Shown piece by piece: positions 1-64,000 of a stretch of DNA of 64,000 nt. The number at the start of each line of letters is the position of its first letter. Within the stretch, counting starts at the first letter, position 1. Where the stretch lies: the IMG/VR virus record IMGVR_UViG_3300024344_003081, one strand, 5' to 3'. The notes beneath the pieces are model-generated. The model saw only the letters and a list, made by a program, of their open reading frames with translations. It made no database searches and had not been told where the DNA came from. Both the position numbers and the translations under genes were made by a program. This DNA comes from a virus (taxonomy: Duplodnaviria > Caudoviricetes).

Positions 1-928
1 TAAAATAATATGGTCCGCCATTATCTACTAATGATCCGCTTGGAGTATATGTTCTTGTATAGACTCCTCCAGAAGGCCCACTTAATGAGTTAGTGTAACT
101 ATTATATATTTTATCGTAAAAAGTTCCTCTATTTGTTCCTGAATTTGTTGTTGATACATTATACAATAAATGTCTTCTATAAAGTACTTGTAAATAAACA
201 TCATTTACCAATTTATTAGTGGAAGCATTTGTACTTGATTCTAATTGTATTTCAGAATTGGTGCTGTCCCATCTAATATAATTATCAGGAGATGAGGGTT
301 CAGTTGTATTTGCAGTTTTTAGATATAATTTATAAGTTGCATTTGTTGCACCATAGTATGTGTCAGTAAACCATGTTCCCTTATCGGACCAAGTTCCTCC
401 TCCTGGATCAGATGTTGCCACTCTATAAGTTCCCACTTCATCACCAGAAAGCATTTGAGTAAGACAATGAGTTGCGAGAGTGTCTAGTAAGTCTGCTTCA
501 ACTATTGGTCCCATTTTTAAATCTGGAGAAGTCCAATACAATAATCCTGTGGCATTTATATCGGTATCATTGATACTTCCTGGATGATTGTTTGATGTAT
601 TTTGGTAAAATGTAGATGTTGAATTAGCTAAAGTTGTTTGATCACTACTGAAGTTTGTGTCTGGTTCTGCTCCACTGCTAGGAGAATTATCATCAGGTTC
701 TGTGTGAGATCCTTGAGCCCGTACCCCATTAATAGCCGTTCCTATAGTTACATCATCAGCACCGTTTGGTTGAGAAAGTCCCACATGTCCTGGAGTGGTA
801 TTAGTAGAATCTAAAAGGGCCGCATATCTTTTTCTTAGAAAATAGCTAAGAACTTCTAATTCAGAATCAGAAAACATTCTGAGATCGGCATTTCCTGAAT
901 CCCAGTATAAGTGTCTATATTGTGTCAT
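1..928 (-). CDS. Putative virion structural protein, partial (runs off window start; absent from ORF track)
   Basis: ATG at 928 gives MTQYRHLYWDSGNADLRMFSDSELEVLSYFLRKRY..., open to position 1 (...GGPYYF); Thr/Ser/Gly-rich; TATAAATA late promoter upstream on the same strand. Confidence 0.6.
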   Translation of the reverse strand, partial: MTQYRHLYWDSGNADLRMFSDSELEVLSYFLRKRYAALLDSTNTTPGHVGLSQPNGADDVTIGTAINGVRAQGSHTEPDDNSPSSGAEPDTNFSSDQTTLANSTSTFYQNTSNNHPGSINDTDINATGLLYWTSPDLKMGPIVEADLLDTLATHCLTQMLSGDEVGTYRVATSDPGGGTWSDKGTWFTDTYYGATNATYKLYLKTANTTEPSSPDNYIRWDSTNSEIQLESSTNASTNKLVNDVYLQVLYRRHLLYNVSTTNSGTNRGTFYDKIYNSYTNSLSGPSGGVYTRTYTPSGSLVDNGGPYYF

Positions 929-938
929 AAATAGTCCA

Positions 939-967
939 TTGACAAGTGGTTCAAAATAGTGTAAACT
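939..967 (+). promoter_or_regulatory. Sigma70-type early/middle promoter for the glycosyltransferase-gp33-gp59-gp32 run
   Basis: TTGACA (939-944), 17-nt spacer, TAAACT (962-967). Confidence 0.55.
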
Positions 968-998
968 ATATAATTGTATATCTTGTTTATATTATATG

Positions 999-1006
999 TA
1001 TTTATA
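999..1006 (-). promoter_or_regulatory. T4-type late promoter TATAAATA
   Basis: TATTTATA on + strand, about 70 nt upstream of the minus-strand ATG at 928. Confidence 0.6.
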
Positions 1007-1024
1007 TTTATTTAGTCATCAAAA

Positions 1025-3691
1025 GTGCTTATGAAAATCCTATATATTACTCCTCACCTATCTACAGGTGGTGCCCCACAGTATCTTCTTAAAAAAATAG
1101 AATTCTTACATAGTGACAATGATATTTATGTCATCGAATATAATGATTATGGTATCTATAGAGTTCAAAAAGATAAAATATTAAACATTTTAAATGACCG
1201 ATTAATAACTTTGTCTGAAGACAAAACTGATATACTGAAATATTTAGATGAAATAAAACCCCATATTGTTCACTTTGAGGAGATGCCTGAATTTTTTGTG
1301 GACGATGAAATAGCAGAACAAATTTATCAAAAAGAAAGAAGATATTTAATTTTTGAAACTTCTCATGATTCTTCATTCAATCCTGATGAAAAAAGATTTT
1401 TACCAGATAAATTTTTATTCTGTAGTGATAATCAATTAATAAAATTTAGATCATTAGATGTTCCTGCATGTGTTATAGAATATCCTGTTGATAAAAAAGT
1501 AGAAGAGAAACGAAGAGATGTTGCTTTAAGAGAATTAGGAGTTGATCCTGCCTTGAAGCACGTATTGAATGTTGGATTATGGACATCTAGAAAAAATCAA
1601 GCAGAAATTATTGAATATGCCAAACTTTTACCTGATGTACAATTTCATTTTGTAGGGAATCTTGCAGAAAATTTCAAAGAATATTGGGAACCCCTAACAA
1701 AAGATTTGCCTGATAATTGTATCGTTTGGGGAGAACGAGAAGATGTAGACAGATTTTATTCATGTATGGATTTATTTTTATTTGCTTCAAGGGGGAATGA
1801 ACACGATAAAGAAACGAATCCATTAGTATTAAAAGAAGCATTATCTTGGAAGATACCTGTTTTAGCACATAAACTTGATTCATATCTTGACAAATATAAT
1901 GATAAAGTTACTTGGCTTTCTGATAATGTTGAAATTAATACAATTAAAATATGCAGAATGTTGAATATAAGTGATCGAATTGTAAATTGTTCCATTGATG
2001 AAACTAAAGTAACTTTACACTTCACGAATTTTTATGAATGTTTTCATGAAAAATTATTATGTATCTATGAAATAGATACTGAATTGTTGGCGTATAGATC
2101 CCATATTATATGCAATTCGATGTGGGCTCAACCGCATTGTGGTAAAGATGTTACAAATGGATTTATAGTAAAAATATATGATGCTCCTAAAAATTATTTT
2201 TCGAATATAAATGATGAAAATTTAGTAGATGATCATCATCTTTTATTCGAAAAAACGTTTTCATGGAAAAATGAAGTAGATATTGCAGTTCTTGGTGAAA
2301 GAAAAAAATTTCATGGAATACCAGATGATCCCTCTTCTTGGTATACTCTTTATGAAACGTTAATATTAAAATATTATAATAAATTAAATTTAATAGAAGG
2401 CGATACTGTAATTGATATTGGAGGTCACTATGGATTTTTTACTATGTACGCCTTAAACAAAGGTGCTTCTCAGGTTCATACAATTGAACCCACAAAAACA
2501 ACTTTTGATGTTTTATGTAAAAATTTAAAAGATTATGATAATGTTAAAAAATATAATTTAGCAATTTCTTCTGATAATGAAAGTAGAGAACTTATTGCTA
2601 TTGGTTCTAGTTCATGTAATTCTTTTCATGAAAACTTTAATAATAGTCCAGACAATAAAGAAAATTTAGGAATAAGAAAAAAACAAGTTGTTAATTGTGT
2701 TACACTTGAACAATTTATGAAAAATAATAATATTGATAGAATAGATGCATTGAAATTAGATTGTGAAGGAGCAGAATGGGATATGTTACCAGCAATTAGT
2801 GATGATTTTTTTAAGTATAAGATAAGAAAACTTTCTATGGAAGCACATCCAGATGGTGTGGGTCAAGAAGGAATGAAAAATAGGGCAATTGAATTTATAG
2901 AACGATTAGAGGGTTTAAATTATCATGTCATTGCTGATTCTCAAATAACATCAAATGGAGAATTGGGTAATTTATGGGCATCAAGAAAACCAAAAATAAA
3001 AATAGTTCATATGCTTGTTGATCCTGATGGAGAAAGAGAAAAAGAATCGATAAGACATCTTACAAAATTATCTGAATATTCGAACTGGAAATATGAACAA
3101 ATAATAAATCCCTTATATAAAGATTTTCCACCAAAAGAAACATGTGCTAGACCAGAATCTGTCCAAATGAAGCCAGGAGAATATAAATTAACTCCTGCAC
3201 ATTATGGTAATTATTCTGCTCATAAAGATGCTATAAACAAACATTTAAATGATGAATTTGATGCGATTTTATTTTGTGAATGTGATGCTATTTTTATAAA
3301 ACCGGTTCATGTGGTTTATAGAGAAATTATGGATAGATTAGATGATATAAATCAATATGATTTGTATTATATGTCTTTTGGAAAAAGAATTCCTGATTGG
3401 GAACACGAAGACTATGAATATTTTGGTGTGACGAATAGAATGTCTGAAGCACATTGTTATTTACTGCCCACAGATAAAAAGAGAAAATTATATTTTAGAA
3501 AGAAATTAAAAGACACGAAGTGGGATACATATGATTTATGGTTGAATAACAATATATTTCCAGATAAGAAATGTGGCATAGTTAAATCTCCTATTTCAAT
3601 TCAATGTTCAGGTGAGTCATATCTAGACAAATCTTTTAAAGATGGAACTACTTTATTAACTGATGAAGAACTAACACATGAAACGTTTTAA
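1025..3691 (+). CDS. Multidomain GT4 glycosyltransferase / FkbM-family methyltransferase / GT-A (GT25-like) fusion
   Basis: N-terminal KILYITPHLSTGGAPQY and ETNPLVLKE (E-x7-E) GT-B motifs; VIDIGGHYG SAM motif and LKLDCEGAE FkbM motif; C-terminal LFCECDAIF acidic GT-A motif. Start may be ATG 1031. Confidence 0.85.
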   Translation: MLMKILYITPHLSTGGAPQYLLKKIEFLHSDNDIYVIEYNDYGIYRVQKDKILNILNDRLITLSEDKTDILKYLDEIKPHIVHFEEMPEFFVDDEIAEQIYQKERRYLIFETSHDSSFNPDEKRFLPDKFLFCSDNQLIKFRSLDVPACVIEYPVDKKVEEKRRDVALRELGVDPALKHVLNVGLWTSRKNQAEIIEYAKLLPDVQFHFVGNLAENFKEYWEPLTKDLPDNCIVWGEREDVDRFYSCMDLFLFASRGNEHDKETNPLVLKEALSWKIPVLAHKLDSYLDKYNDKVTWLSDNVEINTIKICRMLNISDRIVNCSIDETKVTLHFTNFYECFHEKLLCIYEIDTELLAYRSHIICNSMWAQPHCGKDVTNGFIVKIYDAPKNYFSNINDENLVDDHHLLFEKTFSWKNEVDIAVLGERKKFHGIPDDPSSWYTLYETLILKYYNKLNLIEGDTVIDIGGHYGFFTMYALNKGASQVHTIEPTKTTFDVLCKNLKDYDNVKKYNLAISSDNESRELIAIGSSSCNSFHENFNNSPDNKENLGIRKKQVVNCVTLEQFMKNNNIDRIDALKLDCEGAEWDMLPAISDDFFKYKIRKLSMEAHPDGVGQEGMKNRAIEFIERLEGLNYHVIADSQITSNGELGNLWASRKPKIKIVHMLVDPDGEREKESIRHLTKLSEYSNWKYEQIINPLYKDFPPKETCARPESVQMKPGEYKLTPAHYGNYSAHKDAINKHLNDEFDAILFCECDAIFIKPVHVVYREIMDRLDDINQYDLYYMSFGKRIPDWEHEDYEYFGVTNRMSEAHCYLLPTDKKRKLYFRKKLKDTKWDTYDLWLNNNIFPDKKCGIVKSPISIQCSGESYLDKSFKDGTTLLTDEELTHETF

Positions 3692-6600
3692 ATTATCTCT
3701 TGTAACTTCTTGTTACAATGCTGAGTCTTATTTGGAAGAGTTAGCGAATTCTGTTTTTTATCAAAATTATGATCATTGGGAATGGATTCTTGCTGATGAT
3801 TTTTCTGTTGATAATACTCGTACATTAATGGAAGAATTAAAAAGAAAAGATTCTAGAATAAGAATTGTAGAACCCAAACATAAAAAAGAAATTTGGTGGA
3901 ATCCACAACTTCATGCTGTTGGTGAAATAGTATGTCATTTAGATGCTGATGATGCAATTTTACCTGGAACATTTGATAAAATAATACATTATTTTAATTT
4001 ATTTCCAGAAGCAGTTTTACTTCATTTTAATGCAAACAAATATTTTAATACCCTACCCCAAAATACAACTAATCTCTTTGATAATTTTAAAGACAATGTA
4101 TACATGACAAGAGATAACAATTCTTTTTTAGAAGGATTTGAAAAGTTGTGGCCCCAACGAACAAATATTTTTGGATATTTAAGAATATTTAAAAATTTAC
4201 CAGGATTGCATTTTCCAGAACATAAAGATGATGATGCTTGTTTATCAAATGATGGACAATGGCTTTTACATTTAGAAAGATATGGAAAATGGTTAACTAT
4301 TCCTAGAACATCATATCTTGCAAGAGAACACGGTGAATGTGAAAACTTTAGAAACTGGAATCCTCGTGGAGAAGCACAATTAGTAATAAATGAAAAAAGA
4401 GATAGAAATAATTTTATTTTAGAATATCCAAGAAATATTAAATATTTTGATGATATCTATGATTTAGCAGAATCTACTTATTTGAGCAAATTGAATTATG
4501 AAACAGAAAGAAAAAATGTAAGTTTTTTAAATTTTAATTATGGTGAAGAACAACGAACAAAAGTAAAACAATTATTTTTTGATCATGATATAGTTTTTGA
4601 AAAGTATCTAGACAATATTTCTTATTATTTTGTTAAAATAAATTTAGAAGATACATCAGATACAATAAGAACAATTATATCTAAATTACCTGTAGCAAAT
4701 TTTGAATTAAGTTTTTTTTCAGATAATGTGCATTTACATCAAAATAATCGTACACAATCAGACAATATTGAAAATATAAAAGAGACTATTACATCAGATG
4801 GTCGAAGTGTTTTTTGGTATGCACAAGATAATCGAATACAATTTATTTCTGCTGTTCAACAAATAAAAGATGTTTCTGATATTGTTTTATCTACAGGAAA
4901 TGCATATGTTTTAGAAAGAAAAAAAGAAAGAGAAGAAGAAAATAATAATTTAAAAATAATGCAAGTACATATTGGTTGTGGGCTTGATATTCCACCCAAA
5001 GGATATGGGGGATTAGAAGAAGTCATGTATCAATATATGAGAGTAGCAAAGGGTAGAGGACATGAAGTAGAGTTAAAATGGTTAGATGATATAACGCAAA
5101 GTGATTTAGAAAAATATGATGTATTTCATAATCATACTGGTGGATTTTATGATTTATTGAGAGATAGATGTATACCTTATATTTTTACAATGCATGATGC
5201 TTTTGTGAAAATACATGGAAAAGATTCTCATTTTTATATGACTAATAATGAGACTATAAAAAATTCTTTATTCAGTTTAATTCCAACTGAAGATATGATA
5301 GATTTTTTTCTATATCCAGATAAGTTAAGAAGATTGCATCATGGTGTAGATACGAATTTTTATTTTCCTGTAAAAAACAAAAATGATGTACGATTGATTT
5401 GCGTGGGTGGAGGAGATGATAGAAAAGGATTTCATTTAGCAGTTCAGGCGGCAAAAACATTAGGACTTCCTATAACGATTGTTGGACCAGATTCAATACA
5501 TGCAGTATATAATAAAACTTTTTATGATATTGTAGAAGAATGTAAAAATCATATTGATATAACTCTTACAGGTAATGTAGAAAAATATGAATTAAGAAAT
5601 ATATTAAATGAACATCATATAATGATTCATCCAGCATCATTAGAAACAGGGCAACCCTGTCTTGCAGTTCTTGAAGCAATGGCGTGTGGATTACCTGTAG
5701 TTGGAACAATGCAAGATAAAATTTCTTTGAAAGGATTTGAATTATGTACTAGAGAAGTTGATGATATTGTAAATAAGGTTAAACTTGTTTTAAATGACTA
5801 TGATGAATATTCAAAGAAAGCAAGAGAATTTGCTAAAGAAAGAGATTGGGAAAATATTTTTGATGAATTGGAAAAATATTATTATGAAGCAAAAGAATTA
5901 AAATATACTAAGCCATTTGATATGAAAGATAGATTGTTATTTGCGTATCAAAATACAGATGCAGATGGTAAAAATATTTTCGATTTAAATATGCAAAAAA
6001 ATCCTTATTTGGCTGTTAAAGGATCTATTCCTGGAAATTATAAAATTAATTTTATTGATAGAGATACGGGTGGGGTTCATTATTCAAATGATGTTTCTGC
6101 GGGTGGCTGGGTTGCTTGTGGTATTGATTATTATGTTAATTGGAGAGTTGAAGCAATAAATGTTCAAACAGAAGAAATAGAATTTGAATATGAACAAGAT
6201 TTTACAAATAAAAATATTTTTGTTTGGTTTGATTCAGTAGCATTGGGAGATACTTTAGCTTGGGTACCAGTTGTTGAAGCATTTCGCAAGAAACATAAAT
6301 GTAAAATGTATTGTAGTACATTTTGGAACGATTTAGTATCTGAATCATACCCAGAAATAACCTTTATAACCCCTGAATCTGGATTTAATGATTTTGTATC
6401 TTCTTATCGAATAGGTTTTTTTGAAGAAAGTCTTCAATCTCCAGTAGATATGAAAAATGTTTCGTTACAGAAATTATGTGCAGGTATTCTTGGTTTTAAA
6501 GATTTTGAAGAAACAAAATGTGAAATAATAGTTAAAGAAAGAGAGGAAGATCCACAATTAATTCGAAAGCCTTATGTGTGCATTGGTATGCAATCAACTG

Positions 6601-7091
6601 CTCAAGCAAAATATTGGAATTATCCAGGAGGATGGGATGAGGTGGTTGACTTTTTATCCAAAAAGGGATATAATATAGTATGTATAGATAAACACCATTC
6701 TTTTGGACAAGGAGAATATTTTAATAAATCACCAAAAAATGTGATAGGAAGACATGAACGAACTTTAGATCAAACAATTGCTACTTTAAATGGTGCTGAA
6801 TTTTTTATTGGATTGGGTTCTGGTTTATCGTGGTTGGCGTGGTCTTTAAATAAATATGTAGTAATGATATCGGGATTTAGTAATCCTATATCTGAATTCT
6901 CTTCAAAATGTTTTAGAATCCATAATGATACAGTTTGTAATAGTTGTTATAATCGGCATAAATTTGATCCCGGTGATTGGTTGTGGTGTCCAGATCATAA
7001 AAATACTGACAGAATGTTTGAATGCACAAAAAACATTGAACCAGTAAAAGTTTGTGATGCTATTGAAGAAGTAATAAAACTAATAGACTAA
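3678..7091 (+). CDS. Multidomain GT2 / GT4 / Aah-TibC-type (autotransporter O-heptosyltransferase-like) glycosyltransferase
   Basis: GT2 start (LSLVTSCYNAE, ILADDFS, HLDADD); GT4 (GYGGLE, LEAMACGLPVV); C-terminal ALGDTLAW, STAQAKYWN, FIGLGSGLSWLAW, ISGFS and CNSC...WCP...FEC four-Cys cluster. Confidence 0.85.
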   Translation: MKRFKLSLVTSCYNAESYLEELANSVFYQNYDHWEWILADDFSVDNTRTLMEELKRKDSRIRIVEPKHKKEIWWNPQLHAVGEIVCHLDADDAILPGTFDKIIHYFNLFPEAVLLHFNANKYFNTLPQNTTNLFDNFKDNVYMTRDNNSFLEGFEKLWPQRTNIFGYLRIFKNLPGLHFPEHKDDDACLSNDGQWLLHLERYGKWLTIPRTSYLAREHGECENFRNWNPRGEAQLVINEKRDRNNFILEYPRNIKYFDDIYDLAESTYLSKLNYETERKNVSFLNFNYGEEQRTKVKQLFFDHDIVFEKYLDNISYYFVKINLEDTSDTIRTIISKLPVANFELSFFSDNVHLHQNNRTQSDNIENIKETITSDGRSVFWYAQDNRIQFISAVQQIKDVSDIVLSTGNAYVLERKKEREEENNNLKIMQVHIGCGLDIPPKGYGGLEEVMYQYMRVAKGRGHEVELKWLDDITQSDLEKYDVFHNHTGGFYDLLRDRCIPYIFTMHDAFVKIHGKDSHFYMTNNETIKNSLFSLIPTEDMIDFFLYPDKLRRLHHGVDTNFYFPVKNKNDVRLICVGGGDDRKGFHLAVQAAKTLGLPITIVGPDSIHAVYNKTFYDIVEECKNHIDITLTGNVEKYELRNILNEHHIMIHPASLETGQPCLAVLEAMACGLPVVGTMQDKISLKGFELCTREVDDIVNKVKLVLNDYDEYSKKAREFAKERDWENIFDELEKYYYEAKELKYTKPFDMKDRLLFAYQNTDADGKNIFDLNMQKNPYLAVKGSIPGNYKINFIDRDTGGVHYSNDVSAGGWVACGIDYYVNWRVEAINVQTEEIEFEYEQDFTNKNIFVWFDSVALGDTLAWVPVVEAFRKKHKCKMYCSTFWNDLVSESYPEITFITPESGFNDFVSSYRIGFFEESLQSPVDMKNVSLQKLCAGILGFKDFEETKCEIIVKEREEDPQLIRKPYVCIGMQSTAQAKYWNYPGGWDEVVDFLSKKGYNIVCIDKHHSFGQGEYFNKSPKNVIGRHERTLDQTIATLNGAEFFIGLGSGLSWLAWSLNKYVVMISGFSNPISEFSSKCFRIHNDTVCNSCYNRHKFDPGDWLWCPDHKNTDRMFECTKNIEPVKVCDAIEEVIKLID

Positions 7092-7093
7092 AA

Positions 7094-7318
7094 ATGATTA
7101 AAACAATAAAGCCTCAAGATTTTGCAATTATTATAGAAGATATTGTTGCTAATAAAAAAATGACTTATTTAGATGCAATATCTCATTACTGTGAAGAAAC
7201 AAAAATGGAACCAGAAACAGTTGGAAAACTTGTTCAAGGAAATTTAAAAGCCAAGCTAAGAGAAGAAGTTACGGCCTTGCATTTTCTCCCAAAAACTGCT
7301 ACAATACCAGGACTATGA
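7094..7318 (+). CDS. gp33: Late-promoter transcription coactivator gp33
   Basis: 74 aa, IEDIV..KKMTYLDAISHYCEE..EPETVGKLV..LKAKL; T4-like gp33-59-32 synteny. Confidence 0.9.
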   Translation: MIKTIKPQDFAIIIEDIVANKKMTYLDAISHYCEETKMEPETVGKLVQGNLKAKLREEVTALHFLPKTATIPGL

Positions 7319-7935
7319 TAAAAATGGATCCGTTTGATTGTTATAAAGAATACGTTTCAATCAAGACTCATTTTCATGCTAATAAGTATGATTACTTTAA
7401 GCATAAAAAAAGAAAAATCTCATTGAATGCTTTTAAAAAACGTAATGATCAATTCTTTTTTGTAAGATTGTCAAAAAGTTATAAAGATGATGAGATATCG
7501 AAATTCTTTGTTGCTAACTTTATTGAGAATGAAAACTTGTGGATAGGTGATGCACTTGATTCACAAGCAGAAATGAAATATAAAGAATGGCAAAAAAGAA
7601 TACAAAGCATGAGTTATATTTTTAGCAATGATATTGAAAAATTGTTGAACAAAGAAGATTTTGAAAATTGGTTCAAAGTTGAAAAGGGTCAACATCCTTT
7701 ATTGCTGAAACAAACGATTGCTAAATATATTTGTATGGAAACTTTTTCCATACTTAATATGATACTTAACTTTGTTCCTGATTGGGATCAAAAGATAAAA
7801 GAAACTTTTGTCTGGCCTCAGTTTAGAGATAAAGTTTTAAAATACACTCCATTTTTGGAGGTGGATAAGACGAAATTTCGTAAAATACTACGAGATACAA
7901 TTAATACAACGAATATAACGAATATGAAAGGTTAA
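7315..7935 (+). CDS. gp59: Helicase loader gp59
   Basis: FDCYKEYVSIKTHF..KYDYFK, FFVANF, WIGD motifs; synteny. Confidence 0.9.
   Translation: MIKMDPFDCYKEYVSIKTHFHANKYDYFKHKKRKISLNAFKKRNDQFFFVRLSKSYKDDEISKFFVANFIENENLWIGDALDSQAEMKYKEWQKRIQSMSYIFSNDIEKLLNKEDFENWFKVEKGQHPLLLKQTIAKYICMETFSILNMILNFVPDWDQKIKETFVWPQFRDKVLKYTPFLEVDKTKFRKILRDTINTTNITNMKG
7884..7926 (+). repeat. Imperfect 9-nt A-rich direct repeats just upstream of the gp32 start
   Basis: AATACTACG (7884), AATACAACG (7903), AATATAACG (7912), AATATG (7921). Confidence 0.55.
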
Positions 7936-7936
7936 C

Positions 7937-8821
7937 ATGGCACAACTATCTGCACTAAAAAAATCCCGCAAATCCTTTATGCAAAATCTTCACAAAGAAA
8001 TTGAGAAGATTGATACTCCTTCTGAATCGAAGAGTTATATCGATGATCGATTTTGGAAGCCAGAAATAGATAAGTCTGGAAATGGATATGCTGTTATTCG
8101 ATTTCTTCCCCCAGTAGATGGAGAAGATATTCCATGGGCGAGAGTTTTCAACCATGGTTTTCAAGGACCAACAGGTCTTTGGTACATTGAAAATTCTTTG
8201 ACAACTCTTGGTAAGAAAGATCCTGTCTCAGAATATAATTCTCAACTCTGGAATTCTGGAATCGAGGCGAACAAAGAGATTGCTCGTAAGCAAAAACGCC
8301 GTCTAACTTATATCAGTAACATTTATATTGTTTCTGATTCAAAGAATCCTCAGAACGAAGGAAAAGTTTTTCTATACAAATTTGGAAAAAAGATTTTCGA
8401 TAAAGTCAATGATTTGATGAATCCCGAATTTGAAGATGAAACTCCTGTAAATCCTTTTGATCTTTGGGAAGGTGCGAACTTCAAATTGAAGATTCGTAAA
8501 GTTGAGGGTTATCAAAATTATGATAAGAGTGAATTTGATAAACCTGCACAACTTGTAGAAGATGAAACTGAGCTTGAAAAAGTTTGGAATTCACAGTATG
8601 CTCTTACAGAATTTACTGGTGATGATCAATTTAAGTCTTATGAGGATTTGAAAGCGAGATTAGATTCTGTTCTTGCAGTAGAAACTCCTCCTATTACTGA
8701 GCCTGTTTCTCGACCTGTTACTAAACCTAAAACTGCTGAAGATGTATCATCAGAAGATAAAACAACTTCTGAAGATGATGAAGATATGTCTTATTTTGCT
8801 AAGTTAGCAGAAGATAATTAA
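7937..8821 (+). CDS. gp32: Single-stranded DNA-binding protein gp32
   Basis: DDRFWKP..DKSGNGYAVIRFLP, WYIENSLTTLG..DPV, acidic tail ending MSYFAKLAED. Confidence 0.97.
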   Translation: MAQLSALKKSRKSFMQNLHKEIEKIDTPSESKSYIDDRFWKPEIDKSGNGYAVIRFLPPVDGEDIPWARVFNHGFQGPTGLWYIENSLTTLGKKDPVSEYNSQLWNSGIEANKEIARKQKRRLTYISNIYIVSDSKNPQNEGKVFLYKFGKKIFDKVNDLMNPEFEDETPVNPFDLWEGANFKLKIRKVEGYQNYDKSEFDKPAQLVEDETELEKVWNSQYALTEFTGDDQFKSYEDLKARLDSVLAVETPPITEPVSRPVTKPKTAEDVSSEDKTTSEDDEDMSYFAKLAEDN

Positions 8822-8847
8822 TCTAAGAGTGCTTAGTACTCACTTTA

Positions 8848-8890
8848 ATTAGGGGGCCTGGAGTGTCGTTCCAGCGGCACGCCTCCTAAT
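8848..8890 (+). other. GC-rich structured element between convergent gp32 and tape-measure genes
   Basis: 10-bp outer stem ATTAGGGGGC/GCCTCCTAAT enclosing two alternative inner stems, CTGGA/TCCAG and GTGTCG/CGGCAC; no U-tract on either strand. Confidence 0.6.
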
Positions 8891-8892
8891 CA

Positions 8893-10746
8893 TCAACGAG
8901 CCCCATCAAATAAACCATCACCCATATAATTAAAGTCTACATTTTGTTGAATATCAGATCGAACAGTATTATGAGTAGTTTCTTGTAAAACTACATTATC
9001 TCCTCCTCCTCCTCGATTAACTGATCTTCTTCTTGTCTCTTCCCATTGTGCCAATATTTGTTGTGCTTTTAATTCACGTAGTTTATGCAATTGGTCCACA
9101 TCTACATTTCCTGCTTCTAACAATTTTTGCATAACTAGACTATTTTTTAATGCTCCTGGACCAATTTGATGATCTGGAATAGGTGGAGCGTTTTTACCTG
9201 GAAACCATATATCCCATAAACCTCCAGCATTTTTTATTGCTGAAAGTATCGTTGACAGTCCTAAACTGGTTGTTGGACTAACTCCTTGAGCCCGTAATGC
9301 ATCATCTATTACTTCTAAATCTTGTTGAGCTTGATGCATTTTTGTCTGTGTAGTTTGAGCCCCCCCATATGTAGCAAGTTCTTCTTCCAATTTCGCCGCT
9401 ACTACTGCTTTCTTTTTGGATATACCAAAAAGTGCATCAAGTTCATCAGTCACGACTTGCAATGCATATCCTAGTGCCGCTCCTAAAATCATACCTCCAA
9501 GTATTCCAGGTATACTTCCTGCAGTTAAAAATGCACCAGCTATACCGCCCAAAGCTCCCCCAGCAACCATTTTCCTAGCATATGGACTGGCTTTAAAATA
9601 TTCAACTAAAGCCTTTTTATAGGCATTTGCCATTCCTTTTCCTTCAGCTTTGTCAATTCTTAATGCTTCTGCTAAGACTGGTCCTGCTAATAGTCCAGCT
9701 CCAGCTCCAAGTATTAAACCAGCCATCATTCCTGCTGGACCAAATTTACTTAATACTAATGCACCAAAAAGTGCGCCACCTCCAGGAGCAAATTCTAAAA
9801 CACCTTTCATTTGATCACTTGAAAACCATTTCACTAAACCTGCAGTCATTGCCGATTTCCAATCTGCTCCAGTAGCTCTTTCTATCTCCATCATTTCTTT
9901 TATTGTACCAGCACCTATTATTCCAATACCTGCTCCAAGAATTGCTCCAGCCACCATTCCTGCAGGACCAAATAACATTCCCATTTTACCAAACAGAGCC
10001 GCCCCGCCCAATCCCATATAAGGAATAAAATTTTTGTATAAATGCTCTTTCACTTTATTCATTACATTTTTGGAATCTACTTTTGATTTATCTTCTGCAA
10101 AAATATGATTTAATCCAGTTAATGCCCCTCCAAGTACTCCGCCAATTATTGCTCCTCTTGGTCCCAATAAACCAAAACCGATCAAAGCTCCTTTTCCAGC
10201 ACCTCCTGCCGCGGCTTCAGCAAGTGATTTATATGCTCCTCCTGATGGAGAAAAAAATGAATCTATAAATGCTCTAACGCCACCACTAAAGGTGTCTTGA
10301 TCAAATCCTGCTTGTAATGCTTGAACTAATGCTGGTCCTGCAACGAGTAAAGCAATACCTCTTGCTAATTTGGGCAATAGTGCCATACCTAAAGATGCGG
10401 GCATGAATCTTCTTAATCCTCCAGGAATTCCCATAAGTGCAGTAGATAAGAAATTTCCCAACATTCCCATGAAACCCTTTCCTGAGAATCTTGGTAAATT
10501 CATCTTGGATTTCATATTTAATTCTTTTCTGCCTTCTTTTTTTTCCTCAAGTTCGTTTTCTCTATCTTTTCGGTCCTTAACTTTATCTGCATTTACCCCT
10601 TTTAGCAGAAGTCCTCTCATACTGTATAATAAAGCGGACTGTACTTCCATCTGTTTTTCGATGGTTGCAATATTATTTTTATTTTGATCTTTTAGTTCAT
10701 TGACAAGATTTTGAAAATGAGAATAATTGTGGGGTTTACGTGCCAT
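8893..10746 (-). CDS. Tape measure protein (gp29 analogue)
   Basis: 617 aa, Gly/Ala-rich hydrophobic repeats (FGPAGMVAGAILGAG type); immediately downstream of gp26/gp51. Confidence 0.75.
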   Translation of the reverse strand: MARKPHNYSHFQNLVNELKDQNKNNIATIEKQMEVQSALLYSMRGLLLKGVNADKVKDRKDRENELEEKKEGRKELNMKSKMNLPRFSGKGFMGMLGNFLSTALMGIPGGLRRFMPASLGMALLPKLARGIALLVAGPALVQALQAGFDQDTFSGGVRAFIDSFFSPSGGAYKSLAEAAAGGAGKGALIGFGLLGPRGAIIGGVLGGALTGLNHIFAEDKSKVDSKNVMNKVKEHLYKNFIPYMGLGGAALFGKMGMLFGPAGMVAGAILGAGIGIIGAGTIKEMMEIERATGADWKSAMTAGLVKWFSSDQMKGVLEFAPGGGALFGALVLSKFGPAGMMAGLILGAGAGLLAGPVLAEALRIDKAEGKGMANAYKKALVEYFKASPYARKMVAGGALGGIAGAFLTAGSIPGILGGMILGAALGYALQVVTDELDALFGISKKKAVVAAKLEEELATYGGAQTTQTKMHQAQQDLEVIDDALRAQGVSPTTSLGLSTILSAIKNAGGLWDIWFPGKNAPPIPDHQIGPGALKNSLVMQKLLEAGNVDVDQLHKLRELKAQQILAQWEETRRRSVNRGGGGDNVVLQETTHNTVRSDIQQNVDFNYMGDGLFDGAR

Positions 10747-10748
10747 TA

Positions 10749-10937
10749 TTAGGCCCTTCTTTCTTGATCTTTTTGTTTACTATTTTCTTGTTCTATATGA
10801 GCAATTAGCATTTCTACGTATATGTCTCTTTCAAAAGGCATTAAATTTTCTATTTCTGTTAAACTATATTTATGATGTTGCATCAATTGAAACGTTAGTT
10901 GATAATAGTTTGCTAAAGTATTATGACTACACATCAT
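10749..10937 (-). CDS. gp51: gp51-like baseplate hub assembly catalyst (short form); probable T segment of a frameshift product
   Basis: YYQLTFQLMQHHKYSLTEIENLMPFERDIY motif; ATG overlaps the gp26 TGA. Confidence 0.85.
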   Translation of the reverse strand: MMCSHNTLANYYQLTFQLMQHHKYSLTEIENLMPFERDIYVEMLIAHIEQENSKQKDQERRA

Positions 10938-11677
10938 AAAAAAAAATCGCCAATTCCATTCAAAGTTTGTTTTTCATGACATTTACATTTAGAACATGTA
11001 AATTCAATATCGTGTAATATAGCAGGCATTGTGCCAAAAAACAGTTTAAGTTTTTCAAATTGATCACTTGATAAACTACTAATAAATTCTTCCAGTTCTT
11101 CTTTATTATATTCACCTGCATTAAATACTTCTTCACCAGAATATATGTTATCAATACAATCAATAACAATACTAAACAATTCTGCTACAGTTGAAGTTTT
11201 TTCATTTTCCATGTCTGCTAAACGATTATAAACTTCCATTGTTGGATATTTCATTTCAACAGTAATTGTATCTGTTAATTTAATGTTCTTAGAATGTTTA
11301 TCGTTTGTAGTAAGTTTTATATCAGCAAGATTTATTTTTACTTTTGTTTGAGCATCACAAGATTCCCCATTACTATTTGTTTCTTCTCGATGTTTTATCA
11401 TTAGTTCAACAACTTCACCAACAGATTTTGCTCTTATATTTAATAATGCCATCTGTAAATCAAATAATGGTAATTCTTCAGCATTTACTTCTTCTGATAA
11501 AATACAATTATTGATTATTTGTTTTGAAGTTCTTACTATTTCATCTTGTTCTCCCCCCTCCATAGCCATCAATAAAAGTTTCTCTTCTTTGACTAGAAAG
11601 GGTCTGTAAGTTACTGGTTTTTTTATTGAAGTCAAGTTCATTGTAAATGTAGGTGCTTCAATTTTGGGTAAACTCAT
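10934..11677 (-). CDS. gp26: gp26-like baseplate hub/tail assembly chaperone
   Basis: LPKI, YRPFLVKEEKLLLMA, IRAKSVGE, MKYP, CSKC and GIGDFF terminal motifs. Confidence 0.9.
   Translation of the reverse strand: MSLPKIEAPTFTMNLTSIKKPVTYRPFLVKEEKLLLMAMEGGEQDEIVRTSKQIINNCILSEEVNAEELPLFDLQMALLNIRAKSVGEVVELMIKHREETNSNGESCDAQTKVKINLADIKLTTNDKHSKNIKLTDTITVEMKYPTMEVYNRLADMENEKTSTVAELFSIVIDCIDNIYSGEEVFNAGEYNKEELEEFISSLSSDQFEKLKLFFGTMPAILHDIEFTCSKCKCHEKQTLNGIGDFFL
10938..10946 (-). promoter_or_regulatory. Candidate -1 ribosomal slippery site (U9) at the gp26/gp51 junction
   Basis: Minus strand GAT TTT TTT TTA TGA; the -1 frame reads TTT TTT TTT ATG ATG TGT into gp51. Confidence 0.65.
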
Positions 11678-11702
11678 TATATCTCCATTTTTTAATTATT
11701 TT

Positions 11703-12245
11703 TTACGCAACACTAGGGGGATTGGCTCCAGTTGAAATTCTGCTCATTTCCCATTTTCGATATGCAAAGGTAACACTAAGTCTTGCATATTCATTATTTT
11801 GTGACCATCCCAAATTTATTGCTCCCACATTTAGGGGAAATGCTTCTCTAAATCTTATTCCATAACTTCTAACATTTTCTTCTGTAAATGTTCTTAACCA
11901 AATATCAGTTGTATAATCATTATAATATGAAGCATCATATAGATCGGGATCAACTATATCATTTTGCCAATTGTCAAAAAACTCTTTTTCTTTCCATCCC
12001 TCTGCAGAACAAATAAATGTCATTGTAGTATCAATGAACATTTGACCATAACCTATTTTTCTTACTGGTCCATATAATTTATCTTCAACTGTAAGCATAG
12101 TTTTACCAGGAAGTTCTGCTTGTTCGCATTGAAATACGCTAAAATCAGAATCTTGTCTACCGATATAGACTTCATATCTATTTAATGGTGCGGGACCATG
12201 TTTAACATTTAATTTGCTTCTAAAATTATCTACACTTAAAGGCAT
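11703..12245 (-). CDS. Tail-tube-fold protein (gp54/gp19-like tube initiator)
   Basis: NRYEV, CEQAELPG, FFDNWQ, EAFP, LSVTFAYRKW motifs shared with the gp19 family. Confidence 0.75.
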   Translation of the reverse strand: MPLSVDNFRSKLNVKHGPAPLNRYEVYIGRQDSDFSVFQCEQAELPGKTMLTVEDKLYGPVRKIGYGQMFIDTTMTFICSAEGWKEKEFFDNWQNDIVDPDLYDASYYNDYTTDIWLRTFTEENVRSYGIRFREAFPLNVGAINLGWSQNNEYARLSVTFAYRKWEMSRISTGANPPSVA

Positions 12246-12826
12246 TAAATCATTCTCCTACTATCTCCCCAAACAACGAGTTTGTTTTCTTTTTTGAATC
12301 TTTCTGTTGGTAAAAATAATGCAATTTCTTTTTCATCATCATCTACAATTACAACTCTAGATGTTATGTGTTTATATAGATATCTTTTTACTGTTGGTTT
12401 AATTTGTTTAATTCTTGCAAGTCCTTCATAATTTACTGATTTTGACCGATCAATAGCATCCATTAATTTTGCCCTAAGTAATGGAGGAAGATAATGAAAA
12501 TTTAAACCAAGAAAACCATTTCCATACATTTTTACGCACATGATTAATGGGAATCTATCATAATACTTCATTTTATCTTTAGTTTTTGGATCATAAAAAT
12601 ATGATGCCATTGCACCAGGTGCTATTGTTCCCTTACCTGATTTTTTAGCAGTTTTATAAAATTCATCTGCAGTATCTACTTCACTAAATCTACTTCTTAA
12701 TTCTGCTCTTAAAGCGCCAACTTTTCTGCGAAACCATTGTGATGCATTACTTGTTCTTGGTTGTCCTTCATTTCTTCTTATTGCAGTCTTTAATTTATCT
12801 AAAAACGTTTGATCTTGTTGTGCCAT
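12245..12826 (-). CDS. gp2: DNA end protector gp2
   Basis: YFYDPKTK..YYDRFPLI, GFLGLNFHYLPP, EIALFLP. Confidence 0.92.
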   Translation of the reverse strand: MAQQDQTFLDKLKTAIRRNEGQPRTSNASQWFRRKVGALRAELRSRFSEVDTADEFYKTAKKSGKGTIAPGAMASYFYDPKTKDKMKYYDRFPLIMCVKMYGNGFLGLNFHYLPPLLRAKLMDAIDRSKSVNYEGLARIKQIKPTVKRYLYKHITSRVVIVDDDEKEIALFLPTERFKKENKLVVWGDSRRMI

Positions 12827-12831
12827 AATTA

Positions 12832-12838
12832 TATTTAG
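12832..12838 (-). promoter_or_regulatory. Late promoter variant CTAAATA upstream of gp2
   Basis: TATTTAG on + strand, 5 nt from the gp2 start codon. Confidence 0.5.
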
Positions 12839-13270
12839 TTAAAAAAGATGATCTTCTGTAATGATTTTAAATCTCCATTTTCTGTCGCTACAATACTCTG
12901 TAGCCGCTTTCCATTTTGCTTCATTTACACCAAATGTGTATACTTCAGATAAATATCTTCTAGTGATTCTTTTAGGTTTTTTGGGTTGTGATAGTTGCTT
13001 TTTGGGTTTAACTTCTATAAGCACACATTCTGTTAATCCATTTTCTTTTTTTATTTTGATCCAAAAATCAGGAAAATATCTATGTATTCGTTTATCAATA
13101 GGAGATTTGTAGGGAACAACTATCTCTTCACTTGACCATTCAATAACATCGGGATTGTTTTCACAATAATTCATGAATTTTTTTTCCCATAAAGAACGGT
13201 AAGTAACTTTAGTAGGATCTCCCCGATATTTTTTCAAATTTTTTATTTTATATTTTCCTTTGTAACTCAT
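12839..13270 (-). CDS. gp4: Head completion nuclease gp4 (TnsA-like)
   Basis: MSYKGKY..N.KKYRGDPT..YRSLWE, HRYFPDF, IEVKP, NEAKW; start placed at MSYKG (13270), not the longer ORF-track start. Confidence 0.93.
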   Translation of the reverse strand: MSYKGKYKIKNLKKYRGDPTKVTYRSLWEKKFMNYCENNPDVIEWSSEEIVVPYKSPIDKRIHRYFPDFWIKIKKENGLTECVLIEVKPKKQLSQPKKPKRITRRYLSEVYTFGVNEAKWKAATEYCSDRKWRFKIITEDHLF

Positions 13271-13271
13271 G

Positions 13272-13278
13272 CTAAATA
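13272..13278 (+). promoter_or_regulatory. Late promoter variant CTAAATA for the baseplate operon
   Basis: CTAAATA followed by GAGGAG RBS and ATG 13305. Confidence 0.55.
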
Positions 13279-13304
13279 TTATGTATATAACGTAGAGGAG
13301 AATA

Positions 13305-14192
13305 ATGGCCCAGAATCCGGCAACCAAATTAAGAGAAGTAGTAAATGTAAAAACTGGTGTTAGAATATATAGATTTCCAGAAAATATAGGATCAACTACA
13401 GCAGAACCAGAATCAAGAAAATTTTGTTTATTTCGTTTTCATAATGTAGATGATAGTGGAAATCCAGGAGAAACATCTACTTGTGTAGTATTGCCTTTTC
13501 CAGAAATAAATGATGCGATTAATATAAAATATGAGAATGTTGAATTTGATGTTGTTGGAGCAATTGCAGTAGGGGCCTCGGCGGGAAATGTAAGTATAGA
13601 TCGTTTATCGGATATTGCAAAAACAGGATTAAAATCTTTTAATAGAGATTCTTTTGCACGAATAGCCGCAGATACAGTATTAAGTGGAACTCCTGGACTA
13701 AAAGCAGGAGTTGCAAAAGGATTAAATACAATACAAAATCCTTATATTACAAACGTATTTAATAGTTCAGGATTTAGAGATTTTTCTTTTACTTTTACTC
13801 TTATACCAAAAAGGGCTCATGAAAGTGATCATATACAAGATATTATTAGAACTTTTAAAGAAGCAATGTTACCCGAAAAAAAATTAATAAAAGAAGGAAG
13901 AAATATAAATCAGAGTACAGGAATTATAAAAATGCCAGATAAAGTTGATATTACTTTTTTTCCTACTACAGGAGCAGATTATAACAAAAATAAATCAATA
14001 ATAAAAATTCGAAATGCAGTCGTAACAGATTTGACAGTTGAATTTTCATCAGGAACACAAAATCCTACTTTTTTTAAAGACACGGGTGCTCCTTTATCTG
14101 CAGTATTGAATGTATCAGTTAAAGAAACCGAAATTTATACTAAAGAAAGTCTTATAAAAGATTATCCAGAACACAGAAAGGATTTCAAATAG
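13305..14192 (+). CDS. gp48: Baseplate tail-tube cap gp48-like, copy 1
   Basis: YRFP, NPYITNVF..FRDFSFTFTLIPK..ES..I..IIRTFKEAMLP motif. Confidence 0.75.
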   Translation: MAQNPATKLREVVNVKTGVRIYRFPENIGSTTAEPESRKFCLFRFHNVDDSGNPGETSTCVVLPFPEINDAINIKYENVEFDVVGAIAVGASAGNVSIDRLSDIAKTGLKSFNRDSFARIAADTVLSGTPGLKAGVAKGLNTIQNPYITNVFNSSGFRDFSFTFTLIPKRAHESDHIQDIIRTFKEAMLPEKKLIKEGRNINQSTGIIKMPDKVDITFFPTTGADYNKNKSIIKIRNAVVTDLTVEFSSGTQNPTFFKDTGAPLSAVLNVSVKETEIYTKESLIKDYPEHRKDFK

Positions 14193-14196
14193 TAAA

Positions 14197-15267
14197 ATGG
14201 AACCATATGCTAATTTGAATAGAATAGTAGGACTTAAAAAAAGATATGAATATCCTAAAGGTATAGGTAGTACTAAAGGACTACATCATTTTATGTTAAT
14301 AAAAGAATTAAGATGGAAAAAACCTGAAAAAGGAAGTGATGCGTTTAGTGGAAGTGGAATAACAAATTTTGAAAATGTTACTGGTGGAAATGAATCAAAA
14401 GATTTTTATGAACCTGGGAAAAATTTTATTTTACATTTGCCACCTGGTTCATTAAAAACACAATATTCTGCTGATTATGCTGATGTAAATTTGGGTATTT
14501 TTGGAGATATATTATCACAAAATGCAATGCAAATAACAGAAGATATGAAAACACATTTTTCAGAATTTGCAAAAGGTGATACAGGATTTATACAAAATAC
14601 GATGAAAATGTATAATGAATTAAGAAAAGATATGACAGATAAAATTATGCCATATTATGATAGTGAAGATTTTAAAGGAGATTTTGTAAATAGAATTAGA
14701 TTTAATGTAGCAACCGCTGTTGGTGCTTTAGCTCCTTCACAGGCAAAAGGAGAACAAATAGCATCTATGTCTATGAGAGCGGCAAGAAATCCATATACTT
14801 CTCTCATATTTACAGGAATAAAAAAATTACGAACACATAATTTTAATTTTGAATTTAATCCTAAAGATGCAAACGAATCTAGTACTCTTATGTCAATTAT
14901 ATTAAATTTAAAATATGGAATGTTACCAGGATTAGATAGATTAACTATTAAAAAAGGAGCGAATTCAAATATTATTGCTCAAACACCAACTGCTCATCCA
15001 GATCATAAACGTATGCATACTATGTCTATTCAAAATGAAATGAATTCTGCTTTTTTTACTTATCCCCATAATTATAGAATTCAATTTTTTAGTAATGCTG
15101 GAGAGAACAAATATTTGTATCGTATAGGAAATTCTTTTTTAGTATCACTTAAAGCAAAATATGCACCTAGATTTTTTGAAGAAAATGGAATGCCAACAAC
15201 AATAGGTTTACAACTTCAGTTTAAAGAAAACTTTGCTATTGATAGATCACAAGCGGAGACTTACTAA
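14197..15267 (+). CDS. gp48: Baseplate tail-tube cap gp48-like, copy 2
   Basis: YEYP, LHLPP, NPYTSLIFTG..RTHNFNFEFNPK..ES, FTYP, LQFKE motifs. Confidence 0.75.
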   Translation: MEPYANLNRIVGLKKRYEYPKGIGSTKGLHHFMLIKELRWKKPEKGSDAFSGSGITNFENVTGGNESKDFYEPGKNFILHLPPGSLKTQYSADYADVNLGIFGDILSQNAMQITEDMKTHFSEFAKGDTGFIQNTMKMYNELRKDMTDKIMPYYDSEDFKGDFVNRIRFNVATAVGALAPSQAKGEQIASMSMRAARNPYTSLIFTGIKKLRTHNFNFEFNPKDANESSTLMSIILNLKYGMLPGLDRLTIKKGANSNIIAQTPTAHPDHKRMHTMSIQNEMNSAFFTYPHNYRIQFFSNAGENKYLYRIGNSFLVSLKAKYAPRFFEENGMPTTIGLQLQFKENFAIDRSQAETY

Positions 15268-15845
15268 TGTCAGATTTTTTTAAGAATTATAGTACATTTT
15301 ATTATAATATGGATAAGGTTAAACCAATTAGAGGGAAACTTGCGACAAATTTATTGTCTAGAGTAAACATAACTAATGAAGTTTTAAAAAATGTTAGATC
15401 ATATTATCCGTATCGAATAAAAGAACATGAAAGACCAGATATTATAGCACAAGAATATTATGGATCTAGTGATCTAGTTTTTTTAATATTTTTAGCAAAT
15501 AATATTCAAGATCCTTTATATGATTGGCCATTATTTGGAAACGAATTGACAAATCTTATTAAAGAAAAGTATGGTTCAGTTGATTCTGCAAAAACAGATG
15601 TGCATCATTATGAACAAATATTAAGAAGTGGTTCTAATAAAACAGTGGATACTCCTAAGATTTTAGAAAAAGTTGCGATTGTTGATAAAGAATCATATGA
15701 TCTTCTTGATGCAACAAAAAGAAAAATAATATACAATTATGATTATGAGATTATGAAAAACAATGCAAAAAAAGAAATTGTTTTAATAGAAAATACTTTT
15801 TCTAAACAAATTTTAACTGAACTAAGAAGTCTTTATGCTAATTAA
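15267..15845 (+). CDS. gp53: Baseplate wedge gp53 (LysM-like)
   Basis: ERPDIIAQEYYG, ANNI.DP.YDWP, KYGS, VHHYE. Confidence 0.92.
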   Translation: MSDFFKNYSTFYYNMDKVKPIRGKLATNLLSRVNITNEVLKNVRSYYPYRIKEHERPDIIAQEYYGSSDLVFLIFLANNIQDPLYDWPLFGNELTNLIKEKYGSVDSAKTDVHHYEQILRSGSNKTVDTPKILEKVAIVDKESYDLLDATKRKIIYNYDYEIMKNNAKKEIVLIENTFSKQILTELRSLYAN

Positions 15846-17605
15846 TGGAATATAATATGTCAGAATATTCAGATATAGGAACTTCAGAATTTAACAAATC
15901 CGAATCAAAATTTAGTACTGAAGCAGAATGGACATTAACCTTTATTAATTATAGGGGAAGAGAATATGTAGTTAATTCTGAAGAAAATTCAGTAATTCTT
16001 GGTTTTACAATAAACGAATCTTTATTTGAAAGTAATGTTATAACTGGTGATATAAAAATACTTGATGGTGCTGGATTAGATGAAAGAATTCCTATTATCG
16101 GACAAGAAAAAGTTCGTATTAAATTAAAAAATAAATTATTGGGTGGATCAATGTGGGATGCTGAATATACGATTATTAAAAGATCCGCCACTATAGAAGA
16201 TGGACCATCAAAGTTTTTTGTTTTGGATTTTTGTTCAGATGAATTTATTGCAAATTTAAGAAACAGAGTATCTAAATCATATAAATCACAATTAGCTTCT
16301 CATATAATTAAAGACATATATGATAATTATGTAAAAAATGATCATTTTGTAAAAGATCAAAAACTATTAAATTATGATGAAAAAGGAGATTCTGATGGAA
16401 CTTTTTATGGAATGCATTTTGTATTTCCTACAGTAAGACCTTTTAAAGCAATAAGCATGGTAGTTAAAAAATCTGTTGCTTCAAATGTTGAAATGAGGCA
16501 AAGACAAGTAAGTGCAAATTTTGGTAAATTTTTATTTTATGAAAATAAATTTGGTTTTTATTTTAAAGCATTGTCTGATTTATTACATCCCTTGGTAACA
16601 ACATCGGAAGCGGAAATTGAAGAATCGGAAATAGAAGCATTAGAATCACAGGGCACAGATTCTGGTCAACAAAATCCCCTTACTAGAGAAAAAGGAAAAA
16701 GAATAGCTCGTCCTCCTACGACATCATCAATTGAAATACCAGTAGCCTCTTATGTAATAAGACCAGCAGATCATATTGGTATATCTGCAGAAGAAAAAGA
16801 ATTTTTAGTTGTTCGATTTAAATTACAATCTACTTTTAATGTTTTAAATAATTTAGTAGAAGGAATGTATTCTGGAAGATTATTAACATATGATCCAACA
16901 ACTCAAAGAATAGGTTCTATAAATCAATCATCAGCTACACCATATATTCCTAAAGATGATAAAGAAGATGAAAGATTTACTAATGGTTTATATAAAGCAA
17001 ATCATAAGGCAACGTATTATGAATATGATTATTGGAATCAATTTTCAAATTTTAGACATGTTGGCGGTGAAAGAAATCCTCTAACAAATGATCATCATTA
17101 TGGAGTAGATAAATCTGAATCATTTTACAAATATGTATCAACAAATTTTAATCATAATGAAAAAATGATTACAAAATTATTGCAAAATGTTATGACAGAT
17201 AATGATAAGGGAGCAATTTCCGTAGACAAACAAGTAGAAAGATGGTTGATTCAGAGTTATTCTCAATCAAGACAATTGAAAAATATAATAACACAAGTAA
17301 CTGTGCCTGGTGATCATAATAGAGTTATTGGAGAAATAATAGAATTGAAATATCCTTCAAGTTATTATCCAAATGAAGAACATTCGTTTTATACAGGACA
17401 TTATTTAATAACAAAAATTCAACATATAATTACAAATAATAGTTATTTAACAACAATGGAATTAGCAAAAGATACATTATTTACTAGACTTTATAGACAT
17501 ATTTTTGATGATGCAAATGAAATGATATTTGATCCAGAAGCTGTGGTGGGTTTAGATCAAGGTCTTAATCCCAAACATGGTATGGAAGGAGGATATAGTG
17601 AATAG
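15845..17605 (+). CDS. Baseplate hub protein (gp27-like)
   Basis: INESLF..ITGDI.I.DG, RVSKSY, FLFYENKFGFYF, VPGD..GEIIEL, GHYLITKIQH; position between gp53 and gp5. Confidence 0.7.
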   Translation: MEYNMSEYSDIGTSEFNKSESKFSTEAEWTLTFINYRGREYVVNSEENSVILGFTINESLFESNVITGDIKILDGAGLDERIPIIGQEKVRIKLKNKLLGGSMWDAEYTIIKRSATIEDGPSKFFVLDFCSDEFIANLRNRVSKSYKSQLASHIIKDIYDNYVKNDHFVKDQKLLNYDEKGDSDGTFYGMHFVFPTVRPFKAISMVVKKSVASNVEMRQRQVSANFGKFLFYENKFGFYFKALSDLLHPLVTTSEAEIEESEIEALESQGTDSGQQNPLTREKGKRIARPPTTSSIEIPVASYVIRPADHIGISAEEKEFLVVRFKLQSTFNVLNNLVEGMYSGRLLTYDPTTQRIGSINQSSATPYIPKDDKEDERFTNGLYKANHKATYYEYDYWNQFSNFRHVGGERNPLTNDHHYGVDKSESFYKYVSTNFNHNEKMITKLLQNVMTDNDKGAISVDKQVERWLIQSYSQSRQLKNIITQVTVPGDHNRVIGEIIELKYPSSYYPNEEHSFYTGHYLITKIQHIITNNSYLTTMELAKDTLFTRLYRHIFDDANEMIFDPEAVVGLDQGLNPKHGMEGGYSE

Positions 17606-19613
17606 TTCAGATTTTTTAAATGTTAATGATGCAAAAGATTTTATGGGAGCTGAAGGTTTTGTTTGGTTTTATGGTGTTGTAGAAGATAGAAAAGATCCTC
17701 TTTTTCTTGGAAGAGTTAAAGTAAGATGTATTGGATTTCATACAGATGATAAAACATTAATACCAACAGAGGATCTTCCTTGGGCCGATGTTATTCAACC
17801 AATAACATCAGCCGCAATATCTGGAATCGGAACTACTCCTACTGGATTAGTAGAAGGTACTCATGTGCTTGGATTTTTTAGAGATGGACAAGAAGCACAA
17901 GAGCCAGTAATTTTAGGAACATCTGGAGGAGTACCTGAAAATATTTCAAACCCTGATAGAGGATTTCATGATTCTAGAACAATTGAAGAAAGAAAAAATG
18001 CTCCTTATCCTCCATTATATATCGATAGATTTAATTCGGGCATTCCTGCAAAAGTTGTAGAACATTCTCAAGTAGAAGAACAATCTACTTATGAATTTGT
18101 TGGAGAAACTCCAATGAAGGATGGTAAATTATGGTATGGAAAAAATGAAGACGAATCTAAAATTCAAGCAAACATTTATAAACGTAAAGATTCAGATAAA
18201 CCAGAAGATAAACCTAAAAAAGCAAATACTTCACCGATGTTGACGGCTCAACTTTATTCTAGAAATCCAGATGAAAATAGAATGATATATGATAAAGATG
18301 GTATACCAATTATGTCTTTACCGTCAACAAATTTACTTGGTTTAAATAGAATAAAATTTATAAGAAAATATGAATCTAATGTAACTCCTCATCCTGCTTC
18401 TTCGGTTCATCCACATGCTCAAATTGTTTTGAATGCTCATAGAATTGCAGGAAGTTTAATGTCAACTCAGAATAATTTGCATAGGGGAGTTGAAAAAGCT
18501 ATGGGAGAACCTTGGGGAGTACCACCAGATGGTTTTAATCCTGAATATCCTTATAATCATGTCACATATACTGAAAGCGGACATTTATTTGAATTAGATG
18601 ATTCTCCTGGTGCTGAAAGAATTAGATTGTTACATAGAACTCAAAGTTTTCTTGAATTTTTACCAGACGGTTCTAGAGTTGATAATGTTGTTGGAAAGTC
18701 TTATTTTCTTGCAGATGCGGATGTACATTCTCACATTTATGGTGATGATGTAAAACATGTTAAAGGAGCGATGAATCATATTTATAATTCTAGGGGAGCA
18801 GGAACTAATAAAATGCTTTTTGCTGGTGATGGTGATGTAAATTTAGAAGTTACTAAAGGAGATTATAATATTGATTTAAAAGATGGTGAGATGACAATTA
18901 AAGCAAGAAATCTTAAAATCATAGGAACAGCAATTGATCCAGGAGCATCAAAATTTCAATTACAACAAATGTCACCAGAATTGGGTGATTCGCAGTTAGC
19001 ATTTAAGACAGAAGCAGAAAGTTGGGCTACTGATACTGGAGATTTTTCGTTAAATTGTTCAAATGAAAATTTATCTGTTACAGGAAATGCTAAAACAAAT
19101 GTAGGTGCAGATAATGAAATAACAGTAGAAGGAAGTTCAAGGGAAGTAGTAAAGGGTATATTTGGAATGGGTATGAAAAAAGTATGTGTAGCAAAACCAA
19201 TTACTCTTGAAGCAACAAATCCATCAGCGGGTATTAAATTACATAGTGGTCCTGGAGGAGTACCAACATCTTTAGAATTAGATGCGGGTGGAATGGCTCT
19301 CAGTACTAAATTAGGCAATGTTACTGCAGATGCAACTATAGGAAAAATTGAATTAACAGCAGGAACAAGTTTTTCTCTTGAAACGGGTACAGAAATAGAC
19401 CTTAAAAATAAAAAAGGTAATATTAAAATAGATACTACAGGACTTATTTCTATGAAAGGAATGGGTTCTGATATTCATACTTTATTAAAAAAATTATCAA
19501 TGGCATTACAAAATATGACTCATCCAACTCCTGCTGGTCCAAGTGGTCCAGCAACGAATATGAGTGAAATTATACAATTTGATTTAGAAATAGATAAGGT
19601 GTTTCAAGCATGA
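17598..19613 (+). CDS. gp5: Baseplate spike gp5 (OB-fold plus beta-helix), no recognisable lysozyme domain
   Basis: FVWFYGVVEDRKDPL.LGRVKVRCIG.H, YPYNHV..TESGH..ELDDSPG.ERI..HRT; AGGAGG RBS favours GTG 17598 over ATG 17577. Confidence 0.9.
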   Translation: MNSSDFLNVNDAKDFMGAEGFVWFYGVVEDRKDPLFLGRVKVRCIGFHTDDKTLIPTEDLPWADVIQPITSAAISGIGTTPTGLVEGTHVLGFFRDGQEAQEPVILGTSGGVPENISNPDRGFHDSRTIEERKNAPYPPLYIDRFNSGIPAKVVEHSQVEEQSTYEFVGETPMKDGKLWYGKNEDESKIQANIYKRKDSDKPEDKPKKANTSPMLTAQLYSRNPDENRMIYDKDGIPIMSLPSTNLLGLNRIKFIRKYESNVTPHPASSVHPHAQIVLNAHRIAGSLMSTQNNLHRGVEKAMGEPWGVPPDGFNPEYPYNHVTYTESGHLFELDDSPGAERIRLLHRTQSFLEFLPDGSRVDNVVGKSYFLADADVHSHIYGDDVKHVKGAMNHIYNSRGAGTNKMLFAGDGDVNLEVTKGDYNIDLKDGEMTIKARNLKIIGTAIDPGASKFQLQQMSPELGDSQLAFKTEAESWATDTGDFSLNCSNENLSVTGNAKTNVGADNEITVEGSSREVVKGIFGMGMKKVCVAKPITLEATNPSAGIKLHSGPGGVPTSLELDAGGMALSTKLGNVTADATIGKIELTAGTSFSLETGTEIDLKNKKGNIKIDTTGLISMKGMGSDIHTLLKKLSMALQNMTHPTPAGPSGPATNMSEIIQFDLEIDKVFQA

Positions 19614-19780
19614 GTAAAAAAGAAGAAGAAATTATTTTAGAACAAAAACCAATAGTTAATGGTAATATGACAGAAGTTTTAGAAAAGGTTTTAAATTTCA
19701 ATAATGATTATTTAAAATTTTTAAAAAGTGAATTGGAAACTGCTAAAAAAATACAATTAGAAGAAAGAAATAATGGCTGA
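19610..19780 (+). CDS. Small hypothetical helical protein, 56 aa (below ORF-track cutoff)
   Basis: ATGA overlap with the gp5 stop; MSKKEEEIILEQKP...LEERNNG; overlaps the next ATG. Confidence 0.55.
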   Translation: MSKKEEEIILEQKPIVNGNMTEVLEKVLNFNNDYLKFLKSELETAKKIQLEERNNG

Positions 19781-22700
19781 AGAAGAAGTATCAAAAGATG
19801 ATGTTATTTTAAAGCAGATGGAGGGTGTTGCTTTTGGTGGCTCTACTGCAGATGCTTTAAATCTTTTTTTATCAGGATTACAAACATTCGGTAATAATTT
19901 TGCTGTAATTTGTGATACATTAATTCAATTTTTTCAAGCAACCAAATTATTTTTAGAATCTTTTGCAAATCCTCTTACTGCATCTTTAATAGCAACTATT
20001 GATTCTTTAATAGAAGCACTTGAAGAATTAAATGCTTTAGGATTTGGTAGTGTTACTGTTTGGCCTTGGGCACATGGAACATATCCCCAACAATTGAATA
20101 CTGAAAAATTAGATGAAGCAATGCTTGGTCTTGTTGCCGCTATGCAAGGAGTTGATATTGGAGATATTCGTTTTAGTGAACGTGGATTTTTTGTACAGAC
20201 AAAAAATGGAGAAACTTTACTTACTCCTGGTCAGGAAATTGCGGCTGGTGGTACTAGAGAATCTTTTCAAACAAAAGACACGATATATGATACTCTGACA
20301 GGAATTCGTAATTTTTTTCATCCAGAATTGTGGACTGGTACAACAACTCCTTTTTGGCTTGATTCTCCAAGTGATGCCGCAAAACGAAGAGCCGCATTCA
20401 CGCAGAGGGGAGGTAGTGGTCCTCACCAAGATACAGATCCAGCTTCCCTTGAACAGCATTGGTCTGGTCAAGCCGCAGATTGGTCAAAAGATAAACTTCT
20501 TTCAGCTATTCAGACGACACAAAAAAATCTACTTGTTAGAGAATTGACTCCTAATCAAGCTGTGAAAAAAATTATACAATCATTATCTGGAAACACTCCT
20601 GATGATAATAGACCAACTGGAGGTGGTCCTTATAAAGCATATGTTTTAATGTTTGCTCTTCCAACAATAAATGATGTAGTTCAGGTTGTGCAACAATTTG
20701 CTGATTATTTTGGTTCTGTTATAGGTGATCCACTGGTTAAAAAATTAGCGGCTCCTGGATCTGGTACTTTTGATGAAAGAATAAAAACAATTCAATTAGG
20801 AGAGCCCTTACATAAACCAGGAGTCTGGGACAGACCAGATGAACAGTCAGAATTTTATTATAATGAAGCAGATTTTAAAGTAAGAAAAGTTGCAGATAAG
20901 ACATATAAATTAGGCGGCGAAATACCCATGTTTAGACCAGGTGATAGAATAGTTCAAACAGGTGGTATATTAGGAAATCATACTGCTTCTGCAGAAGTTG
21001 TTCAACATCTTCCAATAATCGTTAAGAATGGTATGATTATACAAAATAGAGTTAGAGTAAAAAGTGTTAGAGGTGAATTTATAGGAACAAGTCATAAACC
21101 CCTTAATACGGCATCAACGCCACTTGTTAAATCTATTTTAACAGGTCCTCCTAATCCTAATAACGATCCTATTTTTAGATCAGATACATTAGAAAAACCA
21201 ATTGAAAGAATAGATGGTACATTTTTTGGAACAATTAAAGAAGGGGAAACTGTAATAACTGAAATTATACCTAATGATACAATTGGTCAACTTATTAGAA
21301 CCACATGTCAAAATCTTTCTGTCTCTCAGGGGTCAGGCGGAGCTTTTAAAGCAGGAATGAAAAGTTTATTAGAGGGGGGAGGAAGTAAAAGAATTATTGA
21401 CTCTTATATGACTTTTTTGAAAAGCATTAAAAAGGGAATGGTGATTAAGCATCAATTTTTACAACCAATGGATATGTCTAATAAGGCTTTTGATTTTTAT
21501 CATGGTTCAGCATGGACGGATACTGAGTTTAAATTTAATTACGGTCAATTATTAGATGTAATACCTTCATTAGATGTACAGTATCATATTGCTAATATTA
21601 AAATTGGTGGTATGGCTATAGAAAGCACAAATAATTTAACAGAGGAGTCACTTTTTGCTTATGTAGATGGAGATAATAAACCTATTATGGCGGATCTTAC
21701 TTTTGAAATAGGATTTTTAAATTATGATGGATCATATGATACAGATTTTTTAAATATTGATATTGGTGGAATAATAACTGTACCAAATACGGGGTATGGG
21801 GGAGTACATTCTTGGCAAACAACAATACCAACAACTAATGACAGATTCGGTCCTCCCAATCAACCTTTTGAAACAATATCAGGAAATAAAAATATTTCTC
21901 CTAATTGGAACTATATAAGAATTTCAGATTTATTTCCAGCATATGGACAAGTTGTAAAAGATGCAATTGGATCAGTAAAGAAATTTAAGAAACAAGTTGA
22001 AGAAATAGCTAAAGCAATAGATGAATATATAAGATTTTTGGAAAGACAAATAAAAGCAATACAAAGATTAAATGATCAAGTTCAACAATTGATTGCATTT
22101 TTTACTAAGGGATTAAATATGGCTGGTATTTATACAGCACAATTTGGTGGAGATGGAATTGGTGATTTTAAAAAGAAATTAAAAAACATGAAAATGTTGC
22201 AAACTAATAAAAATAATTTAAATGAAATAACTTTGGAGACAGTTGAAACTGATACTGAGATAGAAGATCCCTTTACTGGATTAAAGAAAACTGTTAAAAG
22301 AAAAATTTTAAAACCAGTTACAAAAAAAGCAACAGGGGAAGAACCTGACGGTATTCCAAAACCATTAAGTGAACTTGATAATTTAAAATATTCTGGAGCT
22401 ATTGTATTTTTGGGTCAGGGACCTGATTTAGAAAAATTTGATACGTTTATGAATAATTTTAACGGATTAGCAACTCTTGGAAAAGGATTTCTTTCAAATT
22501 TATTTTCCAAAGAAAGTATTATTGCTCAACGAATAATTCCATATGTTCATGATATACAAGGAGAGAATGTAAATGGAGATTTTGAAAGTATAGAGGGATT
22601 GGGATCAATTGATGAAGAAGCAACAATACGAATCGTTTTTACAAATGATGCTAATTTATTGGACAATACTGAGAGAGAACTTGTTAATGGACAAGTTGAA

Positions 22701-23123
22701 AGAAGTGTAGATTTTTCTCCAAGGATTCAAATGAATAGTGTTTCACTTACAAATTCTGAAGATAATTCTATTTCTACAAAAAATGATTCAATTATATTAT
22801 TTCAAGGAACATATAACGAAGAAGAGTCGGTAGGTAATAAATTTTCTCAAGATGCTTCTTTTCATCAATTTGTAACACGGCCCAAAACACGTATTGTAGG
22901 AAAGGGCAATGCTGATAAAGATGGAAAGTTTGAAAAACAATATTTTAATGTGGATCTTAAACCTAAAAACCCATTAAAAAGATGCACCGACAAGAATAAA
23001 TATAAAATTTTAATTCAATCAAGTATAGTGAATCAAGAAGGTCAATCATTAAAAGAAAGATATAAACTTAATATTGGATTTTCTATAAATCCTGTAACAG
23101 TAGATTTTGGAGGATTTGTTTAA
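19773..23123 (+). CDS. Large hypothetical baseplate-region protein with long amphipathic helices and a C-terminal Ig-like domain
   Basis: 1116 aa ORF coupled to neighbours; helical segments at the N-terminus and about aa 720-790; C-terminal strand pattern resembles Big_5. Confidence 0.6.
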   Translation: MAEEEVSKDDVILKQMEGVAFGGSTADALNLFLSGLQTFGNNFAVICDTLIQFFQATKLFLESFANPLTASLIATIDSLIEALEELNALGFGSVTVWPWAHGTYPQQLNTEKLDEAMLGLVAAMQGVDIGDIRFSERGFFVQTKNGETLLTPGQEIAAGGTRESFQTKDTIYDTLTGIRNFFHPELWTGTTTPFWLDSPSDAAKRRAAFTQRGGSGPHQDTDPASLEQHWSGQAADWSKDKLLSAIQTTQKNLLVRELTPNQAVKKIIQSLSGNTPDDNRPTGGGPYKAYVLMFALPTINDVVQVVQQFADYFGSVIGDPLVKKLAAPGSGTFDERIKTIQLGEPLHKPGVWDRPDEQSEFYYNEADFKVRKVADKTYKLGGEIPMFRPGDRIVQTGGILGNHTASAEVVQHLPIIVKNGMIIQNRVRVKSVRGEFIGTSHKPLNTASTPLVKSILTGPPNPNNDPIFRSDTLEKPIERIDGTFFGTIKEGETVITEIIPNDTIGQLIRTTCQNLSVSQGSGGAFKAGMKSLLEGGGSKRIIDSYMTFLKSIKKGMVIKHQFLQPMDMSNKAFDFYHGSAWTDTEFKFNYGQLLDVIPSLDVQYHIANIKIGGMAIESTNNLTEESLFAYVDGDNKPIMADLTFEIGFLNYDGSYDTDFLNIDIGGIITVPNTGYGGVHSWQTTIPTTNDRFGPPNQPFETISGNKNISPNWNYIRISDLFPAYGQVVKDAIGSVKKFKKQVEEIAKAIDEYIRFLERQIKAIQRLNDQVQQLIAFFTKGLNMAGIYTAQFGGDGIGDFKKKLKNMKMLQTNKNNLNEITLETVETDTEIEDPFTGLKKTVKRKILKPVTKKATGEEPDGIPKPLSELDNLKYSGAIVFLGQGPDLEKFDTFMNNFNGLATLGKGFLSNLFSKESIIAQRIIPYVHDIQGENVNGDFESIEGLGSIDEEATIRIVFTNDANLLDNTERELVNGQVERSVDFSPRIQMNSVSLTNSEDNSISTKNDSIILFQGTYNEEESVGNKFSQDASFHQFVTRPKTRIVGKGNADKDGKFEKQYFNVDLKPKNPLKRCTDKNKYKILIQSSIVNQEGQSLKERYKLNIGFSINPVTVDFGGFV

Positions 23124-26100
23124 TGGCAAACAATTCAATTTCTAGAACAGGAACATTTACATCTAGCGGAAGTGCTGGGGGTTCGGGAACATATCATTAT
23201 AATCATGGTGAATATTGGAGTAGTTCTGGATCATCTGGTTATTCTGGCACAGATTATTATTCTAATGATGATTTAAATAACGGTTCTATTTTTGTTAATA
23301 TTGATAGTCAAATATCTATAACATTTACACAAGAAGTTGATAATAGTTCTATAACTACTTTCAACAAAGATAAGTTATTGCCTCTAGATTCTCAAAACAA
23401 AAAAGGAACTGTTGGATTGACACATATTGTTTCTACGACTCAGGGAGCAACAGATGATGGAAATAATTTAAAAGCCTTAAAATTAACTTCTCTACCTATA
23501 GATTTAACAACTAATGATCATGAAGCTGTTGCTGATCAAGAATTTGTAGAAATGGCTTCTTCTCCTTCTACAGTAGATAATCAAACTTATATTTTTACAC
23601 CAAAAGCAAATCTTTCTTCAAATACAACTTATTTTTTAAGAATGGATCCTACAAATGTATTAGATGCTACTGGTTCAGAAATTAGTTATTTTACTGAAAA
23701 AGGATTTGTTACTGATAATACGCAAAGTTTTGTGACTACAGGAGATTATTATGATGGATTTAAAATGCAAATTGAAAAGGTTAATTTATATTTAGAAGAA
23801 ACAGAACCTAATGCTGATGGTGTAACTGATCCTCAACCAGATTCTTTGACTTTATATCGAGATGATGGAAAAAGCGGAACAGTTTCTTTAGCAACTACTT
23901 TAAATATTCAATCTATAGAAGGAACAGTATTAAAATATCAATTAGATCCTACTTCATATAAAATGAATGTTGCTTATACTGCTACTAATCCTATAGTAAT
24001 TACAAGTATAAATCATGGATTAGCAGATGATGACAAAATAGAAGTTTATGATGTAGTAAGTGGGGTTTCAATTAAAGAAGGTGCATATACATTAACAGAA
24101 ATTACTTCAGATACATTTTCTATTCCTGTTGATGGTACAGGAAGTACTGCTGGTAGATTAAATTATTATAGAAATGCAAATAAAAATGATTTATTTAAAT
24201 GGAGCGAAAGCAAGGATGAAGGACCAACAACAACAAATTATGTTGTAAGAAAAAAAGCATTGTCTGTTCCGAAAAAAAATGGAAAATCTATTGATGAGTT
24301 GTTAGATGTTAAGTTTAAAACTAAAGCAACAAGTGAGGGTTCAATAGGCGAACCAGCAACAGGTAGAGAAGGAAAAATAATAAAAATTGATGATGAGACT
24401 ATATCATTTGTTGCTATATCCGATACTGCTTCAGGTGGAAAAATTATATCTTCTACTTTTGTAAATAATTCTATAGTAGATATTTCAACTTCTAATAATG
24501 ATATTAGATTCCATATAAAAGCAAATACTTCTCCCGATCATAATGTACATCCTTTTCATTCTTCTGCGCCAAAAGTGATTTCTACCTTTCCTGAAGATGG
24601 TACATCTTTCCCGAGAAAATTGACAATTACTCAAATTTCAAGAAGTGGACATGAAGCCATTGTATCTACAAATCATCCTCATAATTTGTTTAAAGATGAT
24701 TATATACAAATTGTTGATTCTACTCAACTCATTTATAATAAAACAACAAAAGTATTGTCTGTTCCAACACCAAACACTTTTCGTTATGATATGGGTTCAC
24801 ATAGTAATTTTACAAATGTACAAAGTCCTGCTCCTGGAAAACCGAAACTTGAGATTAGTAATGATGATGGTACTACTTATGCAGAAAGATATAATGCTAT
24901 ATTCGTAAATTTTAATCAATCTATGAACACAAGTACTGTTACTGTTGCAAATAATACTCATTTAATTTCTGCAAATGGAACAAGTGCAACATTTTCTGGT
25001 GGGCAAGATTCTGCTTCAAGCACAATACATTTATCAGATGATGGATTTGAAACAATTGAAAATTGTGTTTCAGTAATAGCAAGTTCAGGTAATTCTGTTT
25101 TTGCAATTGTCCCTGAAGCTCTTCAAGCAAGACATGATTATAATATAAAAGTTAAAACAGATATTCAGGATTTGGGTCAAACAAATAGTCTTTATCAATT
25201 TACAACAACTGAAGGAATTACTACTGGACAGAAATTTATAGATCCACAGACTGGTCAAGAAACAATATATTCAAAAGACGAAGATCCTCCGAAAATTAAA
25301 AGAATAACTTTTCCAACAGCCGATGATGATCTTATTGTAGAAAGTGCTAATATAGCTGAAATAACTGCCCATTCAGATTTTTATCATACAGCAATGCCCC
25401 TCAGTACGTTAATGACTTATGGTGTTAAGATTCAATTTTCTGAAAGTATGAAAATAAATTCAGTAACTACTGCAACATCTAATACAGATCCTACAGGCAC
25501 AGTATTGCTGTCTGCCGATGATTTTAGTACAGTTGTTCAAATGGCTACAGATCCAGTTGTAACAACAACTGATGAAGAGAATGATACTTTTACTGTTAAA
25601 CCTATAGCAAATGTATCTGCAAATGCTGTTTATACTTTAAAAGTTTTAAAAGATGTTACTGATGATTCACCAGAAGAAAATCGAATGGAACAAGATAATG
25701 TGATGTCAATAAAAGTTCTTACAGTAAATTCGATTCCTGGAAGTGCTGTGAATTATTATTCTGCAGGAGAAATTATATCAGGAGTTAGAACATTAACGAT
25801 TAAAGCAAATACAGGAACACCAACTATAGGAGTAACTGCTGGATCTACGTTTTTAGGTTTAACATCAAAAGGTAAAGGGAAAGTTTTAGATTTTACTGAA
25901 GATTCGGGAGCAATAACATCTATTAGATATACGGAATTATCTGGTCAAGATGGATCTATTAGACCTTTACGTCCTGGTGAAATTTGTAAAGTAAGTGATA
26001 CTGTTAATTTTACAATTGATAATGTTGCAATAACTGATCCTCCAGAAGGAAATGTTATCTCTTTTACTACAGGAACAAGAAAATTAATTTATAGAGATAG

Positions 26101-27064
26101 GAGTGCAGATAATGAATTTGTATCTGCAAATTCAAGTGCAGAGAGAATTTTTGGTAGAGCATCAAATGGAGAAGTTTTTGCAAGTAGTTCTGGTAGTGAA
26201 GGTATAGTGGGACCAGGAATTAAAACTGCTACAACTGGACTTGTAGCAAATGTGTTTTTTAGTGATGGTTCAAGTTTAGTGTCTCCTATAGATGGAAATC
26301 TAACTGGTATTGATGAAAGATCAAATCTTACTGTTAAGTTTACTCAAACAATGAATGTTGAAAGTATTAATTTTAATGCAGTTGATTCAATAGTAAGAGA
26401 TCCTTATAATATATTGCTTTCTTATGATAGTAATTTTGGTAATACAATACCACTGAGTACGAATTTTACAAGTTCAAATAATGATACTGTATTTGAATTC
26501 CAACCAGCAATATTGTCAAATACAAGTTTACAATTAACACAAGATAAGAATCTTTATGCTAAGGTAACACAGACAGCAAAAAATCTGGGTGATATGAATT
26601 TGGCAAGTGTTTTTGCTCCTTCAAATTATGCTAATACTGTTACAAATGTTGATTTTAAAGCAATAGATGCTTCTGTTTTTACTACAGATGGAGAAGAAAT
26701 AAAATTAGGAACAGGAACTTCTATTTCTATGCCTAATCAATCTTCAATAATAGCAAGATCAACTCTTGTTATTATTCATTTTAACGAGGTTCCTGATCTG
26801 GCAGATTTTGACATGGCTGGGTCGGGATATGAAATAGAATTATCAACTGTCAGTAATTTTGCTTCAGGTTTTTATTCAGGTACAGCAACTTTAACAAAAC
26901 AAGGCAAATATGGAACAGAAATACATATTAGACTTTCTGTAGGATTAACGGCATCAACTCAGCATTATTTAAGAGTTGTGGGTAGTGTAGGCGGAAGTAG
27001 TGAAGGCGGAAAAGCAATTGATACAACTACCCAATATTTCAATTCATTTACAACTTCATCATAA
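23123..27064 (+). CDS. Multi-Ig-like (SbsA/Big_5-type) virion protein
   Basis: About five repeats of I.(I/V).F(T/S/N)Q.(M/V)...S(I/V)...F...P..L.....Y.L.V pattern plus two H(G/N)L..DD.I modules. Confidence 0.65.
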   Translation: MANNSISRTGTFTSSGSAGGSGTYHYNHGEYWSSSGSSGYSGTDYYSNDDLNNGSIFVNIDSQISITFTQEVDNSSITTFNKDKLLPLDSQNKKGTVGLTHIVSTTQGATDDGNNLKALKLTSLPIDLTTNDHEAVADQEFVEMASSPSTVDNQTYIFTPKANLSSNTTYFLRMDPTNVLDATGSEISYFTEKGFVTDNTQSFVTTGDYYDGFKMQIEKVNLYLEETEPNADGVTDPQPDSLTLYRDDGKSGTVSLATTLNIQSIEGTVLKYQLDPTSYKMNVAYTATNPIVITSINHGLADDDKIEVYDVVSGVSIKEGAYTLTEITSDTFSIPVDGTGSTAGRLNYYRNANKNDLFKWSESKDEGPTTTNYVVRKKALSVPKKNGKSIDELLDVKFKTKATSEGSIGEPATGREGKIIKIDDETISFVAISDTASGGKIISSTFVNNSIVDISTSNNDIRFHIKANTSPDHNVHPFHSSAPKVISTFPEDGTSFPRKLTITQISRSGHEAIVSTNHPHNLFKDDYIQIVDSTQLIYNKTTKVLSVPTPNTFRYDMGSHSNFTNVQSPAPGKPKLEISNDDGTTYAERYNAIFVNFNQSMNTSTVTVANNTHLISANGTSATFSGGQDSASSTIHLSDDGFETIENCVSVIASSGNSVFAIVPEALQARHDYNIKVKTDIQDLGQTNSLYQFTTTEGITTGQKFIDPQTGQETIYSKDEDPPKIKRITFPTADDDLIVESANIAEITAHSDFYHTAMPLSTLMTYGVKIQFSESMKINSVTTATSNTDPTGTVLLSADDFSTVVQMATDPVVTTTDEENDTFTVKPIANVSANAVYTLKVLKDVTDDSPEENRMEQDNVMSIKVLTVNSIPGSAVNYYSAGEIISGVRTLTIKANTGTPTIGVTAGSTFLGLTSKGKGKVLDFTEDSGAITSIRYTELSGQDGSIRPLRPGEICKVSDTVNFTIDNVAITDPPEGNVISFTTGTRKLIYRDRSADNEFVSANSSAERIFGRASNGEVFASSSGSEGIVGPGIKTATTGLVANVFFSDGSSLVSPIDGNLTGIDERSNLTVKFTQTMNVESINFNAVDSIVRDPYNILLSYDSNFGNTIPLSTNFTSSNNDTVFEFQPAILSNTSLQLTQDKNLYAKVTQTAKNLGDMNLASVFAPSNYANTVTNVDFKAIDASVFTTDGEEIKLGTGTSISMPNQSSIIARSTLVIIHFNEVPDLADFDMAGSGYEIELSTVSNFASGFYSGTATLTKQGKYGTEIHIRLSVGLTASTQHYLRVVGSVGGSSEGGKAIDTTTQYFNSFTTSS

Positions 27065-27077
27065 AAAAGGAAATAAC

Positions 27078-27347
27078 ATGTTAGATGAAAACACTTTAAA
27101 ACAGGGCATAGAAGAAGCATTTAAACTTGGTGCGGCCGCTGGATCATATCCAGCAGTTGCGGCACTATTAGCTAAAGCAATACACACTTATGTAAATACT
27201 GCTGAGATTAAAATACCCATAACTACTGAAGTATTGGGTTCTACTGGTCCGTGTGCAGTTGGCGCTCCTGCTGTACTTGATGGGGTGCTTGGCATAGCTA
27301 AGGGAACGGGCATAGTTCAAGCAGGACCAGGATCAGCTTTAATATAG
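27078..27347 (+). CDS. Small Ala/Gly-rich protein, candidate spike-tip or spike partner
   Basis: AAGGAA RBS before ATG 27078; MLDENTLKQGIEEAF..AVAALLAKAIHTYV.. Confidence 0.55.
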   Translation: MLDENTLKQGIEEAFKLGAAAGSYPAVAALLAKAIHTYVNTAEIKIPITTEVLGSTGPCAVGAPAVLDGVLGIAKGTGIVQAGPGSALI

Positions 27348-27358
27348 AGTAAATAGAA

Positions 27359-27365
27359 CTAAATA
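27359..27365 (+). promoter_or_regulatory. Late promoter variant CTAAATA upstream of gp25
   Basis: CTAAATA 5 nt before ATG 27371. Confidence 0.5.
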
Positions 27366-27370
27366 AACAT

Positions 27371-27847
27371 ATGGCTACAAACGCATTACAAGAAGAATAT
27401 TTAACATTTGATCAGGATCAGCTTAATTTAAAAGATGATGAAGCAATTCGTTATCTAACTTTATTGGGACCTAGAGATTTGAATATGCAATTTCGTCATA
27501 ATCCCAATACAGGGGATCTTGCCTTAAAAACAGGATCTAATGCAGTAAAAGAATCTATAAAAAATATAATTTTAACTAGAAAAATGGAAAGACCTTTTCA
27601 ACCTGGTTTTGGTTCAAATGTAATGGAATTATTATTTGAGTCAAATGATATAATTACTGAAAAATTAATTGAAGATGAGATTAGGTCTGCGGTTGAAAAT
27701 TTTGAAAATAGAGCAAATATATTAGATGTAATTGTTAATGATGATAGAGGAGGACATGGTTATCGAATTAAAATAGTTTTTTCTGTTGCTAATGAATCTG
27801 AACCGATAACATTTACAACATTTTTACGACAAACAAGAGGTACCTAA
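27371..27847 (+). CDS. gp25: Baseplate wedge gp25
   Basis: DL...F..NP.TGDL, AVKESIKNIILT..ERPFQP.FGS, FENRA. Confidence 0.93.
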   Translation: MATNALQEEYLTFDQDQLNLKDDEAIRYLTLLGPRDLNMQFRHNPNTGDLALKTGSNAVKESIKNIILTRKMERPFQPGFGSNVMELLFESNDIITEKLIEDEIRSAVENFENRANILDVIVNDDRGGHGYRIKIVFSVANESEPITFTTFLRQTRGT

Positions 27848-29713
27848 ATGGCAGAAGCTACTAAATTACGGGTTTCAGAATTAGACTTTGATCAAATAAA
27901 AACTAATTTTAAAAGTTTTCTCAAAGAACAAGATATCTTTAGAGATTATAATCAAGATGGTTCTGTTATTTCTCAACTATTAGATATTTTAGCATATAAT
28001 ACTCATTATAATGCTTTTTATTTAAACATGGTAGCAAATGAAATGTATATTGATTCTGCAACTACTAGAAATGCTATGATATCTTTGTCTAAGTTATTAG
28101 GTTATACTCCGAAATCAAGAACTGGAGCAACAGCAAATGTAAATATATCAATAACACCCGATGATGCTCCTTCAAATATTACTGTAGTAAAAAATACACA
28201 ATTTAATACTGTTATAAATGGAGTCAATTTTTCTTTTGTTACTGATAAATCATATTCTACAACTGCAAATTCTGATAATTCAACAGTTACCATTTCAAAT
28301 GTTACATTGATTGAAGGTGATCCATTAACTTATAGATATACTGCTAATACACAAGATTCTTCACAAAGATTTACTATTCCTAATAGAGGAGTTGATCATT
28401 CAACAGTTACAATTTCTATTAAAGAAAATTCTTTTACTACTGAATTGTCTCCTTATACTTTAGCATCTGATTTACTTGGTGTTAGTTCAACATCAAATGT
28501 ATTTTTTATAGAAGAGGCTTCAGATTTTAAGACAGATATAAAATTTGGAGATGGTGTTTTAGGAAGAAAATTAAAATCTGGAAATATTGTTATTATTGAT
28601 TATAATGTTTGTGCTGGTGTAATGGGAAACGGTGCAAATAATTTTTCAGTTGCAACAACTGTTGGTGGTTATTCAACCGCTACTGTTTCAACTAATAGTA
28701 AAGCTGAAGGTGGTTCAGATGAGGAAACTATTAATTCTATAAGATTTAATGCTCCCAGACATTATAATACACAAAATCGAGCAGTAACAACAGATGATTA
28801 TAAAAGAATAATTTTAAGAGATTATCCATTGGCAGAATCAATAGTTGTATATGGGGGAGAAGAAGCTGATCCTCCAGAATATGGAAAAGTTTTTATAGGT
28901 ATAAAACCTAAATCGGGACTATATTTAACTGATTCAGTAAAAACAAATATTAAAGATAATATTCTCAAAAAATATAACGTTGCATCTATAACACCAGAGT
29001 TTGTTGATCTTGATTACATTTATATTTTATTAACAACAACTGTTAATTTTGATTCACGAAAAACAACAAAAACTTCACAAACATTAAGAAGTAGTATTAT
29101 AAATTCTATTAACACATATGTTAATGAAGACCTTTATAAATTTGAACAAGCATTTAGATTATCGAAGTTACAAACAAAAATAGATGATACTGATTCTTCT
29201 GTTTTAGGTAATGATAGTTCTATTAGATTGAAAAAAGTATTCGAACCATTATTAAATGCGAAATTATCTTATACTCTAAGATTTAATAATTCAATTTTTC
29301 ATCCTCATAGTGGTCATGCTCCTGCTTTATCTTCTACCACATTTTCTATAAATGATGAACAAGATGTTTTAAGAGAAGATTGTAAAATAAAAGATAAAGA
29401 TAGTGTATTAATAGTTTATAGAATAGATAATGAAGGAAAAGAACATACAGTCCGAGAAAATATTGGTTCAATTGATTATATAACTGGAAAAGTAATAATA
29501 GATGCTTTTGATCCCGCATCGTATACAGGTCATAACATTAATATAACTGTTATACCAGTTTTAAGTGATATATCATCTTTGAGAGAGCAATTAATAACAA
29601 TTCAAGAGAGTGATATTAATTTAAAGATGAATGATACATCATTAGTTGAAAAACAAGATCAAATAACAACAAGTAAAACCACAACATCTCAAACAACGGC
29701 AGTAAATTATTAA
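27848..29713 (+). CDS. gp6: Baseplate wedge gp6
   Basis: ELDFDQIK, LAYNTHYNAFY.NM..NE..IDSA, FGDGVLG, QNRAVT.DDY, PPEYGKVFI. Confidence 0.95.
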   Translation: MAEATKLRVSELDFDQIKTNFKSFLKEQDIFRDYNQDGSVISQLLDILAYNTHYNAFYLNMVANEMYIDSATTRNAMISLSKLLGYTPKSRTGATANVNISITPDDAPSNITVVKNTQFNTVINGVNFSFVTDKSYSTTANSDNSTVTISNVTLIEGDPLTYRYTANTQDSSQRFTIPNRGVDHSTVTISIKENSFTTELSPYTLASDLLGVSSTSNVFFIEEASDFKTDIKFGDGVLGRKLKSGNIVIIDYNVCAGVMGNGANNFSVATTVGGYSTATVSTNSKAEGGSDEETINSIRFNAPRHYNTQNRAVTTDDYKRIILRDYPLAESIVVYGGEEADPPEYGKVFIGIKPKSGLYLTDSVKTNIKDNILKKYNVASITPEFVDLDYIYILLTTTVNFDSRKTTKTSQTLRSSIINSINTYVNEDLYKFEQAFRLSKLQTKIDDTDSSVLGNDSSIRLKKVFEPLLNAKLSYTLRFNNSIFHPHSGHAPALSSTTFSINDEQDVLREDCKIKDKDSVLIVYRIDNEGKEHTVRENIGSIDYITGKVIIDAFDPASYTGHNINITVIPVLSDISSLREQLITIQESDINLKMNDTSLVEKQDQITTSKTTTSQTTAVNY

Positions 29714-29714
29714 A

Positions 29715-32700
29715 ATGTCAGAATATAATTGGTTAAAAGATACAGAAAATACGAAATTAGTAAGTAAGATATCTAATTTAGTTGAGAATCAATTTCCAGA
29801 ATTTGTTAAAAATGAAGGAACGAATTTTGTTGAATTTTTAAAATTTTACTACAAATGGATGGAATCACATGAATTAACTATTAAAGATGTGGTTCAAGAT
29901 GAATATCATATTAGATTAGAAAGTGAACAGGGCGGTTTTGTTTTAGAAACTGGATCGGATTTTATTTTAGAAGGCGATAGAACTAATAATAGTGCTTATG
30001 AAAAAAATGAAATTATAACAGGAATGACTTCAGGTGCAACTGGTACTGTTGATAGAAACACAAATACTGCATCGAGTAAAATTTATGTAACAGGAGTAAC
30101 GAAAACAGATTTCGAAGTAGGTGAAATAATTAAAGGCACAAATAATCGTACACTTGGTACTGTAACTAGCTTTCAGAAAAATCCTCTTTTTGCATCGAGA
30201 ACATTATTAAAATCAAAAGATATTGATAGCACTACAACAACTATGATGGATTATTTTGCTAAAGAATTTTTGATAAATTTTCCATTAAATTTAAGTACAG
30301 ACAAACCACTTTTAATAAAACATATATCTGATATTTACAGATCAAAGGGAACAAGTACTTCATATGATTTTTTATTTAAATCATTATATGATATACAAAA
30401 TCTTACTTTTTATACCCCAAAACTAGATTTACTTAAACCTTCTACTGGTAATTGGCAACAAGACAAATCTATCAGAATTATTACAGATGATCCTGCGACA
30501 TCATTTGAAAGTCATTCTGTTACAGGAAAACAATCAGGAGCAACTGGAATTGTAAATCGTATTGAAGAATTTGCGGCTGGAGTTTTTGATATAACAGAAT
30601 TATTTTTAACAAATATTGAAGGAACATTTATTGTAGGAGAATCGGTAGACTCAAATGAAGTTGATGGAGTATCTGGTAGTGGAATAGCACAAGGATTAAT
30701 ATCTGAAATTCTTATTTCCACTGCGGGTTCTGATTATAAAATAAATGATAAACTTTCATTTTCTGGTGGGGGAGGTGTTGAAGCAAAAGCAAAAGTAACA
30801 GATATTGGATCTGGTGCATTAGCTAAATTTACTATATTCGATGGTGGAGATGGATATCTTGAAGATAAAGAATTAACAGTAAATAATTTTGCTACGTTGG
30901 GAACTGGATTTGCTGGAAAAATTAAAGATGTAATTGATACTTTTACATTTTCAAAAAATGAAGATATAATAGGAAATTATACTTCAGTTACATTGGATGC
31001 TCTTGCATATGAATTGAGTGGAGATGTATCAGCGGATGTCGATAGTAGATTAATTGATGCATTAGGTTTTTCAAAATTAGATGCAGGACACATTTCTAGT
31101 GTAGAAACTACTGGTACTGGTGCTGGTTATGAGGCTATTCCTAAAATATCAGTTTCAGAATCAACAACTGAAGATTTTAATGAAAATTCTGTTCAAATTT
31201 TGAATTTAAATCCAGATCCTGATGATCTTGGTACAACTAATGCGATTACAGATTTTTTTGATCCTGGTGAAAAAATAACTTCTAATAGTGGTAATAAAAT
31301 AGGAACATTTTTTGGTACTGTATCGACAACATATGATCACTTAGATCCTTCCAGAATAAGAGTAAAAACTATAAAATTTTTAGATCAAAATGTAACTGAA
31401 AAAATTCCAATTGCACAAAGAAACGATTTGCTTGTAAATAATTCTTCTTATTTAGCAACTTCAAATCCATCAGTATATCATGTACAATTCGTTACTGGTG
31501 GTTCGGGTTCAGTAAATACTATAAAATATAAACGAGGAATTGATGCAAGAGAAGATTTTAATAGTGCAAATAATACTGGAAATATAGATTTTTATCCAAC
31601 ATCAGGTGGAGTAGATGTAACAGGTGGTTATCAAACATTAAGTTTTGGTATTACATCAATTACTAGATCAAGCACAATTGCAACTGCAACCACATATGGA
31701 AAACATGGATTAGAAGATGGGCAAATAGTTGCTATATCAGGAGCAAGTCCTGCTGGTTACAATGGAACTGCAACAATTACGGTAGCAAGTACAACTTCTT
31801 TTTCATATACCGTAGGGGGTTCCCTTACAACTCCTGCTACAGGAACTATAACTTATAATGAAAATGTTTCTGTAAAATTTACATTACCTTTTGGACATAC
31901 TACTGATGATGAATATGCTTTTTCTACTATTGATTTTGTTTCTAATGAAGTTCTTACTGGCGCTAATTCTGCCGCAGTTGCAACTGTAAACACTGGTGTT
32001 GCTTTTTCTGCTGGAGGTGATTTAGGAAATAATGCAATAGTTGGAATTGCTTCGGGAGATGCTGGTTCTGGATCTATTAAGTCTATAGAAATTCAAGATC
32101 CAGGAGTAGGATTTACATCCGTTCCTACAATAACATTACCAGGTCTTGGGGCAGAAAATGCAAATTTAACTGCAAAAATTGGTGCAATGAGATCAGAGAC
32201 AGGGCTTTATCTCAATGAAGATGGTCAATTAAGTTCTAGTAAAAAACTTATTGATAGTAATTTTTATCAAGATTATTCTTATTCATTAATTGCTAATAAA
32301 CAACTTAATGATTATCAAGAAATTGTTTTTAAATTATTGCATCCCGTAGGAACAAAACTTTTTGGAGAATTTACTCCTGATCCTACTGAATTGAATATGG
32401 GATTTGATAGTAGAATAAAATTTGAGAATAATGATTTGGCATTAAAAGAAGATGGTGATGATCTTTTAATGGAAGATCAAACAGATCCAAGACATGAAGT
32501 AATATTTAATAATAATCAAAATTTAGGAACAGGAACTGTTGCCTTAACAGGTAATTCTGAAGAATTATTGGGAGATTCTACAGATTTTACAGCAACGTAT
32601 GCTGAAGGAGATCATGTAGTTATTGATGATGAACAATCTTTTGAAGTTTCTTATGGTGAATTAAGATTAGAGAATTATTTAACAGGTACAATATCAACAT

Positions 32701-33887
32701 CATCATCAAATGTTATTTCTATTATAGGATTAGGTGATTCTTCTCCTAAGACTTTAACTGTACCTAGTGATTTTAGTGCTAATGCTAATTTTGTTGCAAA
32801 TAGCGTAGTAACACAAATAAATTCTACCACAGGCGAAAAAGTAACAGGCATTGTTCTTAGACATGAACTAGATTCATCAAATAATAATACATTAATTTTA
32901 CATTCTTGCAATGGAATATTTGATACTTCAAGTAATGCAAATTCTACAGTTGGAAATAATTCATTATTAAGCATAGAAACATATAATATGATTTTAGAAG
33001 GAAGTTCTGCAGATTTAACTGGTGATTTTGTATCAGAAGAAGATGGAGTATCGATTATTGCATTGGAAAATAGCATATATCAAAATAACGACTCTATCGT
33101 AACTGCAACATTTGAATATGCAAAATCAAATGTAATTTTTGGTGTTGCAACAGATTTTCAAACAGATTTTAGAATAAATGATAGAATTAAATTGTTATCA
33201 ACTCAACAAAATACAAAAATTATTGAAATAATTAATTCAACCTGTTTAATAGGAAATACTTCAATAAGCACAGATACCGATTTTAATATAGTTTTAGAAG
33301 AGGGGTCAGATGGTTATCCAGGAAATTTCATTGCAGAAAATAATGACAATATTATTTTAAATAATATTGATCCTAATGCAGTTAAATTTGATAATGAAGA
33401 TATTCAATTTTATAATTTGCTTGAAACAACGGTAAGGGGAACAACTACTGCAAATGGTGTATATACAGGAAATGTTTCTTTAGCAGGAATAAATTCTTCT
33501 TTTGGAGAAGATTTATTAGTAGGCGATGTTATTACATTATCTTCTAATACATCTCAAAAAGGAAAAATTTTAACGATAGCAGGTCAAACTTTAACTTTAA
33601 ATACAGCATTGGGTGATGGAACAGAGGGTCAAACTATAACTTTACATTCAATTAGAAATTTTGATTTAGAAAGAAATGCGACCTTTATAACATTATCAAC
33701 TCCTTATGATGCTTCAAATAATTTTATGAATTTGACAGTTAATTCATCCGCTACAGGATTGTTGCTTCTTGAAGATGGAGTTGGTACTGCTAATGCGGGA
33801 TATGTTGGAAACACCTCAACTGAGGGAAGTTTAAAATTTGAAATATTATCGACATTTAATAATCAAACACCTAAATTCATACAATAA
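29715..33887 (+). CDS. gp7: Baseplate wedge initiator gp7-like, expanded
   Basis: ENQFPEFV..F..FL..YY.W.E, KHISDIYRSKGT..SY.FLF, DSNFYQDYSY, HPVGTKLFG. Confidence 0.85.
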   Translation: MSEYNWLKDTENTKLVSKISNLVENQFPEFVKNEGTNFVEFLKFYYKWMESHELTIKDVVQDEYHIRLESEQGGFVLETGSDFILEGDRTNNSAYEKNEIITGMTSGATGTVDRNTNTASSKIYVTGVTKTDFEVGEIIKGTNNRTLGTVTSFQKNPLFASRTLLKSKDIDSTTTTMMDYFAKEFLINFPLNLSTDKPLLIKHISDIYRSKGTSTSYDFLFKSLYDIQNLTFYTPKLDLLKPSTGNWQQDKSIRIITDDPATSFESHSVTGKQSGATGIVNRIEEFAAGVFDITELFLTNIEGTFIVGESVDSNEVDGVSGSGIAQGLISEILISTAGSDYKINDKLSFSGGGGVEAKAKVTDIGSGALAKFTIFDGGDGYLEDKELTVNNFATLGTGFAGKIKDVIDTFTFSKNEDIIGNYTSVTLDALAYELSGDVSADVDSRLIDALGFSKLDAGHISSVETTGTGAGYEAIPKISVSESTTEDFNENSVQILNLNPDPDDLGTTNAITDFFDPGEKITSNSGNKIGTFFGTVSTTYDHLDPSRIRVKTIKFLDQNVTEKIPIAQRNDLLVNNSSYLATSNPSVYHVQFVTGGSGSVNTIKYKRGIDAREDFNSANNTGNIDFYPTSGGVDVTGGYQTLSFGITSITRSSTIATATTYGKHGLEDGQIVAISGASPAGYNGTATITVASTTSFSYTVGGSLTTPATGTITYNENVSVKFTLPFGHTTDDEYAFSTIDFVSNEVLTGANSAAVATVNTGVAFSAGGDLGNNAIVGIASGDAGSGSIKSIEIQDPGVGFTSVPTITLPGLGAENANLTAKIGAMRSETGLYLNEDGQLSSSKKLIDSNFYQDYSYSLIANKQLNDYQEIVFKLLHPVGTKLFGEFTPDPTELNMGFDSRIKFENNDLALKEDGDDLLMEDQTDPRHEVIFNNNQNLGTGTVALTGNSEELLGDSTDFTATYAEGDHVVIDDEQSFEVSYGELRLENYLTGTISTSSSNVISIIGLGDSSPKTLTVPSDFSANANFVANSVVTQINSTTGEKVTGIVLRHELDSSNNNTLILHSCNGIFDTSSNANSTVGNNSLLSIETYNMILEGSSADLTGDFVSEEDGVSIIALENSIYQNNDSIVTATFEYAKSNVIFGVATDFQTDFRINDRIKLLSTQQNTKIIEIINSTCLIGNTSISTDTDFNIVLEEGSDGYPGNFIAENNDNIILNNIDPNAVKFDNEDIQFYNLLETTVRGTTTANGVYTGNVSLAGINSSFGEDLLVGDVITLSSNTSQKGKILTIAGQTLTLNTALGDGTEGQTITLHSIRNFDLERNATFITLSTPYDASNNFMNLTVNSSATGLLLLEDGVGTANAGYVGNTSTEGSLKFEILSTFNNQTPKFIQ

Positions 33888-33904
33888 TAAAAATATTTTA
33901 TTAA

Positions 33905-33912
33905 TATAAATA
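33905..33912 (+). promoter_or_regulatory. T4-type late promoter TATAAATA
   Basis: Exact consensus 5 nt before the gp8 ATG. Confidence 0.7.
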
Positions 33913-33917
33913 AACAT

Positions 33918-35699
33918 ATGGCTAGACTGGTTACAACAAAATTTAAAATACATAACGCAGAGCAATTCATTGAATCTCTCAGCGAAACTTCGGCAACAAA
34001 TTTATATTTGTTTATCGGAAGAGTTCAAGAATGGACTGATGAAAATTCACCGCCTGCACCAACTGAAGCAGTAGCAAATACTTTGTATAGTTATTGGGAT
34101 CAAATGATTGCCGCAAAAAAAGTTACTTCTGCAGATGTTAAACATGTTATTACAAGAAGAAATTGGGAATCAAATACTGCATATACTGCTTATGCTCATA
34201 CAAATCCAGATCAGTTAGCAAATAATTTTTATGTTGTTACAGAAGATTTTAATGTATATAAGTGTTTACAAAATAATTTGTCGAACGGAACTTCAACAAT
34301 TAAGCCAACTGGTACAGGTTCAGCGGTTATTGAAATTGCAGATGGATATAAATGGAAATATATGTATACTATTACATCTCAAGATACTTTGAAATTTACA
34401 ACATCTGAATATATTCCCGTACAAAAAAGTATAGATTCTAGACAAATTGCAGTTGAAGATGCCGCTATTGATGGACAAATAGACATTATTAATAAAACAT
34501 CAAATGGTGATTTTAAAGTTGAATTTACGGCTGGTCCAACAAATGCTGTTGGAGATTCTCAAGATTTTATTTCTAGTGAGACTTTAGTGGGTCAAACATC
34601 GAATCAATATGGAACACTTGTCAGTTATACTTCAAGTGCGAATAATATAACTTATTCCCCTAGTGTAGGAAATACAAAATTTACTGATGGTGAAGTTGTT
34701 TTAGGAGCAACATCTAATGCGAGAGCAACAATTTCGCAGACGCCAGTATCAACATATGAATTTGATACAGGAGTATTTGCACAAGTGACTAATTCTACTG
34801 TAATGCAATTATCTACAAGTGCAAATAATAGTGTAGATGGTTTATATGTAAATTCAACTGTTTTTGTGGTAAATAATGCAGGACAAGGAGAACAAACTAC
34901 AATTACACAATATGATGCTTTGCTTAGAAGAATAACTGTAAATCCTGCTTTTACTGTTACACCAAGTACTGTTTCTGGTTATGAAGTAGCGCCATCAATT
35001 ACATTAAATGGAGATGGAAGTTCCTTTAAAGGAAGAACAAGAGGAAATGCATCTCATGGTGTAACCGAAGTAACTGTAACAGAAAAAGGAGCTGGTTTTA
35101 CTATAGCAAGTCCCTCTATTTTTGCTAATGTTTCTTATGGAACAGGAGCAAATTCTGAAGTTATTATTGGACCAGTAGGTGGTCACGGTAAAAATGCTAT
35201 TGAAGAATTGGGAGGAAATAGGGTTATGGTTGATTCTCGTATTTCTGGAAATGAATCGGGAAGATTTACAACATCTAATGATTTTAGACAAGTGGGATTA
35301 TTAAGAGATCCTTTACAAACTGCAAATACCCTTGCATTTTTTACAGAATCTTTATCGGATCAATCTACAACTTTAACAGTTGGAGCCGTTGCTGGATCTT
35401 TTCAATCAGATGAAAAGATTTATACAGGATCATCTTTAGCGGATAGTACGGCTAATGGAACTGTTGTAGATTTTCTAAATAATAATACATTAAGAATAAA
35501 TGAAGTCAAAGGTACTTTTCAAGATAGTAATGTGGTGACTGGAGCAAATTCAAGTTCATCCGGAACAATTTCTGCAAATGGTGTTGCTCAACCAGGAATG
35601 AAACCTTATAGTGGCGATGTACTTTATATTGAAAACAGAGAAAAAATTACTAGATTGCAGAATCAAGTAGAAGACTTTAAGATTGTATTGGAGTTTTAA
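33918..35699 (+). CDS. gp8: Baseplate wedge gp8, with inserted domains
   Basis: YLFIGRVQEW, VYKCL.N, DGYKWKYMYTI, FRQVGLLRDP, SGDVLYIENR..R...Q.EDFKIVLEF. Confidence 0.92.
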   Translation: MARLVTTKFKIHNAEQFIESLSETSATNLYLFIGRVQEWTDENSPPAPTEAVANTLYSYWDQMIAAKKVTSADVKHVITRRNWESNTAYTAYAHTNPDQLANNFYVVTEDFNVYKCLQNNLSNGTSTIKPTGTGSAVIEIADGYKWKYMYTITSQDTLKFTTSEYIPVQKSIDSRQIAVEDAAIDGQIDIINKTSNGDFKVEFTAGPTNAVGDSQDFISSETLVGQTSNQYGTLVSYTSSANNITYSPSVGNTKFTDGEVVLGATSNARATISQTPVSTYEFDTGVFAQVTNSTVMQLSTSANNSVDGLYVNSTVFVVNNAGQGEQTTITQYDALLRRITVNPAFTVTPSTVSGYEVAPSITLNGDGSSFKGRTRGNASHGVTEVTVTEKGAGFTIASPSIFANVSYGTGANSEVIIGPVGGHGKNAIEELGGNRVMVDSRISGNESGRFTTSNDFRQVGLLRDPLQTANTLAFFTESLSDQSTTLTVGAVAGSFQSDEKIYTGSSLADSTANGTVVDFLNNNTLRINEVKGTFQDSNVVTGANSSSSGTISANGVAQPGMKPYSGDVLYIENREKITRLQNQVEDFKIVLEF

Positions 35700-35702
35700 C
35701 AA

Positions 35703-38700
35703 ATGCCTAAATTAACACAAGATTTTAATATATCACCTTATTATGATGATTTTAATGAAGCAAATAAATTTTATAAGGTTTTATATCGTCCTGGATATTC
35801 TGTTCAGGCAAGAGAACTAAATCAAATACAATCTATTCTTCAAAATCAGTTAGAAAAAACAGGAGATACCCTTTATCAAGATGGCTCTAAAGTTTTAGGA
35901 GCAGAATTAATTTTAAATAATAAGATTAATTCTTTAAAATTAAAACCAACTTATTCTGATGTTGCAATTACAGCAACATCTTTTAATGGTAGAATTATTC
36001 AAGGGCAAACATCTGGTGCGAAAGCAGAAGTTGTAACAAGTCAAATTTTTACAACTGAAAATTTAGATATTTTAATGATAAACTATGTTGATGATACTAA
36101 ATTTTTAGATAATGAAACAATTAATACCATTGATACAGGAACAACATATTTTGCAACTGTTGCTGGAGCAGATGAAGGATTAACTGGAGCAACTACATCG
36201 ACATCTTTAGCTTCTGGTTTGGGTTCTATAGTTAGTGTTAATGAGGGATTATTTTATATTGGTGGATATTTTGTATATGTTTCTCCTCAAAATCTTATTT
36301 TAGATACTGAAAATAATAATCCTTCTACAAGAATAGGATTAACAACTACAGAATCTATCGTTTCAAGTATTGAAGATTCTACGCTTTTAGATAATGCTCT
36401 AGGAACTCCTAATTATTCTGCTCCTGGTGCAAATAGATATAAAATTGATTTAGAATTATCATCAAAAACTTATTTTGAATCTGGTAAAACAGTAGCATCA
36501 TCGGGTGTTACTTTTTCTGTAAATACAAAAGATAATAGATCAGGAACAGTAAGTGTAACAACAACCACTGACCATAACTTGTCTGTGGGTGATGTCATAG
36601 TTGTATCTGGTGTTACTGAAGCAGATTATAATGGAAAATATTCAGTTTCAGCAGTAGGATCCACTACAACATTTTCTTATCTAATACAAGGTAAACCATC
36701 AACACCTGCTACTGGAACACCTGTATATGTAACAGGAGTAGTTGATCCAATTGCTAGAACTTCTGATTCTGATTTTATTGAATTATTAAGATTAGAAAAT
36801 GGTGAAAAGATTGAAGAAGTAAAATTTCCTATTATGGGAAATATAGAAAAAACTTTAGCAAGACGAACATTTGATGCTTCTGGAGATTTTACAGTTAGAC
36901 CATTTTCCCTTGATGTTATGAATCATAAGATTCAAGGAACTGCGGGTGAAAGAACAACGACAAATACAAGCACAACTATTACTGCTAATGGCGCAAACTT
37001 TATAGCAGATGTTAATGTTGGTGATACTATATTCTTTTCAGGAAATACTTCAAAAACTGGTGAAGTTTCATCAATCACAAATGGAACAACTTTAACATTA
37101 ACAACTGGAACTGCTTTAGGTGATGGAAGCAATAATCAAAAAATAGGTGTTTCTACAAAATTATCTGCAGAATTAAGTCCAGGAAAAGCATATATTAAGG
37201 GGTTTGAACATGAAACTATGACTCCAACATATGTAAATTTAAATAAAGCAAGAAGTACAGAATCAGTTTCCGCAGAAAAACAAGGAGTTGAATTTGGGCC
37301 ATATGCAAAAGTATCAGATGTTATTTCTAATACTGCTTTTTCTTTGGGAGTAAATTCTGCAACTATTAATTCAACATCTGGAGGAACGGGTGCTGATTTA
37401 TTAGATTTACATATGGTTAAGTGGCCATCGACTACACAATTGCATGGGACAGTAACAGCAAGTGAAAAAATTATATGGAATTCAAATGGAGCAATTGGTA
37501 AAGTTGGTATTGATAATACTTCAGCCGCAACCATAGCAAACACAAAAATAGGTACAGTACGATTAAGACAGCTTGATTTTAGAGAAGGAAGATCATCTAC
37601 CGTAACTGATGAATATGGTGGTGGAGCCGATGCTAATGGTACATATCATATAAAATTTCCTGCAATATATGATGCTCATTTATTTGATTTTAGATTTGAC
37701 AAAACTACGGGAACAGTTGCGGGTGCTGTTGCCGCTAATGATACAATTATTAGTTTACCGACATCAGGAGCTAATTCTTTCCCTACAGTCAATTGTTTGT
37801 ATGGTGCAACTATAACTGTTAATACATCATATTTGGGTGTAAATACTTCTGATACTAGAGATATAATTGCTTGGACAGGTGCAAATTCTCAAGCCGCTAT
37901 GGGATTCGATTTAAATGCAGATGGTTCAGCACAAGCGGCCGCATATCATGCACAATTAGATAGTTCATTAACACAAGCAACTCAATCTACTTCTACTTAT
38001 ACTTTGACTTTTGGAATTAAAGATATTCGTTCTGCTGTTCAAACAACAACTACCACTTTTGATAAAGCAATGAATATTGATATTAGTGGTAAAAACGATT
38101 TAACGGAAAGTGGAAATACTGTTATCTTTGATAATAATGATGATCAAAGATCACTATTGTTTCCTTATCAAAATAAAACCGTTGCGGGCCTAACAAAAGC
38201 ATCTTATAAATTAAAAAGATCATTTACGGCCGCACTTACTGGTAATTCTGTTGCTATTACGGCCACAGAAGGAGGAGAATTATTTTATCCAGCAACTGGA
38301 GCAGGAAATGTTTCTGCGGCGGTTGCAGATGCTAATTATCTAGTTTTTGTTCCTGGTGATGGTGGGGGCGAATATATTGAATTTAGTAATACTTCTGGAT
38401 CTTCATTAGGAGACGGTAGATATATTTCATTAAATGAGGATGGAGACCAATTAACAATTAATGTAGAATCAGATACAGCAGGTGCAAGAGATTATACAGG
38501 TAATACAATACATGTTATTGCTACAATGATGTATAAAGCGGCAGGAGCAACAAGAACGAATGGTGGTATTGGAACAAAAACTTTAGTAGTAGGAAACACT
38601 ACAGTTGCTAATGTAACTTCTGGTTCATCAAATACGATTCAGGCAGATTCTGGACAAATTTATTTTGGAAAAACAATAAATGCAGAACCTAAAGTAGCTA

Positions 38701-41700
38701 ATAGTTTAAAAGTAGCAGATATTAAAAAATTAGTTGCTGTTGTAACTTCTTTAGATGTAACATCTGAAGTTACAACTGCTATGATGACAGCGGCTTTGGC
38801 TGATACTGCAAATGCTCATAACATTACAAGTAATTTTATATTTGATAATGGACAAAAAGACAATTATTATGATTATGGAACTATAACTTTAAAACCTGGA
38901 GAAGATAGACCAACTGGACAAGTAATAGCAATAGTTGATTATTATAATCATACTGGTTATGGTCCATTTACAGTTGATTCTTATGTTTGGTCTGGTTCTG
39001 GAAATACTGCGTATGCAGATATTCCATCGTTTACAAGTCCAATTACTGGAGCAAAAGTTGAATTAAGAGATATGATTGATTTTAGACCTAAAAGATTAGG
39101 TTATGAAACATCTGATGGAACTAACTCTCAAACTAATGATATTACAGCAACAGCAAATGTATTTAATGAAAAAGCAATGCCTGATTATGATTATACATTT
39201 GATACAGATTATAGTTATTATATTTCAAGAAAAGATAAGATTGTATTAAATAGAGATAGAACATTTGATATAATTGAAGGAGTATCAGATAAATTTCCTC
39301 AATTACCTGCAGATGATGATGATTCTATGACATTGTATAATCTTGAAATTCCTGCATATACTTTTAATGCAGATGATGTAAAAGTAAATTATGTTGATAA
39401 TAAAAGATTTACAATGAGAGATGTTGGTAAACTTGAAAGAAGAATTGAAAATCTTGAATATTATGTTTCTCTTAGTTTGCTAGAAAAAGAAGCTGATGGA
39501 TTAATCATTACTGATGCAAATGGTAGTGACCGATTTAAAAATGGAATTCTTGTAGATCCATTTGCAGGACATAATATTGGAGATGTTTTTAACGATGATT
39601 TTAATGCATCAATTGATTATGATAAAAAAATATTAAGACCGTCTTTTAGTACTGATTTACATCCATTAAATTTTAATGCTAATAGTGATTCTGGTCAGGC
39701 TTTTTCAACATTAGTTAATAATTCAGGTGTATTAACTCTTCCATTTGCGGCAAATTCATTTATATCAATGCCTCTTACAGGATCAAATGATAGTAAAAAT
39801 ACTCAAAAAACTTTTCAAATAAATCCTTTTTCTGTTCAGAATTATATGGGTCAAATGAAATTAGATCCATATGGTGATATGTGGTATGATCAAAGCAATC
39901 AAGTACAAGTAAAAGTTAATATTGAAGGACAATATGATAATTGGGTTTCGGGTATTTTAACAAATAAGGGACATGGTACTCATTGGAACGATTGGGAAGA
40001 AATTTGGTCTGGATCTCAAATCAATAATGATGTTAAAGAAGGTGTTAGAGATACTGGAGACATATCAAATAATAATAGAAAAGCAAAAACAACGGAACAA
40101 AATAAAACATTAACTGGACTAAGTTCGGGAAGTGTACCAGAAAAAATTATTAAAACTGTTGGAAATAAAACAGTTAATTTGAGTGTAGTTCCAAAAGTAA
40201 GACAACAATCAATAACTTTTATTGCTAAAGGATTAAAACCAAATAAAAATGTTTATGCTTATTTTGGTGATTTAAATGTGACATCTAATGTAAAACAAGC
40301 ATGTGTTGCAACTTTATCAAATGTAAGTACATCTAATGTATTTCGAACAACATCAGGAAATTTTGAACAAACTACAATTCAAGGTTCAGGATCAAATGCT
40401 AGTAATACTGCTAAGATTATTTACATGAGTGACAGAAATAGTCAAAATAGTTGTACTGTTTTACTTACAGATTTATCTGCCCAAACTGCTTTTAGTATTG
40501 GATCAGTAATTCAAGGAGATTTTACTAAAGCAAATGGAGCTATTTCTGCAATTACACATTATGGTATTGAAGATACATTGCTAACAGTATCTTCTGAGGG
40601 TGTTGTTGGAGGAGTTTTTAATGTGCCTGCAGATACATTTACAGGAAATCAAAATCTTTTTAGATTAACAGATGAACCAGACAATATTTCTTCAGTTACA
40701 ACATCAGTTGCAGAAGAAATTTTTCATTCTACAGGAGTGCTTGATACTAAAACTGAATTGGGTCTTGTTTCTATTAGACCTTTTATTTCCAGACGAGAAA
40801 ATATTAAAGAAGAAAGAGTTACAAGATCAACTTCTGATGGTAGACAATCAAAATCTACTGATTTTATGAATCCGATGGCGCAAACTTTTTCAATTGATAA
40901 AAATCAATATCCTGCGGGAATTTTTGTTGATTCTTTAACTTTATTTTTTAATGGAAAAGATGTATCAGTAGGAAATAGGACTCCTGTAACTTTACAATTA
41001 AGACCTTTGGTCAACGGAATACCAAGCACATCATTAATTATACCAGGAAGTGAAGTTGTTTTAACTCCTGGAAGAATTACTGCAAATACAAGTACGCCAA
41101 TTGCGAATACTAGCGGAGGATTTCCTGCTGGCTTTTTGGGCAATTCTGATACTGCAAATAAGAGTGCTACAGATGTTGGGTCAAGAACAATGTTTAAATT
41201 TGATCATCCTATTTTTCTTTCTCCTGATGAATATGCAATTTGTGTTTTAACTAATAGTAGTTCTTACAAACTTTATGGATTTGAATATGGTGCTTATCAT
41301 ACAGGAACTTCTAGAAAAATAACAAAACAGCCTTATGTTGGAAGTTTTTTCAAACCTTCGAATGTAGGAAATTGGCAAGAGGTGCTAGATCAAGGTTTAA
41401 TGTTTCAATTAAATAGATGTGAATTTATATCATCTAATGCATATGCTAGATTAGATAATTCTGATATTTCAAGTGGAAATGCAAGTTCGAATACAACTAT
41501 GGATGCATTTAAAGTAGTAACAGATTCATTTAATTTTGCAAACACTTATACGAGTTTTGATTATTATACAACAGATTTAGCGGGGGCAACAAAAGGGTCT
41601 AATGTAAGATTTAAAGAAAATAAAAATATTGATTTCAAAAAACAAAAGCAAATTACATATCCACAAGTTGCAAATAATAGTTTTACAATTAATGCATATT

Positions 41701-42587
41701 TTGAAACTGCAAATAGTTTAATAACTCCAGTAATTGATGAGCAAAGAACTGGTATTATTAGTATTGAAAATCTCATTAATAATGGAAGTTTGTCAAATTC
41801 TGATATTGTTTTATCTAATACTGGAACAGGTTACTATCTAGCTGAAGTAGGTAGTGCAACAAGCAATGCGGCCTCAGATGGTAATACAAGCGTGTTTGTA
41901 GTATCTGCTCCTGATATTGGTGCAAATACTGCAACATTAGCCGCTAATGTTCATGCAAATGGTATTATTAATCAAGTAGTTGTTAAAAGTGGTGGTTCAG
42001 GATATATTTCTACTCCTTCAATTACTAATTGGGATACTGGAGGATCTGTTTCTTCCGCTGATAATGTACGAATGACAACAGCCGCTTCTATTAGCGTTGT
42101 TGGTGAGGGAGCTAATAATACAGCAAATATACAAACAACAAATGTAGTATCATTTTCTTCTGGGGGAAATTTAACCGCTAGATATATTTCAAGAAGGGTT
42201 ACTCTAGAAGAAGGATTTGATGCAATGGATATTAAATTATACATGGATGCATATAAACCAAGAGGAGCTAATATACATGCTTATTATAAAGTTCTTTCTG
42301 GTGAAGATGCAGAACCATTTGATGAAAAACCTTGGGTTCTTATGTATCAAAAAACTGCAGATACTACTTATTCTATAAATGAAAATGATTTTAAACGATT
42401 TCAATTTAATACATTTGATGAAAAAATTACTTATATTTCTGGTGGTGGAGGAACATTTGAAAGATTTAGAACATTTGCTATTAAATTAGTCATGACTTTA
42501 GATAGAGTATCACAGGATTCTTTTATAGGAATTCCTAAAATAGCTAATTTACGGGCAATTGCTCTTGATAGTGAAGGAACTCCTTGA
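35703..42587 (+). CDS. VrlC-like (DUF4815-type) large baseplate/tail-fibre protein
   Basis: 2294 aa; SPYYDDF, VLYRPG.SVQARELNQIQSILQ.Q, APGANR, LARRT.D.SG, MRDVGKLERRI.NLEYY.SLSLLE, PMAQTF. Confidence 0.85.
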   Translation: MPKLTQDFNISPYYDDFNEANKFYKVLYRPGYSVQARELNQIQSILQNQLEKTGDTLYQDGSKVLGAELILNNKINSLKLKPTYSDVAITATSFNGRIIQGQTSGAKAEVVTSQIFTTENLDILMINYVDDTKFLDNETINTIDTGTTYFATVAGADEGLTGATTSTSLASGLGSIVSVNEGLFYIGGYFVYVSPQNLILDTENNNPSTRIGLTTTESIVSSIEDSTLLDNALGTPNYSAPGANRYKIDLELSSKTYFESGKTVASSGVTFSVNTKDNRSGTVSVTTTTDHNLSVGDVIVVSGVTEADYNGKYSVSAVGSTTTFSYLIQGKPSTPATGTPVYVTGVVDPIARTSDSDFIELLRLENGEKIEEVKFPIMGNIEKTLARRTFDASGDFTVRPFSLDVMNHKIQGTAGERTTTNTSTTITANGANFIADVNVGDTIFFSGNTSKTGEVSSITNGTTLTLTTGTALGDGSNNQKIGVSTKLSAELSPGKAYIKGFEHETMTPTYVNLNKARSTESVSAEKQGVEFGPYAKVSDVISNTAFSLGVNSATINSTSGGTGADLLDLHMVKWPSTTQLHGTVTASEKIIWNSNGAIGKVGIDNTSAATIANTKIGTVRLRQLDFREGRSSTVTDEYGGGADANGTYHIKFPAIYDAHLFDFRFDKTTGTVAGAVAANDTIISLPTSGANSFPTVNCLYGATITVNTSYLGVNTSDTRDIIAWTGANSQAAMGFDLNADGSAQAAAYHAQLDSSLTQATQSTSTYTLTFGIKDIRSAVQTTTTTFDKAMNIDISGKNDLTESGNTVIFDNNDDQRSLLFPYQNKTVAGLTKASYKLKRSFTAALTGNSVAITATEGGELFYPATGAGNVSAAVADANYLVFVPGDGGGEYIEFSNTSGSSLGDGRYISLNEDGDQLTINVESDTAGARDYTGNTIHVIATMMYKAAGATRTNGGIGTKTLVVGNTTVANVTSGSSNTIQADSGQIYFGKTINAEPKVANSLKVADIKKLVAVVTSLDVTSEVTTAMMTAALADTANAHNITSNFIFDNGQKDNYYDYGTITLKPGEDRPTGQVIAIVDYYNHTGYGPFTVDSYVWSGSGNTAYADIPSFTSPITGAKVELRDMIDFRPKRLGYETSDGTNSQTNDITATANVFNEKAMPDYDYTFDTDYSYYISRKDKIVLNRDRTFDIIEGVSDKFPQLPADDDDSMTLYNLEIPAYTFNADDVKVNYVDNKRFTMRDVGKLERRIENLEYYVSLSLLEKEADGLIITDANGSDRFKNGILVDPFAGHNIGDVFNDDFNASIDYDKKILRPSFSTDLHPLNFNANSDSGQAFSTLVNNSGVLTLPFAANSFISMPLTGSNDSKNTQKTFQINPFSVQNYMGQMKLDPYGDMWYDQSNQVQVKVNIEGQYDNWVSGILTNKGHGTHWNDWEEIWSGSQINNDVKEGVRDTGDISNNNRKAKTTEQNKTLTGLSSGSVPEKIIKTVGNKTVNLSVVPKVRQQSITFIAKGLKPNKNVYAYFGDLNVTSNVKQACVATLSNVSTSNVFRTTSGNFEQTTIQGSGSNASNTAKIIYMSDRNSQNSCTVLLTDLSAQTAFSIGSVIQGDFTKANGAISAITHYGIEDTLLTVSSEGVVGGVFNVPADTFTGNQNLFRLTDEPDNISSVTTSVAEEIFHSTGVLDTKTELGLVSIRPFISRRENIKEERVTRSTSDGRQSKSTDFMNPMAQTFSIDKNQYPAGIFVDSLTLFFNGKDVSVGNRTPVTLQLRPLVNGIPSTSLIIPGSEVVLTPGRITANTSTPIANTSGGFPAGFLGNSDTANKSATDVGSRTMFKFDHPIFLSPDEYAICVLTNSSSYKLYGFEYGAYHTGTSRKITKQPYVGSFFKPSNVGNWQEVLDQGLMFQLNRCEFISSNAYARLDNSDISSGNASSNTTMDAFKVVTDSFNFANTYTSFDYYTTDLAGATKGSNVRFKENKNIDFKKQKQITYPQVANNSFTINAYFETANSLITPVIDEQRTGIISIENLINNGSLSNSDIVLSNTGTGYYLAEVGSATSNAASDGNTSVFVVSAPDIGANTATLAANVHANGIINQVVVKSGGSGYISTPSITNWDTGGSVSSADNVRMTTAASISVVGEGANNTANIQTTNVVSFSSGGNLTARYISRRVTLEEGFDAMDIKLYMDAYKPRGANIHAYYKVLSGEDAEPFDEKPWVLMYQKTADTTYSINENDFKRFQFNTFDEKITYISGGGGTFERFRTFAIKLVMTLDRVSQDSFIGIPKIANLRAIALDSEGTP

Positions 42588-42814
42588 TAGTAAAAACAGA
42601 TAATCCAAGATATCATAGAGACACATTATCTAATGCAATTATTGCAACTGATCAAAAGGCTTTATTAAAACATAGACAAAAAGTATCACAAACCAGTCTA
42701 ATAAAAACTAATGAAAATGAAATAAATACCTTAAGAACAGATGTTAATAATATTAAAAATGATATTAATAAAATTTTAGAATTGTTAAGTAAGGACAAAG
42801 ATGGCAATATCTGA
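42584..42814 (+). CDS. Small conserved coiled-coil protein that follows VrlC-like genes
   Basis: 76 aa, TTG start, RD..SNAII..D and EI..L..DV..IK..L..LL pattern. Confidence 0.6.
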   Translation: MIVKTDNPRYHRDTLSNAIIATDQKALLKHRQKVSQTSLIKTNENEINTLRTDVNNIKNDINKILELLSKDKDGNI

Positions 42815-44537
42815 TAGTAGTATTACTGATGTAGAATTAGTTAATACGTTTGAACAATGGCGTTCAAAAACAAATCAAATTATTACAGTATTAAATGAAC
42901 AGTCGGATGATGATCCATCAACTGCTTTACTTTCTTCAAATTCTGTAGGTGGACTTTCAATCAATACGATAACATCAAATATTGTTACAGGTGCAAATGT
43001 AACTGGTTCTAAATTATTATTTTCAGGTGGTACTGTAGATTTTACTGGAGCAACAACTACAGATTTAGGAACAGTTGAAAAATTTGCGTTAGTTGAAACC
43101 GCTGGAGCAACTGTAACTGGTGCTAGTCCTGATAGTAAGATTGAAAGATGTCAAATTAATGAAGTTGAAATTAATTTAAATGGTAAAAATCTAAATGCAA
43201 ATGGTTCATCTACAATTACTCTTACTGGAGCAACTATTGCAGATTTAGGAACAGTTTCTTTAGTTACAATTGATGGTGGAACGATTAATGATGCAAATGT
43301 AAATATCACAGATGATAGTGGTGCAAAGATTATTACAATATCCGCGGCGGGTCCGCACATACTTACTGGAGCAACATTTGCTAATGGAACATTTAATAAT
43401 GCATATTCGGTTGGTGGTTATACACATTCTGCAAATATATCTGTTAATACTGCATCAGCTTTTGTAGCTAATGTTGGGGCTATCTTTGGAGCAGATGTAG
43501 CTACTGCTAATGTGGCTATTGGTGATTTTCCAGAATATACCACTGCTCCACTTGCACCATCTTCATCTAAAGGAAGACTGCATATAAGATCAGATTTTGC
43601 AGATGCAGGAACAACAAATCCTACTGCCGCCGTATCAACTGCTGATGAATTAGTATTAGAAAATGAAAATGATGTAGGAATGACATTTTTATCTGATGTT
43701 GAGTCTAATGCACATATTATGTTTGGTGATTCTGCTGATGCAGATATTGGAGGAATTGTATATAATCATCTTTTAGATAGTATGTATATAGTCACAGGTG
43801 GTGCAAATACAGTTGAACTTGGAAATGAGTATGGTGGTTATATGCAAGTTGCTGGTGGAGATACATTAGGAACTCAAACAGGAAAATTCCATGTAAATGT
43901 TGGATCATCTGATGGAACAGCAGGAATTTTTCTAGATTCAAATGATGTGGATCAAATAGGTGTCTCAATTGATGCGGCACAAACAACTGCAAATGTTTTT
44001 GAAATTAATGCCGATGCATTTACTACTGGTCATGTGATTTCAATACATCGTGGATTAGGAACTGGTGATTCTAATGATGCTAATGGTTCTTTAATACATC
44101 TTACAGACAATAATAGTTCAACAAATGCTAGAGCAATTCTTGATATAGTACAAAATACAACAGGTGCTACTGGATCAACGGGATTAAAAATTACAACAGA
44201 TGGTGGAACAGGTATTTCTGTTATACAAAACCAAAATACTAATCCAGGATTAAATGTATGGGCAACAAATGCTCATTCTACAAACTTGGGTCATTTCCAA
44301 TCAGATGCAATTAATTCAACAGGTGTCACCCTATATGTTCAAGGAAATTCTAGCACAGGAGGAACAAAAGTTGTTGAATTTGCAAATTCAACAGGTAGTT
44401 TTTTTGCTGGAAGAGCAAATGGAGTAACTTGGTGTAGTCGTCTTGAAGTTGATACTTTTTTAACTCCAGATAACGATGCAGTTCACATGTTTGCTGTGAG
44501 AGATACAGGCGGAACAATTGTAAACCCAGGAACATAA
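42801..44537 (+). CDS. Putative fibre protein in the fibritin (wac) position
   Basis: N-terminal TFEQWRSKTN motif, GAT..DLGTV repeats, beta-rich Thr/Gly/Asn body; upstream of gp13. Confidence 0.55.
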   Translation: MAISDSSITDVELVNTFEQWRSKTNQIITVLNEQSDDDPSTALLSSNSVGGLSINTITSNIVTGANVTGSKLLFSGGTVDFTGATTTDLGTVEKFALVETAGATVTGASPDSKIERCQINEVEINLNGKNLNANGSSTITLTGATIADLGTVSLVTIDGGTINDANVNITDDSGAKIITISAAGPHILTGATFANGTFNNAYSVGGYTHSANISVNTASAFVANVGAIFGADVATANVAIGDFPEYTTAPLAPSSSKGRLHIRSDFADAGTTNPTAAVSTADELVLENENDVGMTFLSDVESNAHIMFGDSADADIGGIVYNHLLDSMYIVTGGANTVELGNEYGGYMQVAGGDTLGTQTGKFHVNVGSSDGTAGIFLDSNDVDQIGVSIDAAQTTANVFEINADAFTTGHVISIHRGLGTGDSNDANGSLIHLTDNNSSTNARAILDIVQNTTGATGSTGLKITTDGGTGISVIQNQNTNPGLNVWATNAHSTNLGHFQSDAINSTGVTLYVQGNSSTGGTKVVEFANSTGSFFAGRANGVTWCSRLEVDTFLTPDNDAVHMFAVRDTGGTIVNPGT

Positions 44538-44544
44538 GATAAAA

Positions 44545-45555
44545 ATGGCAAAACCTAGTACAAGAGAAGAATTAAAACAATATTGCCTTAGAACTTTAGG
44601 AAAACCAGTTATTGAAATAAATGTAGAAGATGATCAACTGGAAGATCGAATGGACGAAGGCTTGCAATTTTTTCAGGAATATCATTTTGATGGTGTTGAA
44701 AGAATGTATAACATTCATCGAATTACAGGTTCAACTGTTAAAATTACTTCAAATACAGGCGCCTTTACAGTAGGCGAGAAAATAACTGGTGGAACATCAA
44801 ATGCAACCGCAAAAGTAGTTTCTTCAAATACTACAGTTATTACATTTAAAAGTCATAAAGACACAGATGATATTTCAAATAATGATGTAACATCTAGTTT
44901 TTCAAATGGTGAAACAATAACTGGAAGTACAAGTGGATCTACTGCAGTAGCCGATACCGATGCATCATTGGTTACTTTTGGTGATGTAGACAATCATTAT
45001 ATTACATTAAGTGATTCCATAATTGGTGTGACAGGTATTTTTGATATACAAGATACTGGTGGGGGACAGACAACAAGTGATTTATTTTCGTTTAGATATC
45101 AGTTTCATTTAAATGAAATGCCATATCTTACTGCTACTTCTATAATAAATTATAAAATGTCAATGCAACATTTACAATTGTTGAATGATATGTTTGTAGG
45201 AAAGAAGCCTTTACGATTTAATAGACATCAAAATCGATTATATTTAGATTTAGATTGGGATAATGATGATCTTGAAGTAGATGAATATGTTGTTGCAGAG
45301 TGTTATAGAATAATTGAACCCGCAACATTTACAGATGTATACAATGATATGTTTTTAAAGAAATATGTTACGGCTCTTTTTAAAAGACAATGGGGAGCCA
45401 ATTTAATAAAATATGAAGGAGTTCAACTTCCAGGAGGAACGACATTAAATGGAAGAACAATGTTTGAAGAAGCAATAACAGAATTAAGAGAAACAGAAGA
45501 ACAAGTGTCTCTTAAATTCGAATTACCAGTTGACTTTATGGTTGGTCCAGGATAA
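44545..45555 (+). CDS. gp13: Neck protein gp13
   Basis: LK.YCLR.LG.PVIEINV.DDQ..DR, FKRQWG.NL.KY.GVQLPGG..LNG. Confidence 0.95.
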   Translation: MAKPSTREELKQYCLRTLGKPVIEINVEDDQLEDRMDEGLQFFQEYHFDGVERMYNIHRITGSTVKITSNTGAFTVGEKITGGTSNATAKVVSSNTTVITFKSHKDTDDISNNDVTSSFSNGETITGSTSGSTAVADTDASLVTFGDVDNHYITLSDSIIGVTGIFDIQDTGGGQTTSDLFSFRYQFHLNEMPYLTATSIINYKMSMQHLQLLNDMFVGKKPLRFNRHQNRLYLDLDWDNDDLEVDEYVVAECYRIIEPATFTDVYNDMFLKKYVTALFKRQWGANLIKYEGVQLPGGTTLNGRTMFEEAITELRETEEQVSLKFELPVDFMVGPG

Positions 45556-46415
45556 TGCCTACTAATTCTTACTTTAATCACTTACAAAATGCCTCAGAAC
45601 AAAATTTACATCAAGATTTAATTATAGAATCGATAAAAAATTTTGGCATAGACAACTATTACCTTCCAAGACAATATATGAATGAGGATCTTCTTTATGG
45701 AGAAGATACTATTTCACAATTTAATCAATCTCATTTAATAGAAATGTATGTCAAGTCTGTTGACGGATTTGAAGGAGAAGGTGATTTTATTTCAAGATTT
45801 GGATTAGAAATAAGAGATCAGGTTATTTTTTCTGTGGCGAGAAGAAGATGGGAAAATTTAGGAACTGGTTATGATAGACCAAGAGAAGGTGATGTAATAT
45901 TTCTCCCATTAAATAAAAAACTTTATGAAATTAGATTTGTTGAACACGAATCAATGTTTTATCAATTTGGAAAATTACCAATATTTGATTTAACATGTGA
46001 ATTGTTTCAATACGATGATCAAAGAATTGATACTGGTATTGAAGACATAGATGAAGTAGAAGATAAATATGCTTATTCAATAGAAGTAACTCTTGATTCA
46101 GGAGGTTCAGGAAATTATGTAGAAGACGAATATGTATTTGTTGGTAGTACTGAAAGTTCTGCCAATACAAAAGGAAGAGTAATATCTTGGAATTCTACTG
46201 ATAGAGTATTGAAACTAACAGATTTGAGGGGAACCTTTACATTAAGTCAAAATGTAGTTGGAAACACAAGTGGTGCATATTATACAGTAGGCACTACACC
46301 TGATACACAAACATTTGTTAATGATGCTTCAGCAAATAATATAACTATTGAAACTGAAGCAGATTCTATTATTGATTTCTCTGAAGGGAATCCATTTAGT
46401 GAAGGCAATATTTAA
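45555..46415 (+). CDS. gp14: Neck protein gp14
   Basis: EQ.L..DLIIESI, YLPR, SRFGLEIRD, RPREGD.I..P, DFSE.NPF. Confidence 0.95.
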   Translation: MPTNSYFNHLQNASEQNLHQDLIIESIKNFGIDNYYLPRQYMNEDLLYGEDTISQFNQSHLIEMYVKSVDGFEGEGDFISRFGLEIRDQVIFSVARRRWENLGTGYDRPREGDVIFLPLNKKLYEIRFVEHESMFYQFGKLPIFDLTCELFQYDDQRIDTGIEDIDEVEDKYAYSIEVTLDSGGSGNYVEDEYVFVGSTESSANTKGRVISWNSTDRVLKLTDLRGTFTLSQNVVGNTSGAYYTVGTTPDTQTFVNDASANNITIETEADSIIDFSEGNPFSEGNI

Positions 46416-46762
46416 GTTGTAGATTCTGGAAGAATTGTAATCATTCCCTCAACTACTCTTTCCTTTGTTACCTCATCCGATTGGGTGTATTCAACATCAT
46501 ATACATATAATCCTGAAGACATATTTGCTGTTTGAGTAGCATTAGCGGTTATGGTCACATTACTGCCCGATACTGCCGTTGTGAAAGACATTATCCAGGA
46601 AGTATTAGTAGTTGTGTGGTTCTTTTTCATTTTAGAAGCACAAGTACCAGTACTTATAGTTACATTTGAATTGTTTGCATCTTTAGCAGTAAAAACTTTT
46701 TCAAAGTTACTACCTTGATACATTGTTAAATTTTCGCCTTGGGTTTTTATTGATAGTGCCAT
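46412..46762 (-). CDS. Small virion structural protein (BppU-N-like family common in marine T4-like phages)
   Basis: NL...QG..F, T.T..QT.....G.YVYDV, RVVEG....P motif; own late promoter. Confidence 0.65.
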   Translation of the reverse strand: MALSIKTQGENLTMYQGSNFEKVFTAKDANNSNVTISTGTCASKMKKNHTTTNTSWIMSFTTAVSGSNVTITANATQTANMSSGLYVYDVEYTQSDEVTKERVVEGMITILPESTT

Positions 46763-46767
46763 AAGAC

Positions 46768-46785
46768 TATTTATACAACTAAATA
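46768..46785. promoter_or_regulatory. Back-to-back late promoters (TATAAATA minus, CTAAATA plus)
   Basis: TATTTATA 46768-46775 and CTAAATA 46779-46785 in a 47-nt divergent gap. Confidence 0.6.
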
Positions 46786-46809
46786 ATATTACAATCTTTA
46801 TGGAGTATT

Positions 46810-47742
46810 ATGTTAGGACAAACTTTTTATCATCAAACAATAAGAAAATATGTTGCGTTGTTTGGTACGCTATTTAATGATATTAATATTGAAAAAAAGG
46901 ACTCGGGCGGTAATGTTTTATCTCGACAAAAAGTACCAATAGCTTATGGACCAAAGCAAAAATTTCTTACAAGAATAAATCAAGATGCTAGTTTAGATAG
47001 ACAAGTAGCTATTCAACTTCCTAGATTGGGATTTGAAATGACTGGCATGGCTTATGATCCCGTTAGAAAATTAAATACAATAGGCTCATTGACACATAAA
47101 GAAACGATAAATGGAAATCGTAATGTTAAGAAGATGTATAATCCTTCTCCATATATTTTTGATTTTTCTTTATATGCATTTGTAGAAAATGCTGAAGATG
47201 GTACTCAGATATTAGAACAAATTCTTCCGTTTTTTACTCCAGAATTTAATGTGACTGTTAATATCATAACAGAAATGGGTCTCTCGATAGATATTCCAAT
47301 CATTGTTCAAAGTGCAACGAGTGAAGATTCTTACGAGGGAGAATTTTCTGCCAGAAGAACAATTATTTGGACAATATCTTTTATGATGAAAGGATTTATA
47401 TATCCTGATATTAAATCTAGTCAATCAATTATTAAAACAATTGAAGTTGCATTTAAAGAAGTTGCGGATGCTGATACTACTGATCTAAATCATGAATTAT
47501 TGTTAGAAACTTCTACTCCTTTTGATCAAGATCAATTTCTATTAGAAACAGGAAGTCTTCTCTTAACTGAGGATAGTATAACTGAACTCGGTCAGGATAA
47601 TATAATCAGTAAAATTACAATTATACCTGAAGGAGGAGCAAATACATATATTATTCCAGGAGATGATTTTGATGCAAATACTACAATAACAGTTTATAGT
47701 CCACCAGTAGATTATAATGAAGCAACAGGTGTATACGAGTGA
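46810..47742 (+). CDS. gp15: Tail sheath terminator gp15 with acidic C-terminal extension
   Basis: FYHQTIRKYV..FGTLFN, KVPIAYGPKQKFL, LPR..FE, QILEQILP.F.P. Confidence 0.93.
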   Translation: MLGQTFYHQTIRKYVALFGTLFNDINIEKKDSGGNVLSRQKVPIAYGPKQKFLTRINQDASLDRQVAIQLPRLGFEMTGMAYDPVRKLNTIGSLTHKETINGNRNVKKMYNPSPYIFDFSLYAFVENAEDGTQILEQILPFFTPEFNVTVNIITEMGLSIDIPIIVQSATSEDSYEGEFSARRTIIWTISFMMKGFIYPDIKSSQSIIKTIEVAFKEVADADTTDLNHELLLETSTPFDQDQFLLETGSLLLTEDSITELGQDNIISKITIIPEGGANTYIIPGDDFDANTTITVYSPPVDYNEATGVYE

Positions 47743-47750
47743 GGTAAGTT

Positions 47751-48155
47751 ATGATAAAAGATTTTGAAGATAAATTAAATGAAATTCTAGAAATGCCTTC
47801 TGGCTCTATTGTTAAAAAGCCCATTGAAAGAAAAGTTGTTGCATCTAATCCAGATGATTTAAATACTGATTATAAGTATGTTCGTGAAAATATATACAAT
47901 ATTATTGAAAGGGGACATGATGCTATTGAAGATTTATTACAAGATGCAAGAGATAGTGGTAATGCCAGAATGTTCGAAGTTGTCGGACAATTAATTAAAA
48001 CTGTAGGTGAACAAAATCAAAATTTAATGAACGTTCATAAACAAGTAAAAGATATCAAACAAGAAACCAGTACAGGACCTAATTCAGTAACAAATGCATT
48101 ATTTGTTGGTAGTACTGCAGAACTCCAAAAAATGTTAAAAGATAAAAAAGAATAG
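47751..48155 (+). CDS. gp16: Terminase small subunit gp16
   Basis: DY.Y.R.N.Y..I..G..A, R.FEV..QLIK, NALFVGSTAELQKML. Confidence 0.93.
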   Translation: MIKDFEDKLNEILEMPSGSIVKKPIERKVVASNPDDLNTDYKYVRENIYNIIERGHDAIEDLLQDARDSGNARMFEVVGQLIKTVGEQNQNLMNVHKQVKDIKQETSTGPNSVTNALFVGSTAELQKMLKDKKE

Positions 48156-49576
48156 TGGCTCATTTAGGACAAATCGATAGAAGATTTCCAGGACAAGTGG
48201 TTTTCACACGATATGTTACAGAAAATGCTGACTGGAAAAAATTAAAGCTGAGAATAGAAAATGGTCAGGTTGCCGAAATGTTTGAAGAAACTAATAACGC
48301 ATTAAACAGTATGAATGTTACTATTCAACCCAGAACAGACATAATATTACTTTCAGAGAAATATAAAGAATTTGAAAGAAGAAAGTATGCTAATATTGAA
48401 TATCAGAGAAAAAAAGGATATATATTAATTTCAAAAATAAGAAAACCTACAGACAATCTTAATTCAGAAAGACCGCAAAAATTACAAATATTAGCAGAAG
48501 ATTTTACAGAAAAAGGCGACAATGAAAAAATAACAGTACTTTCTAAAAAAGATGTTCCAGTAAAATTATTTAATACTTATGAAGATTTAAAAAAAAGTAT
48601 TGTTTGGGGTTTAGATAATAAAATTAGTAATAATGATTATCTTATAGAAAAAATAAAAACATATTTAGATAAAGATGATTTATCTGAAATTGATCTGAAT
48701 GGTATTGATGATAGTCATATTGATGAACTAGGTGTTTATTTTGGTGAGATTTTAATAGGAATATTAGCATTTAAAAATCAGTTATCAGATACTTGTACTC
48801 CTTCTGATATGTTTGGAATTAATTTGAAATCTTTTAGTATACCGACTGATCCTGCATTTAAACTTGTTGATAGTAGTTTGATATTTGATACAACTACTGT
48901 TAGCATATCGAGTAAATATGATAAGGGCTCCGCCGCATCATTTATGTCGAATGTTCTTCCTTATGGAATGAAATATTATACTGGTTATAGAGATTGTTTT
49001 TTTAAAAAAATGTGTCGAGTTGCATCTAATATGGGATATACATCAGAACAAGTAGGAGCAAGTAGATTTAAATATTCAAAAAATATAACATTTGAAGTTG
49101 GATTAAGAACAGTATTAAAAATAAAAAAATCAATTGTACAAAATACAAATCATTCTATTTATGAAAGTATTCGAAAAGTCGCAATGAATCAGACTCTTTC
49201 TCCAAAAGAAAATCAAGAAATTGATGATGTAATAGTAGCAATAGAAGATTATTTTATAAAGAGAAAAACTTTCGATGGAAGAGAACAAGTTATACAAACA
49301 ATAAGAAATAATTATCCCTTTACAATTACTTCTTTTTTTAATTATTCTGTGGCGAGTGTATTAAATAATGATAGGTTATCAAGAAAATATGTTCACGAAA
49401 TAATCGGTGGTAAAGATTTTTATCAAGCAAATTTAAATAAATCTAAATGGAGAAAAGGTATTATTGATATAAGAATGGTTTCTCCCAAATCTGCTACATT
49501 AAAAATATTAGGATCAATGTCAGGCGCTACAGATTTTACCGCAAAACAAGGTTTAGTAAATTACGAGTTAAAATAA
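48155..49576 (+). CDS. Putative free-standing PD-(D/E)XK-like endonuclease with N-terminal SH3-like segment
   Basis: YFGEILIG...P..P.F.LVD-x10-ISSK...G.AAS arrangement; GTG overlaps the gp16 TAG and its TAA overlaps the gp17 ATG. Confidence 0.5.
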   Translation: MAHLGQIDRRFPGQVVFTRYVTENADWKKLKLRIENGQVAEMFEETNNALNSMNVTIQPRTDIILLSEKYKEFERRKYANIEYQRKKGYILISKIRKPTDNLNSERPQKLQILAEDFTEKGDNEKITVLSKKDVPVKLFNTYEDLKKSIVWGLDNKISNNDYLIEKIKTYLDKDDLSEIDLNGIDDSHIDELGVYFGEILIGILAFKNQLSDTCTPSDMFGINLKSFSIPTDPAFKLVDSSLIFDTTTVSISSKYDKGSAASFMSNVLPYGMKYYTGYRDCFFKKMCRVASNMGYTSEQVGASRFKYSKNITFEVGLRTVLKIKKSIVQNTNHSIYESIRKVAMNQTLSPKENQEIDDVIVAIEDYFIKRKTFDGREQVIQTIRNNYPFTITSFFNYSVASVLNNDRLSRKYVHEIIGGKDFYQANLNKSKWRKGIIDIRMVSPKSATLKILGSMSGATDFTAKQGLVNYELK

Positions 49577-51219
49577 TGGCTAAAGATACTTACGCAGGAA
49601 ATCCTCTTCTTAAAGGGGCATATCAACCAGTAGAGTATGATAAAGAGACTATAGAAGAATATATTAGATGCTCTAATGATCCTGTACATTTTGCAAAACA
49701 GTATATGAAAATCGTTCATGTTGATCATGGTTTAATGCCTTTTGATTTGTATGATTATCAAGAAGAGATGGTTGAAACATTTCATAATAATCGTTTTGTT
49801 ATTTGTAAGATGCCTCGACAAACTGGAAAATCAACAACAATTGTTGCTTATTTATTACATTTTGCTCTTTTTAATGAACAAGCTAATATTGCTATATTAG
49901 CAAATAAAGGGTCTACTTCAAGAGAGATCCTTCAGAGATTAAAAACTGCATATGAGCATTTACCAAAATGGTTGCAACAAGGCGTAGTTGTTTGGAATAG
50001 AGGTAATATTGAATTAGAAAATGGTAGTAAAGTTATATCTGCTTCAACTTCTTCTTCAGCGGTTCGTGGATCGTCTTTTAATATTATTTTTATGGATGAG
50101 TTTGCACATATTGATCCACCAAGTTTAGCAGAAGATTTTTTCACTTCTGTATATCCTACAATTTCTTCTGGTGTCACCACTAAAGTTTTTATTGTTTCAA
50201 CTCCAAAAGGATTGAACATGTTTTATAAGATGTGGGTCGATGCTGAAGAGAAAAGAAGCAATTATATTCCCATTGAAGTTCATTGGTCTCAAACACCTGG
50301 AAGAGATCAAAAATGGAAAGAAGAAACAATAAAAAATACGAGTGAATTGCAATTTGCTCAAGAATATGAATGTGATTTTATTGGTTCACAAAATACATTA
50401 ATTTCTCCTTCTAAATTGAGACAAATGCCTTATAAACCACCTATTTCAAAGAGAGATAGTTTAGATGTATATGTTGAACCAGATCCTAAACATTCATATG
50501 TGTGTATAGTTGATGTTGCAAGAGGAAGAGGCCAAGATTATTCTGCATTTTCAATTATAGATGTTTCTCAATTTCCATATGAACAAGTTGCAAAATATAG
50601 AGATGAAAACATTTCTCCTATATTATTACCAAATGTTGTTGATAATGTGAGTAGATATTATAATTCTGCATATATTTTAGTTGAAATAAATGATATTGGT
50701 GGTCAAGTAGCAGATATTTTACATCACGATTTAGAATATCCTAATATTTTTCAAACAAGTGTTATGGGAAGATCGGGTCAAACTTTAGGGGGCGGATTCG
50801 GAAAAGGTTCGCAATTAGGAATTAGAACTACAAAAGAAGTTAAAAGAAAAGGGTGTTCTAGTTGTAAAGATTTGATAGAAGGGGATAAATTACTTGTTTG
50901 GGATTTAGACACTATTACTGAAATGACGACATATATTGCTAAAGGATCAAGTTATGAAGCAGATGAAGGATATCATGATGACTTGATGACAACTTTAATT
51001 TTGTTTGGTTGGTTAGTAAATCAAAAATATTTTACAGAAATTACAGATTTAGATTTACGTGAAAAAATGTTTAAAGAACAACTAGAAGAAGCAGAAGCAC
51101 AATTGATACCTTTTGGTTATATAAATGATGGAAGAGATTCTTATGAACCAGAAACAGTAAATATGGGTGGTGAAAAATGGGTAGTAGATAAAAAATATTC
51201 TACGGATTATCTACATTAA
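49576..51219 (+). CDS. gp17: Terminase large subunit gp17
   Basis: PRQTGKSTT Walker A, IFMDEFAH Walker B, DVARGRGQDYS, VEIND, HDDL. Confidence 0.97.
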   Translation: MAKDTYAGNPLLKGAYQPVEYDKETIEEYIRCSNDPVHFAKQYMKIVHVDHGLMPFDLYDYQEEMVETFHNNRFVICKMPRQTGKSTTIVAYLLHFALFNEQANIAILANKGSTSREILQRLKTAYEHLPKWLQQGVVVWNRGNIELENGSKVISASTSSSAVRGSSFNIIFMDEFAHIDPPSLAEDFFTSVYPTISSGVTTKVFIVSTPKGLNMFYKMWVDAEEKRSNYIPIEVHWSQTPGRDQKWKEETIKNTSELQFAQEYECDFIGSQNTLISPSKLRQMPYKPPISKRDSLDVYVEPDPKHSYVCIVDVARGRGQDYSAFSIIDVSQFPYEQVAKYRDENISPILLPNVVDNVSRYYNSAYILVEINDIGGQVADILHHDLEYPNIFQTSVMGRSGQTLGGGFGKGSQLGIRTTKEVKRKGCSSCKDLIEGDKLLVWDLDTITEMTTYIAKGSSYEADEGYHDDLMTTLILFGWLVNQKYFTEITDLDLREKMFKEQLEEAEAQLIPFGYINDGRDSYEPETVNMGGEKWVVDKKYSTDYLH

Positions 51220-51622
51220 TACGATGAATATTTTTAGGTTCTTTTATTTGATCAATTAATTTGTTTATATCGTGTTTTAAATCTGGTCTTAAATTTTTTA
51301 ATTTTTGTAAATATCTTATAGATTCATTGAATATCATTTCAGGATTAATTCTCAATTCATAAAATTTATTTCTCGTTTCACTTTTTGTAGTTAAATACAA
51401 ATGTTCTGGTTTTACACAATATGTATTGTTGCATGATTGATGAACTATTTTATTTCGTTCAATAGATCCCTTATAAGCAATATATGCAAATCTATGAGCA
51501 GGAATTGATTGTCCATCATATGAAAACATACCATATCCCTGTTTTGTTTTGCTTGCAGTCCAGAACCAACAATCATTTGTTTTTAAAATTTTATCTTCAA
51601 ATCTTTCAATAGCCTTCTTCAT
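51200..51622 (-). CDS. HNH (His-Cys box, HNH_3-like) endonuclease homologue, probably degenerate
   Basis: CW.WT, GYG, AHRFAY, SCNN..CV.P.HL; expected catalytic His and metal-ligand Asn appear replaced. Confidence 0.75.
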   Translation of the reverse strand: MKKAIERFEDKILKTNDCWFWTASKTKQGYGMFSYDGQSIPAHRFAYIAYKGSIERNKIVHQSCNNTYCVKPEHLYLTTKSETRNKFYELRINPEMIFNESIRYLQKLKNLRPDLKHDINKLIDQIKEPKNIHRINVDNP

Positions 51623-51627
51623 CTTAT

Positions 51628-51635
51628 TATTTATA
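51628..51635 (-). promoter_or_regulatory. Late promoter TATAAATA for the HNH-like gene
   Basis: TATTTATA on + strand 5 nt from the ATG at 51622. Confidence 0.6.
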
Positions 51636-51672
51636 TTACAATAAATAAAAACATCTCCAAAATCAGCTAAAA

Positions 51673-51680
51673 TATAAATA
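51673..51680 (+). promoter_or_regulatory. Late promoter TATAAATA for sheath/tube
   Basis: Exact consensus 46 nt upstream of gp18; GGGAG RBS follows. Confidence 0.7.
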
Positions 51681-51726
51681 TATTGGAAGCAAAAGATTTA
51701 TTCAAAATATTTTAGGGAGAGATAAT

Positions 51727-54042
51727 ATGGCCTTTCAAGTTAGTCCAGGAGTAGCCGTAGCAGAAATCGACTTAACCACTAGAGTATCCATTCCTTCTAT
51801 TTCAGATGGTGCTATAGCTGGTAATTTAACATGGGGTCCCTTGGAGGAGGCAACATTAGTTACTTCAGAAGATGAGCTGGTTTCAGTATTCGGTAAACCA
51901 AACGGAAATACATATAAAACATTTTTTAGTGCCGCAAGTTTTTTGAGTTATTCAAATAAACTAAGAATTGTTAGGGCGGCTAGTACATCAACTGCTAAAA
52001 ATGCAGTATCTGGTGGTACTGCAATGTTGATTCGAAACGATAGTGAATATCAAAATACATACATGTCCACAACAACTGCAGGAACAAGTTTTACAGCAAA
52101 ATATCCAGGAGTACTTGGAAATTCAATGAAAGTGTCTATATGTATTGCAGACAGAGCAAATACAATAGTTAGTGAGAGTGATGGTACTGTTAAACTAGCA
52201 AGTAATACAGATATTGCACTTACTGGTACATTTGCAAATAGTGATACTGGAGCAGGTATTACAGGAACAAGTACATTATTTGATACAGAATTAAGAGTTG
52301 GAGATGTTGTTGTAGAAGGTGGTTCAAACAGTAATGTAGGAATAGTAACTGCAATTACTTCTAATACTGTGGCAACAATTGCACAAGCTACTGGTGGTGC
52401 TGAAACTACAGGATTAATTGGTGGATCAGGTGTATCATTTGTAAGAAAAAAGAGATCAGCTTTTAAAGAACCAGCAACTAATATGCAAGGTTCTCTTAGT
52501 GCAACTGCAGGTTCTCAGGTAATTACAGGAACAGATACTAATTTTTCTCGACAAATTCATGTTGGAGATATTATTATATGCAATGATGATACTGGTGTTG
52601 AAGTACAACGAAGAGTGCAATCTGTTGGAAATACAACATCCATGACTATGGTATCCGCTTATGATAGAGCAATAACTACACAGAGTACTTGGAAAAGACA
52701 ATGGGAATATGCAGATTCTTTTGCACAACCACCTCTTACAAGTCCTTTTGCTTATAATAAAACTGGATCAGGAGATGTTGGAGATGAAATTCACGTTATA
52801 GTAGTAGATGAAGATGGCGATATTTTAGGAGCAAAAGATAAAAGAGGAGCAAAATCTACTTCAAATAGACAAGTTCTTGAAGCACATCCAAAAGTATCAG
52901 TAGCAAATGGTGCTACAGGATCTACTGGACAATCTGTGTATTATAAAGAAGCAATAAACAATAGTTCTAAATGGGTTAGATGGACAGATCATGATGCAAT
53001 GGGAGATGCTCCTACAGATGCAGGATCTAATAAAATTACTCTTGATTGGGGTAATACTCTTACTCAAGGAAATCTTAGTGCTAGATTTGCTGGATCTTTT
53101 AGTGGAGCAGGCTCAAATGGAATTATGACAGCCAGTCTTTCAGGAGGAGTTGATGGATATAGTTCTTCAGCTTCAGATGAAATTAATGCTTATAGTTATT
53201 TCAAAGATCCTGCAAAAATAGATGTTTCTTTAATAATTTCGGGAGAAGCATCAAATACTTTATGCACATATTTGATTAATGAAATAGCAGAAACTAGAAA
53301 AGATTGTGTTGTATTTGTTTCTCCTGAAGAAGCAGATGTTGTAAACAAAGAAGGAAGCGAAGTAACAAACGCAGTTGCTAGAAGGAATGCATTACCAAGC
53401 ACAAGTTATGCTGTTATGGATGGAAGTTACAAATACTTGTTTGACAGGTATAATTCTATTTATAGATGGGTTCCAATGAATGGCGATATTGCTGGAATTT
53501 GTGCCCAAGCAGATAATGTTAATCCTTATGTTTCTCCTGCGGGATTTACAAGAGGAAATATAAAAGGTGCAGAATTTATAGCATATATTCCGAATAATGC
53601 TGAAAGAGATGATTTGTATATAAATGGTATTAATCCAATAGCATCATTTCCTGGAAAAGGAAAAATCCTATTTGGTGATAAAACATTATTAGCAAGACCA
53701 TCATCTTTTGATAGAATTAATGTACGTAGACTTTTTATTATTCTAGAAAAAGCTATAGCAAATGCGGCTGAAAATTTGTTATTTGAATTTAACGATGAAT
53801 TTACACGATTAAATTTTATTTCTATAATAGAGCCTTTTTTAAGAGATGTTCAATCATCAAGAGGTATAGAAGCGTTTCAAGTAGTATGTGATGGAACAAA
53901 TAATACGCCTGCTGTTATAAATAGAAATGAGTTTAGAGGAGATATTTTCATTAAACCCACTAAATCTATTAACTTTATAGGATTAAACTTTGTTGCCGTG
54001 GCTTCTGGAGTAGAATTCTCTGAAGTGGTTAACGCAGTTTAA
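51727..54042 (+). CDS. gp18: Tail sheath gp18, with inserted beta modules
   Basis: MAFQVSPGV...E.DLT, WGP, FDRINVRRLFI.LEKAI, FEFND, FIKPT.SINFI.LNFVA. Confidence 0.97.
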   Translation: MAFQVSPGVAVAEIDLTTRVSIPSISDGAIAGNLTWGPLEEATLVTSEDELVSVFGKPNGNTYKTFFSAASFLSYSNKLRIVRAASTSTAKNAVSGGTAMLIRNDSEYQNTYMSTTTAGTSFTAKYPGVLGNSMKVSICIADRANTIVSESDGTVKLASNTDIALTGTFANSDTGAGITGTSTLFDTELRVGDVVVEGGSNSNVGIVTAITSNTVATIAQATGGAETTGLIGGSGVSFVRKKRSAFKEPATNMQGSLSATAGSQVITGTDTNFSRQIHVGDIIICNDDTGVEVQRRVQSVGNTTSMTMVSAYDRAITTQSTWKRQWEYADSFAQPPLTSPFAYNKTGSGDVGDEIHVIVVDEDGDILGAKDKRGAKSTSNRQVLEAHPKVSVANGATGSTGQSVYYKEAINNSSKWVRWTDHDAMGDAPTDAGSNKITLDWGNTLTQGNLSARFAGSFSGAGSNGIMTASLSGGVDGYSSSASDEINAYSYFKDPAKIDVSLIISGEASNTLCTYLINEIAETRKDCVVFVSPEEADVVNKEGSEVTNAVARRNALPSTSYAVMDGSYKYLFDRYNSIYRWVPMNGDIAGICAQADNVNPYVSPAGFTRGNIKGAEFIAYIPNNAERDDLYINGINPIASFPGKGKILFGDKTLLARPSSFDRINVRRLFIILEKAIANAAENLLFEFNDEFTRLNFISIIEPFLRDVQSSRGIEAFQVVCDGTNNTPAVINRNEFRGDIFIKPTKSINFIGLNFVAVASGVEFSEVVNAV

Positions 54043-54053
54043 GGAGAAAAGAA

Positions 54054-54635
54054 ATGGCTTTCAATATAGCAAATTTTAGACATGCAATGTATTATGATGG
54101 GCAAAGGCCCAATTTATTTCAAGTCACGATTGCTTCACAAGCTAATATCTTTGATGGAGGTGAATTAAATATGTTTGCTAAAGCGACTTCAATACCCGGT
54201 GCTACAATTGGAACAGTTATAGTGCCTTATTTTGGTAGAGAAGTTAAAATGGCAGGAAATAGAACTTTTCCAGAATGGACTGTGACTGTTATTAATGATG
54301 AAAATTTTGCGGCAAGATCACAATTTGAATTTTGGATGAATCAAATAAACAATCATTCAGACAATATTAGAGGCGCAGGACAATCATCCTCATCTTATGT
54401 CAGTACTGCAGAAGTTAAACAGTTTTCTAAAAACGGTTCTGCCACTGCAAGATATAGGTTTGTAAGCCTATTTCCAACTGATCTTTCAGAAATTACTCTG
54501 GATTGGGGTGATAATGATACTGTTGAAGAATATACTGTAACTTTTTCATATGATTATTGGACTCGTCATGCAGGTGGTATGAGTGCTGGTACGGGAACAG
54601 TAGCGCCAGATATTGAAACAAACACAGGTGGCTAA
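54054..54635 (+). CDS. gp19: Tail tube gp19
   Basis: RPNLF.V, PYFGR..K.AG.RTF..WTVT..NDE.F, LDW..ND..EE.TVTF.YDYW. Confidence 0.96.
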   Translation: MAFNIANFRHAMYYDGQRPNLFQVTIASQANIFDGGELNMFAKATSIPGATIGTVIVPYFGREVKMAGNRTFPEWTVTVINDENFAARSQFEFWMNQINNHSDNIRGAGQSSSSYVSTAEVKQFSKNGSATARYRFVSLFPTDLSEITLDWGDNDTVEEYTVTFSYDYWTRHAGGMSAGTGTVAPDIETNTGG

Positions 54636-54650
54636 TACCTCAAAAAACAT

Positions 54651-54728
54651 AATTTTCTGATTTTGCGAGTGAATAAATATAAATTAGTACAGTACTATTA
54701 TAATTATTTAACTCGCATTCAGGAAATT
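54651..54728 (+). promoter_or_regulatory. Long imperfect hairpin in the portal leader containing a late promoter and occluding the RBS
   Basis: AATTTTCTGA/TCAGGAAATT, TGCGAGT/ACTCGCA and TAGTA/TACTA stems; AATAAATA at 54672-54679; AGGA RBS lies in the 3' arm. Confidence 0.7.
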
Positions 54729-54730
54729 AC

Positions 54731-56413
54731 ATGCCTATTGAACTATTCGGTTTTTCAATCGGAAAAAAAGAACAAAAGAACGTAAAGGTTCAAACTTTTG
54801 CGGAAGCAGAATATGAAGATGGAGCATTGTCCGTAGCATCAGGTGGTGTTTATGGAACATATGTTGATACAGAAGGTGCTATAAAAAGCGAGTCTGAATT
54901 GATAAACAGATATCGTGATATGGGTCTTCAAGCAGAAGTAGAGAACGCTATTGATGACATTGTTAATGAAGCAATTGTATCATCAAAAGACAAACCCGTT
55001 GTAAGAATTAACGTAGATAATTTAAATGTTTCTGAACCCATTAGAGACAAACTAAGACTAGAATTCAAATCAATAAGTAAACTTTTAGATTTACAAAATT
55101 TAGGATCTGATGTTTTTAAGAGATGGTATATTGATGGTAGAGTTTATTATCATGTTATTGTTGATGAGAATAACTTAGAAAAGGGTATTCATGAATTAAG
55201 AATCTTAGATCCCAGAAAAATAAAGAAAATACGAGAAAAGAAAAAAGAAAAACAACCCGATGGTAAAACAAAAACCACGGTTTTAGAATATTATGTTTAT
55301 AATCAAAAGGGAATTTATCAATCACAAGGACAAGTAATCGGAACTGCTTTTACAAGTGCCGCCAGTGGTTTAAAGATATCTCCCGATTCGATTGTATATA
55401 CACATTCAGGACTAATGAATGCTACACGTTCATTAGTTTTATCCTACCTACACAAAGCAATCAAACCATTAAATCAATTAAGAATGATAGAAGATTCTCT
55501 GGTAATTTATCGTATTTCACGGGCTCCAGAAAGAAGAATTTTTTATGTTGATGTTGGTAATTTACCAAAATTAAAAGCAGAACAATACATGCGTGATTTA
55601 ATGACACGATACAAAAATAAACTTGTATATGATGCAAACACCGGTGAAGTTAGAGATGATAGAAAACATATGTCAATGCTTGAAGATTATTGGATGCCAA
55701 GAAGAGAAGGTGGAAGAGGAACAGAAATTTCTACCCTACCTGGTGGTTCAAATCTTGGAGATATTGAAGATGTATTATATTTTCAGAAAAAACTTTACAA
55801 ATCACTAGGTGTTCCTATTTCAAGACTTGAATCAGAAGCAAATTATACAATTGGCCGTGCTACAGAAATTTCAAGGGATGAAGTTAAATTTACACGGTTT
55901 GTTAATAAACTCCAAAGTAGATTTAGTTTAATGTTTGATGAGATTATGGAAAGACAATTAACACTCAAAGGCATAATGTCTAGAGAAGATTGGAAAAATG
56001 TTAAGAATGAAATATTTTATGAATTTGAAAACGATAGTCATTTTGCAGAAATAAAGCATAATGAACTTCTTCAAGATAGATTAAACATTTTAAGAGATTT
56101 ACAAGATTATGCTGGAAAATATTGGTCACATGAGTATATAAGAAAGCATATTTTGATGATGACTGATGATGAAGTTAAATCTAATGATGAGCAAATGCAA
56201 AAAGAATTAGATGATCCCAGATTTTCGGGAGAAGAAGAAATGCAATTTAATTCCGTAGAAGTAAATACGGACAATAAACAATATATCAATGAAGATATTG
56301 ATAAAAAAATTGAGGAGAAATTTGAAGTTGCGAAGAAAGAAAATGAGATTAAAGATAAAGTAAATGATATTCTTTTTTCTGTTTTAGAAGATGATGAAAA
56401 ATTTGTAAGTTAA
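54731..56413 (+). CDS. gp20: Portal vertex protein gp20 with charged C-terminal extension
   Basis: WYIDGR, EDSLVIYRISRAPERRIFYVDVGNLPK.KAEQY, EDYW.PRREGGRGTEI.TLPGG, EISRDE.KF. Confidence 0.98.
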   Translation: MPIELFGFSIGKKEQKNVKVQTFAEAEYEDGALSVASGGVYGTYVDTEGAIKSESELINRYRDMGLQAEVENAIDDIVNEAIVSSKDKPVVRINVDNLNVSEPIRDKLRLEFKSISKLLDLQNLGSDVFKRWYIDGRVYYHVIVDENNLEKGIHELRILDPRKIKKIREKKKEKQPDGKTKTTVLEYYVYNQKGIYQSQGQVIGTAFTSAASGLKISPDSIVYTHSGLMNATRSLVLSYLHKAIKPLNQLRMIEDSLVIYRISRAPERRIFYVDVGNLPKLKAEQYMRDLMTRYKNKLVYDANTGEVRDDRKHMSMLEDYWMPRREGGRGTEISTLPGGSNLGDIEDVLYFQKKLYKSLGVPISRLESEANYTIGRATEISRDEVKFTRFVNKLQSRFSLMFDEIMERQLTLKGIMSREDWKNVKNEIFYEFENDSHFAEIKHNELLQDRLNILRDLQDYAGKYWSHEYIRKHILMMTDDEVKSNDEQMQKELDDPRFSGEEEMQFNSVEVNTDNKQYINEDIDKKIEEKFEVAKKENEIKDKVNDILFSVLEDDEKFVS

Positions 56414-56459
56414 AAATTTATAAATTGATTCTGGTGAAGATTTAGGTGCAGAGACATAA

Positions 56460-59400
56460 ATGAAAGACGATCAAAAAGAACCACAAGACTTAGATTTAAG
56501 TAAAGTTTTAGCTACTGCTCTTGCTTATACTAAAAAAACACTTAAAAAGACTAAAGAAGAACTTGTTGTAGGCATAAAAGAAATTTTAGATCCTGTAACT
56601 GGTGAAAAAGTCAGAGTTCTTGAAATCAAAGGTACAGAAGGTTCCAAGGGCGAAAAAGGTGAAAAGGGAGAGCAAGGAGAGATTGGTCCCGTTGGTGAAC
56701 GAGGGGAAGACGGGAGAATTGGGCCTCAAGGTGTTCAAGGACCTCAGGGAGAGCAGGGAGAAACTGGACCCGAGGGACCCGAGGGAGAAAAGGGCGATCC
56801 TGGTGATGATGCTGAAGTAACTAGACTTGAAATTGAAATAGAAGGCATCAAAAAAGTTGTTAAAGAAGTTAGTTCAAAAGCAACCCAAACTGCACAAAAA
56901 GTAGCAGGAGGAAGCGGTTGGGGTGAAGGCGGCGGTGGAGGAGGAGCTTCTGGAATACACGGAACACATGGAACTTCTGGATCTGCGGGTTCATCTGGCG
57001 AAACTCATGGTACTTCTGGATCTTCTGGAGTTGATGGAACGTTTTTAGGCACTCATGGTACTTCTGGCTCTGCAGGAAGTTCTGGAGGAACAGGAAGTCA
57101 TGGTACTTCTGGCTCTGCAGGATCATCTGGATCTGCTGGTTCGTCTGGCTCATCTGGGTCTACAGGAACTTCTGGATCATCTGGTTTAACATATGCTTCA
57201 TCTGGATCTTCTGGAACTGCAGGAACATCTGGTCGTGATGGCGGTTCTTATATTCATATTCAATCTTCAGCCCAACCTGTTTGGTTAATAAATCATAATT
57301 TAAATACTAGACCAATAAACATATTAGTAGTAGATAGTGATTACAATGTAATTTATCCTGAATCTGTTCAATTTATTGATTCCAATACTGTAAAAATAAT
57401 CTGGCCTTCCTCTCAAGCAGGATTTGCTTCAATCACTTTTGGTGAAGCCTCTTCTGGTACTTCAGGAACATCTGGATTAACATATGCTTCTTCTGGTTCT
57501 GCTGGCTCTGCAGGAAGTGCTGGATCTACTGGTTCTGCAGGAAGTTCGGGAAGTGCTGGAAGTGCAGGAAGTTCGGGATCGTCTGGTCGTGATGCTTCTT
57601 CTGGATCATCTGGTTCTTCTGGAACATCTGGAACATCTGGAGTAGATGGTGAACAAGGAGATACGGGAGAAGGAGGAACTTCTGGTTCGTCAGGAACTAC
57701 TGGAACGCATGGAAGTTCTGGTTCTTCGGGAACAGATGGGACATCAGGAACATCTGGATCAGATGGAACTGAAGGAGATACAGGACCTCAAGGAACTGGA
57801 GGAACATCTGGCTCTGCAGGAAGTTCGGGAAGTGCTGGATCGTCTGGTTCATCTGGAGAAGATGGAACTTCGGGATCGTCTGGTTCATCTGGAGAAGATG
57901 GAACTTCTGGATCTTCTGGATCGTCTGGTTCTGCAGGAAGTTCTGGAACTTCTGGAACTGCTGGTACAAGTGGAACTTCTGGAACTGCTGGATCATCTGG
58001 TATAGATGGTGGTTTTGGAGGAGCTTCATTTTCATATCGTTACAATACTACACAAGGTACGGATGATCCAGGAACAGGGAAAATAGCATTTACTCTAACT
58101 TCTGGTACTTTTACAACTCCTGATCAAGCTAATAGATTAAGAATAAGTGATACTGATCAAGACGGAACAATAATTGATAGTTTTTTACAAACAATTAATG
58201 ATGTTGCTTTTAGTGATCCTAAAGGACATTTACGAATTTATGATAAAGATGATCCAGATGAATTTATGTTATATGGTATCAATGAATTTGATACTGTAAA
58301 TCCTTCATGGTATTATGTAAAAGTTACATATTTAGATTCCTCATTAACTGATTTTCAAAACGCAACTGAACTTGTTGCAACATTTGCAAGAACTGGTGAT
58401 TCTGGAACTTCTGGATCTGCTGGTTCATCTGGATCTGCGGGTAGTGCTGGATCCGCTGGTTCTGCTGGAAGTGCTGGCTCTGCAGGGAGTGCGGGTTCTG
58501 CAGGAACTGCTGGTTCTGCTGGTTCATCTGGATCCGCTGGATCTTCTGGATTGACATATGCTTCTTCTGGATCTGCTGGATCGTCTGGATTGACATTTGC
58601 TTCATCTGGATCATCTGGAGGAACAGGAAGTCATGGAACTTCTGGAACTACTGGAACTTCTGGCTCTGCTGGAAGTACTGGTTCTGCAGGTTCTGCAGGT
58701 AGTGCTGGATCTTCTGGACAAGATGGTGGTTCTTATATTCATAATCAAGAGTCAGCGGCATCCGTTTGGTTAATAAATCATCATCTAGGTGTTAGACCTT
58801 TAAATACTACAGTTGTAAATACTGATTATGATGTAATTTATCCAGAATCGATTAGATTTACAGACTCACGTACTGTTAAATTAGTTTTTACATCTGCAGT
58901 AGCGGGTTGGTGTGCATTAACTTTTGGAGAAGGCTCTTCTGGAACTTCTGGTTCTTCTGGAACTTCTGGATCGTCTGGTTCTGCAGGATCTGCTGGTTCT
59001 GCTGGTTCTGCAGGATCGTCTGGATCGTCTGGTTCTGCAGGAAGTGCAGGTAGTGCTGGATCATCTGGATGGACTTATGCTTCTTCTGGATCGTCTGGTT
59101 CTGCAGGAAGTGCTGGCTCTGCTGGAAGTGCTGGATCTGCTGGTTCTGCTGGAAGTGCAGGAAGTTCGGGAAGTGCTGGATCGTCTGGCTCTGCAGGAAG
59201 TTCGGGAAGTGCTGGATCTGCTGGTTCCGCTGGTTCTGCAGGGAGTGCTGGTTCATCTGGATCTGCAGGAAGCTCTGGATCTTCTGGTACTTCTGGATCT
59301 TCTGGTTCATCTGGCTCTGCAGGAAGTGCTGGCTCTGCTGGAAGTGCTGGCTCTGCAGGATCATCTGGATCTGCTGGTTCATCTGGCTCTGCAGGATCAT

Positions 59401-61499
59401 CTGGATCTGCTGGTTCATCTGGCTCTGCAGGAAGTGCTGGAAGTGCTGGCTCTACAGGAAGTTCGGGAAGTGCTGGATCATCTGGTCGTGATGGTGTTTT
59501 TGGAGGAGCGGCTTTTGAATATGATTTTTCAAATACAGCATTTGTAGGAGCTACAAGTGATCCTGGTGCGGGTAAACTTAACGTAGGATTCGATAATGGA
59601 TCTATTACTTTAGAGGATGATACTGGAAGTTTTATTTTAGAAACAGAGTCGGATCTTTTATTAGAGGGAGGTTCTACACCTACTGATTTTTCTACAGTTA
59701 ACAGAATTTCTATAAGCGAAACTGATGTAAATGGAACATCAACTGAAAGTTTTTTAAGTCAAGTTCAAACAGCAACATCTGCAATTAAAGGTCATGTAAG
59801 AATTCATCGAAAAACATATTCTGACCAATATGCAATGTTTACCATTCATTATGTTACTAATAATACAGATTTTCAAGAAATAGAAGTTACAAAAGTTGGT
59901 GGTGAAAATGCATTTTTTGCTAATGATGAAGACATAGTTGTTACATTTGCAAGAACTGGTGATGCTGGAACATCTGGAACATCTGGATCATCTGGATTAA
60001 CTTATGCTTCTTCTGGAAGTGCTGGCTCTGCAGGAAGTGCAGGAAGTTCTGGAACTGCAGGATCGTCTGGTCGTGATGGGGGTTCTTTTACTCATGAACA
60101 ATCTTCAGCGGCATCTGTTTGGTTAATAAATCATACTTTAACAAAAAGAGTTATAAATGTTCAAGTTTGTGATGATGATTATAATGTAATTTATCCAGAA
60201 TCTATTCAATTTACGGATTCAAATAATATAAAAATAGTATTTCCTACTGCAATAGCAGGATGGGCTACAGTAACGTTTGGAGAATCAACTTCTGGTACTT
60301 CTGGAACTGCAGGATCATCTGGAATAACTTATGCTTCTTCTGGATCGTCTGGTTCTGCAGGAAGTGCTGGCTCTGCTGGAAGTGCTGGATCTGCTGGTTC
60401 TGCTGGAAGTGCAGGAAGTTCGGGAAGTGCTGGCTCTGCAGGAAGTGCTGGTTCATCTGGCTCTGCAGGAAGTGCTGGAAGTGCTGGAAGTGCAGGAAGT
60501 GCTGGCTCTTCTGGTTCTGCAGGAAGTGCTGGATCCGCAGGAACTTCTGGAACTGCAGGAACTTCTGGACTAGATGGTAATTTTGGAGGAGCATCTTTTG
60601 AATATGATTTTGAAAATACAACATTTACAGGTGCATCAAGCGATCCAGGTTCTGGTAAACTTGAAGTAGGTATTGATACTGGATCTGCACCAACTGATTT
60701 CTCTACAGTTAACAGAATTTCTATAAGCGAATTAGATGTAAATGGTACATCAACTGAGAGTTTTCTAGATCAAGTTGATGGTGCAACATCTGCAATTAAA
60801 GGTCATGTAAGAATTCATAAAAGATTTAATAGTGATCAATATGTAATATTTACAATTTCAGATGTTACTAATAATACAGATTTTCAAGAAATAGAAGTTT
60901 CAAAGATCGGAGGACAAACTGCATTATTTTCCGATGATGAAGATATAGTTGTTACATTTGCAAGAACTGGTGATGCTGGAACATCTGGAACTGCTGGAAC
61001 TTCAGGAACTGCAGGAACTTCTGCTTCTGCTGGTTCTGCAGGAAGTGCTGGATCATCTGGCTCTGCAGGAACTTCTGGAACTACTGGTTCTTCAGGAAGT
61101 GCAGGAAGTTCGGGAAGTGCTGGATCGTCTGGCTCTGCAGGAACTGCAGGATCCTCTGGATTTTTAAATCTAAATAATTCTGCAGAAGATCGTTTAATTT
61201 CTATTAATGCTGATACTGAATCTGGTGATGGAGAAACAAATTTAACATTTGATGGAAATGAATTAAATGTAACTGGTAAAACTTTTTTGGTGGGTACAAG
61301 TGGAACAACTGGTTATATTCAAATGTCTCAAAGAGATGATGTTTCAGGAAATAAACCTACTTTGACTGCAGGTCAATCTGCAGTTTTTTCAAGTTCTTCG
61401 GGAGCAGGAGGAACAGGAATATATTTTAAACAAGGAACTGATGATCCCGATGAATTGGTTTCACGCAAAAAAGCAATAACTTATGGATTAATATTCTAA
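56460..61499 (+). CDS. Giant collagen-like / Gly-Ser-Ala triplet-repeat fibre protein with alternating globular modules A and B
   Basis: About 20 canonical G-X-Y collagen triplets, a short coiled coil, then hundreds of residues of G-S-A/G-S-S/G-T-S separating three A modules (H.Q.S...W.I.H.L..RP) and three B modules (F.Y...DPG.G...KGH.RI...TFARTGD); ends DELVSRKKAITYGLIF. Confidence 0.85.
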   Translation: MKDDQKEPQDLDLSKVLATALAYTKKTLKKTKEELVVGIKEILDPVTGEKVRVLEIKGTEGSKGEKGEKGEQGEIGPVGERGEDGRIGPQGVQGPQGEQGETGPEGPEGEKGDPGDDAEVTRLEIEIEGIKKVVKEVSSKATQTAQKVAGGSGWGEGGGGGGASGIHGTHGTSGSAGSSGETHGTSGSSGVDGTFLGTHGTSGSAGSSGGTGSHGTSGSAGSSGSAGSSGSSGSTGTSGSSGLTYASSGSSGTAGTSGRDGGSYIHIQSSAQPVWLINHNLNTRPINILVVDSDYNVIYPESVQFIDSNTVKIIWPSSQAGFASITFGEASSGTSGTSGLTYASSGSAGSAGSAGSTGSAGSSGSAGSAGSSGSSGRDASSGSSGSSGTSGTSGVDGEQGDTGEGGTSGSSGTTGTHGSSGSSGTDGTSGTSGSDGTEGDTGPQGTGGTSGSAGSSGSAGSSGSSGEDGTSGSSGSSGEDGTSGSSGSSGSAGSSGTSGTAGTSGTSGTAGSSGIDGGFGGASFSYRYNTTQGTDDPGTGKIAFTLTSGTFTTPDQANRLRISDTDQDGTIIDSFLQTINDVAFSDPKGHLRIYDKDDPDEFMLYGINEFDTVNPSWYYVKVTYLDSSLTDFQNATELVATFARTGDSGTSGSAGSSGSAGSAGSAGSAGSAGSAGSAGSAGTAGSAGSSGSAGSSGLTYASSGSAGSSGLTFASSGSSGGTGSHGTSGTTGTSGSAGSTGSAGSAGSAGSSGQDGGSYIHNQESAASVWLINHHLGVRPLNTTVVNTDYDVIYPESIRFTDSRTVKLVFTSAVAGWCALTFGEGSSGTSGSSGTSGSSGSAGSAGSAGSAGSSGSSGSAGSAGSAGSSGWTYASSGSSGSAGSAGSAGSAGSAGSAGSAGSSGSAGSSGSAGSSGSAGSAGSAGSAGSAGSSGSAGSSGSSGTSGSSGSSGSAGSAGSAGSAGSAGSSGSAGSSGSAGSSGSAGSSGSAGSAGSAGSTGSSGSAGSSGRDGVFGGAAFEYDFSNTAFVGATSDPGAGKLNVGFDNGSITLEDDTGSFILETESDLLLEGGSTPTDFSTVNRISISETDVNGTSTESFLSQVQTATSAIKGHVRIHRKTYSDQYAMFTIHYVTNNTDFQEIEVTKVGGENAFFANDEDIVVTFARTGDAGTSGTSGSSGLTYASSGSAGSAGSAGSSGTAGSSGRDGGSFTHEQSSAASVWLINHTLTKRVINVQVCDDDYNVIYPESIQFTDSNNIKIVFPTAIAGWATVTFGESTSGTSGTAGSSGITYASSGSSGSAGSAGSAGSAGSAGSAGSAGSSGSAGSAGSAGSSGSAGSAGSAGSAGSAGSSGSAGSAGSAGTSGTAGTSGLDGNFGGASFEYDFENTTFTGASSDPGSGKLEVGIDTGSAPTDFSTVNRISISELDVNGTSTESFLDQVDGATSAIKGHVRIHKRFNSDQYVIFTISDVTNNTDFQEIEVSKIGGQTALFSDDEDIVVTFARTGDAGTSGTAGTSGTAGTSASAGSAGSAGSSGSAGTSGTTGSSGSAGSSGSAGSSGSAGTAGSSGFLNLNNSAEDRLISINADTESGDGETNLTFDGNELNVTGKTFLVGTSGTTGYIQMSQRDDVSGNKPTLTAGQSAVFSSSSGAGGTGIYFKQGTDDPDELVSRKKAITYGLIF

Positions 61500-61500
61500 T

Positions 61501-61821
61501 ATGTCTATCGAAACAAATTTAATAGCAAATACAAATAGTGCAACAGCCACTACAGTTTATACTTCATCAGGAGAGTCTGCAGTTACAACAATATTTTTTT
61601 GTAATACAGATTCTTCTGCTATTGATGTAACATGTTGGATTGTTCCTAATGGTGACACATTGGGAGATGAACACATGATAATGAAAGAATTAACAATAAA
61701 TGCAACTGATACTTTTGCTTTTGGAAGTGAAAGAATTTTAATGGGAGCAAGCGATACTATTCAAGCAATCGCTGATACAGTAGATAAAGTTTCAGTAGTA
61801 ATTAGCTATACGAGTATTTAA
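61501..61821 (+). CDS. Small beta-rich virion protein of the type that follows fibre genes in T4-like marine phages
   Basis: 106 aa, TVYT...SAVTTIFFCN, I.A.DT....ERI.M...D.I.A pattern; 1-nt gap after upstream stop. Confidence 0.55.
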   Translation: MSIETNLIANTNSATATTVYTSSGESAVTTIFFCNTDSSAIDVTCWIVPNGDTLGDEHMIMKELTINATDTFAFGSERILMGASDTIQAIADTVDKVSVVISYTSI

Positions 61822-61824
61822 TTA

Positions 61825-64000
61825 ATGGCACTATTTCTTAAAGGCGAATACGCAGATTATAGTTTAAAAGAGAAAACAACTTCTGGTTCCGCTGGCTCTG
61901 CTGGATCTGCGGGGAGTGCTGGATCTGCAGGTTCTGCTGGTTCTGCAGGATCGTCTGGATTGACATATGCTTCATCTGGAAGCTCTGGCTCTGCGGGTTC
62001 TGCAGGGAGTGCTGGATCTTCTGGACAAGATGGTAGTTCTTTTGTTCATACTCAATCTTCAGCTTCACTTGTCTGGTTGATAACTCATGGTTTAGGAACT
62101 AGACCAGTAAATATAGAAGTTGTTGATGATAATTATAATGTTATTATACCAGAATCTATTCAATTTATTGATGGAAATAATGTAAAAATAGTATTTACTT
62201 CTTCACAAGCAGGATATGCCGCCATAACTTATGGACAGGGTTCTTCTGGAACTTCTGGTTCTGCAGGAACTTCTGGTTCTTCGGGAATGGGTGGAACTGC
62301 TGGATCATCTGGATCTACTGGTTCTACAGGAAGTGCTGGCTCTGCAGGATCATCTGGCTCTGCGGGAAGTGCAGGAAGTTCTGGGAGTGCTGGTTCTTCT
62401 GGTTCTGCAGGAACTTCTGGAACTACTGGAACTTCTGGAACTGCAGGAACATCTGGACAAGATGGAAATTTTGGTGGTCAATCTTTTGAATATGATTTTG
62501 AAAATACAACATTTACAGGCGCCGCAAGTGATCCAGGTTCTGGTAAACTTGTAGTAGGAATTGATACTGGATCTGCACCTACAGATTTTTCTACAGTTGA
62601 TAGAATTTCTATGAGTGAAGCTGATGTAAATGGTACATCAACTGAAAGTTTTCTAGATCAAGTTGATGGTGCAACATCCGCAATTAAAGGACATGTAAGA
62701 ATATCGAAAAAATTTGATACAAGTACGTATGTAATGTTTACTATCTCGGATGTTACTAATGATTCGGGTTTTCAAGAAATAGAAGTTTCGAAAATAGGAG
62801 GACAAACTGCATTATTTGATGATGATGAAGACATAATTGTTACATTTGCAAGAACTGGTGATGCTGGAACTTCTGGAACATCTGGTTCTTCAGGAAGTGC
62901 TGGTTCTGCAGGATCATCTGGCTCTGCGGGAAGTGCTGGCTCATCTGGATCCGCTGGCTCTGCGGGAAGTGCGGGTAGTGCTGGAAGTGCTGGTTCTGCT
63001 GGAAGTGCTGGCTCTGCAGGAAGTGCTGGTTCTTCGGGGGCAGGAGGAACACACGGAACTGCAGGTAGTGCTGGATCTGCTGGTTCATCTGGATCTGCAG
63101 GAAGTGCTGGCTCTGCGGGTTCTGCAGGAAGTGCTGGATCTTCTGGACAAGATGGCGGATCTTATATTCATACTCAATCTTCAGCTTCACTTGTCTGGTT
63201 TATACCTTATAATTTAAATACTAGGCCTGTAAATATAGAAGTTGTTGATGATAATTATAATGTAATTTATCCAGAATCTATTCAATATATTGATTCAAAT
63301 AATGTAAAAATAGTATTTCCTACTACTCAAGCAGGATATGCGGCGGTAACTTTTGGTGAAGGATCGTCTGGATCATCTGGTTCGTCTGGATTGACTTATG
63401 CTTCATCTGGATCATCTGGTACTTCTGGATCATCTGGGAGTGCTGGTTCTTCAGGAAGTGCTGGATCTGCTGGTTCCGCTGGCTCATCTGGATCCGCTGG
63501 CTCTGCAGGAAGTGCTGGTTCATCTGGCTCTGCAGGAAGTGCTGGAAGTGCTGGAAGTGCAGGAAGTGCTGGCTCTGCAGGAAGTGCTGGCTCTGCTGGT
63601 TCTGCGGGCTCTTCTGGATACACTTATGCTTCATCTGGTTCATCTGGCTCTGCGGGAAGTGCTGGTTCTGCAGGATCATCTGGTTCGTCAGGAACTACTG
63701 GAACTTCTGGAACATCTGGTTCTTCAGGAAGTGCTGGTTCTGCAGGATCATCTGGCTCTGCGGGAAGTGCTGGTTCTGCTGGATCCGCTGGCTCTGCAGG
63801 AAGTGCTGGAAGTGCTGGTTCATCTGGTTCTGCTGGTTCTTCAGGAAGTGCTGGAAGTGCAGGAAGTGCTGGCTCTACAGGAAGTGCTGGATCCGCTGGC
63901 TCTGCAGGGAGTGCTGGATCATCCGGTCGTGATGGTGGATCTTACATTCATACACAATCTACACCTGCAATTGTTTGGTTAATACCTTATAATTTAGGAA
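61825..64000 (+). CDS. Second Gly-Ser-Ala repeat fibre protein, partial (runs off window end; absent from ORF track)
   Basis: ATG 61825 [27 protein letters not shown]..., open to 64000; modules A, B, A and the start of another A. Confidence 0.85.

Follow-up and report, generated by a model that had tools for sequence, protein, structure and literature searches.

Two large polypeptides of an uncultured marine T4-like phage, ORF1 (1025-3691) and ORF2 (3678-7091; positions refer to the window, the whole 64,000-nt stretch of DNA analysed), look from their sequences like a soluble cytoplasmic glycan assembly line for the phage's own virion proteins, with Gly-Ser-Ala collagen-like fibres as the likeliest acceptors, a proposal that we hold with middling confidence. 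Because enzyme and fibre gene types occur together far above chance across many phages, it is probable that this phage glycosylates its own fibres. The two loci lie about 50 kb apart, as the initial annotation had stated, and the link between them therefore rests on the association in other phages and on co-conservation within a single lineage. In the proposed scheme, the TibC-type domain would start the glycan in the cytoplasm by placing a first sugar on the Ser hydroxyls of fibre chains; the GT2, the two GT4 and the GT25-like domains would lengthen the glycan; the FkbM domain would O-methylate one of its sugars, as in chlorovirus A064R; and the glycosylated chains would then be incorporated into the particle. 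The features are collected in Table 1.

Table 1. Features of the enzyme and fibre loci in the window
Feature	Position	Strand	Basis
Sigma-70-like promoter candidate upstream of ORF1	940..974	+	TTGACA, 17 nt, TAAACT; TATAAT just after
ORF1 domain 1: GT-B glycosyltransferase, GT4 type, residues 1-400	1025..2224	+	Pfam Glycos_transf_1 E 1e-9, Glyco_trans_1_4
ORF1 domain 2: FkbM-type SAM methyltransferase, residues about 441-640	2345..2944	+	PF05050, phrog_8156
ORF1 domain 3: GT-A fold glycosyltransferase, GT25 type, residues 641-888	2945..3691	+	AF2 + Foldseek
ORF2 domain 1: GT2 (GT-A) glycosyltransferase, D-A-D motif	3678..4457	+	PF00535 E 3e-16
ORF2 linker, residues about 261-429, no recognised domain	4458..4964	+	domain search + relatives
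ORF2 domain 2: GT4 (GT-B) glycosyltransferase	4965..6017	+	Glycos_transf_1 E 1.6e-13, Glyco_transf_4, phrog_2170
ORF2 domain 3: TibC/Aah-type (BAHT) protein O-glycosyltransferase	6033..7091	+	PDB 4rap/4rb4, TIGR04414
gp33-like late co-activator	7095-7317	+	sequence
gp59 helicase loader	7315-7935	+	Pfam T4_Gp59_N/C
gp32 ssDNA-binding protein	7937-8821	+	Pfam gp32
Portal protein gp20	54731..56413	+	phrog_213 E 1.5e-202
Fibre 1, 1679 aa	56460..61499	+	translation, triplet counts, PHROG tail-fibre + collagen-like families
Small ORF between fibre genes, 106 aa, 27% Ser+Thr	61501..61821	+	translation
Fibre 2, at least 725 aa, open at window end	61825..64000	+	triplet counts

Domains of the enzyme module

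ORF1, probably in fact initiated at the ATG at position 1031, overlaps the start of ORF2 by 14 nt. The Pfam Glycos_transf_1 match in its first domain covers residues 176-292, and an E-x7-E motif can be read from the translation. The FkbM domain (PF05050, residues 464-617) reaches 56.6 bits against a cut-off of 22.7, contains the SAM motif VIDIGGHYG and also matches the methyltransferase family phrog_8156. Residues 641-888 gave no match in Pfam and NCBIfam searches; their AF2 model (pLDDT 70.6, pTM 0.76) adopts a GT-A fold whose best PDB matches in Foldseek are of GT25 type (COLGALT1, the human collagen galactosyltransferase, 9evk/9evj, E 8e-8, TM 0.58-0.61), the others including GT25 beta-1,4-galactosyltransferases, Mimivirus R655/R699 and PBCV-1 A64R. 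The Atlas feature search likewise pointed to GT25, and an invariant E-C-D (DxD-like) motif lies behind a beta strand.

The GT2 match of ORF2 spans residues 7-139 and its GT4 domain residues about 478-721, with a linker that is the least conserved stretch of the module (34-78% identity among relatives). Residues 786-1130 align with the solved TibC (PDB 4rap/4rb4) at E 3e-65 over TibC residues 39-384 of 406, and score 319 bits against the NCBIfam equivalog TIGR04414 (Aah/TibC; cut-off 200). Mapped against PMC4358343, this domain has an N-terminal beta-barrel, the catalytic residue Asp858 and an iron finger of four Cys (C1087/C1090/C1104/C1116); the catalytic Asp, the Thr/Lys/Trp phosphate and sugar contacts and the Cys of the iron finger show no or almost no variation across 37 relatives of 37-90% identity. 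Judged by this homology, the C-terminal domain truly belongs with the TibC/Aah protein O-glycosyltransferases; the sole characterised activity of the BAHT family is protein Ser O-glycosylation (PMC4358343). The initial annotation's reading of five GT domains plus an FkbM methyltransferase is borne out, four of the GTs by sequence and one by fold, as is the resemblance of this architecture to the chlorovirus A064R GT-GT-methyltransferase fusion. The domains have kept their catalytic motifs intact.

Its choice of heptose as the priming sugar fared worse. A search of the 161-kb proxy contig gave neither gmhA nor hldE, HldE was not found in its bin either, and a complete ADP-heptose pathway was found neither on the contig nor in the bin; the only ADP-heptose-type gene found, GmhA-like, lies inside a bacterial capsule-type cluster. 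Moreover, the adenine-contacting Arg286 of TibC is Thr in 31/31 lineage sequences, and changing Arg286 to Ala in TibC abolished or largely diminished activity (PMC4358343). Heptose is a possible first sugar, unsupported here. Triple-helix stabilisation, adhesion and shielding, proposed in the same annotation, would be speculative roles for the glycan.

Collagen-like fibre genes and their association with TibC-like genes

The fibre 1 gene begins 46 bp past the portal gene, and its product (21.4% Ser, 9.9% Thr, 20.9% Gly, 1.7% Pro) contains 245 in-phase Gly-X-Y triplets, among them 88 GSA, 59 GSS and 28 GTS. An N-terminal region is followed by a charged canonical collagen tract (residues 58-117), which has Lys in the Y position while Lys is absent from most of the fibre, then by repeats, three times a GS tract, module A, a GS tract and module B, both modules being globular, and by a C-terminal domain. 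Fibre 2, of which the counterpart on the proxy contig measures 1662 aa, has 26% Ser, 132 Gly-X-Y triplets and the same GS tracts and modules A and B; relatives share the layout of two fibre ORFs with ~310 bp between them. Together, the two fibres hold about 550 Ser and 220 Thr, which confirms the hundreds of Ser/Thr residues first noted in these ORFs; their triplets are mostly GSA/GSS/GTS, and Pro stays under 2%. Ser in the X position is encoded by both codon families (TCN 104, AGY 51), a sign that Ser itself is under selection.

At least 576 IMG/VR contigs carry a TibC-like gene. We compared 71 diverse viral TibC-like loci with 117 pseudo-random viral loci, each set totalling 1.0 Mb. Gly-X-Y ORFs rich in Ser/Thr and free of proline lie within 10 kb in 32/71 of the former and 0/117 of the latter (Fisher p 1.2e-16); they have 12 to 544 triplets and a median distance of 4.4 kb. 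Counted per enzyme cluster (60% identity), 9/21 have a collagen-like ORF (p 8e-9), and the other 12/21 have no adjacent fibre ORF. This strong association makes the fibres the best candidate acceptor. A further point in favour comes from a cultured phage of Microcystis, Mel-JY01, where a GT4 + TibC-like fusion stands directly behind a Ser-rich 'structural protein'. No paper describing the pairing of a TibC-like enzyme with a collagen-like fibre in phages was found in the literature.

Within the lineage, in every one of the 62 loci whose portal reaches 71% identity, a giant Gly-X-Y ORF rich in Ser/Thr starts 8-50 bp past the portal, an arrangement seen in 0/15 outgroup loci, and the 3/3 contigs that span both sites carry enzyme module and fibres. 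Five complete cultured T4-like genomes have neither, and the predicted co-occurrence in T4-like phages is thus found as expected, the lineage having both and the cultured genomes none. This co-conservation amounts to one evolutionary event.

The module might instead glycosylate other virion proteins, candidates being Ser/Thr-rich baseplate or fibre proteins (23123-27064, 29715-33887, 35703-42587) and, as in mycobacteriophages, capsid or tail-tube, or it might act on a small-molecule product of a radical-SAM island; we regard this as quite unlikely. Several structural ORFs do reach 21-24% Ser+Thr, native TibC acceptors are beta-helical repeats rather than collagen, and the Ser-rich neighbour of the fusion in Mel-JY01 is not collagen-like; nevertheless, the association across phages is specific to Ser/Thr-rich Gly-X-Y ORFs. 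As to a small molecule, just upstream of the module on the proxy contig a ~32-kb block of soluble enzymes includes many radical SAM proteins, but the module is served by a promoter of its own, and two opposite-strand genes part it from this island.

Gene neighbourhood of the module

The module is preceded by a sigma-70-like promoter of early type and continues into replication, not fibre, genes, which counts against fibre glycosylation. The whole ORF1+ORF2 module occurs in about 50 viral loci, whose TibC domains are as little as 48% identical, and is always followed by gp33-like/gp59/gp32. The promoter candidate carries no + strand TATAAATA late motif; nor does this motif occur directly upstream of the fibre genes, which we infer to be late from their location in the structural gene block alone.

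An early-type promoter and location would suit host takeover, with the module remodelling a host envelope glycan (O-chain, capsule or other surface polysaccharide) or glycosylating a host surface protein, for instance to block superinfection. This follows the published view of marine T4-like myophages, in which the many glycosyltransferases of pelagimyophages are host O-chain modifiers (PMC7029224); polysaccharide synthesis typically uses GT2 and GT4 domains, and the natural targets of TibC/Aah are bacterial surface adhesins. We nonetheless think it unlikely: there is no obvious initiating transferase, flippase, polymerase or exporter, and on the proxy contig none of ORF1, ORF2 and the ~38 genes upstream is predicted to have more than one membrane segment, with no flippase- or polymerase-like multi-pass protein among them, which also speaks for the fibre proposal. 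It also leaves the association of TibC-like with collagen-like fibre genes unexplained, and the module is conserved lineage-wide, unlike the hypervariable islands of host-recognition genes.

The position directly before gp33/gp59/gp32 could also suggest that the glycan is built on a hydroxylated base of the phage DNA as an anti-restriction hypermodification, since replication genes are frequent neighbours of the phage glycosyltransferase clusters that can attach a range of sugars, heptose among them, to 5hmC (preprint 10.1101/2023.12.21.572611). The proxy contig does encode a C5-cytosine methyltransferase, albeit ~90 kb away from the module, and the upstream island includes a 2OG-Fe(II) oxygenase; the contig has no thymidylate-synthase-type hydroxymethylase and no Tet/JBP match, the latter a weak negative because the control search matched nowhere. 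All the enzyme domains are acidic (pI 5.0-6.0), not basic, and the TibC-type domain retains the accessories of a protein enzyme (beta-barrel, iron finger) and bears no similarity to T4 alpha- or beta-glucosyltransferase. DNA as the acceptor, which would again leave the fibre association unexplained, seems to us very improbable.

Comparison with known systems

The likeness to TibC/Aah (PDB 4RAP/4RB4; PMC4358343) extends over the whole protomer, with the beta-barrel, catalytic Asp, Thr/Lys/Trp donor contacts and iron finger, and the likely phage acceptor is also a highly repetitive, Ser-rich surface protein in which small residues flank the Ser. TibC is, however, a stand-alone 406-aa enzyme and the phage domain the third of a 1137-aa fusion, in which the hydrophobic thumb-tip pair required for the TibC dodecamer is Glu-Tyr, Arg286 is Thr and Pro300 is Gly. 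The phage has no autotransporter, a search for an ADP-heptose pathway found none, and its candidate acceptor is a collagen-like chain instead of a beta-helix.

PBCV-1 A064R (PMC9614988) is likewise a virus-encoded soluble fusion of GTs with a sugar methyltransferase that acts on the virus's own structural protein, but it extends an N-linked capsid glycan in a eukaryotic virus, whereas the phage has two polypeptides, five GT domains and a priming domain of bacterial O-glycosylation type; homology between the domains stops at the level of the fold. Mimivirus, with L230 and the collagen-like L71, also encodes collagen-like proteins together with enzymes glycosylating them, and collagen is glycosylated by the animal COLGALT1/LH3 system, COLGALT1 (GT25) being the nearest structure to the C-terminal domain of ORF1. 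Both act on hydroxylysine, and no lysyl hydroxylase was identified in the phage; with 10-13% sequence identity to COLGALT1-type folds, ORF1 domain 3 is uninformative on the acceptor.

Bacillus anthracis BclA and C. difficile BclA3/SgtA share the collagen-like Gly-X-Thr/Ser repeats; BclA-type proteins, which belong to the exosporium, form a heavily O-glycosylated surface nap of fibres whose terminal sugars are methylated or otherwise tailored. BclA is bacterial, with Pro-rich GPT triplets and other GT families, while the phage fibres use GSA/GSS. Mycobacteriophage glycosyltransferases also decorate the phages' own structural proteins (Freeman et al. 2023, cited in PMC12619734); as far as that account goes, capsid and tail-tube subunits are modified at their C-termini, with no TibC-type enzyme or collagen-like fibre. 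Similar in setting are the pelagimyophages and cyanomyophages (PMC7029224), marine T4-like phages that carry numerous glycosyltransferases as well as radical SAM cassettes and structural proteins with collagen repeats. Most of their GT genes sit in a hypervariable host-recognition island, and the genes are read there as host O-chain modifiers, whereas the module described here is conserved, occupies a fixed core position and ends in a domain of protein-glycosylating type.

The glycosyltransferase module

The window belongs to an uncultured marine T4-like myovirus with a GC content of ~30%, in which T4-like genes for gp59 and gp32, baseplate proteins, the tail sheath and the portal were found. 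The portal shares only ~52% identity with the portals of cyanomyoviruses and the Methylophilales phage Melnitz, and megablast of positions 1025-7091 against cultured phage records gave no match. For the rest of the genome we relied on a related phage contig, the proxy (G001:C1; 161,038 bp), colinear with the window and ~88% identical to it, on which absences weigh little because the genome of the window is longer. Its GC content is 27-31%, versus 37-42% in the other contigs of its Chloroflexota MAG (PAAV01000055.1, isolate NAT137), a difference of about 10 points; we therefore did not take the Chloroflexota bin as the host, and the proxy is probably a mis-binned phage contig that enlarges this MAG.

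Coordinates of the features discussed
Feature	Sequence	Position (nt)	Residues
ORF1	window	1025-3691	
FkbM match in ORF1	window		464-617
ORF2	window	3678-7091	
TibC-type match in ORF2	window		786-1130
Fibre 1	window	56460-61499	
Canonical collagen tract of fibre 1	window	56631-56810	58-117
Module B of fibre 1	window	59499-59963	1014-1168
Fibre 2 (open at window end)	window	61825-64000	
Eight-residue breaks, both fibres	window	56460-64000	
Upstream island	proxy	G001:C1:1-31921	
2OG-Fe(II) oxygenase of the island	proxy	L006:8900-9427	
Small Cys-rich ORF	proxy	G001:C1:98878-99411	
C5-cytosine methyltransferase	proxy	G001:C1:130103-131365	
Mel-JY01 locus with TibC-like fusion	Microcystis phage Mel-JY01	PP395634.1:3065-13162	
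CDS crossed by the proline-rich frame	Microcystis phage Mel-JY01	739-2298	

ORF1 and ORF2 overlap by 14 nt, are preceded by a near-consensus sigma-70-type promoter and are followed by gp33, gp59 and gp32. By Pfam, ORF1 combines a domain of GT4 type with an FkbM methyltransferase (PF05050, 56.6 bits for a cut-off of 22.7) with the SAM-binding glycine motif VIDIGGHYG. Its last 248 residues match no profile, Pfam PF01755 included; modelled with 16 aligned relatives, they take a GT-A fold (pLDDT 70.6, pTM 0.76). Among solved structures this model best matches GT25 enzymes, with the human collagen hydroxylysine galactosyltransferase COLGALT1 at the top (E 8e-8, TM 0.58-0.61); next come glycosyltransferases of giant viruses and PBCV-1 A64R. 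All 16 aligned sequences carry an E-C-D motif that follows a beta strand, and the Atlas feature score for GT25 is 0.91. In ORF2, GT2 and GT4 domains precede a C-terminal TibC-type domain. The count of five glycosyltransferase domains and one methyltransferase in the initial annotation is right by Pfam, NCBIfam, a PDB match and, for the ORF1 C-terminus, the fold.

Sequence comparison places the last domain of ORF2 firmly in the TibC/Aah family of protein O-heptosyltransferases. A phmmer search of the PDB aligned it with residues 39-384 of the 406 in 4rb4/4rap (E 3e-65), nearly the whole protomer including the N-terminal beta-barrel and the GT-B core, and it scores 319.4 bits against the Aah/TibC equivalog NCBIfam TIGR04414 (cut-off 200). 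The TibC structure paper defines Asp110, Thr226, Lys230, Arg286, Trp305, Phe368 and the iron-finger cysteines (PMC4358343). The catalytic base Asp110, together with Thr226, Lys230 and Trp305, corresponds to D858, T974, K978 and W1052, invariant in 37 of 37 unique relatives (37-90% identity; Phe368, present in ORF2, was not tabulated), and the iron-finger positions 339, 342, 358 and 370 correspond to C1087, C1090, C1104 and C1116, all four kept in 36 of the 37. Such invariance or near-invariance of catalytic, contact and iron-finger residues argues for an active enzyme. Among 73 phage homologues at greater distance, Asp, Lys and Trp do not vary either, and the Thr226 position holds Thr or Ser.

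The nucleotide pocket is altered. Arg286 of TibC contacts adenine N1 and is the basis of ADP specificity (PMC4358343); its position is occupied by T1033 in ORF2 and by Thr in all 31 sequences of the T4-like lineage, while Arg is kept in 55 of the 73 other phage homologues. The Arg-to-Thr change suggests that the domain may use a donor other than ADP-heptose. The two hydrophobic residues at the TibC thumb tip that build the dodecamer ring, Phe265 and Val266 (PMC4358343), are replaced by Glu1013-Tyr1014, and the tip varies among relatives. Neither ADP-heptose as donor nor a TibC-type oligomeric state is a firm assignment for the ORF2 domain.

The initial annotation had the glycan start with heptose and looked to ADP-heptose genes in the rest of the genome. 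GmhA and HldE were not found on the proxy contig, which does not reach the length of the window's genome. In its bin, a GmhA-like gene lies within a bacterial capsule-type cluster and stays below cut-off (187 bits for 209), no match to an HldE domain reached its cut-off, and GT9 enzymes are limited to the phage's own. The search of proxy and bin yielded no complete pathway, which, given the proxy's length, is absence of evidence only. With no pathway seen and Arg286 replaced, heptose is a possible but unsupported first sugar.

Ser/Thr-rich Gly-X-Y fibres

Fibre 1 starts 46 bp past the portal gene and comprises 1679 aa, ~21% Ser, ~10% Thr, ~21% Gly and 1.7% Pro. It opens with a charged, canonical collagen tract, after which Gly-Ser-rich (GS) tracts alternate three times with globular modules A (~70 aa) and B (~130-155 aa). 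Fibre 2 has the same parts, and its proxy counterpart is 1662 aa long; both ORFs match collagen-like tail-fibre families among PHROG profiles. Runs of five or more in-phase Gly-X-Y triplets, up to 45-46 in length, add up to 245 triplets in fibre 1 and 132 in fibre 2. In fibre 1 they are chiefly GSA, GSS and GTS, with Ser or Thr in 82% of X and Ala or Ser in 76% of Y positions. In translation, the Pro/Hyp or charged X/Y pairs that stabilise collagen are absent from the GS tracts, and only the first tract of fibre 1 is canonical. Serine at X is encoded by 104 TCN and 51 AGY codons, and at Y nearly always by TCN, alternating with Ala GCN; the use of both codon families at X makes the hydroxyl residue there look selected as such. 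Both fibres and the enzyme domains reported in the initial annotation are real features of the window.

Module B is predicted to form an all-beta fold (pLDDT 83.8) with no significant match in the PDB. A tblastn comparison of the fibre modules with cultured phages returned only a weak match (E 1e-4), of module B to the tail fibre of the Pelagibacter podophage HTVC010P, a resemblance that might give a faint hint of the host. Ten conserved copies of an eight-residue break, G-[LWIY]-T-[YF]-A-S-S-G, occur in the two fibres; they often flank the globular modules and move the Gly phase by one residue. Many IMG/VR contigs of the lineage stop 0.4-3 kb past the portal gene, within the collagen-like ORF, so the repeats appear to break short-read assemblies and leave the fibres under-represented in viral databases. 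An outgroup T4-like contig of 57 kb (G007, IMG/VR) carries five to six collagen-like ORFs of 24-152 triplets in which Ser/Thr make up only 9-19% of X and Y; given these ordinary ORFs, the Ser/Thr-rich, proline-free type is the distinctive one.

The canonical tract of fibre 1 has Lys at Y (GSK, GEK, GEK ... GEK), where collagen lysines are classically hydroxylated and galactosylated; ORF1 has its COLGALT1-like fold at the C-terminus, and a P4H-type 2OG-Fe(II) oxygenase (PF13640) lies in the island upstream on the proxy. A hydroxylysine-sugar route like that of Mimivirus L230 is conceivable in this tract, and speculative. The island comprises ~38 ORFs that run in the same direction, mostly overlap and have no more than one predicted membrane segment apiece; two opposite-strand genes part it from the glycosyltransferase module. 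At least 14 of its ORFs contain CxxxCxxC; 7 of the 9 scanned reach the Pfam Radical_SAM cut-off and 2 are weaker. Pfam scans of 30 island ORFs gave radical SAM, one 2OG oxygenase, one aminotransferase-like and one QueC-like match and little else, most of the non-radical-SAM ORFs being without a Pfam match. Directly 3' of the second fibre gene of the proxy lies a small Cys-rich ORF, with further CxxxCxxC (radical-SAM-type) ORFs after it, so that the fibres are flanked downstream too by candidate modifying enzymes.

Association of TibC-type enzymes with the fibres

In the window the two loci are ~50 kb apart, as initially described. We rejected local adjacency in the T4-like lineage: at none of ~50 loci was a fibre ORF less than 10 kb from the enzyme module. 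Each part is nonetheless fixed in its own place: the full ORF1-ORF2 module stands directly before gp59/gp32 in ~50 IMG/VR loci, with TibC-domain identities from 90% down to 48%, and a giant Ser/Thr-rich Gly-X-Y ORF begins 8-50 bp past the portal at 62 of 62 loci with a portal identity of 71% or more, versus 0 of 15 with one of 50-54%. Both features occur on all three contigs that reach from one site to the other. Module and fibres are a conserved core feature of this marine lineage. No TibC-like domain was found among cultured phage records with a T4-type portal, and five complete cultured relatives gave no GS-collagen match with a query that was positive in two TibC-carrying jumbo phage records; the outgroup contigs G006 and G007 start or stop at gp32, which places the enzyme slot beyond their ends. 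The co-occurrence proposed for T4-like phages is borne out inasmuch as the lineage has both parts and the five cultured genomes neither, but it amounts to one gain event.

The association across unrelated phages is the most informative of the three tests of the link. By profile search, at least 576 IMG/VR contigs carry a TibC-like gene. We scored proline-free Gly-X-Y ORFs of at least 12 triplets and at least 40% Ser/Thr, and found one within 10 kb of the TibC-like gene at 32 of 71 diverse loci (1.0 Mb in total), compared with 0 of 117 control viral loci drawn by an arbitrary 14-mer (also 1.0 Mb). Fisher's test gives 1.2e-16 by locus and 8e-9 by enzyme cluster at 60% identity (9/21). Enzyme and ORF lie a median 4.4 kb apart and share a strand for 27 of the 37 ORFs scored. 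Phage TibC-like genes are strongly associated with proline-free, Ser/Thr-rich Gly-X-Y ORFs.

The cultured Microcystis phage Mel-JY01, a possible experimental model, encodes a GT4 and TibC-like fusion of 1226 aa whose sole annotation is 'methyltransferase FkbM'. The fusion gene comes immediately after that of a Ser-rich (18%) structural protein that is not collagen-like, and a cytidylyltransferase-like protein of 639 aa is encoded 3 kb further on. The same genome has an open frame of 519 aa, roughly one-third of it proline and with PEVP/PLVP-type repeats, that reads across a neighbouring annotated CDS.

Possible acceptors and comparison with known systems

In the literature, marine T4-like myophages are held to modify host O-chains with their glycosyltransferases (PMC7029224). 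Such a role is possible for the module, given its early-type promoter and its GT2 and GT4 domains, but no flippase-, polymerase- or exporter-like membrane protein is encoded near it on the proxy, and the association with fibres would be left unexplained. Glycosylation of phage DNA is a live option, since phage clusters that put heptose and other sugars on 5hmC often adjoin replication genes (10.1101/2023.12.21.572611), and the proxy carries a C5-cytosine methyltransferase (PF00145, E 2e-35). That gene, however, is ~90 kb from the module, the thymidylate-synthase-type hydroxymethylase and Tet-type oxygenase families PF00303 and PF12851 have no match in the proxy and its bin (the Tet control search was silent), the enzyme domains are acidic, and the last domain of ORF2 is of a protein-modifying type.

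The best explanation is that the phage glycosylates its own virion proteins with these enzymes, the collagen-like fibres being the likeliest target; TibC family membership and the fibre association speak for it, and we give it about an even chance of being right. The initial interpretation is supported to this extent, though not in its choice of heptose, and its order of steps and its stabilising or shielding roles are putative. Other virion proteins are possible acceptors, several baseplate and fibre ORFs containing 21-24% Ser+Thr. A predicted complex of the TibC-like domain and a GS tract of 60 residues (score 0.00, partner pLDDT 26) is evidence neither way. A fuller scheme, which we consider rather unlikely as a whole, is that the lineage, an abundant one, makes a 'glyco-collagen' of giant, proline-free GSA fibres: the TibC-type domain would prime fibre Ser residues, the four other glycosyltransferase domains, one akin in fold to the animal collagen galactosyltransferase, would extend the glycan, which would then be methylated, and the glycan might hold the triple helix in place of hydroxyproline and form the outer coat of the particle.

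If fibre glycosylation is true, a sizeable fraction of uncultured phages, with at least 576 IMG/VR contigs and a widespread marine T4-like lineage among them, would carry dedicated fibre O-glycosylation, marine-phage glycosyltransferase 'auxiliary metabolic genes' now taken as host lipopolysaccharide modifiers would read differently, and models of how particles recognise hosts and stay stable would gain a sugar layer. The fibres would also be a natural setting in which to ask whether O-glycans can replace hydroxyproline in collagen helix stability, and co-expression with mass spectrometry could put the hypothesis directly to the test.

Our literature search found no published description of phage TibC-type enzymes. 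To our knowledge, phage-encoded virion glycosylation has been shown experimentally in a few cases only, e.g. in mycobacteriophages, and we know the TibC/Aah family solely as a modifier of bacterial adhesins. To these the window adds a conserved core feature with distant parts, an altered nucleotide pocket and a domain of GT25-like fold; and, whereas the TibC protomer stands alone, the ORF2 domain is fused behind GT2 and GT4.

What the first reader, a model, noticed from the sequence alone, without database searches (positions are those of the whole stretch)
5970..7091. Intact Aah/TibC-type (iron-binding) protein heptosyltransferase domain fused behind GT2 and GT4 domains in a phage
The last ~370 aa show the family layout as I recall it: an N-terminal beta-barrel (FDLN..YKINFIDRDTG..GWV...YYVNWRV), the catalytic LGD motif (about 6243), the STAQAKYW and GLGSGLSWLAW motifs, and four Cys (CNSC about 6936, WCP, FEC) that match the Fe site. 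Bacterial members are stand-alone oligomers next to their autotransporter; here it is the third domain of a triple-GT fusion with no autotransporter in the window.
Basis: partly seen in the sequence, partly recalled or inferred. Interest (0 to 1): 0.75.

Follow-up and report, generated by a model that had tools for sequence, protein, structure and literature searches.

The report
Phage TibC-like protein sugar transferase
A marine T4-like phage carries an intact relative of the bacterial enzymes that attach heptose sugars to adhesins, fused to two other sugar transferases; it most likely sugar-coats the phage's own serine-rich collagen-like fibres, which no experiment has yet tested.

Summary
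Residues 765-1137 of the 1137-aa ORF at 3678-7091 score 316 bits on TIGR04414 (cut-off 200). They match TibC in the PDB at E 4e-66, and the model (pLDDT 94) superposes on TibC at TM 0.88, against 0.43-0.56 for LPS heptosyltransferases. The catalytic Asp, Thr/Lys/Trp donor contacts and all four iron-finger Cys are kept. The adenine-contacting Arg-286 is Thr.

Fusions are common in this family, and at least 574 IMG/VR contigs encode a TibC-like domain, usually inside structural modules.

The enzyme associates with proline-free Gly-Ser/Thr collagen-like fibre genes. Such a gene lies within 10 kb in 31 of 81 TibC-bearing viral loci. TibC-like genes occur in 12 of 44 viral records chosen for such repeats and in 0 of 41 chosen for Gly-Pro-x repeats (p = 2e-4). 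This window has two such fibre genes (56460-61499 and 61825 onward).

Best reading: the domain starts O-glycosylation of virion fibres, probably with ADP-heptose, and the fused and neighbouring transferases extend the glycan. Donor, acceptor and iron binding are inferred, not shown. I found no paper on this. The same scan has reached this reading on other DNA (42 notes, at least 32 genomes).

The parts
939..967 (+). sigma-70-like promoter match (TTGACA-17-TAAACT) in the only intergenic gap before the two transferase genes
   Evidence: It is a consensus match only, and the count in the region is not above shuffles. No T4 late-promoter TATAAATA lies on the + strand before 33905. The one at 999-1006 is on the - strand and faces ORF 2..928.
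1025..3691 (+). It overlaps the next gene by 14 nt.
   Evidence: Pfam PF00534 38.6 bits (aa 176-292) and PF05050 56.6 bits (aa 464-617). It is homologous end to end (32% identity, E 1e-121) to the 885-aa protein that precedes the TibC-like gene in an unrelated myovirus lineage, L029.
3678..7091 (+). 1137-aa four-module protein: GT2, small alpha/beta domain, GT4, TibC/Aah-like domain
   Evidence: The full-length AF2 model (pLDDT 75.7, pTM 0.42) shows folded modules separated by low-confidence linkers at aa 395-421 and 761-763. The same architecture occurs in dozens of marine metagenome clusters at 57-89% identity.
3678..4487 (+). GT2 (GT-A fold) module, about aa 1-270, with acidic motifs D40-D41 and D89/D91/D92
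   Evidence: PF00535 60.2 bits. D40, D41, D91 and D92 are invariant in 15 homologues. Codons checked.
4515..4853 (+). small alpha/beta module (aa 280-392) with no family match
   Evidence: Secondary structure of the full-length model; no Pfam hit.
4953..5957 (+). GT4 (GT-B fold) module, aa 426-760
   Evidence: PF00534 51 bits and PF13692 42 bits. It is homologous (34% identity, E 3e-47) to the separate 316-aa GT4 gene that sits directly before the TibC-like gene in L029.
5970..7091 (+). TibC/Aah-like (BAHT-type) protein O-glycosyltransferase module, aa 765-1137, plus stop codon
   Evidence: TIGR04414 315.8-319.4 bits against a cut-off of 200. TibC in the PDB at E 4e-66. AF2 pLDDT 94.1, pTM 0.91. 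Foldseek TM 0.88 to 4rb4/4rap.
5976..6230 (+). N-terminal flattened beta-barrel of the TibC-like module (aa 767-851, eight strands)
   Evidence: DSSP of the model. The Foldseek alignment spans 378 columns of the 380-residue TibC chain. Pfam TibC_1st scores 18.9 bits, below its cut-off of 27.
6249..6251 (+). Asp858, equivalent to the TibC catalytic base Asp-110
   Evidence: It aligns with position 110 of the D110A crystal form 4rb4. Its role is described in PMC4358343. It is Asp in 82 of 82 viral homologues.
6597..6833 (+). Donor-site residues: Thr974 (6597), Lys978 (6609), Thr1033 (6774, in place of TibC Arg-286), Gly1047 (6816, in place of TibC Pro-300) and Trp1052 (6831)
   Evidence: Across 82 viral homologues the counts are: Thr/Ser 82, Lys 81, Trp 82. 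The Arg-286 position is R 36, V 19, T 17, other 10. The Pro-300 position is G 69, S 12, A 1.
6936..7025 (+). Cys4 'iron-finger' insertion: C1087, C1090, C1104, C1116, equivalent to TibC Cys-339/342/358/370
   Evidence: Each Cys is kept in 81 of 82 viral homologues and is invariant in 15 fused homologues. Metal binding itself was not tested.
56460..61499 (+). 1679-aa collagen-like fibre protein, the candidate acceptor. It is 21% Ser and 21% Gly, with 735 residues in G-X-Y runs where X is mostly Ser/Thr and Y mostly Ala/Ser, interrupted by repeated globular domains.
   Evidence: Pfam Collagen 285 bits in 11 stretches; sequence; composition.
61825..64000 (+). second collagen-like fibre gene of the same kind, running off the window (26% Ser)
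   Evidence: Pfam Collagen 175 bits.

Best explanation
Shown: the last 373 residues of ORF 3678-7091 are an intact homologue of the TibC/Aah protein O-heptosyltransferases. They have the beta-barrel, the GT-B catalytic core, the catalytic Asp, the beta-phosphate and sugar contacts, and the Cys4 finger. This module is the last part of a conserved phage cassette. The cassette is a GT4-methyltransferase protein, a GT4, and a TibC-like module. It is split into three genes in some phages and partly fused here, with an extra GT2.

Inferred: the TibC-like module puts the first sugar on Ser/Thr hydroxyls of the phage's own proline-free Gly-Ser-Ala/Gly-Ser-Ser collagen-like fibre proteins (56460-61499 and 61825 onward). 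The donor is most likely heptose from host-made ADP-heptose. The GT4 and GT2 modules and the neighbouring 888-aa protein then extend and methylate the glycan. The genes appear to be transcribed early with gp59 and gp32, so the enzymes would be present before the late fibre proteins are made.

My estimates: homology with TibC/Aah about 0.95; a protein acceptor about 0.8; collagen-like virion fibres as that acceptor about 0.55; ADP-heptose as donor about 0.5.
For: Family and fold. Functional residues are kept here and in 81-82 of 82 viral homologues.

Structural-module context in other phages: the TibC-like gene lies about 330 bp upstream of the tail sheath gene in 33 loci, and upstream of terminase and portal in another lineage.

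Cassette conservation, split versus fused.

Association with Ser/Thr collagen-like genes:
- 31 of 81 TibC-bearing viral loci have one within 10 kb. This covers 10 of 23 clusters of the TibC domain at 60% identity.
- Several are directly adjacent: L065 at +33 bp, L036 at +47 bp, L075 at +95 bp.
- L029 has an 1863-aa collagen-like fibre with a Peptidase_S74 chaperone end.
- Reverse test: 12 of 44 viral records picked for G-[S/T-type]-[S/T-type] x8 repeats carry a TIGR04414 match, against 0 of 41 picked for G-P-x x8 repeats. Fisher p = 2.2e-4. At an equal per-base rate 6.3 control hits would be expected.
- Among T4-like relatives, G001:C1 and G089 have both features and G090 and G091 have neither.

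Donor: in one phage lineage an RfaE-domain-II-like adenylyltransferase (91 bits) and an RfaE-domain-I-like kinase (102 bits) lie directly after the TibC-like gene. That lineage has Val at the Arg-286 position. Pelagimyophages are reported to carry rfaE (PMC7029224).
Against: No experiment exists. The acceptor link rests on gene co-occurrence.
- In this window the fibre genes lie about 50 kb from the enzyme gene.
- Within one sheath-anchored lineage the association is positive but not significant (4 of 9 against 2 of 16, p = 0.14).
- The G-P-x control phages may differ in host and habitat, which could inflate the contrast.
- Mel-JY01, the one cultured phage with a homologue, has no strict Gly-Ser/Thr run.
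- Known TibC/Aah acceptors are Ser residues in beta-helix strand-loop-strand motifs, not collagen-like triplets.
- Arg-286, which contacts adenine in TibC and whose Ala mutant abolished or largely diminished heptosylation, is Thr here.
- No heptose-pathway gene was found on the 161-kb contig of the closest relative. Only 3 of 45 TibC-bearing viral records have an RfaE-II-like gene.
- The host is unknown, so supply of ADP-heptose is unverified.
Confidence: 0.55

Rival explanations
1. The enzyme modifies host envelope proteins or the host O-chain/LPS during infection, to mask receptors and block superinfection. This is the usual reading of glycosyltransferases in pelagimyophages and cyanomyophages.
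For: PMC7029224 interprets the many glycosyltransferases and rfaE of pelagimyophages this way. The genes have an early-type promoter match and sit with early/middle genes gp59 and gp32. They also adjoin a large sugar-tailoring island noted by others (not tested here).
Against: In other phage lineages the same cassette is embedded in the structural module next to fibre and sheath genes. The TibC family acts on proteins in the cytoplasm before export. The association with Ser/Thr collagen-like genes is not predicted by this reading.
Confidence: 0.2
2. The acceptor is another virion protein, such as the tail sheath, baseplate appendages or Ig-like proteins, rather than the collagen-like fibres. 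The co-occurrence with collagen-like genes would then reflect shared residence in variable host-recognition regions.
For: The sheath gene is the immediate downstream neighbour in 33 loci, as substrates are in aah-aidA and tibC-tibA. Mel-JY01 has the enzyme but no Gly-Ser/Thr run. Mycobacteriophage virion glycosylation targets capsid and tail-tube proteins (my own knowledge; the paper's title phrase is cited in papers listed).
Against: In this window the sheath gene is 44 kb away. The G-P-x collagen control (0 of 41) shows the link is to Ser/Thr-rich repeats specifically, not to fibre genes in general.
Confidence: 0.12
3. The TibC-like module transfers a sugar to a glycan or lipid intermediate rather than to protein, acting as one step among five transferase domains.
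For: It is fused to other transferases. The adenine-contacting Arg is replaced. The wider family is experimentally unexplored.
Against: The features that set TibC apart from LPS heptosyltransferases are all retained under selection. These are the beta-barrel and the Cys4 finger, which the TibC paper implicates in TibA substrate recognition.
Confidence: 0.08
4. The module is a decayed, inactive remnant.
For: None beyond the Arg-286 substitution.
Against: The frame is intact and every other functional residue is kept. These residues are invariant across homologues down to 41% identity. The model is of high confidence.
Confidence: 0.02

Closest known systems
TibC (ETEC H10407) and Aah/AAH (DAEC): bacterial autotransporter heptosyltransferases, BAHT family, TIGR04414, PDB 4RAP/4RB4 (PMC4358343)
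   Same: 33-34% identity over the whole enzyme. Same beta-barrel, GT-B core and Cys4-finger architecture (TM 0.88). The catalytic Asp, Thr/Lys beta-phosphate contacts, sugar-contacting Trp and all four Cys are kept.
   Different: It is the C-terminal module of a 1137-aa multi-transferase protein in a phage, with no autotransporter partner. The Arg-286 (adenine) position is Thr, and the Pro-300 (TibC) / Ser-294 (Aah) selectivity position is Gly. The likely acceptor is a collagen-like repeat rather than a beta-helix strand-loop-strand motif. Oligomeric state is unknown.
LPS core heptosyltransferases WaaC/WaaF (GT9, PF01075)
   Same: Same GT-B superfamily. A weak Pfam GT9 hit (33 bits) covers the C-lobe. 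ADP-heptose is the expected donor.
   Different: TM is only 0.43-0.56. They have no N-terminal beta-barrel and no Cys4 insertion, and their acceptor is a lipid-linked glycan.
BclA of the Bacillus anthracis exosporium: O-glycosylated collagen-like Gly-Pro-Thr repeats (my own knowledge, not checked here)
   Same: A collagen-like surface filament whose hydroxy-amino acids within the triplets carry O-linked, methyl-branched oligosaccharides.
   Different: The enzymes are unrelated, the repeats contain Pro, the sugars are rhamnose and anthrose, and the filament is bacterial rather than viral.
Mycobacteriophage virion glycosylation (Che8-type phages; my own knowledge, the paper's title phrase is cited in papers listed) and chlorovirus A064R multi-domain capsid glycosyltransferase (my own knowledge)
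   Same: Virus-encoded transferases decorate the virus's own structural proteins. A064R likewise strings two transferase domains and a methyltransferase in one chain.
   Different: The transferase families and the acceptors (capsid and tail tube) differ, and no TibC-type enzyme is involved.

Membership tests
TibC/Aah family (TIGR04414, BAHT) | Score over the curated cut-off of the family model, across its full length | tested here: met
   315.8 bits (domain alone 319.4) against a cut-off of 200, covering model positions 27-374 of 374.
TibC/Aah family (TIGR04414, BAHT) | Flattened N-terminal beta-barrel packed on a GT-B catalytic core | tested here: met
   The AF2 model has eight strands at aa 767-851, followed by two Rossmann-like lobes. 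Foldseek aligns 378 columns to TibC at TM 0.88. Pfam TibC_1st alone is sub-threshold, 18.9 against 27.
TibC/Aah family (TIGR04414, BAHT) | Catalytic base Asp-110 | tested here: met
   Asp858 aligns with position 110. It is Asp in 82 of 82 viral homologues.
TibC/Aah family (TIGR04414, BAHT) | Donor contacts Thr-226, Lys-230 and Trp-305 | tested here: met
   Thr974, Lys978 and Trp1052.
TibC/Aah family (TIGR04414, BAHT) | Adenine-contacting Arg-286 (basis of ADP specificity in TibC) | tested here: not met
   It is Thr1033, and nearly invariant Thr in this phage clade. The position is Arg in only 36 of 82 viral homologues, and it is Val in a lineage with adjacent RfaE-like genes. It is therefore not a family-wide requirement.
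TibC/Aah family (TIGR04414, BAHT) | Four Cys of the 1Fe-0S iron finger | tested here: met
   C1087, C1090, C1104 and C1116 align with Cys-339/342/358/370. This covers the ligands only.
TibC/Aah family (TIGR04414, BAHT) | Bound iron, and ring-shaped dodecamer built through the beta-hairpin thumb and iron finger | not testable with these tools
   This needs ICP-MS and SEC or cryo-EM.
TibC/Aah family (TIGR04414, BAHT) | Acceptor is an autotransporter passenger domain encoded next to the enzyme | tested here: not met
   The window is a T4-like phage. There is no autotransporter among the large ORFs, and the neighbours are transferases, gp59 and gp32. I therefore file this as a homologue and structural member, not as a functional equivalent ('autotransporter heptosyltransferase').
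TibC/Aah family (TIGR04414, BAHT) | ADP-heptose as donor | not testable with these tools
   Indirect evidence only: RfaE-like genes sit beside homologues in one phage lineage. None was found on the closest relative's 161-kb contig.
GT2 (PF00535) and GT4 (PF00534) | Score over Pfam gathering cut-offs; acidic DxD-type motif in the GT2 | tested here: met
   GT2 scores 60.2 against 23.3 and GT4 scores 51.0 against 26.4. D40/D41 and D91/D92 are invariant. The GT4 E-x7-E motif was not checked in detail.
Collagen triple-helix repeat (PF01391), for the candidate acceptors | Long uninterrupted G-X-Y runs | tested here: met
   285 and 175 bits. There are 735 and 396 residues in runs of at least 5 triplets, with Pro below 2%. 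Triple-helix formation without Pro/Hyp is not shown.

The most novel reading that the evidence does not exclude
TibC-like enzymes of phages form a widespread, undescribed virion-glycosylation system. In this reading a branch of the adhesin-heptosylating family has been recruited to O-glycosylate proline-free Gly-Ser/Thr collagen-like fibres. It would draw on the host's LPS precursor ADP-heptose, or on phage RfaE-like enzymes where present. The result would be a sugar-coated fibre that affects host recognition, stability or escape from grazers and enzymes.
Probability: 0.45. Interest if true: 0.8.

Novelty: new variant of a known kind. Interest (0 to 1): 0.62.

Why it matters
TibC and Aah are known only as virulence-associated enzymes that hyperglycosylate E. 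coli-type autotransporter adhesins. This work shows that intact relatives are common in environmental phages, sit in virion modules, and track a peculiar class of serine/threonine-packed, proline-free collagen-like fibres. That points to a second, probably larger, biological role for the family.

It also points to protein glycosylation of phage fibres, so far shown experimentally only for mycobacteriophage capsids and tails. The idea is directly testable: co-express the domain with a fibre fragment and look for +192 Da steps. It would change how the many 'LPS-type' glycosyltransferases in marine phage genomes are interpreted.

Tried and rejected
- Homodimer prediction for the TibC-like module (two copies, alignment A2) returned 'no answer', with score 0.00 against a mark of 0.42. 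I draw nothing from it.
- Pfam TibC_1st alone was below its cut-off. The barrel was confirmed by structure instead.
- A heptose pathway in the phage: the window's assembly is not held. On the nearest relative, GmhA-like and sugar-kinase-like hits lie on other contigs of the MAG and below cut-offs, and none lies on the 161-kb phage contig.
- RfaE-II-like genes were found in only 3 of 45 TibC-bearing viral records. Phage-encoded donor synthesis is therefore the exception.
- Within-lineage co-variation (sheath-anchored loci) points the right way but is not significant, p = 0.14 for Ser/Thr collagen and 0.087 for any collagen.
- A portal-anchored set of relatives was too fragmented for a genome-wide test; only four usable records remained.
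- The Mel-JY01 genome has no run of six Gly-Ser/Thr-type triplets.
- Literature searches for TibC, BAHT or heptosyltransferase in phages found nothing relevant.
- Reading Thr1033 as evidence for a non-ADP donor was rejected. A lineage with adjacent RfaE-like genes also lacks the Arg.
- Reading the Chloroflexota label of the nearest genome as a host clue was rejected as probable mis-binning.
Full report
**What is there.** The finding lies in a single uninterrupted 1137-aa ORF at 3678-7091 on the + strand. Its start overlaps by 14 nt the stop of an 888-aa ORF at 1025-3691. Pfam places a GT2 domain at aa 7-139 (60 bits) and a GT4/Glycos_transf_1 domain at aa 565-721 (51 bits). It also gives a weak GT9 hit at aa 947-1070 (33 bits) and a sub-threshold TibC_1st hit at aa 786-826 (18.9 against 27).

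NCBIfam is decisive. TIGR04414, 'autotransporter strand-loop-strand O-heptosyltransferase', scores 315.8 bits against a cut-off of 200 and covers model positions 27-374 of 374. The LPS heptosyltransferase I model reaches only 28-31 bits. A sequence search of the PDB finds only TibC (4rb4, 4rap) at E 4e-66, aligned over aa 786-1130.

**Fold.** I modelled aa 765-1137 with an alignment of 25 relatives. The model has pLDDT 94.1 and pTM 0.91. It shows eight beta-strands first (aa 767-851) and then two Rossmann-like lobes. Foldseek against the PDB puts all TibC chains on top: E 6e-42, TM 0.88, 378 aligned columns of a 380-residue chain. The next hits are LPS GT9 enzymes at TM 0.43-0.56.

**Functional residues.** The TibC structure paper (PMC4358343) names these residues:
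- Asp-110 as catalytic base.
- Thr-226 and Lys-230 on the beta-phosphate.
- Trp-305 on heptose O4.
- Arg-286 on adenine N1.
- Pro-300 (Ser-294 in AAH) as the D,D versus L,D-heptose selector.
- Cys-339/342/358/370 as ligands of a rubredoxin-like iron.

In the HMMER alignment these correspond to Asp858, Thr974, Lys978, Trp1052, Thr1033, Gly1047 and Cys1087/1090/1104/1116. The Asp, Thr, Lys, Trp and the four Cys are invariant in 15 full-length homologues down to 41% identity. In 82 viral homologues they are kept in 81 or 82 cases each, with Thr or Ser at the Thr-226 position.

The Arg-286 position is the one departure. It is Thr here. Across the viral set it is Arg in 36, Val in 19 and Thr in 17. 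Pro-300 is never Pro (Gly 69, Ser 12, Ala 1).

**Fusion and phage setting are not exceptional.** A word-indexed search restricted to 625-1990-aa proteins found 1636 proteins carrying the domain. Many are fused to GT4, FkbM, Methyltransf_24 or CmcI-type methyltransferases. Dozens have the exact GT2+GT4+TibC-like architecture at 57-89% identity. An exhaustive search of 1.8 billion cluster representatives found 742 clusters at E below 1e-30, and most of the best 150 are longer than 450 aa.

Among the best 80, about 50 are stand-alone (382-428 aa) and about 30 are fused. In the deposited-phage collection only four records match: Microcystis phage Mel-JY01 and three huge-phage genomes. In Mel-JY01 the domain ends a 1226-aa CDS annotated only as 'methyltransferase FkbM'. 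Some JGI-sourced homologues already carry the TIGR04414 name in their annotation. I found no paper discussing the family in phages.

**Context in this phage.** The window is a T4-like myovirus of about 30% G+C. Its portal is about 52% identical to those of cyanomyophages and the Methylophilales phage Melnitz, so the host is unknown. The two transferase genes follow the only intergenic gap, which has a sigma-70-like match at 939-967. They run into a 74-aa ORF, then the gp59 loader and gp32. No late-promoter motif lies on their strand. This suggests early or middle expression but does not prove it.

The nearest held genome is a 'Chloroflexota' MAG. Its 161-kb contig PAAV01000055.1 is clearly a related phage. 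It carries an 1145-aa homologue and the same fibre repeats. I regard the bin label as mis-binning, not as a host clue.

**Context in other phages.** I clustered the ORFs of 80 viral loci. In 33 of them a tail sheath gene lies about 330 bp downstream of the TibC-like gene on the same strand, followed by a conserved ~160-aa ORF (likely the tail tube, not annotated) and a long ORF of 840-950 aa with no family match, possibly the tape measure. Another lineage has terminase and portal downstream. The enzyme is therefore typically a structural-module gene.

In the sheath-adjacent lineage the order is: 1863-aa collagen-like fibre with a Peptidase_S74 chaperone end, a 232-aa ORF, an 885-aa GT4 protein, a 316-aa GT4, the 399-aa TibC-like gene, an 83-aa ORF, then the sheath. 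The 885-aa protein is homologous end to end to this window's 888-aa protein (E 1e-121). The 316-aa GT4 is homologous to the GT4 module fused in the 1137-aa protein (E 3e-47).

The same cassette is thus split there and fused here. Among sheath-anchored relatives the cassette is present or absent as a unit.

**Link to Ser/Thr collagen-like fibres.** This window encodes a 1679-aa protein (56460-61499) and a second, truncated one (61825 onward). They score 285 and 175 bits on Pfam Collagen, are 21-26% Ser and have under 2% Pro.

I tested whether the pairing is general.
- Forward test: 31 of 81 TibC-bearing viral loci have, within 10 kb, a collagen-like ORF with at least 50% Ser/Thr in the X and Y positions. 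This covers 10 of 23 clusters of the TibC domain at 60% identity and 15 of 37 at 70%. Several are immediately adjacent and 2500-3200 aa long.
- Reverse test: I picked viral records by a DNA pattern for eight consecutive G-[WSN]-[WSN] triplets. Of these, 12 of 44 carry a TIGR04414 match, 10 of them over the cut-off. Of records picked by a G-P-x x8 pattern, 0 of 41 do. Fisher p is 2.2e-4. At an equal per-base rate 6.3 control hits would be expected.
- Cellular loci: even among 79 genome-derived (cellular) loci with a TibC-like gene, 10 have such a neighbour.
- T4-like relatives: two records have both features and two have neither.

There are caveats.
- The control phages may differ in host and habitat.
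- Relatedness inflates the counts.
- A within-lineage test is positive but not significant (4 of 9 against 2 of 16, p = 0.14).
- Mel-JY01 has no such repeat.
- In this window the enzyme gene and the fibre genes are about 50 kb apart.

**Donor.** In the terminase-adjacent lineage the TibC-like gene is followed directly by two genes. One is a 148-aa protein whose best match is RfaE domain II, the heptose-1-phosphate adenylyltransferase (91 bits, E 6e-26). The other is a 250-aa protein whose best match is RfaE domain I, the heptose-7-phosphate kinase (102 bits, E 4e-29). The first forms a cluster present in 9 of the 80 loci. That lineage has Val at the Arg-286 position, so loss of the Arg does not argue against ADP-heptose.

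Only 3 of 45 TibC-bearing viral records searched have an RfaE-II-like gene, and the 161-kb relative of this phage has none. Here the donor would therefore have to come from the host. The pelagimyophage survey reports rfaE and many glycosyltransferases in such phages and reads them as host O-chain modification (PMC7029224).

**Whole protein.** The full-length model is of moderate confidence (pLDDT 75.7, pTM 0.42), so domain packing cannot be read from it. It does resolve four folded modules: GT2 (aa 1 to about 270), a small alpha/beta module (280-392), GT4 (426-760) and the TibC-like module (767-1137). Disordered linkers separate them.

**Verdict.** The observation and the core interpretation hold. 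This is an intact TibC/Aah homologue in a phage, fused behind GT2 and GT4 modules. It is a sequence and structural member of the family but not a functional equivalent of an autotransporter heptosyltransferase, because it has no autotransporter partner and one ADP-contact residue differs.

The best-supported mechanism is initiation of O-glycosylation on the phage's own Ser-rich collagen-like fibres. The fused and neighbouring transferase and methyltransferase domains would build out the glycan. Host-surface modification is the main rival.

Other agents of this scan reached the same reading on other DNA: 42 notes in at least 32 genomes. I read those notes only after my own tests. I found nothing in the literature.

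Noticed in passing
L407 / G001:C1 (PAAV01000055.1, 161038 bp): A contig binned in a 'Chloroflexota bacterium NAT137' MAG is a T4-like phage closely related to this window. It has an 1145-aa TibC fusion at about 38.8 kb and Gly-Ser collagen repeats at 90-94 kb. This is probably a mis-binned phage contig, not host evidence.
   Followed up: partly
L402 (Microcystis phage Mel-JY01, PP395634.1:4750-8430): The 1226-aa CDS annotated 'methyltransferase FkbM' ends in a full TibC-like domain (40% identity to the window's). A cytidylyltransferase-like gene and the terminase follow. This is a cultured phage in which the enzyme could be studied.
   Followed up: partly
L018:11092-12226 and L044:11011-11457: Split RfaE-like genes lie directly after the stand-alone TibC-like gene in one viral lineage. 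They are a domain II-like adenylyltransferase of 129-148 aa and a domain I-like kinase of 250 aa. A 1024-aa protein with a cytidylyltransferase-like N-terminus follows.
   Followed up: partly
window 56460-61499: The fibre protein starts with a short classical charged, Pro-containing collagen stretch (aa 58-117). It then switches to Pro-free G-S-A/G-S-S runs that alternate three times with two kinds of conserved globular domain. A Pro-free collagen helix would need some other stabiliser, and glycosylation could serve as one.
   Followed up: no
window 8893-10746 (-): This is a 617-aa Gly/Ala-rich protein with repeated hydrophobic GxxxG-like segments and no Pfam or PHROG hit, in a locally G+C-richer stretch (38%). 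Another note on this genome places the tape measure gene just downstream of 10749-11677, so it is probably the tape measure.
   Followed up: no
window 929-1024: This is a divergent promoter region. A T4 late-promoter motif TATAAATA at 999-1006 on the - strand faces ORF 2..928. A sigma-70-like match at 939-967 on the + strand faces the transferase genes.
   Followed up: partly
P0133 and P0181 (alignment A2): Two stand-alone family members lack the Cys ligands (for example 'PHSGFFN' and 'WNWNP' in place of the Cys motifs). The iron finger has therefore been lost in some branches.
   Followed up: no
L226 and L504 (sheath-anchored viral loci): These close relatives of the cassette-bearing myoviruses lack the whole transferase cassette. 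They carry other 820-894-aa proteins in its place. L226 still has a 1473-aa Ser/Thr collagen-like gene.
   Followed up: partly

Follow-up and report, generated by a model that had tools for sequence, protein, structure and literature searches.

P0001, the 1679-residue product of a gene in the window (the whole 64,000-nucleotide stretch of viral DNA analysed here), is probably a very long, three-stranded collagen-like structural fibre, clamped by nodes, of the source phage, which belongs to an uncultured lineage of T4-like marine myoviruses. Collagen-like repeats have been known in phage fibres since 1998 (Smith et al. 1998, cited in PMC1079782), and P0001 adds tracts that are almost proline-free and poor in charge.

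Triplet tracts and their conservation

The P0001 reading frame starts with an ATG at 56460 and its stop ends at 61499, exactly where the initial annotation had placed a Gly-Ser-Ala collagen. The Pfam Collagen model (PF01391) matches 11 stretches of the protein at 285.3 bits (E 8.8e-87; cut-off 27.2), and the best stretch covers residues 58-116. An artefact or a wrong reading frame was rejected, given that 1679 codons are open and that the globular parts fold confidently and are conserved in 10 related contigs. Short ORFs in other frames within the gene are by-products of the repeats. The gene and its parts are as follows.

56460..61499, + strand: collagen-like fibre gene 1 (P0001; ORF list, translation, Pfam Collagen, PHROG, orthologues)
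56460..56630, + strand: N-terminal 57-aa non-collagen region (present in all P0001 orthologues)
56631..56810, + strand: canonical collagen tract, residues 58-117 (20 triplets with 6 Pro and 22 charged residues; Pfam Collagen)
56811..56921, + strand: heptad (coiled-coil-like) segment, residues 118-154 (a/d pattern)
57249..57455, + strand: domain A copy 1, a small beta-sandwich (alignment of 40 copies; AF2 pLDDT 93.8)
57603..58025, + strand: longest tract 1, residues 382-522 (47 triplets, including embedded charged triplets)
58026..58394, + strand: domain B copy 1, a divergent subtype (alignment; ~35% identity to other copies)
58734..58931, + strand: domain A copy 2, used with its flanks for the trimer model (alignment, AF2 model)
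59088..59510, + strand: longest tract 2, residues 877-1017 (47 triplets, nearly pure GSA/GSS)
59511..59957, + strand: domain B copy 2, 149 aa including a 24-aa insertion (alignment of domain B)
60087..60293, + strand: domain A copy 3 (alignment of domain A copies)
60594..60968, + strand: domain B copy 3 (AF2 pLDDT 93.0)
61167..61499, + strand: C-terminal 110-aa non-collagen domain (constant in P0001 orthologues)

When a tract is defined as at least 4 Gly-X-Y triplets, P0001 contains 17 tracts of 4-47 triplets, the longest of which would measure approximately 40 nm. Together they hold 272 triplets (816 residues, 49% of the protein). Ser (161) and Thr (53) dominate the X position, Ala (104) and Ser (101) dominate the Y position, and the most frequent triplets are GSA (89), GSS (64) and GTS (32). 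Each chain thereby carries approximately 260 Ser and 70 Thr residues in its tracts (~330 in total). Imino acids or charge pairs at the X and Y positions are the usual, although not obligatory, source of collagen stability. Outside residues 58-117, these stabilizers are almost absent from P0001, as the initial annotation had noticed: the 504 X and Y positions of the 252 remaining triplets include one Pro and 28 Asp, Glu, Lys or Arg residues.

Gly had also been reported at every third residue throughout the tracts. This regularity is found in the 272 in-phase triplets, but it is not seamless, because seven conserved G-x-T-[YF]-A-S-S-G interruptions each move the phase by one residue and Gly is replaced at three triplet positions (ASS, ASA). 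The charged triplets described as embedded without a phase break do lie in phase, and both quoted strings fall within the unbroken 47-triplet tract at residues 382-522. For the other 47-triplet tract (residues 877-1017), language-model features are nearest to Collagen clusters with a score of 0.89, which serves as a lead only.

The whole P0001 sequence gave zero tblastn matches in 50,697 phage records, probably owing to the low-complexity filter. A piece containing domains A and B, searched against the same records, retrieved only weak matches, those of domain A in jumbo phages of Erwinia and Yersinia and a single one of domain B in a Caulobacter phage. No close cultured relative of P0001 was found in this collection. 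The nearest related genome used for comparison is a phage represented by a 161-kb contig (G001). The collagen gene pair of the window recurs in this contig and in nine IMG/VR contigs. The P0001 orthologues have constant ends, range from 1238 to 2174 aa in length and vary in tract lengths and domain number. Such variation suggests that the collagen tracts are recombination joints for module shuffling.

The triplet periodicity, as judged from the aligned genes, reflects neither chance nor recent DNA slippage, because Gly is invariant between orthologues, the Ser codons are mixed and the DNA repeats are short. Between the window and G001 tracts, Gly was changed at 0/64 positions, X at 4/64 and Y at 12/64. 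Both Ser codon families are used (208 TCN and 53 AGY), and the repeats are degenerate, with the longest perfect period-9 DNA repeat extending over 26 nt. At the sequence level, selection evidently keeps the periodicity of P0001.

Globular domains, the trimer model and alternative folds

The P0001 tracts are broken by two kinds of small beta-domain, with three copies of domain A (66 aa) and three copies of domain B (123-149 aa). By its domain layout, the protein therefore resembles beads on a string, with six globular domains between tracts and no continuous helix. The initial annotation had envisaged approximately 800 triplet residues forming a rod of approximately 200 nm. The residue count agrees well with the 816 observed, but the residues are distributed over 17 tracts of at most 40 nm each, and the predicted architecture is beaded rather than a single rod. 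Two motifs at the junctions, G-(Q/R)-D-G-G and G-E-G-S-S-G-T-S-G, are conserved. The two ends are close to those of the G001 orthologue, with 91% identity in the N-terminal 57 aa and 92% identity in the C-terminal 110 aa, and the N-terminal region is presumed to be the virion-attachment end.

Domain B and both terminal regions returned no Pfam or PHROG match. A profile search with domain B matched 2,981 cluster representatives, and domain B thus stands for a large nameless family of approximately 3,000 cluster representatives without a Pfam or PHROG model; the relatives that carry it have a median Pro content of 5%. Both domains recur in other collagen-containing fibre-like proteins. Neither domain had a Foldseek match at E <= 0.001 or a clear solved structural neighbour in VIA-align (best Z scores of 6.5 and 5.6), and domain A resembles the tripod chains of TP901-1/Tuc2009 only weakly (Z 4.5-4.8), on a par with many others. 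Domains A and B presumably act as trimer nodes or binding modules.

A three-copy model of residues 717-872, which contain domain A copy 2 and its flanks, scored 0.82, and the best of three controls scored 0.00. The mark for this score was reached by 20/30 proteins solved as pairs and by 1/23 proteins solved as single chains. Prior exposure of the predictor to solved collagens may account for part of this pass. The three runs share at least 92% of their contacts, and the pLDDT of the partner is no lower than 66. In the C-terminal flank, 10 of the 11 distinct confident contact residues occupy Gly positions (109, 112, 118 ... 139), which is what a triple helix would produce. Together with the conserved periodicity, this prediction for domain A and its flanks makes triple-helical tracts in P0001 likely. 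The idea that a canonical collagen and a coiled coil at the N-terminus could nucleate a trimer gains from the model, which favours a trimer. A canonical tract and a coiled-coil-like heptad pattern are indeed present near the N-terminus, although the coil follows the canonical tract instead of preceding it: the heptads comprise approximately 4-5 repeats at residues 118-150, with V, I, V, A, V and L, I, V, T at the a and d positions.

How would such a fibre assemble? Three chains would associate, probably from the canonical tract at residues 58-117 and the heptad coil at residues 118-150. The repeated A and B domains would then keep the chains in register along their length, and domain A is modelled to pack as a trimer. 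Between these nodes, the proline-free G-S-A, G-S-S and G-T-S tracts would wind into short triple helices of the collagen type, each comprising 4 to 47 triplets (up to ~40 nm), and the seven G-x-T-[YF]-A-S-S-G interruptions would act as kinks or hinges. The outcome would be a flexible beaded fibre of ~230-250 nm if fully extended. The intrinsic stability of G-S-A helices is expected to be low because they contain neither imino acids nor ion pairs. However, these helices would need less intrinsic stability than free collagen because every tract is clamped by nodes at its two ends. The many trimeric nodes, together with the cold marine habitat, could suffice for helix stability without modification.

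Could the G-S-A tracts instead be flexible disordered spacers that function as entropic tethers between the folded A and B domains, with chain association confined to the N-terminal collagen and coil and the globular nodes, or lacking altogether? Protein engineers use GSAGSA-type sequences as flexible linkers, and the host-guest propensities of Ser and Ala are only mid-range. A composition of Gly, Ser, Ala and Thr with one Pro and 28 charged residues in 252 triplets would suit such spacers, but nothing would force a linker to retain Gly at each third position over this length. Likewise, the trimer model has a modest overall pLDDT (66-69), but its confident contacts fall on Gly positions. The absence of Gly changes (0/64, compared with 16/128 for X and Y together) despite degenerate DNA and the use of both Ser codon families, the canonical charged triplets embedded in phase and the conserved junction motifs further argue against spacers devoid of a triple helix, and we consider this explanation improbable.

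The initial annotation also raised a fold resembling springtail antifreeze proteins, in which the tracts would fold back as polyglycine-II/PPII bundles, giving compact domains and not an extended fibre. Such bundles, among them the springtail antifreeze protein sfAFP and the glycine-rich tip of T-even adhesins (phage S16 gp38), also have a Gly-X-X periodicity built on small residues, and the phage inhabits cold water. Nevertheless, X is Gly in just 10/272 triplets, which leaves no Gly-Gly-X face, and tracts of up to 141 residues lack a regular turn motif. Moreover, the lengths of orthologous tracts vary freely (for example, 47, 49 and 58 triplets), which is tolerated by a linear rod but would not be by a packed bundle, and the model puts the flank Gly residues at the three-chain axis. 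We regard the bundle as very improbable and retain the trimeric collagen as the preferred fold.

Genomic locus and position on the virion

The P0001 gene is located directly 3' of the portal gene in a T4-like structural module, in which sheath, tube and portal precede it. Two further reading frames follow.

61501..61821, + strand: 106-aa ORF separating the two collagen genes (position and size retained in the G001 phage)
61825..63999, + strand: collagen-like fibre gene 2 (P0002), a paralogue cut by the window end (triplets, A and B domains)

The 106-aa ORF has a weak phrog_1276 match, and the IMG/VR relatives exhibit a gap of matching size between their two collagen genes. The 725 visible residues of P0002 contain 139 triplets in addition to A and B domains. 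P0001 and P0002 most likely serve host contact.

The attachment point of P0001 on the virion could be the tail, the neck or the head. The stretch between the portal gene and the head genes is an unusual place for T4-like tail fibres. P0001 may alternatively be a head or neck decoration, such as a whisker or capsid fibre, whose stalks hold the A and B domains off the capsid for host scanning or shielding. In favour of this assignment, the collagen genes directly follow the portal gene in the slot leading to the head genes, the major capsid gene of G001 lies ~19 kb downstream, and the N-terminal 57 aa do not match known baseplate-attachment domains. However, the PHROG matches of P0001 are to tail-fibre and collagen-like minor-tail families, mostly via the collagen and domain A parts, and the C-terminus of the 1662-aa G001 orthologue of P0002 matches phrog_19602, tail fiber (3.4e-14). 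Furthermore, the usual fibre island, from the giant DUF4815 baseplate protein to the neck genes, is nearly empty here, and the collagen genes may therefore simply be relocated tail fibres. A head or neck decoration thus seems rather unlikely. It concerns location only and is compatible with P0001 being a trimeric collagen.

Among characterized phage collagens, EPclA and EPclB from E. coli O157:H7 prophages are likewise of the tail-fibre type and contain (Gly-X-Y)n domains that have a trimeric coiled coil and non-collagen trimerization domains at their flanks (PMC3368898). They were shown to be trimeric and triple-helical without hydroxyproline (PMC3368898). Pro occupies approximately half of their X positions and charges are frequent (PMC3368898), whereas P0001, which is 4-5 times their length and interrupted by six globular domains, has few charges and a single Pro in the 252 triplets outside its canonical tract. 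The P-SSM2 orf028 protein and the 'triple collagen repeat' proteins of cyano- and pelagimyophages are candidate tail fibres that also come from marine T4-like phages, with ~49% Gly-X-Y and common Ser and Thr (PMC1079782, PMC7029224). Unlike these proteins, P0001 is encoded after the portal gene, outside the usual host-recognition cluster, and its G-S-A/G-S-S tracts have essentially no Pro; apart from the weak domain A and B matches, no homology to cultured phages was found for its globular parts. The Tal protein of S. thermophilus cos/pac siphophages shares the same layout of a long variable collagen, one or two binding modules as insertions, a short linker of collagen and, C-terminally, a domain of ~100 aa, but it belongs to another phage type, has a gp27-like N-terminus and carries BppA-like CBMs as its insertions (PMC7533335).

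Glycosyltransferases and a possible sugar coat

The window also encodes two overlapping glycosyltransferase fusions.

1025..3691, + strand: GT1 and FkbM-type methyltransferase fusion (Pfam), overlapping the next ORF by 14 nt
3678..7091, + strand: three-domain glycosyltransferase consisting of GT2, GT1/GT4 and TibC/Aah-type O-heptosyltransferase domains (Pfam, TIGR04414, PDB TibC)

The C-terminal domain of the second enzyme (residues 786-1132, nt 6033-7073) is, by homology, a TibC/Aah-type protein-serine O-heptosyltransferase. The ORF matches the TIGR04414 equivalog at 315.8 bits (cut-off 200) and the TibC structures 4RAP/4RB4 in the PDB with an E value of 3.2e-65. In TibC, Asp110 is catalytic and Cys339, Cys342, Cys358 and Cys370 form the iron finger (PMC4358343). 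In the alignment to 4RB4, which is a D110A mutant, the phage enzyme has Asp at position 110 and equivalents of all four Cys residues. The G001 phage keeps the three-domain enzyme at 88% identity as the sole such gene in its assembly.

Does the phage glycosylate its own fibre? The initial annotation had linked the weak intrinsic stability of the tracts to the glycosyltransferases, and this link is strengthened by the TibC/Aah-type domain and by its relatives beside proline-free collagen genes in three lineages. In megaphage LR756501, IMG/VR contig L053 and Microcystis phage Mel-JY01, relatives of the enzyme lie at most 2 kb from proline-free Ser/Thr collagen ORFs, and in LR756501 a homologue of the GT1-FkbM fusion adjoins that relative. 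However, ~50 kb separates the enzyme genes from the fibre genes in the window phage, the record of megaphage LR756504 contains a distant relative of the enzyme but no Collagen match, the Ser-rich collagen fibre P0008 has no Pfam-recognized glycosyltransferase within 10 kb, and a cytidylyltransferase-type ADP-heptose synthesis gene was not found on the G001 phage contig. Three fragmentary IMG/VR contigs (24-34% complete) with enzymes of 52-56% identity contain no Collagen match, and no collagen ORF lies within 10 kb of the 35 closer glycosyltransferase loci, as in the window phage. From this gene content, the chances that the ~260 Ser and 70 Thr residues per chain are O-glycosylated by the phage's own TibC/Aah-type fusion appear roughly even or a little less.

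Tract glycosylation would stiffen or stabilize the helix, or shield the fibre. A broader proposal is that of a sugar-stabilized collagen, in which the TibC/Aah-type fusion and the GT1-methyltransferase load many Ser and Thr residues, glycans instead of Pro or charge pairs stabilize and stiffen the helix, and large aquatic phages use this as a general strategy. We advance it tentatively and consider it somewhat doubtful. A (Gly-Ser-Ala)n sequence of 250 triplets lies at or past the lower stability limit predicted by collagen rules. If the tracts are triple-helical, frequent trimeric 'staples' may replace imino acids, or, if the phage protein-serine glycosyltransferase acts on the fibre, sugars may stabilize it, as proposed for Riftia cuticle collagen. 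Either outcome would bear on collagen design and on our understanding of how abundant marine phages assemble and diversify the fibres that contact their hosts.

Precedents exist for glycosylated repeats of this kind. BclA from the Bacillus anthracis exosporium and the Thr-galactosylated Riftia cuticle collagen are hydroxyproline-poor proteins with O-glycans on repeat Ser/Thr residues, and the Riftia glycans raise stability. Thr glycosylation is also mentioned as a collagen stabilizer in the EPcl study (PMC3368898). The X/Y pattern of P0001, with Ser in X and Ala or Ser in Y, differs from GPT or G-x-T(Gal), and glycans on P0001 are a prediction. Autotransporter heptosylation in the TibC/TibA and Aah/AIDA-I systems (BAHT family; PMC4358343) offers a second parallel, given that a single enzyme would in each case modify numerous serines on a repetitive surface protein. 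The presumed substrate of the phage enzyme is a collagen-like fibre rather than a beta-helical autotransporter, and the phage enzyme is fused to GT2 and GT1 domains.

Composition and domain structure of the fibre protein

Col1 is a phage collagen-like fibre protein of a kind already known, and its gene keeps the boundaries of the initial annotation.

56460-61499, plus strand: col1, collagen-like fibre gene 1, encoding 1679 aa
Residues 58-117 of col1: canonical collagen tract of 20 triplets (6 Pro, 22 charged residues)
58026-58394: domain B copy
59511-59957: domain B copy
60594-60968: domain B copy

Col1 contains 17 tracts of at least four Gly-X-Y triplets each, amounting to 272 triplets or 816 residues (49% of the protein), in agreement with the roughly 800 triplet residues estimated from the initial annotation. 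Ser (161) and Thr (53) form the majority at the X position, as do Ala (104) and Ser (101) at the Y position, and the commonest triplets are GSA (89), GSS (64) and GTS (32). Outside the canonical tract, the 504 X and Y positions of 252 triplets hold a single Pro and 28 charged residues. The two in-register strings quoted earlier both lie in a single unbroken 47-triplet tract (residues 382-522). The tracts themselves are discontinuous: seven conserved G-x-T-[YF]-A-S-S-G interruptions each shift the phase by one residue, and six globular domains (three copies each of the small beta-domains A and B) split them. Because these domains separate the tracts, no rod-like stretch exceeds about 40 nm, against the 200 nm once envisaged; the helices summed at full extension reach about 233 nm.

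Between orthologous tracts of the window phage and the related phage genome G001, Gly is changed at 0 of 64 positions, X at 4 and Y at 12 of 64, and the periodicity is under selection. Since Ser codons come from both families (208 TCN, 53 AGY) and the longest perfect period-9 DNA repeat is only 26 nt, recent DNA slippage did not produce the pattern. Inside the collagen genes (57646-58035, 58888-59547, 60260-60624 and 62231-63982, both strands), the triplet repeats also give rise to numerous ORFs of 80-200 aa in the remaining frames or on the opposite strand, which are not genes.

Domain A (66 aa; 40 distinct copies aligned at 71% mean column identity) is modelled by AF2 as a four-strand beta-sandwich (pLDDT 93.8), and domain B (123-149 aa; 21 copies aligned) as seven strands and one helix (pLDDT 93.0). 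Foldseek returned nothing at E <= 0.001 for either domain among solved structures, and neither has a clear solved neighbour (best VIA Z 6.5 and 5.6); domain B is also without a Pfam or PHROG model. Domain A is found in other fibre-like proteins, one of which has two A domains together with GTS-type collagen and a Peptidase_S74 chaperone domain. The domain B profile matches 2,981 cluster representatives at E <= 0.001 and defines a large family so far without a name. Collagen-like tracts usually flank domain B through the conserved junctions G-x-D-G-x-F-G-G and T-F-A-R-T-G-D. Among the best 150 of these 2,981 matches, 99 have 10 or more Gly-X-Y triplets (median Pro share in X/Y, 5%), so the pairing of proline-poor collagen with domain B is common in metagenomes. 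The lineage-specific trait is instead the G-S-A/G-S-S composition.

Phage collagen was reported by Smith et al. 1998, as cited in PMC1079782, and collagen-like fibre proteins include EPclA/B (PMC3368898), P-SSM2 orf028 (PMC1079782) and the collagen-repeat proteins of pelagimyophages (PMC7029224). In EPcl collagens, Pro occupies roughly half of the X positions (PMC3368898), whereas Pro and charge are nearly absent from col1. Unlike the known fibres, col1 is extremely long, is built as beads on a string from two un-named domains and lies behind the portal gene, in a genome that also carries an apparently bona fide protein-serine glycosyltransferase. The Tal proteins of S. thermophilus phages share its layout: a collagen region with inserted CBMs leads through a collagen linker to a C-terminal domain of some 100 aa (PMC7533335).

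Trimer assembly and alternative readings

Residues 717-872 (14 triplets, domain A, 16 triplets) were modelled as three chains, using an alignment of 39 domain A copies with their short flanks. The model scores 0.82, against 0.00 for the best of three controls, above a mark that is reached by 20 of 30 proteins whose solved structure is a pair and by 1 of 23 whose solved structure is a single chain; the runs show at least 92% contact agreement and a partner's pLDDT of at least 66. Confident contacts lie within domain A and the C-terminal flank, where Gly positions make up 10 of the 11 distinct contact residues (109, 112, 118, 121 ... 139). In the model, this pattern reads as the signature of Gly packing along a three-chain axis. 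This pass supports, but does not prove, a trimer of domain A with its flanks, as resemblance to solved complexes can also give a pass.

We propose that trimerisation would begin at the canonical tract and coil, with the A and B domains acting as repeated registration nodes. Because the short Gly-Ser-Ala helices between nodes would be clamped at both ends, low intrinsic stability could suffice, especially in cold sea water, and the aromatic YASS kinks would provide flexibility. The binding parts are likely to be the globular domains or the C-terminal domain.

If the tracts were disordered linkers, the strict Gly conservation, the conserved junction motifs and the Gly-position contacts of the model would go unexplained, and we consider this reading decidedly improbable. 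Still less credible is a polyglycine-II/PPII bundle, the alternative fold raised in the initial annotation, which we practically discard: the Gly-Gly-X face and regular turns are absent, and tract lengths vary freely. That the protein is a head or neck fibre instead of a tail fibre is unlikely, and concerns only its location.

A predicted protein-serine glycosyltransferase domain

1025-3691: fusion of GT1 and FkbM-methyltransferase domains, overlapping the next ORF by 14 nt
3678-7091: GT2 and GT1 domains, then a TibC/Aah-type domain (residues 786-1132, nt 6033-7073)

The TibC/Aah-type domain matches TIGR04414, the Aah/TibC "autotransporter O-heptosyltransferase" equivalog, at 315.8 bits (cut-off 200), and the TibC structures 4RAP and 4RB4 at E 3e-65. 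Its alignment to TibC keeps Asp at the catalytic Asp110 position and all four iron-finger cysteines (339, 342, 358, 370), whose roles in TibC have been described (PMC4358343). The glycosyltransferases of pelagimyophages have been read as LPS modifiers (PMC7029224); in contrast, the TibC/Aah family glycosylates protein serines, not lipopolysaccharide. The G001 phage enzyme is 88% identical and is the sole TIGR04414 match in that 1.9-Mb assembly.

The proposed link between glycosyltransferases and fibre gains from this domain and from distant relatives beside collagen ORFs. In megaphage LR756501, the enzyme-gene pair adjoins a 695-aa ORF whose G-S/T-S tracts lack proline and which has a B-like junction motif. 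In IMG/VR contig L053, the end of a gene for a G-T-S/G-S-S tract protein lies 1.25 kb upstream of an enzyme relative. In the cultured Microcystis phage Mel-JY01 (PP395634, L057), an open frame at 2-3049 (plus strand) of at least 1016 aa, which runs off the record start, sits 1.7 kb upstream of the enzyme fusion; it contains 202 proline-poor Gly-Ser/Thr-Ser triplets (Pro 3%; Ser, Ala and Thr together 80%) and ends in an A-like domain. Against the link, megaphage LR756504 has a distant enzyme relative and no Collagen match in its record, and P0008, another Ser-rich collagen fibre, has no recognised glycosyltransferase within 10 kb. In the window phage, about 50 kb separate enzyme and fibre genes; no ADP-heptose-type cytidylyltransferase was found on the G001 phage contig, and our literature search returned no paper linking heptosyltransferases to phage collagen-like fibres. 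Glycosylation of the fibre by the phage's own enzyme is thus a tentative possibility, to which we incline slightly less than to its opposite.

In the deposited Mel-JY01 annotation, the region is instead given a hypothetical CDS of 519 aa on the minus strand (739-2298) and a short plus-strand CDS (2519-3052), which looks like a mis-call caused by the repeats.

Relatives and genomic setting

G001, the nearest genome compared, includes a 161-kb phage contig in which col1 (1398 aa), a 106-aa ORF and col2 (1662 aa) come after the portal gene in this order, and the pair recurs in nine IMG/VR contigs. All col1 proteins share a 57-aa N-terminus, the 20 canonical triplets with a 37-aa heptad segment, and a C-terminal domain of about 110 aa; these constant parts are 88-92% identical between window and G001. 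The middle varies in the number and order of domains A and B and in tract lengths, giving totals of 1238-2174 aa. Constant ends with a variable middle are expected of a linear rod that can gain or lose single triplets and has recombining repeats. Two genes behind the second fibre gene of the G001 phage, a 268-aa ORF (L010 18169-18975) weakly matches the Asp/Asn beta-hydroxylase type (PF05118, E 3.3e-5, 24.2 bits, cut-off 22.6) and could be another modifying enzyme or one of these phages' many 2OG oxygenases.

The window (G+C about 30%) is the structural module of a T4-like marine myovirus.

In the window: gp59 and gp32
In the window: baseplate hub and wedge proteins
35703-42587: giant DUF4815 protein
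In the window: neck proteins (one gene at 44545-45555) and small and large terminase subunits
In the window: sheath, tube and gp20 portal

Among deposited phages, pelagiphage HTVC008M, Synechococcus myoviruses and the SAG-associated "Marine virus AG-345" records come closest, but their nucleotide identity is only 68-72% and covers parts of the sheath-to-portal stretch. In HTVC008M, four small ORFs separate the portal gene from the prohead protease downstream, whereas in the window the next gene after the portal is the 1679-aa collagen gene, and beyond it lie a 106-aa ORF and a second collagen gene running off the window. In cyano- and pelagimyophages, a fibre-rich host-recognition cluster separates the giant baseplate protein from the neck genes (PMC7029224). 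In the window, this slot (42588-44544) holds a single 578-aa ORF with no family match, which suggests that the fibre genes were relocated to a place behind the portal gene. The cluster in that slot spans 34-45 kb in cyano- and pelagimyophages.

The genes for the small and large terminase subunits are separated by a 473-aa ORF (48155-49576) that matches no Pfam or PHROG family. Two other genes are on the minus strand: one for an HNH endonuclease (51200-51622), located between terminase and sheath genes, and one for a protein with a TnsA-like endonuclease N-terminal domain (PF08722, E 3.8e-25), located among the baseplate genes (12839-13327).
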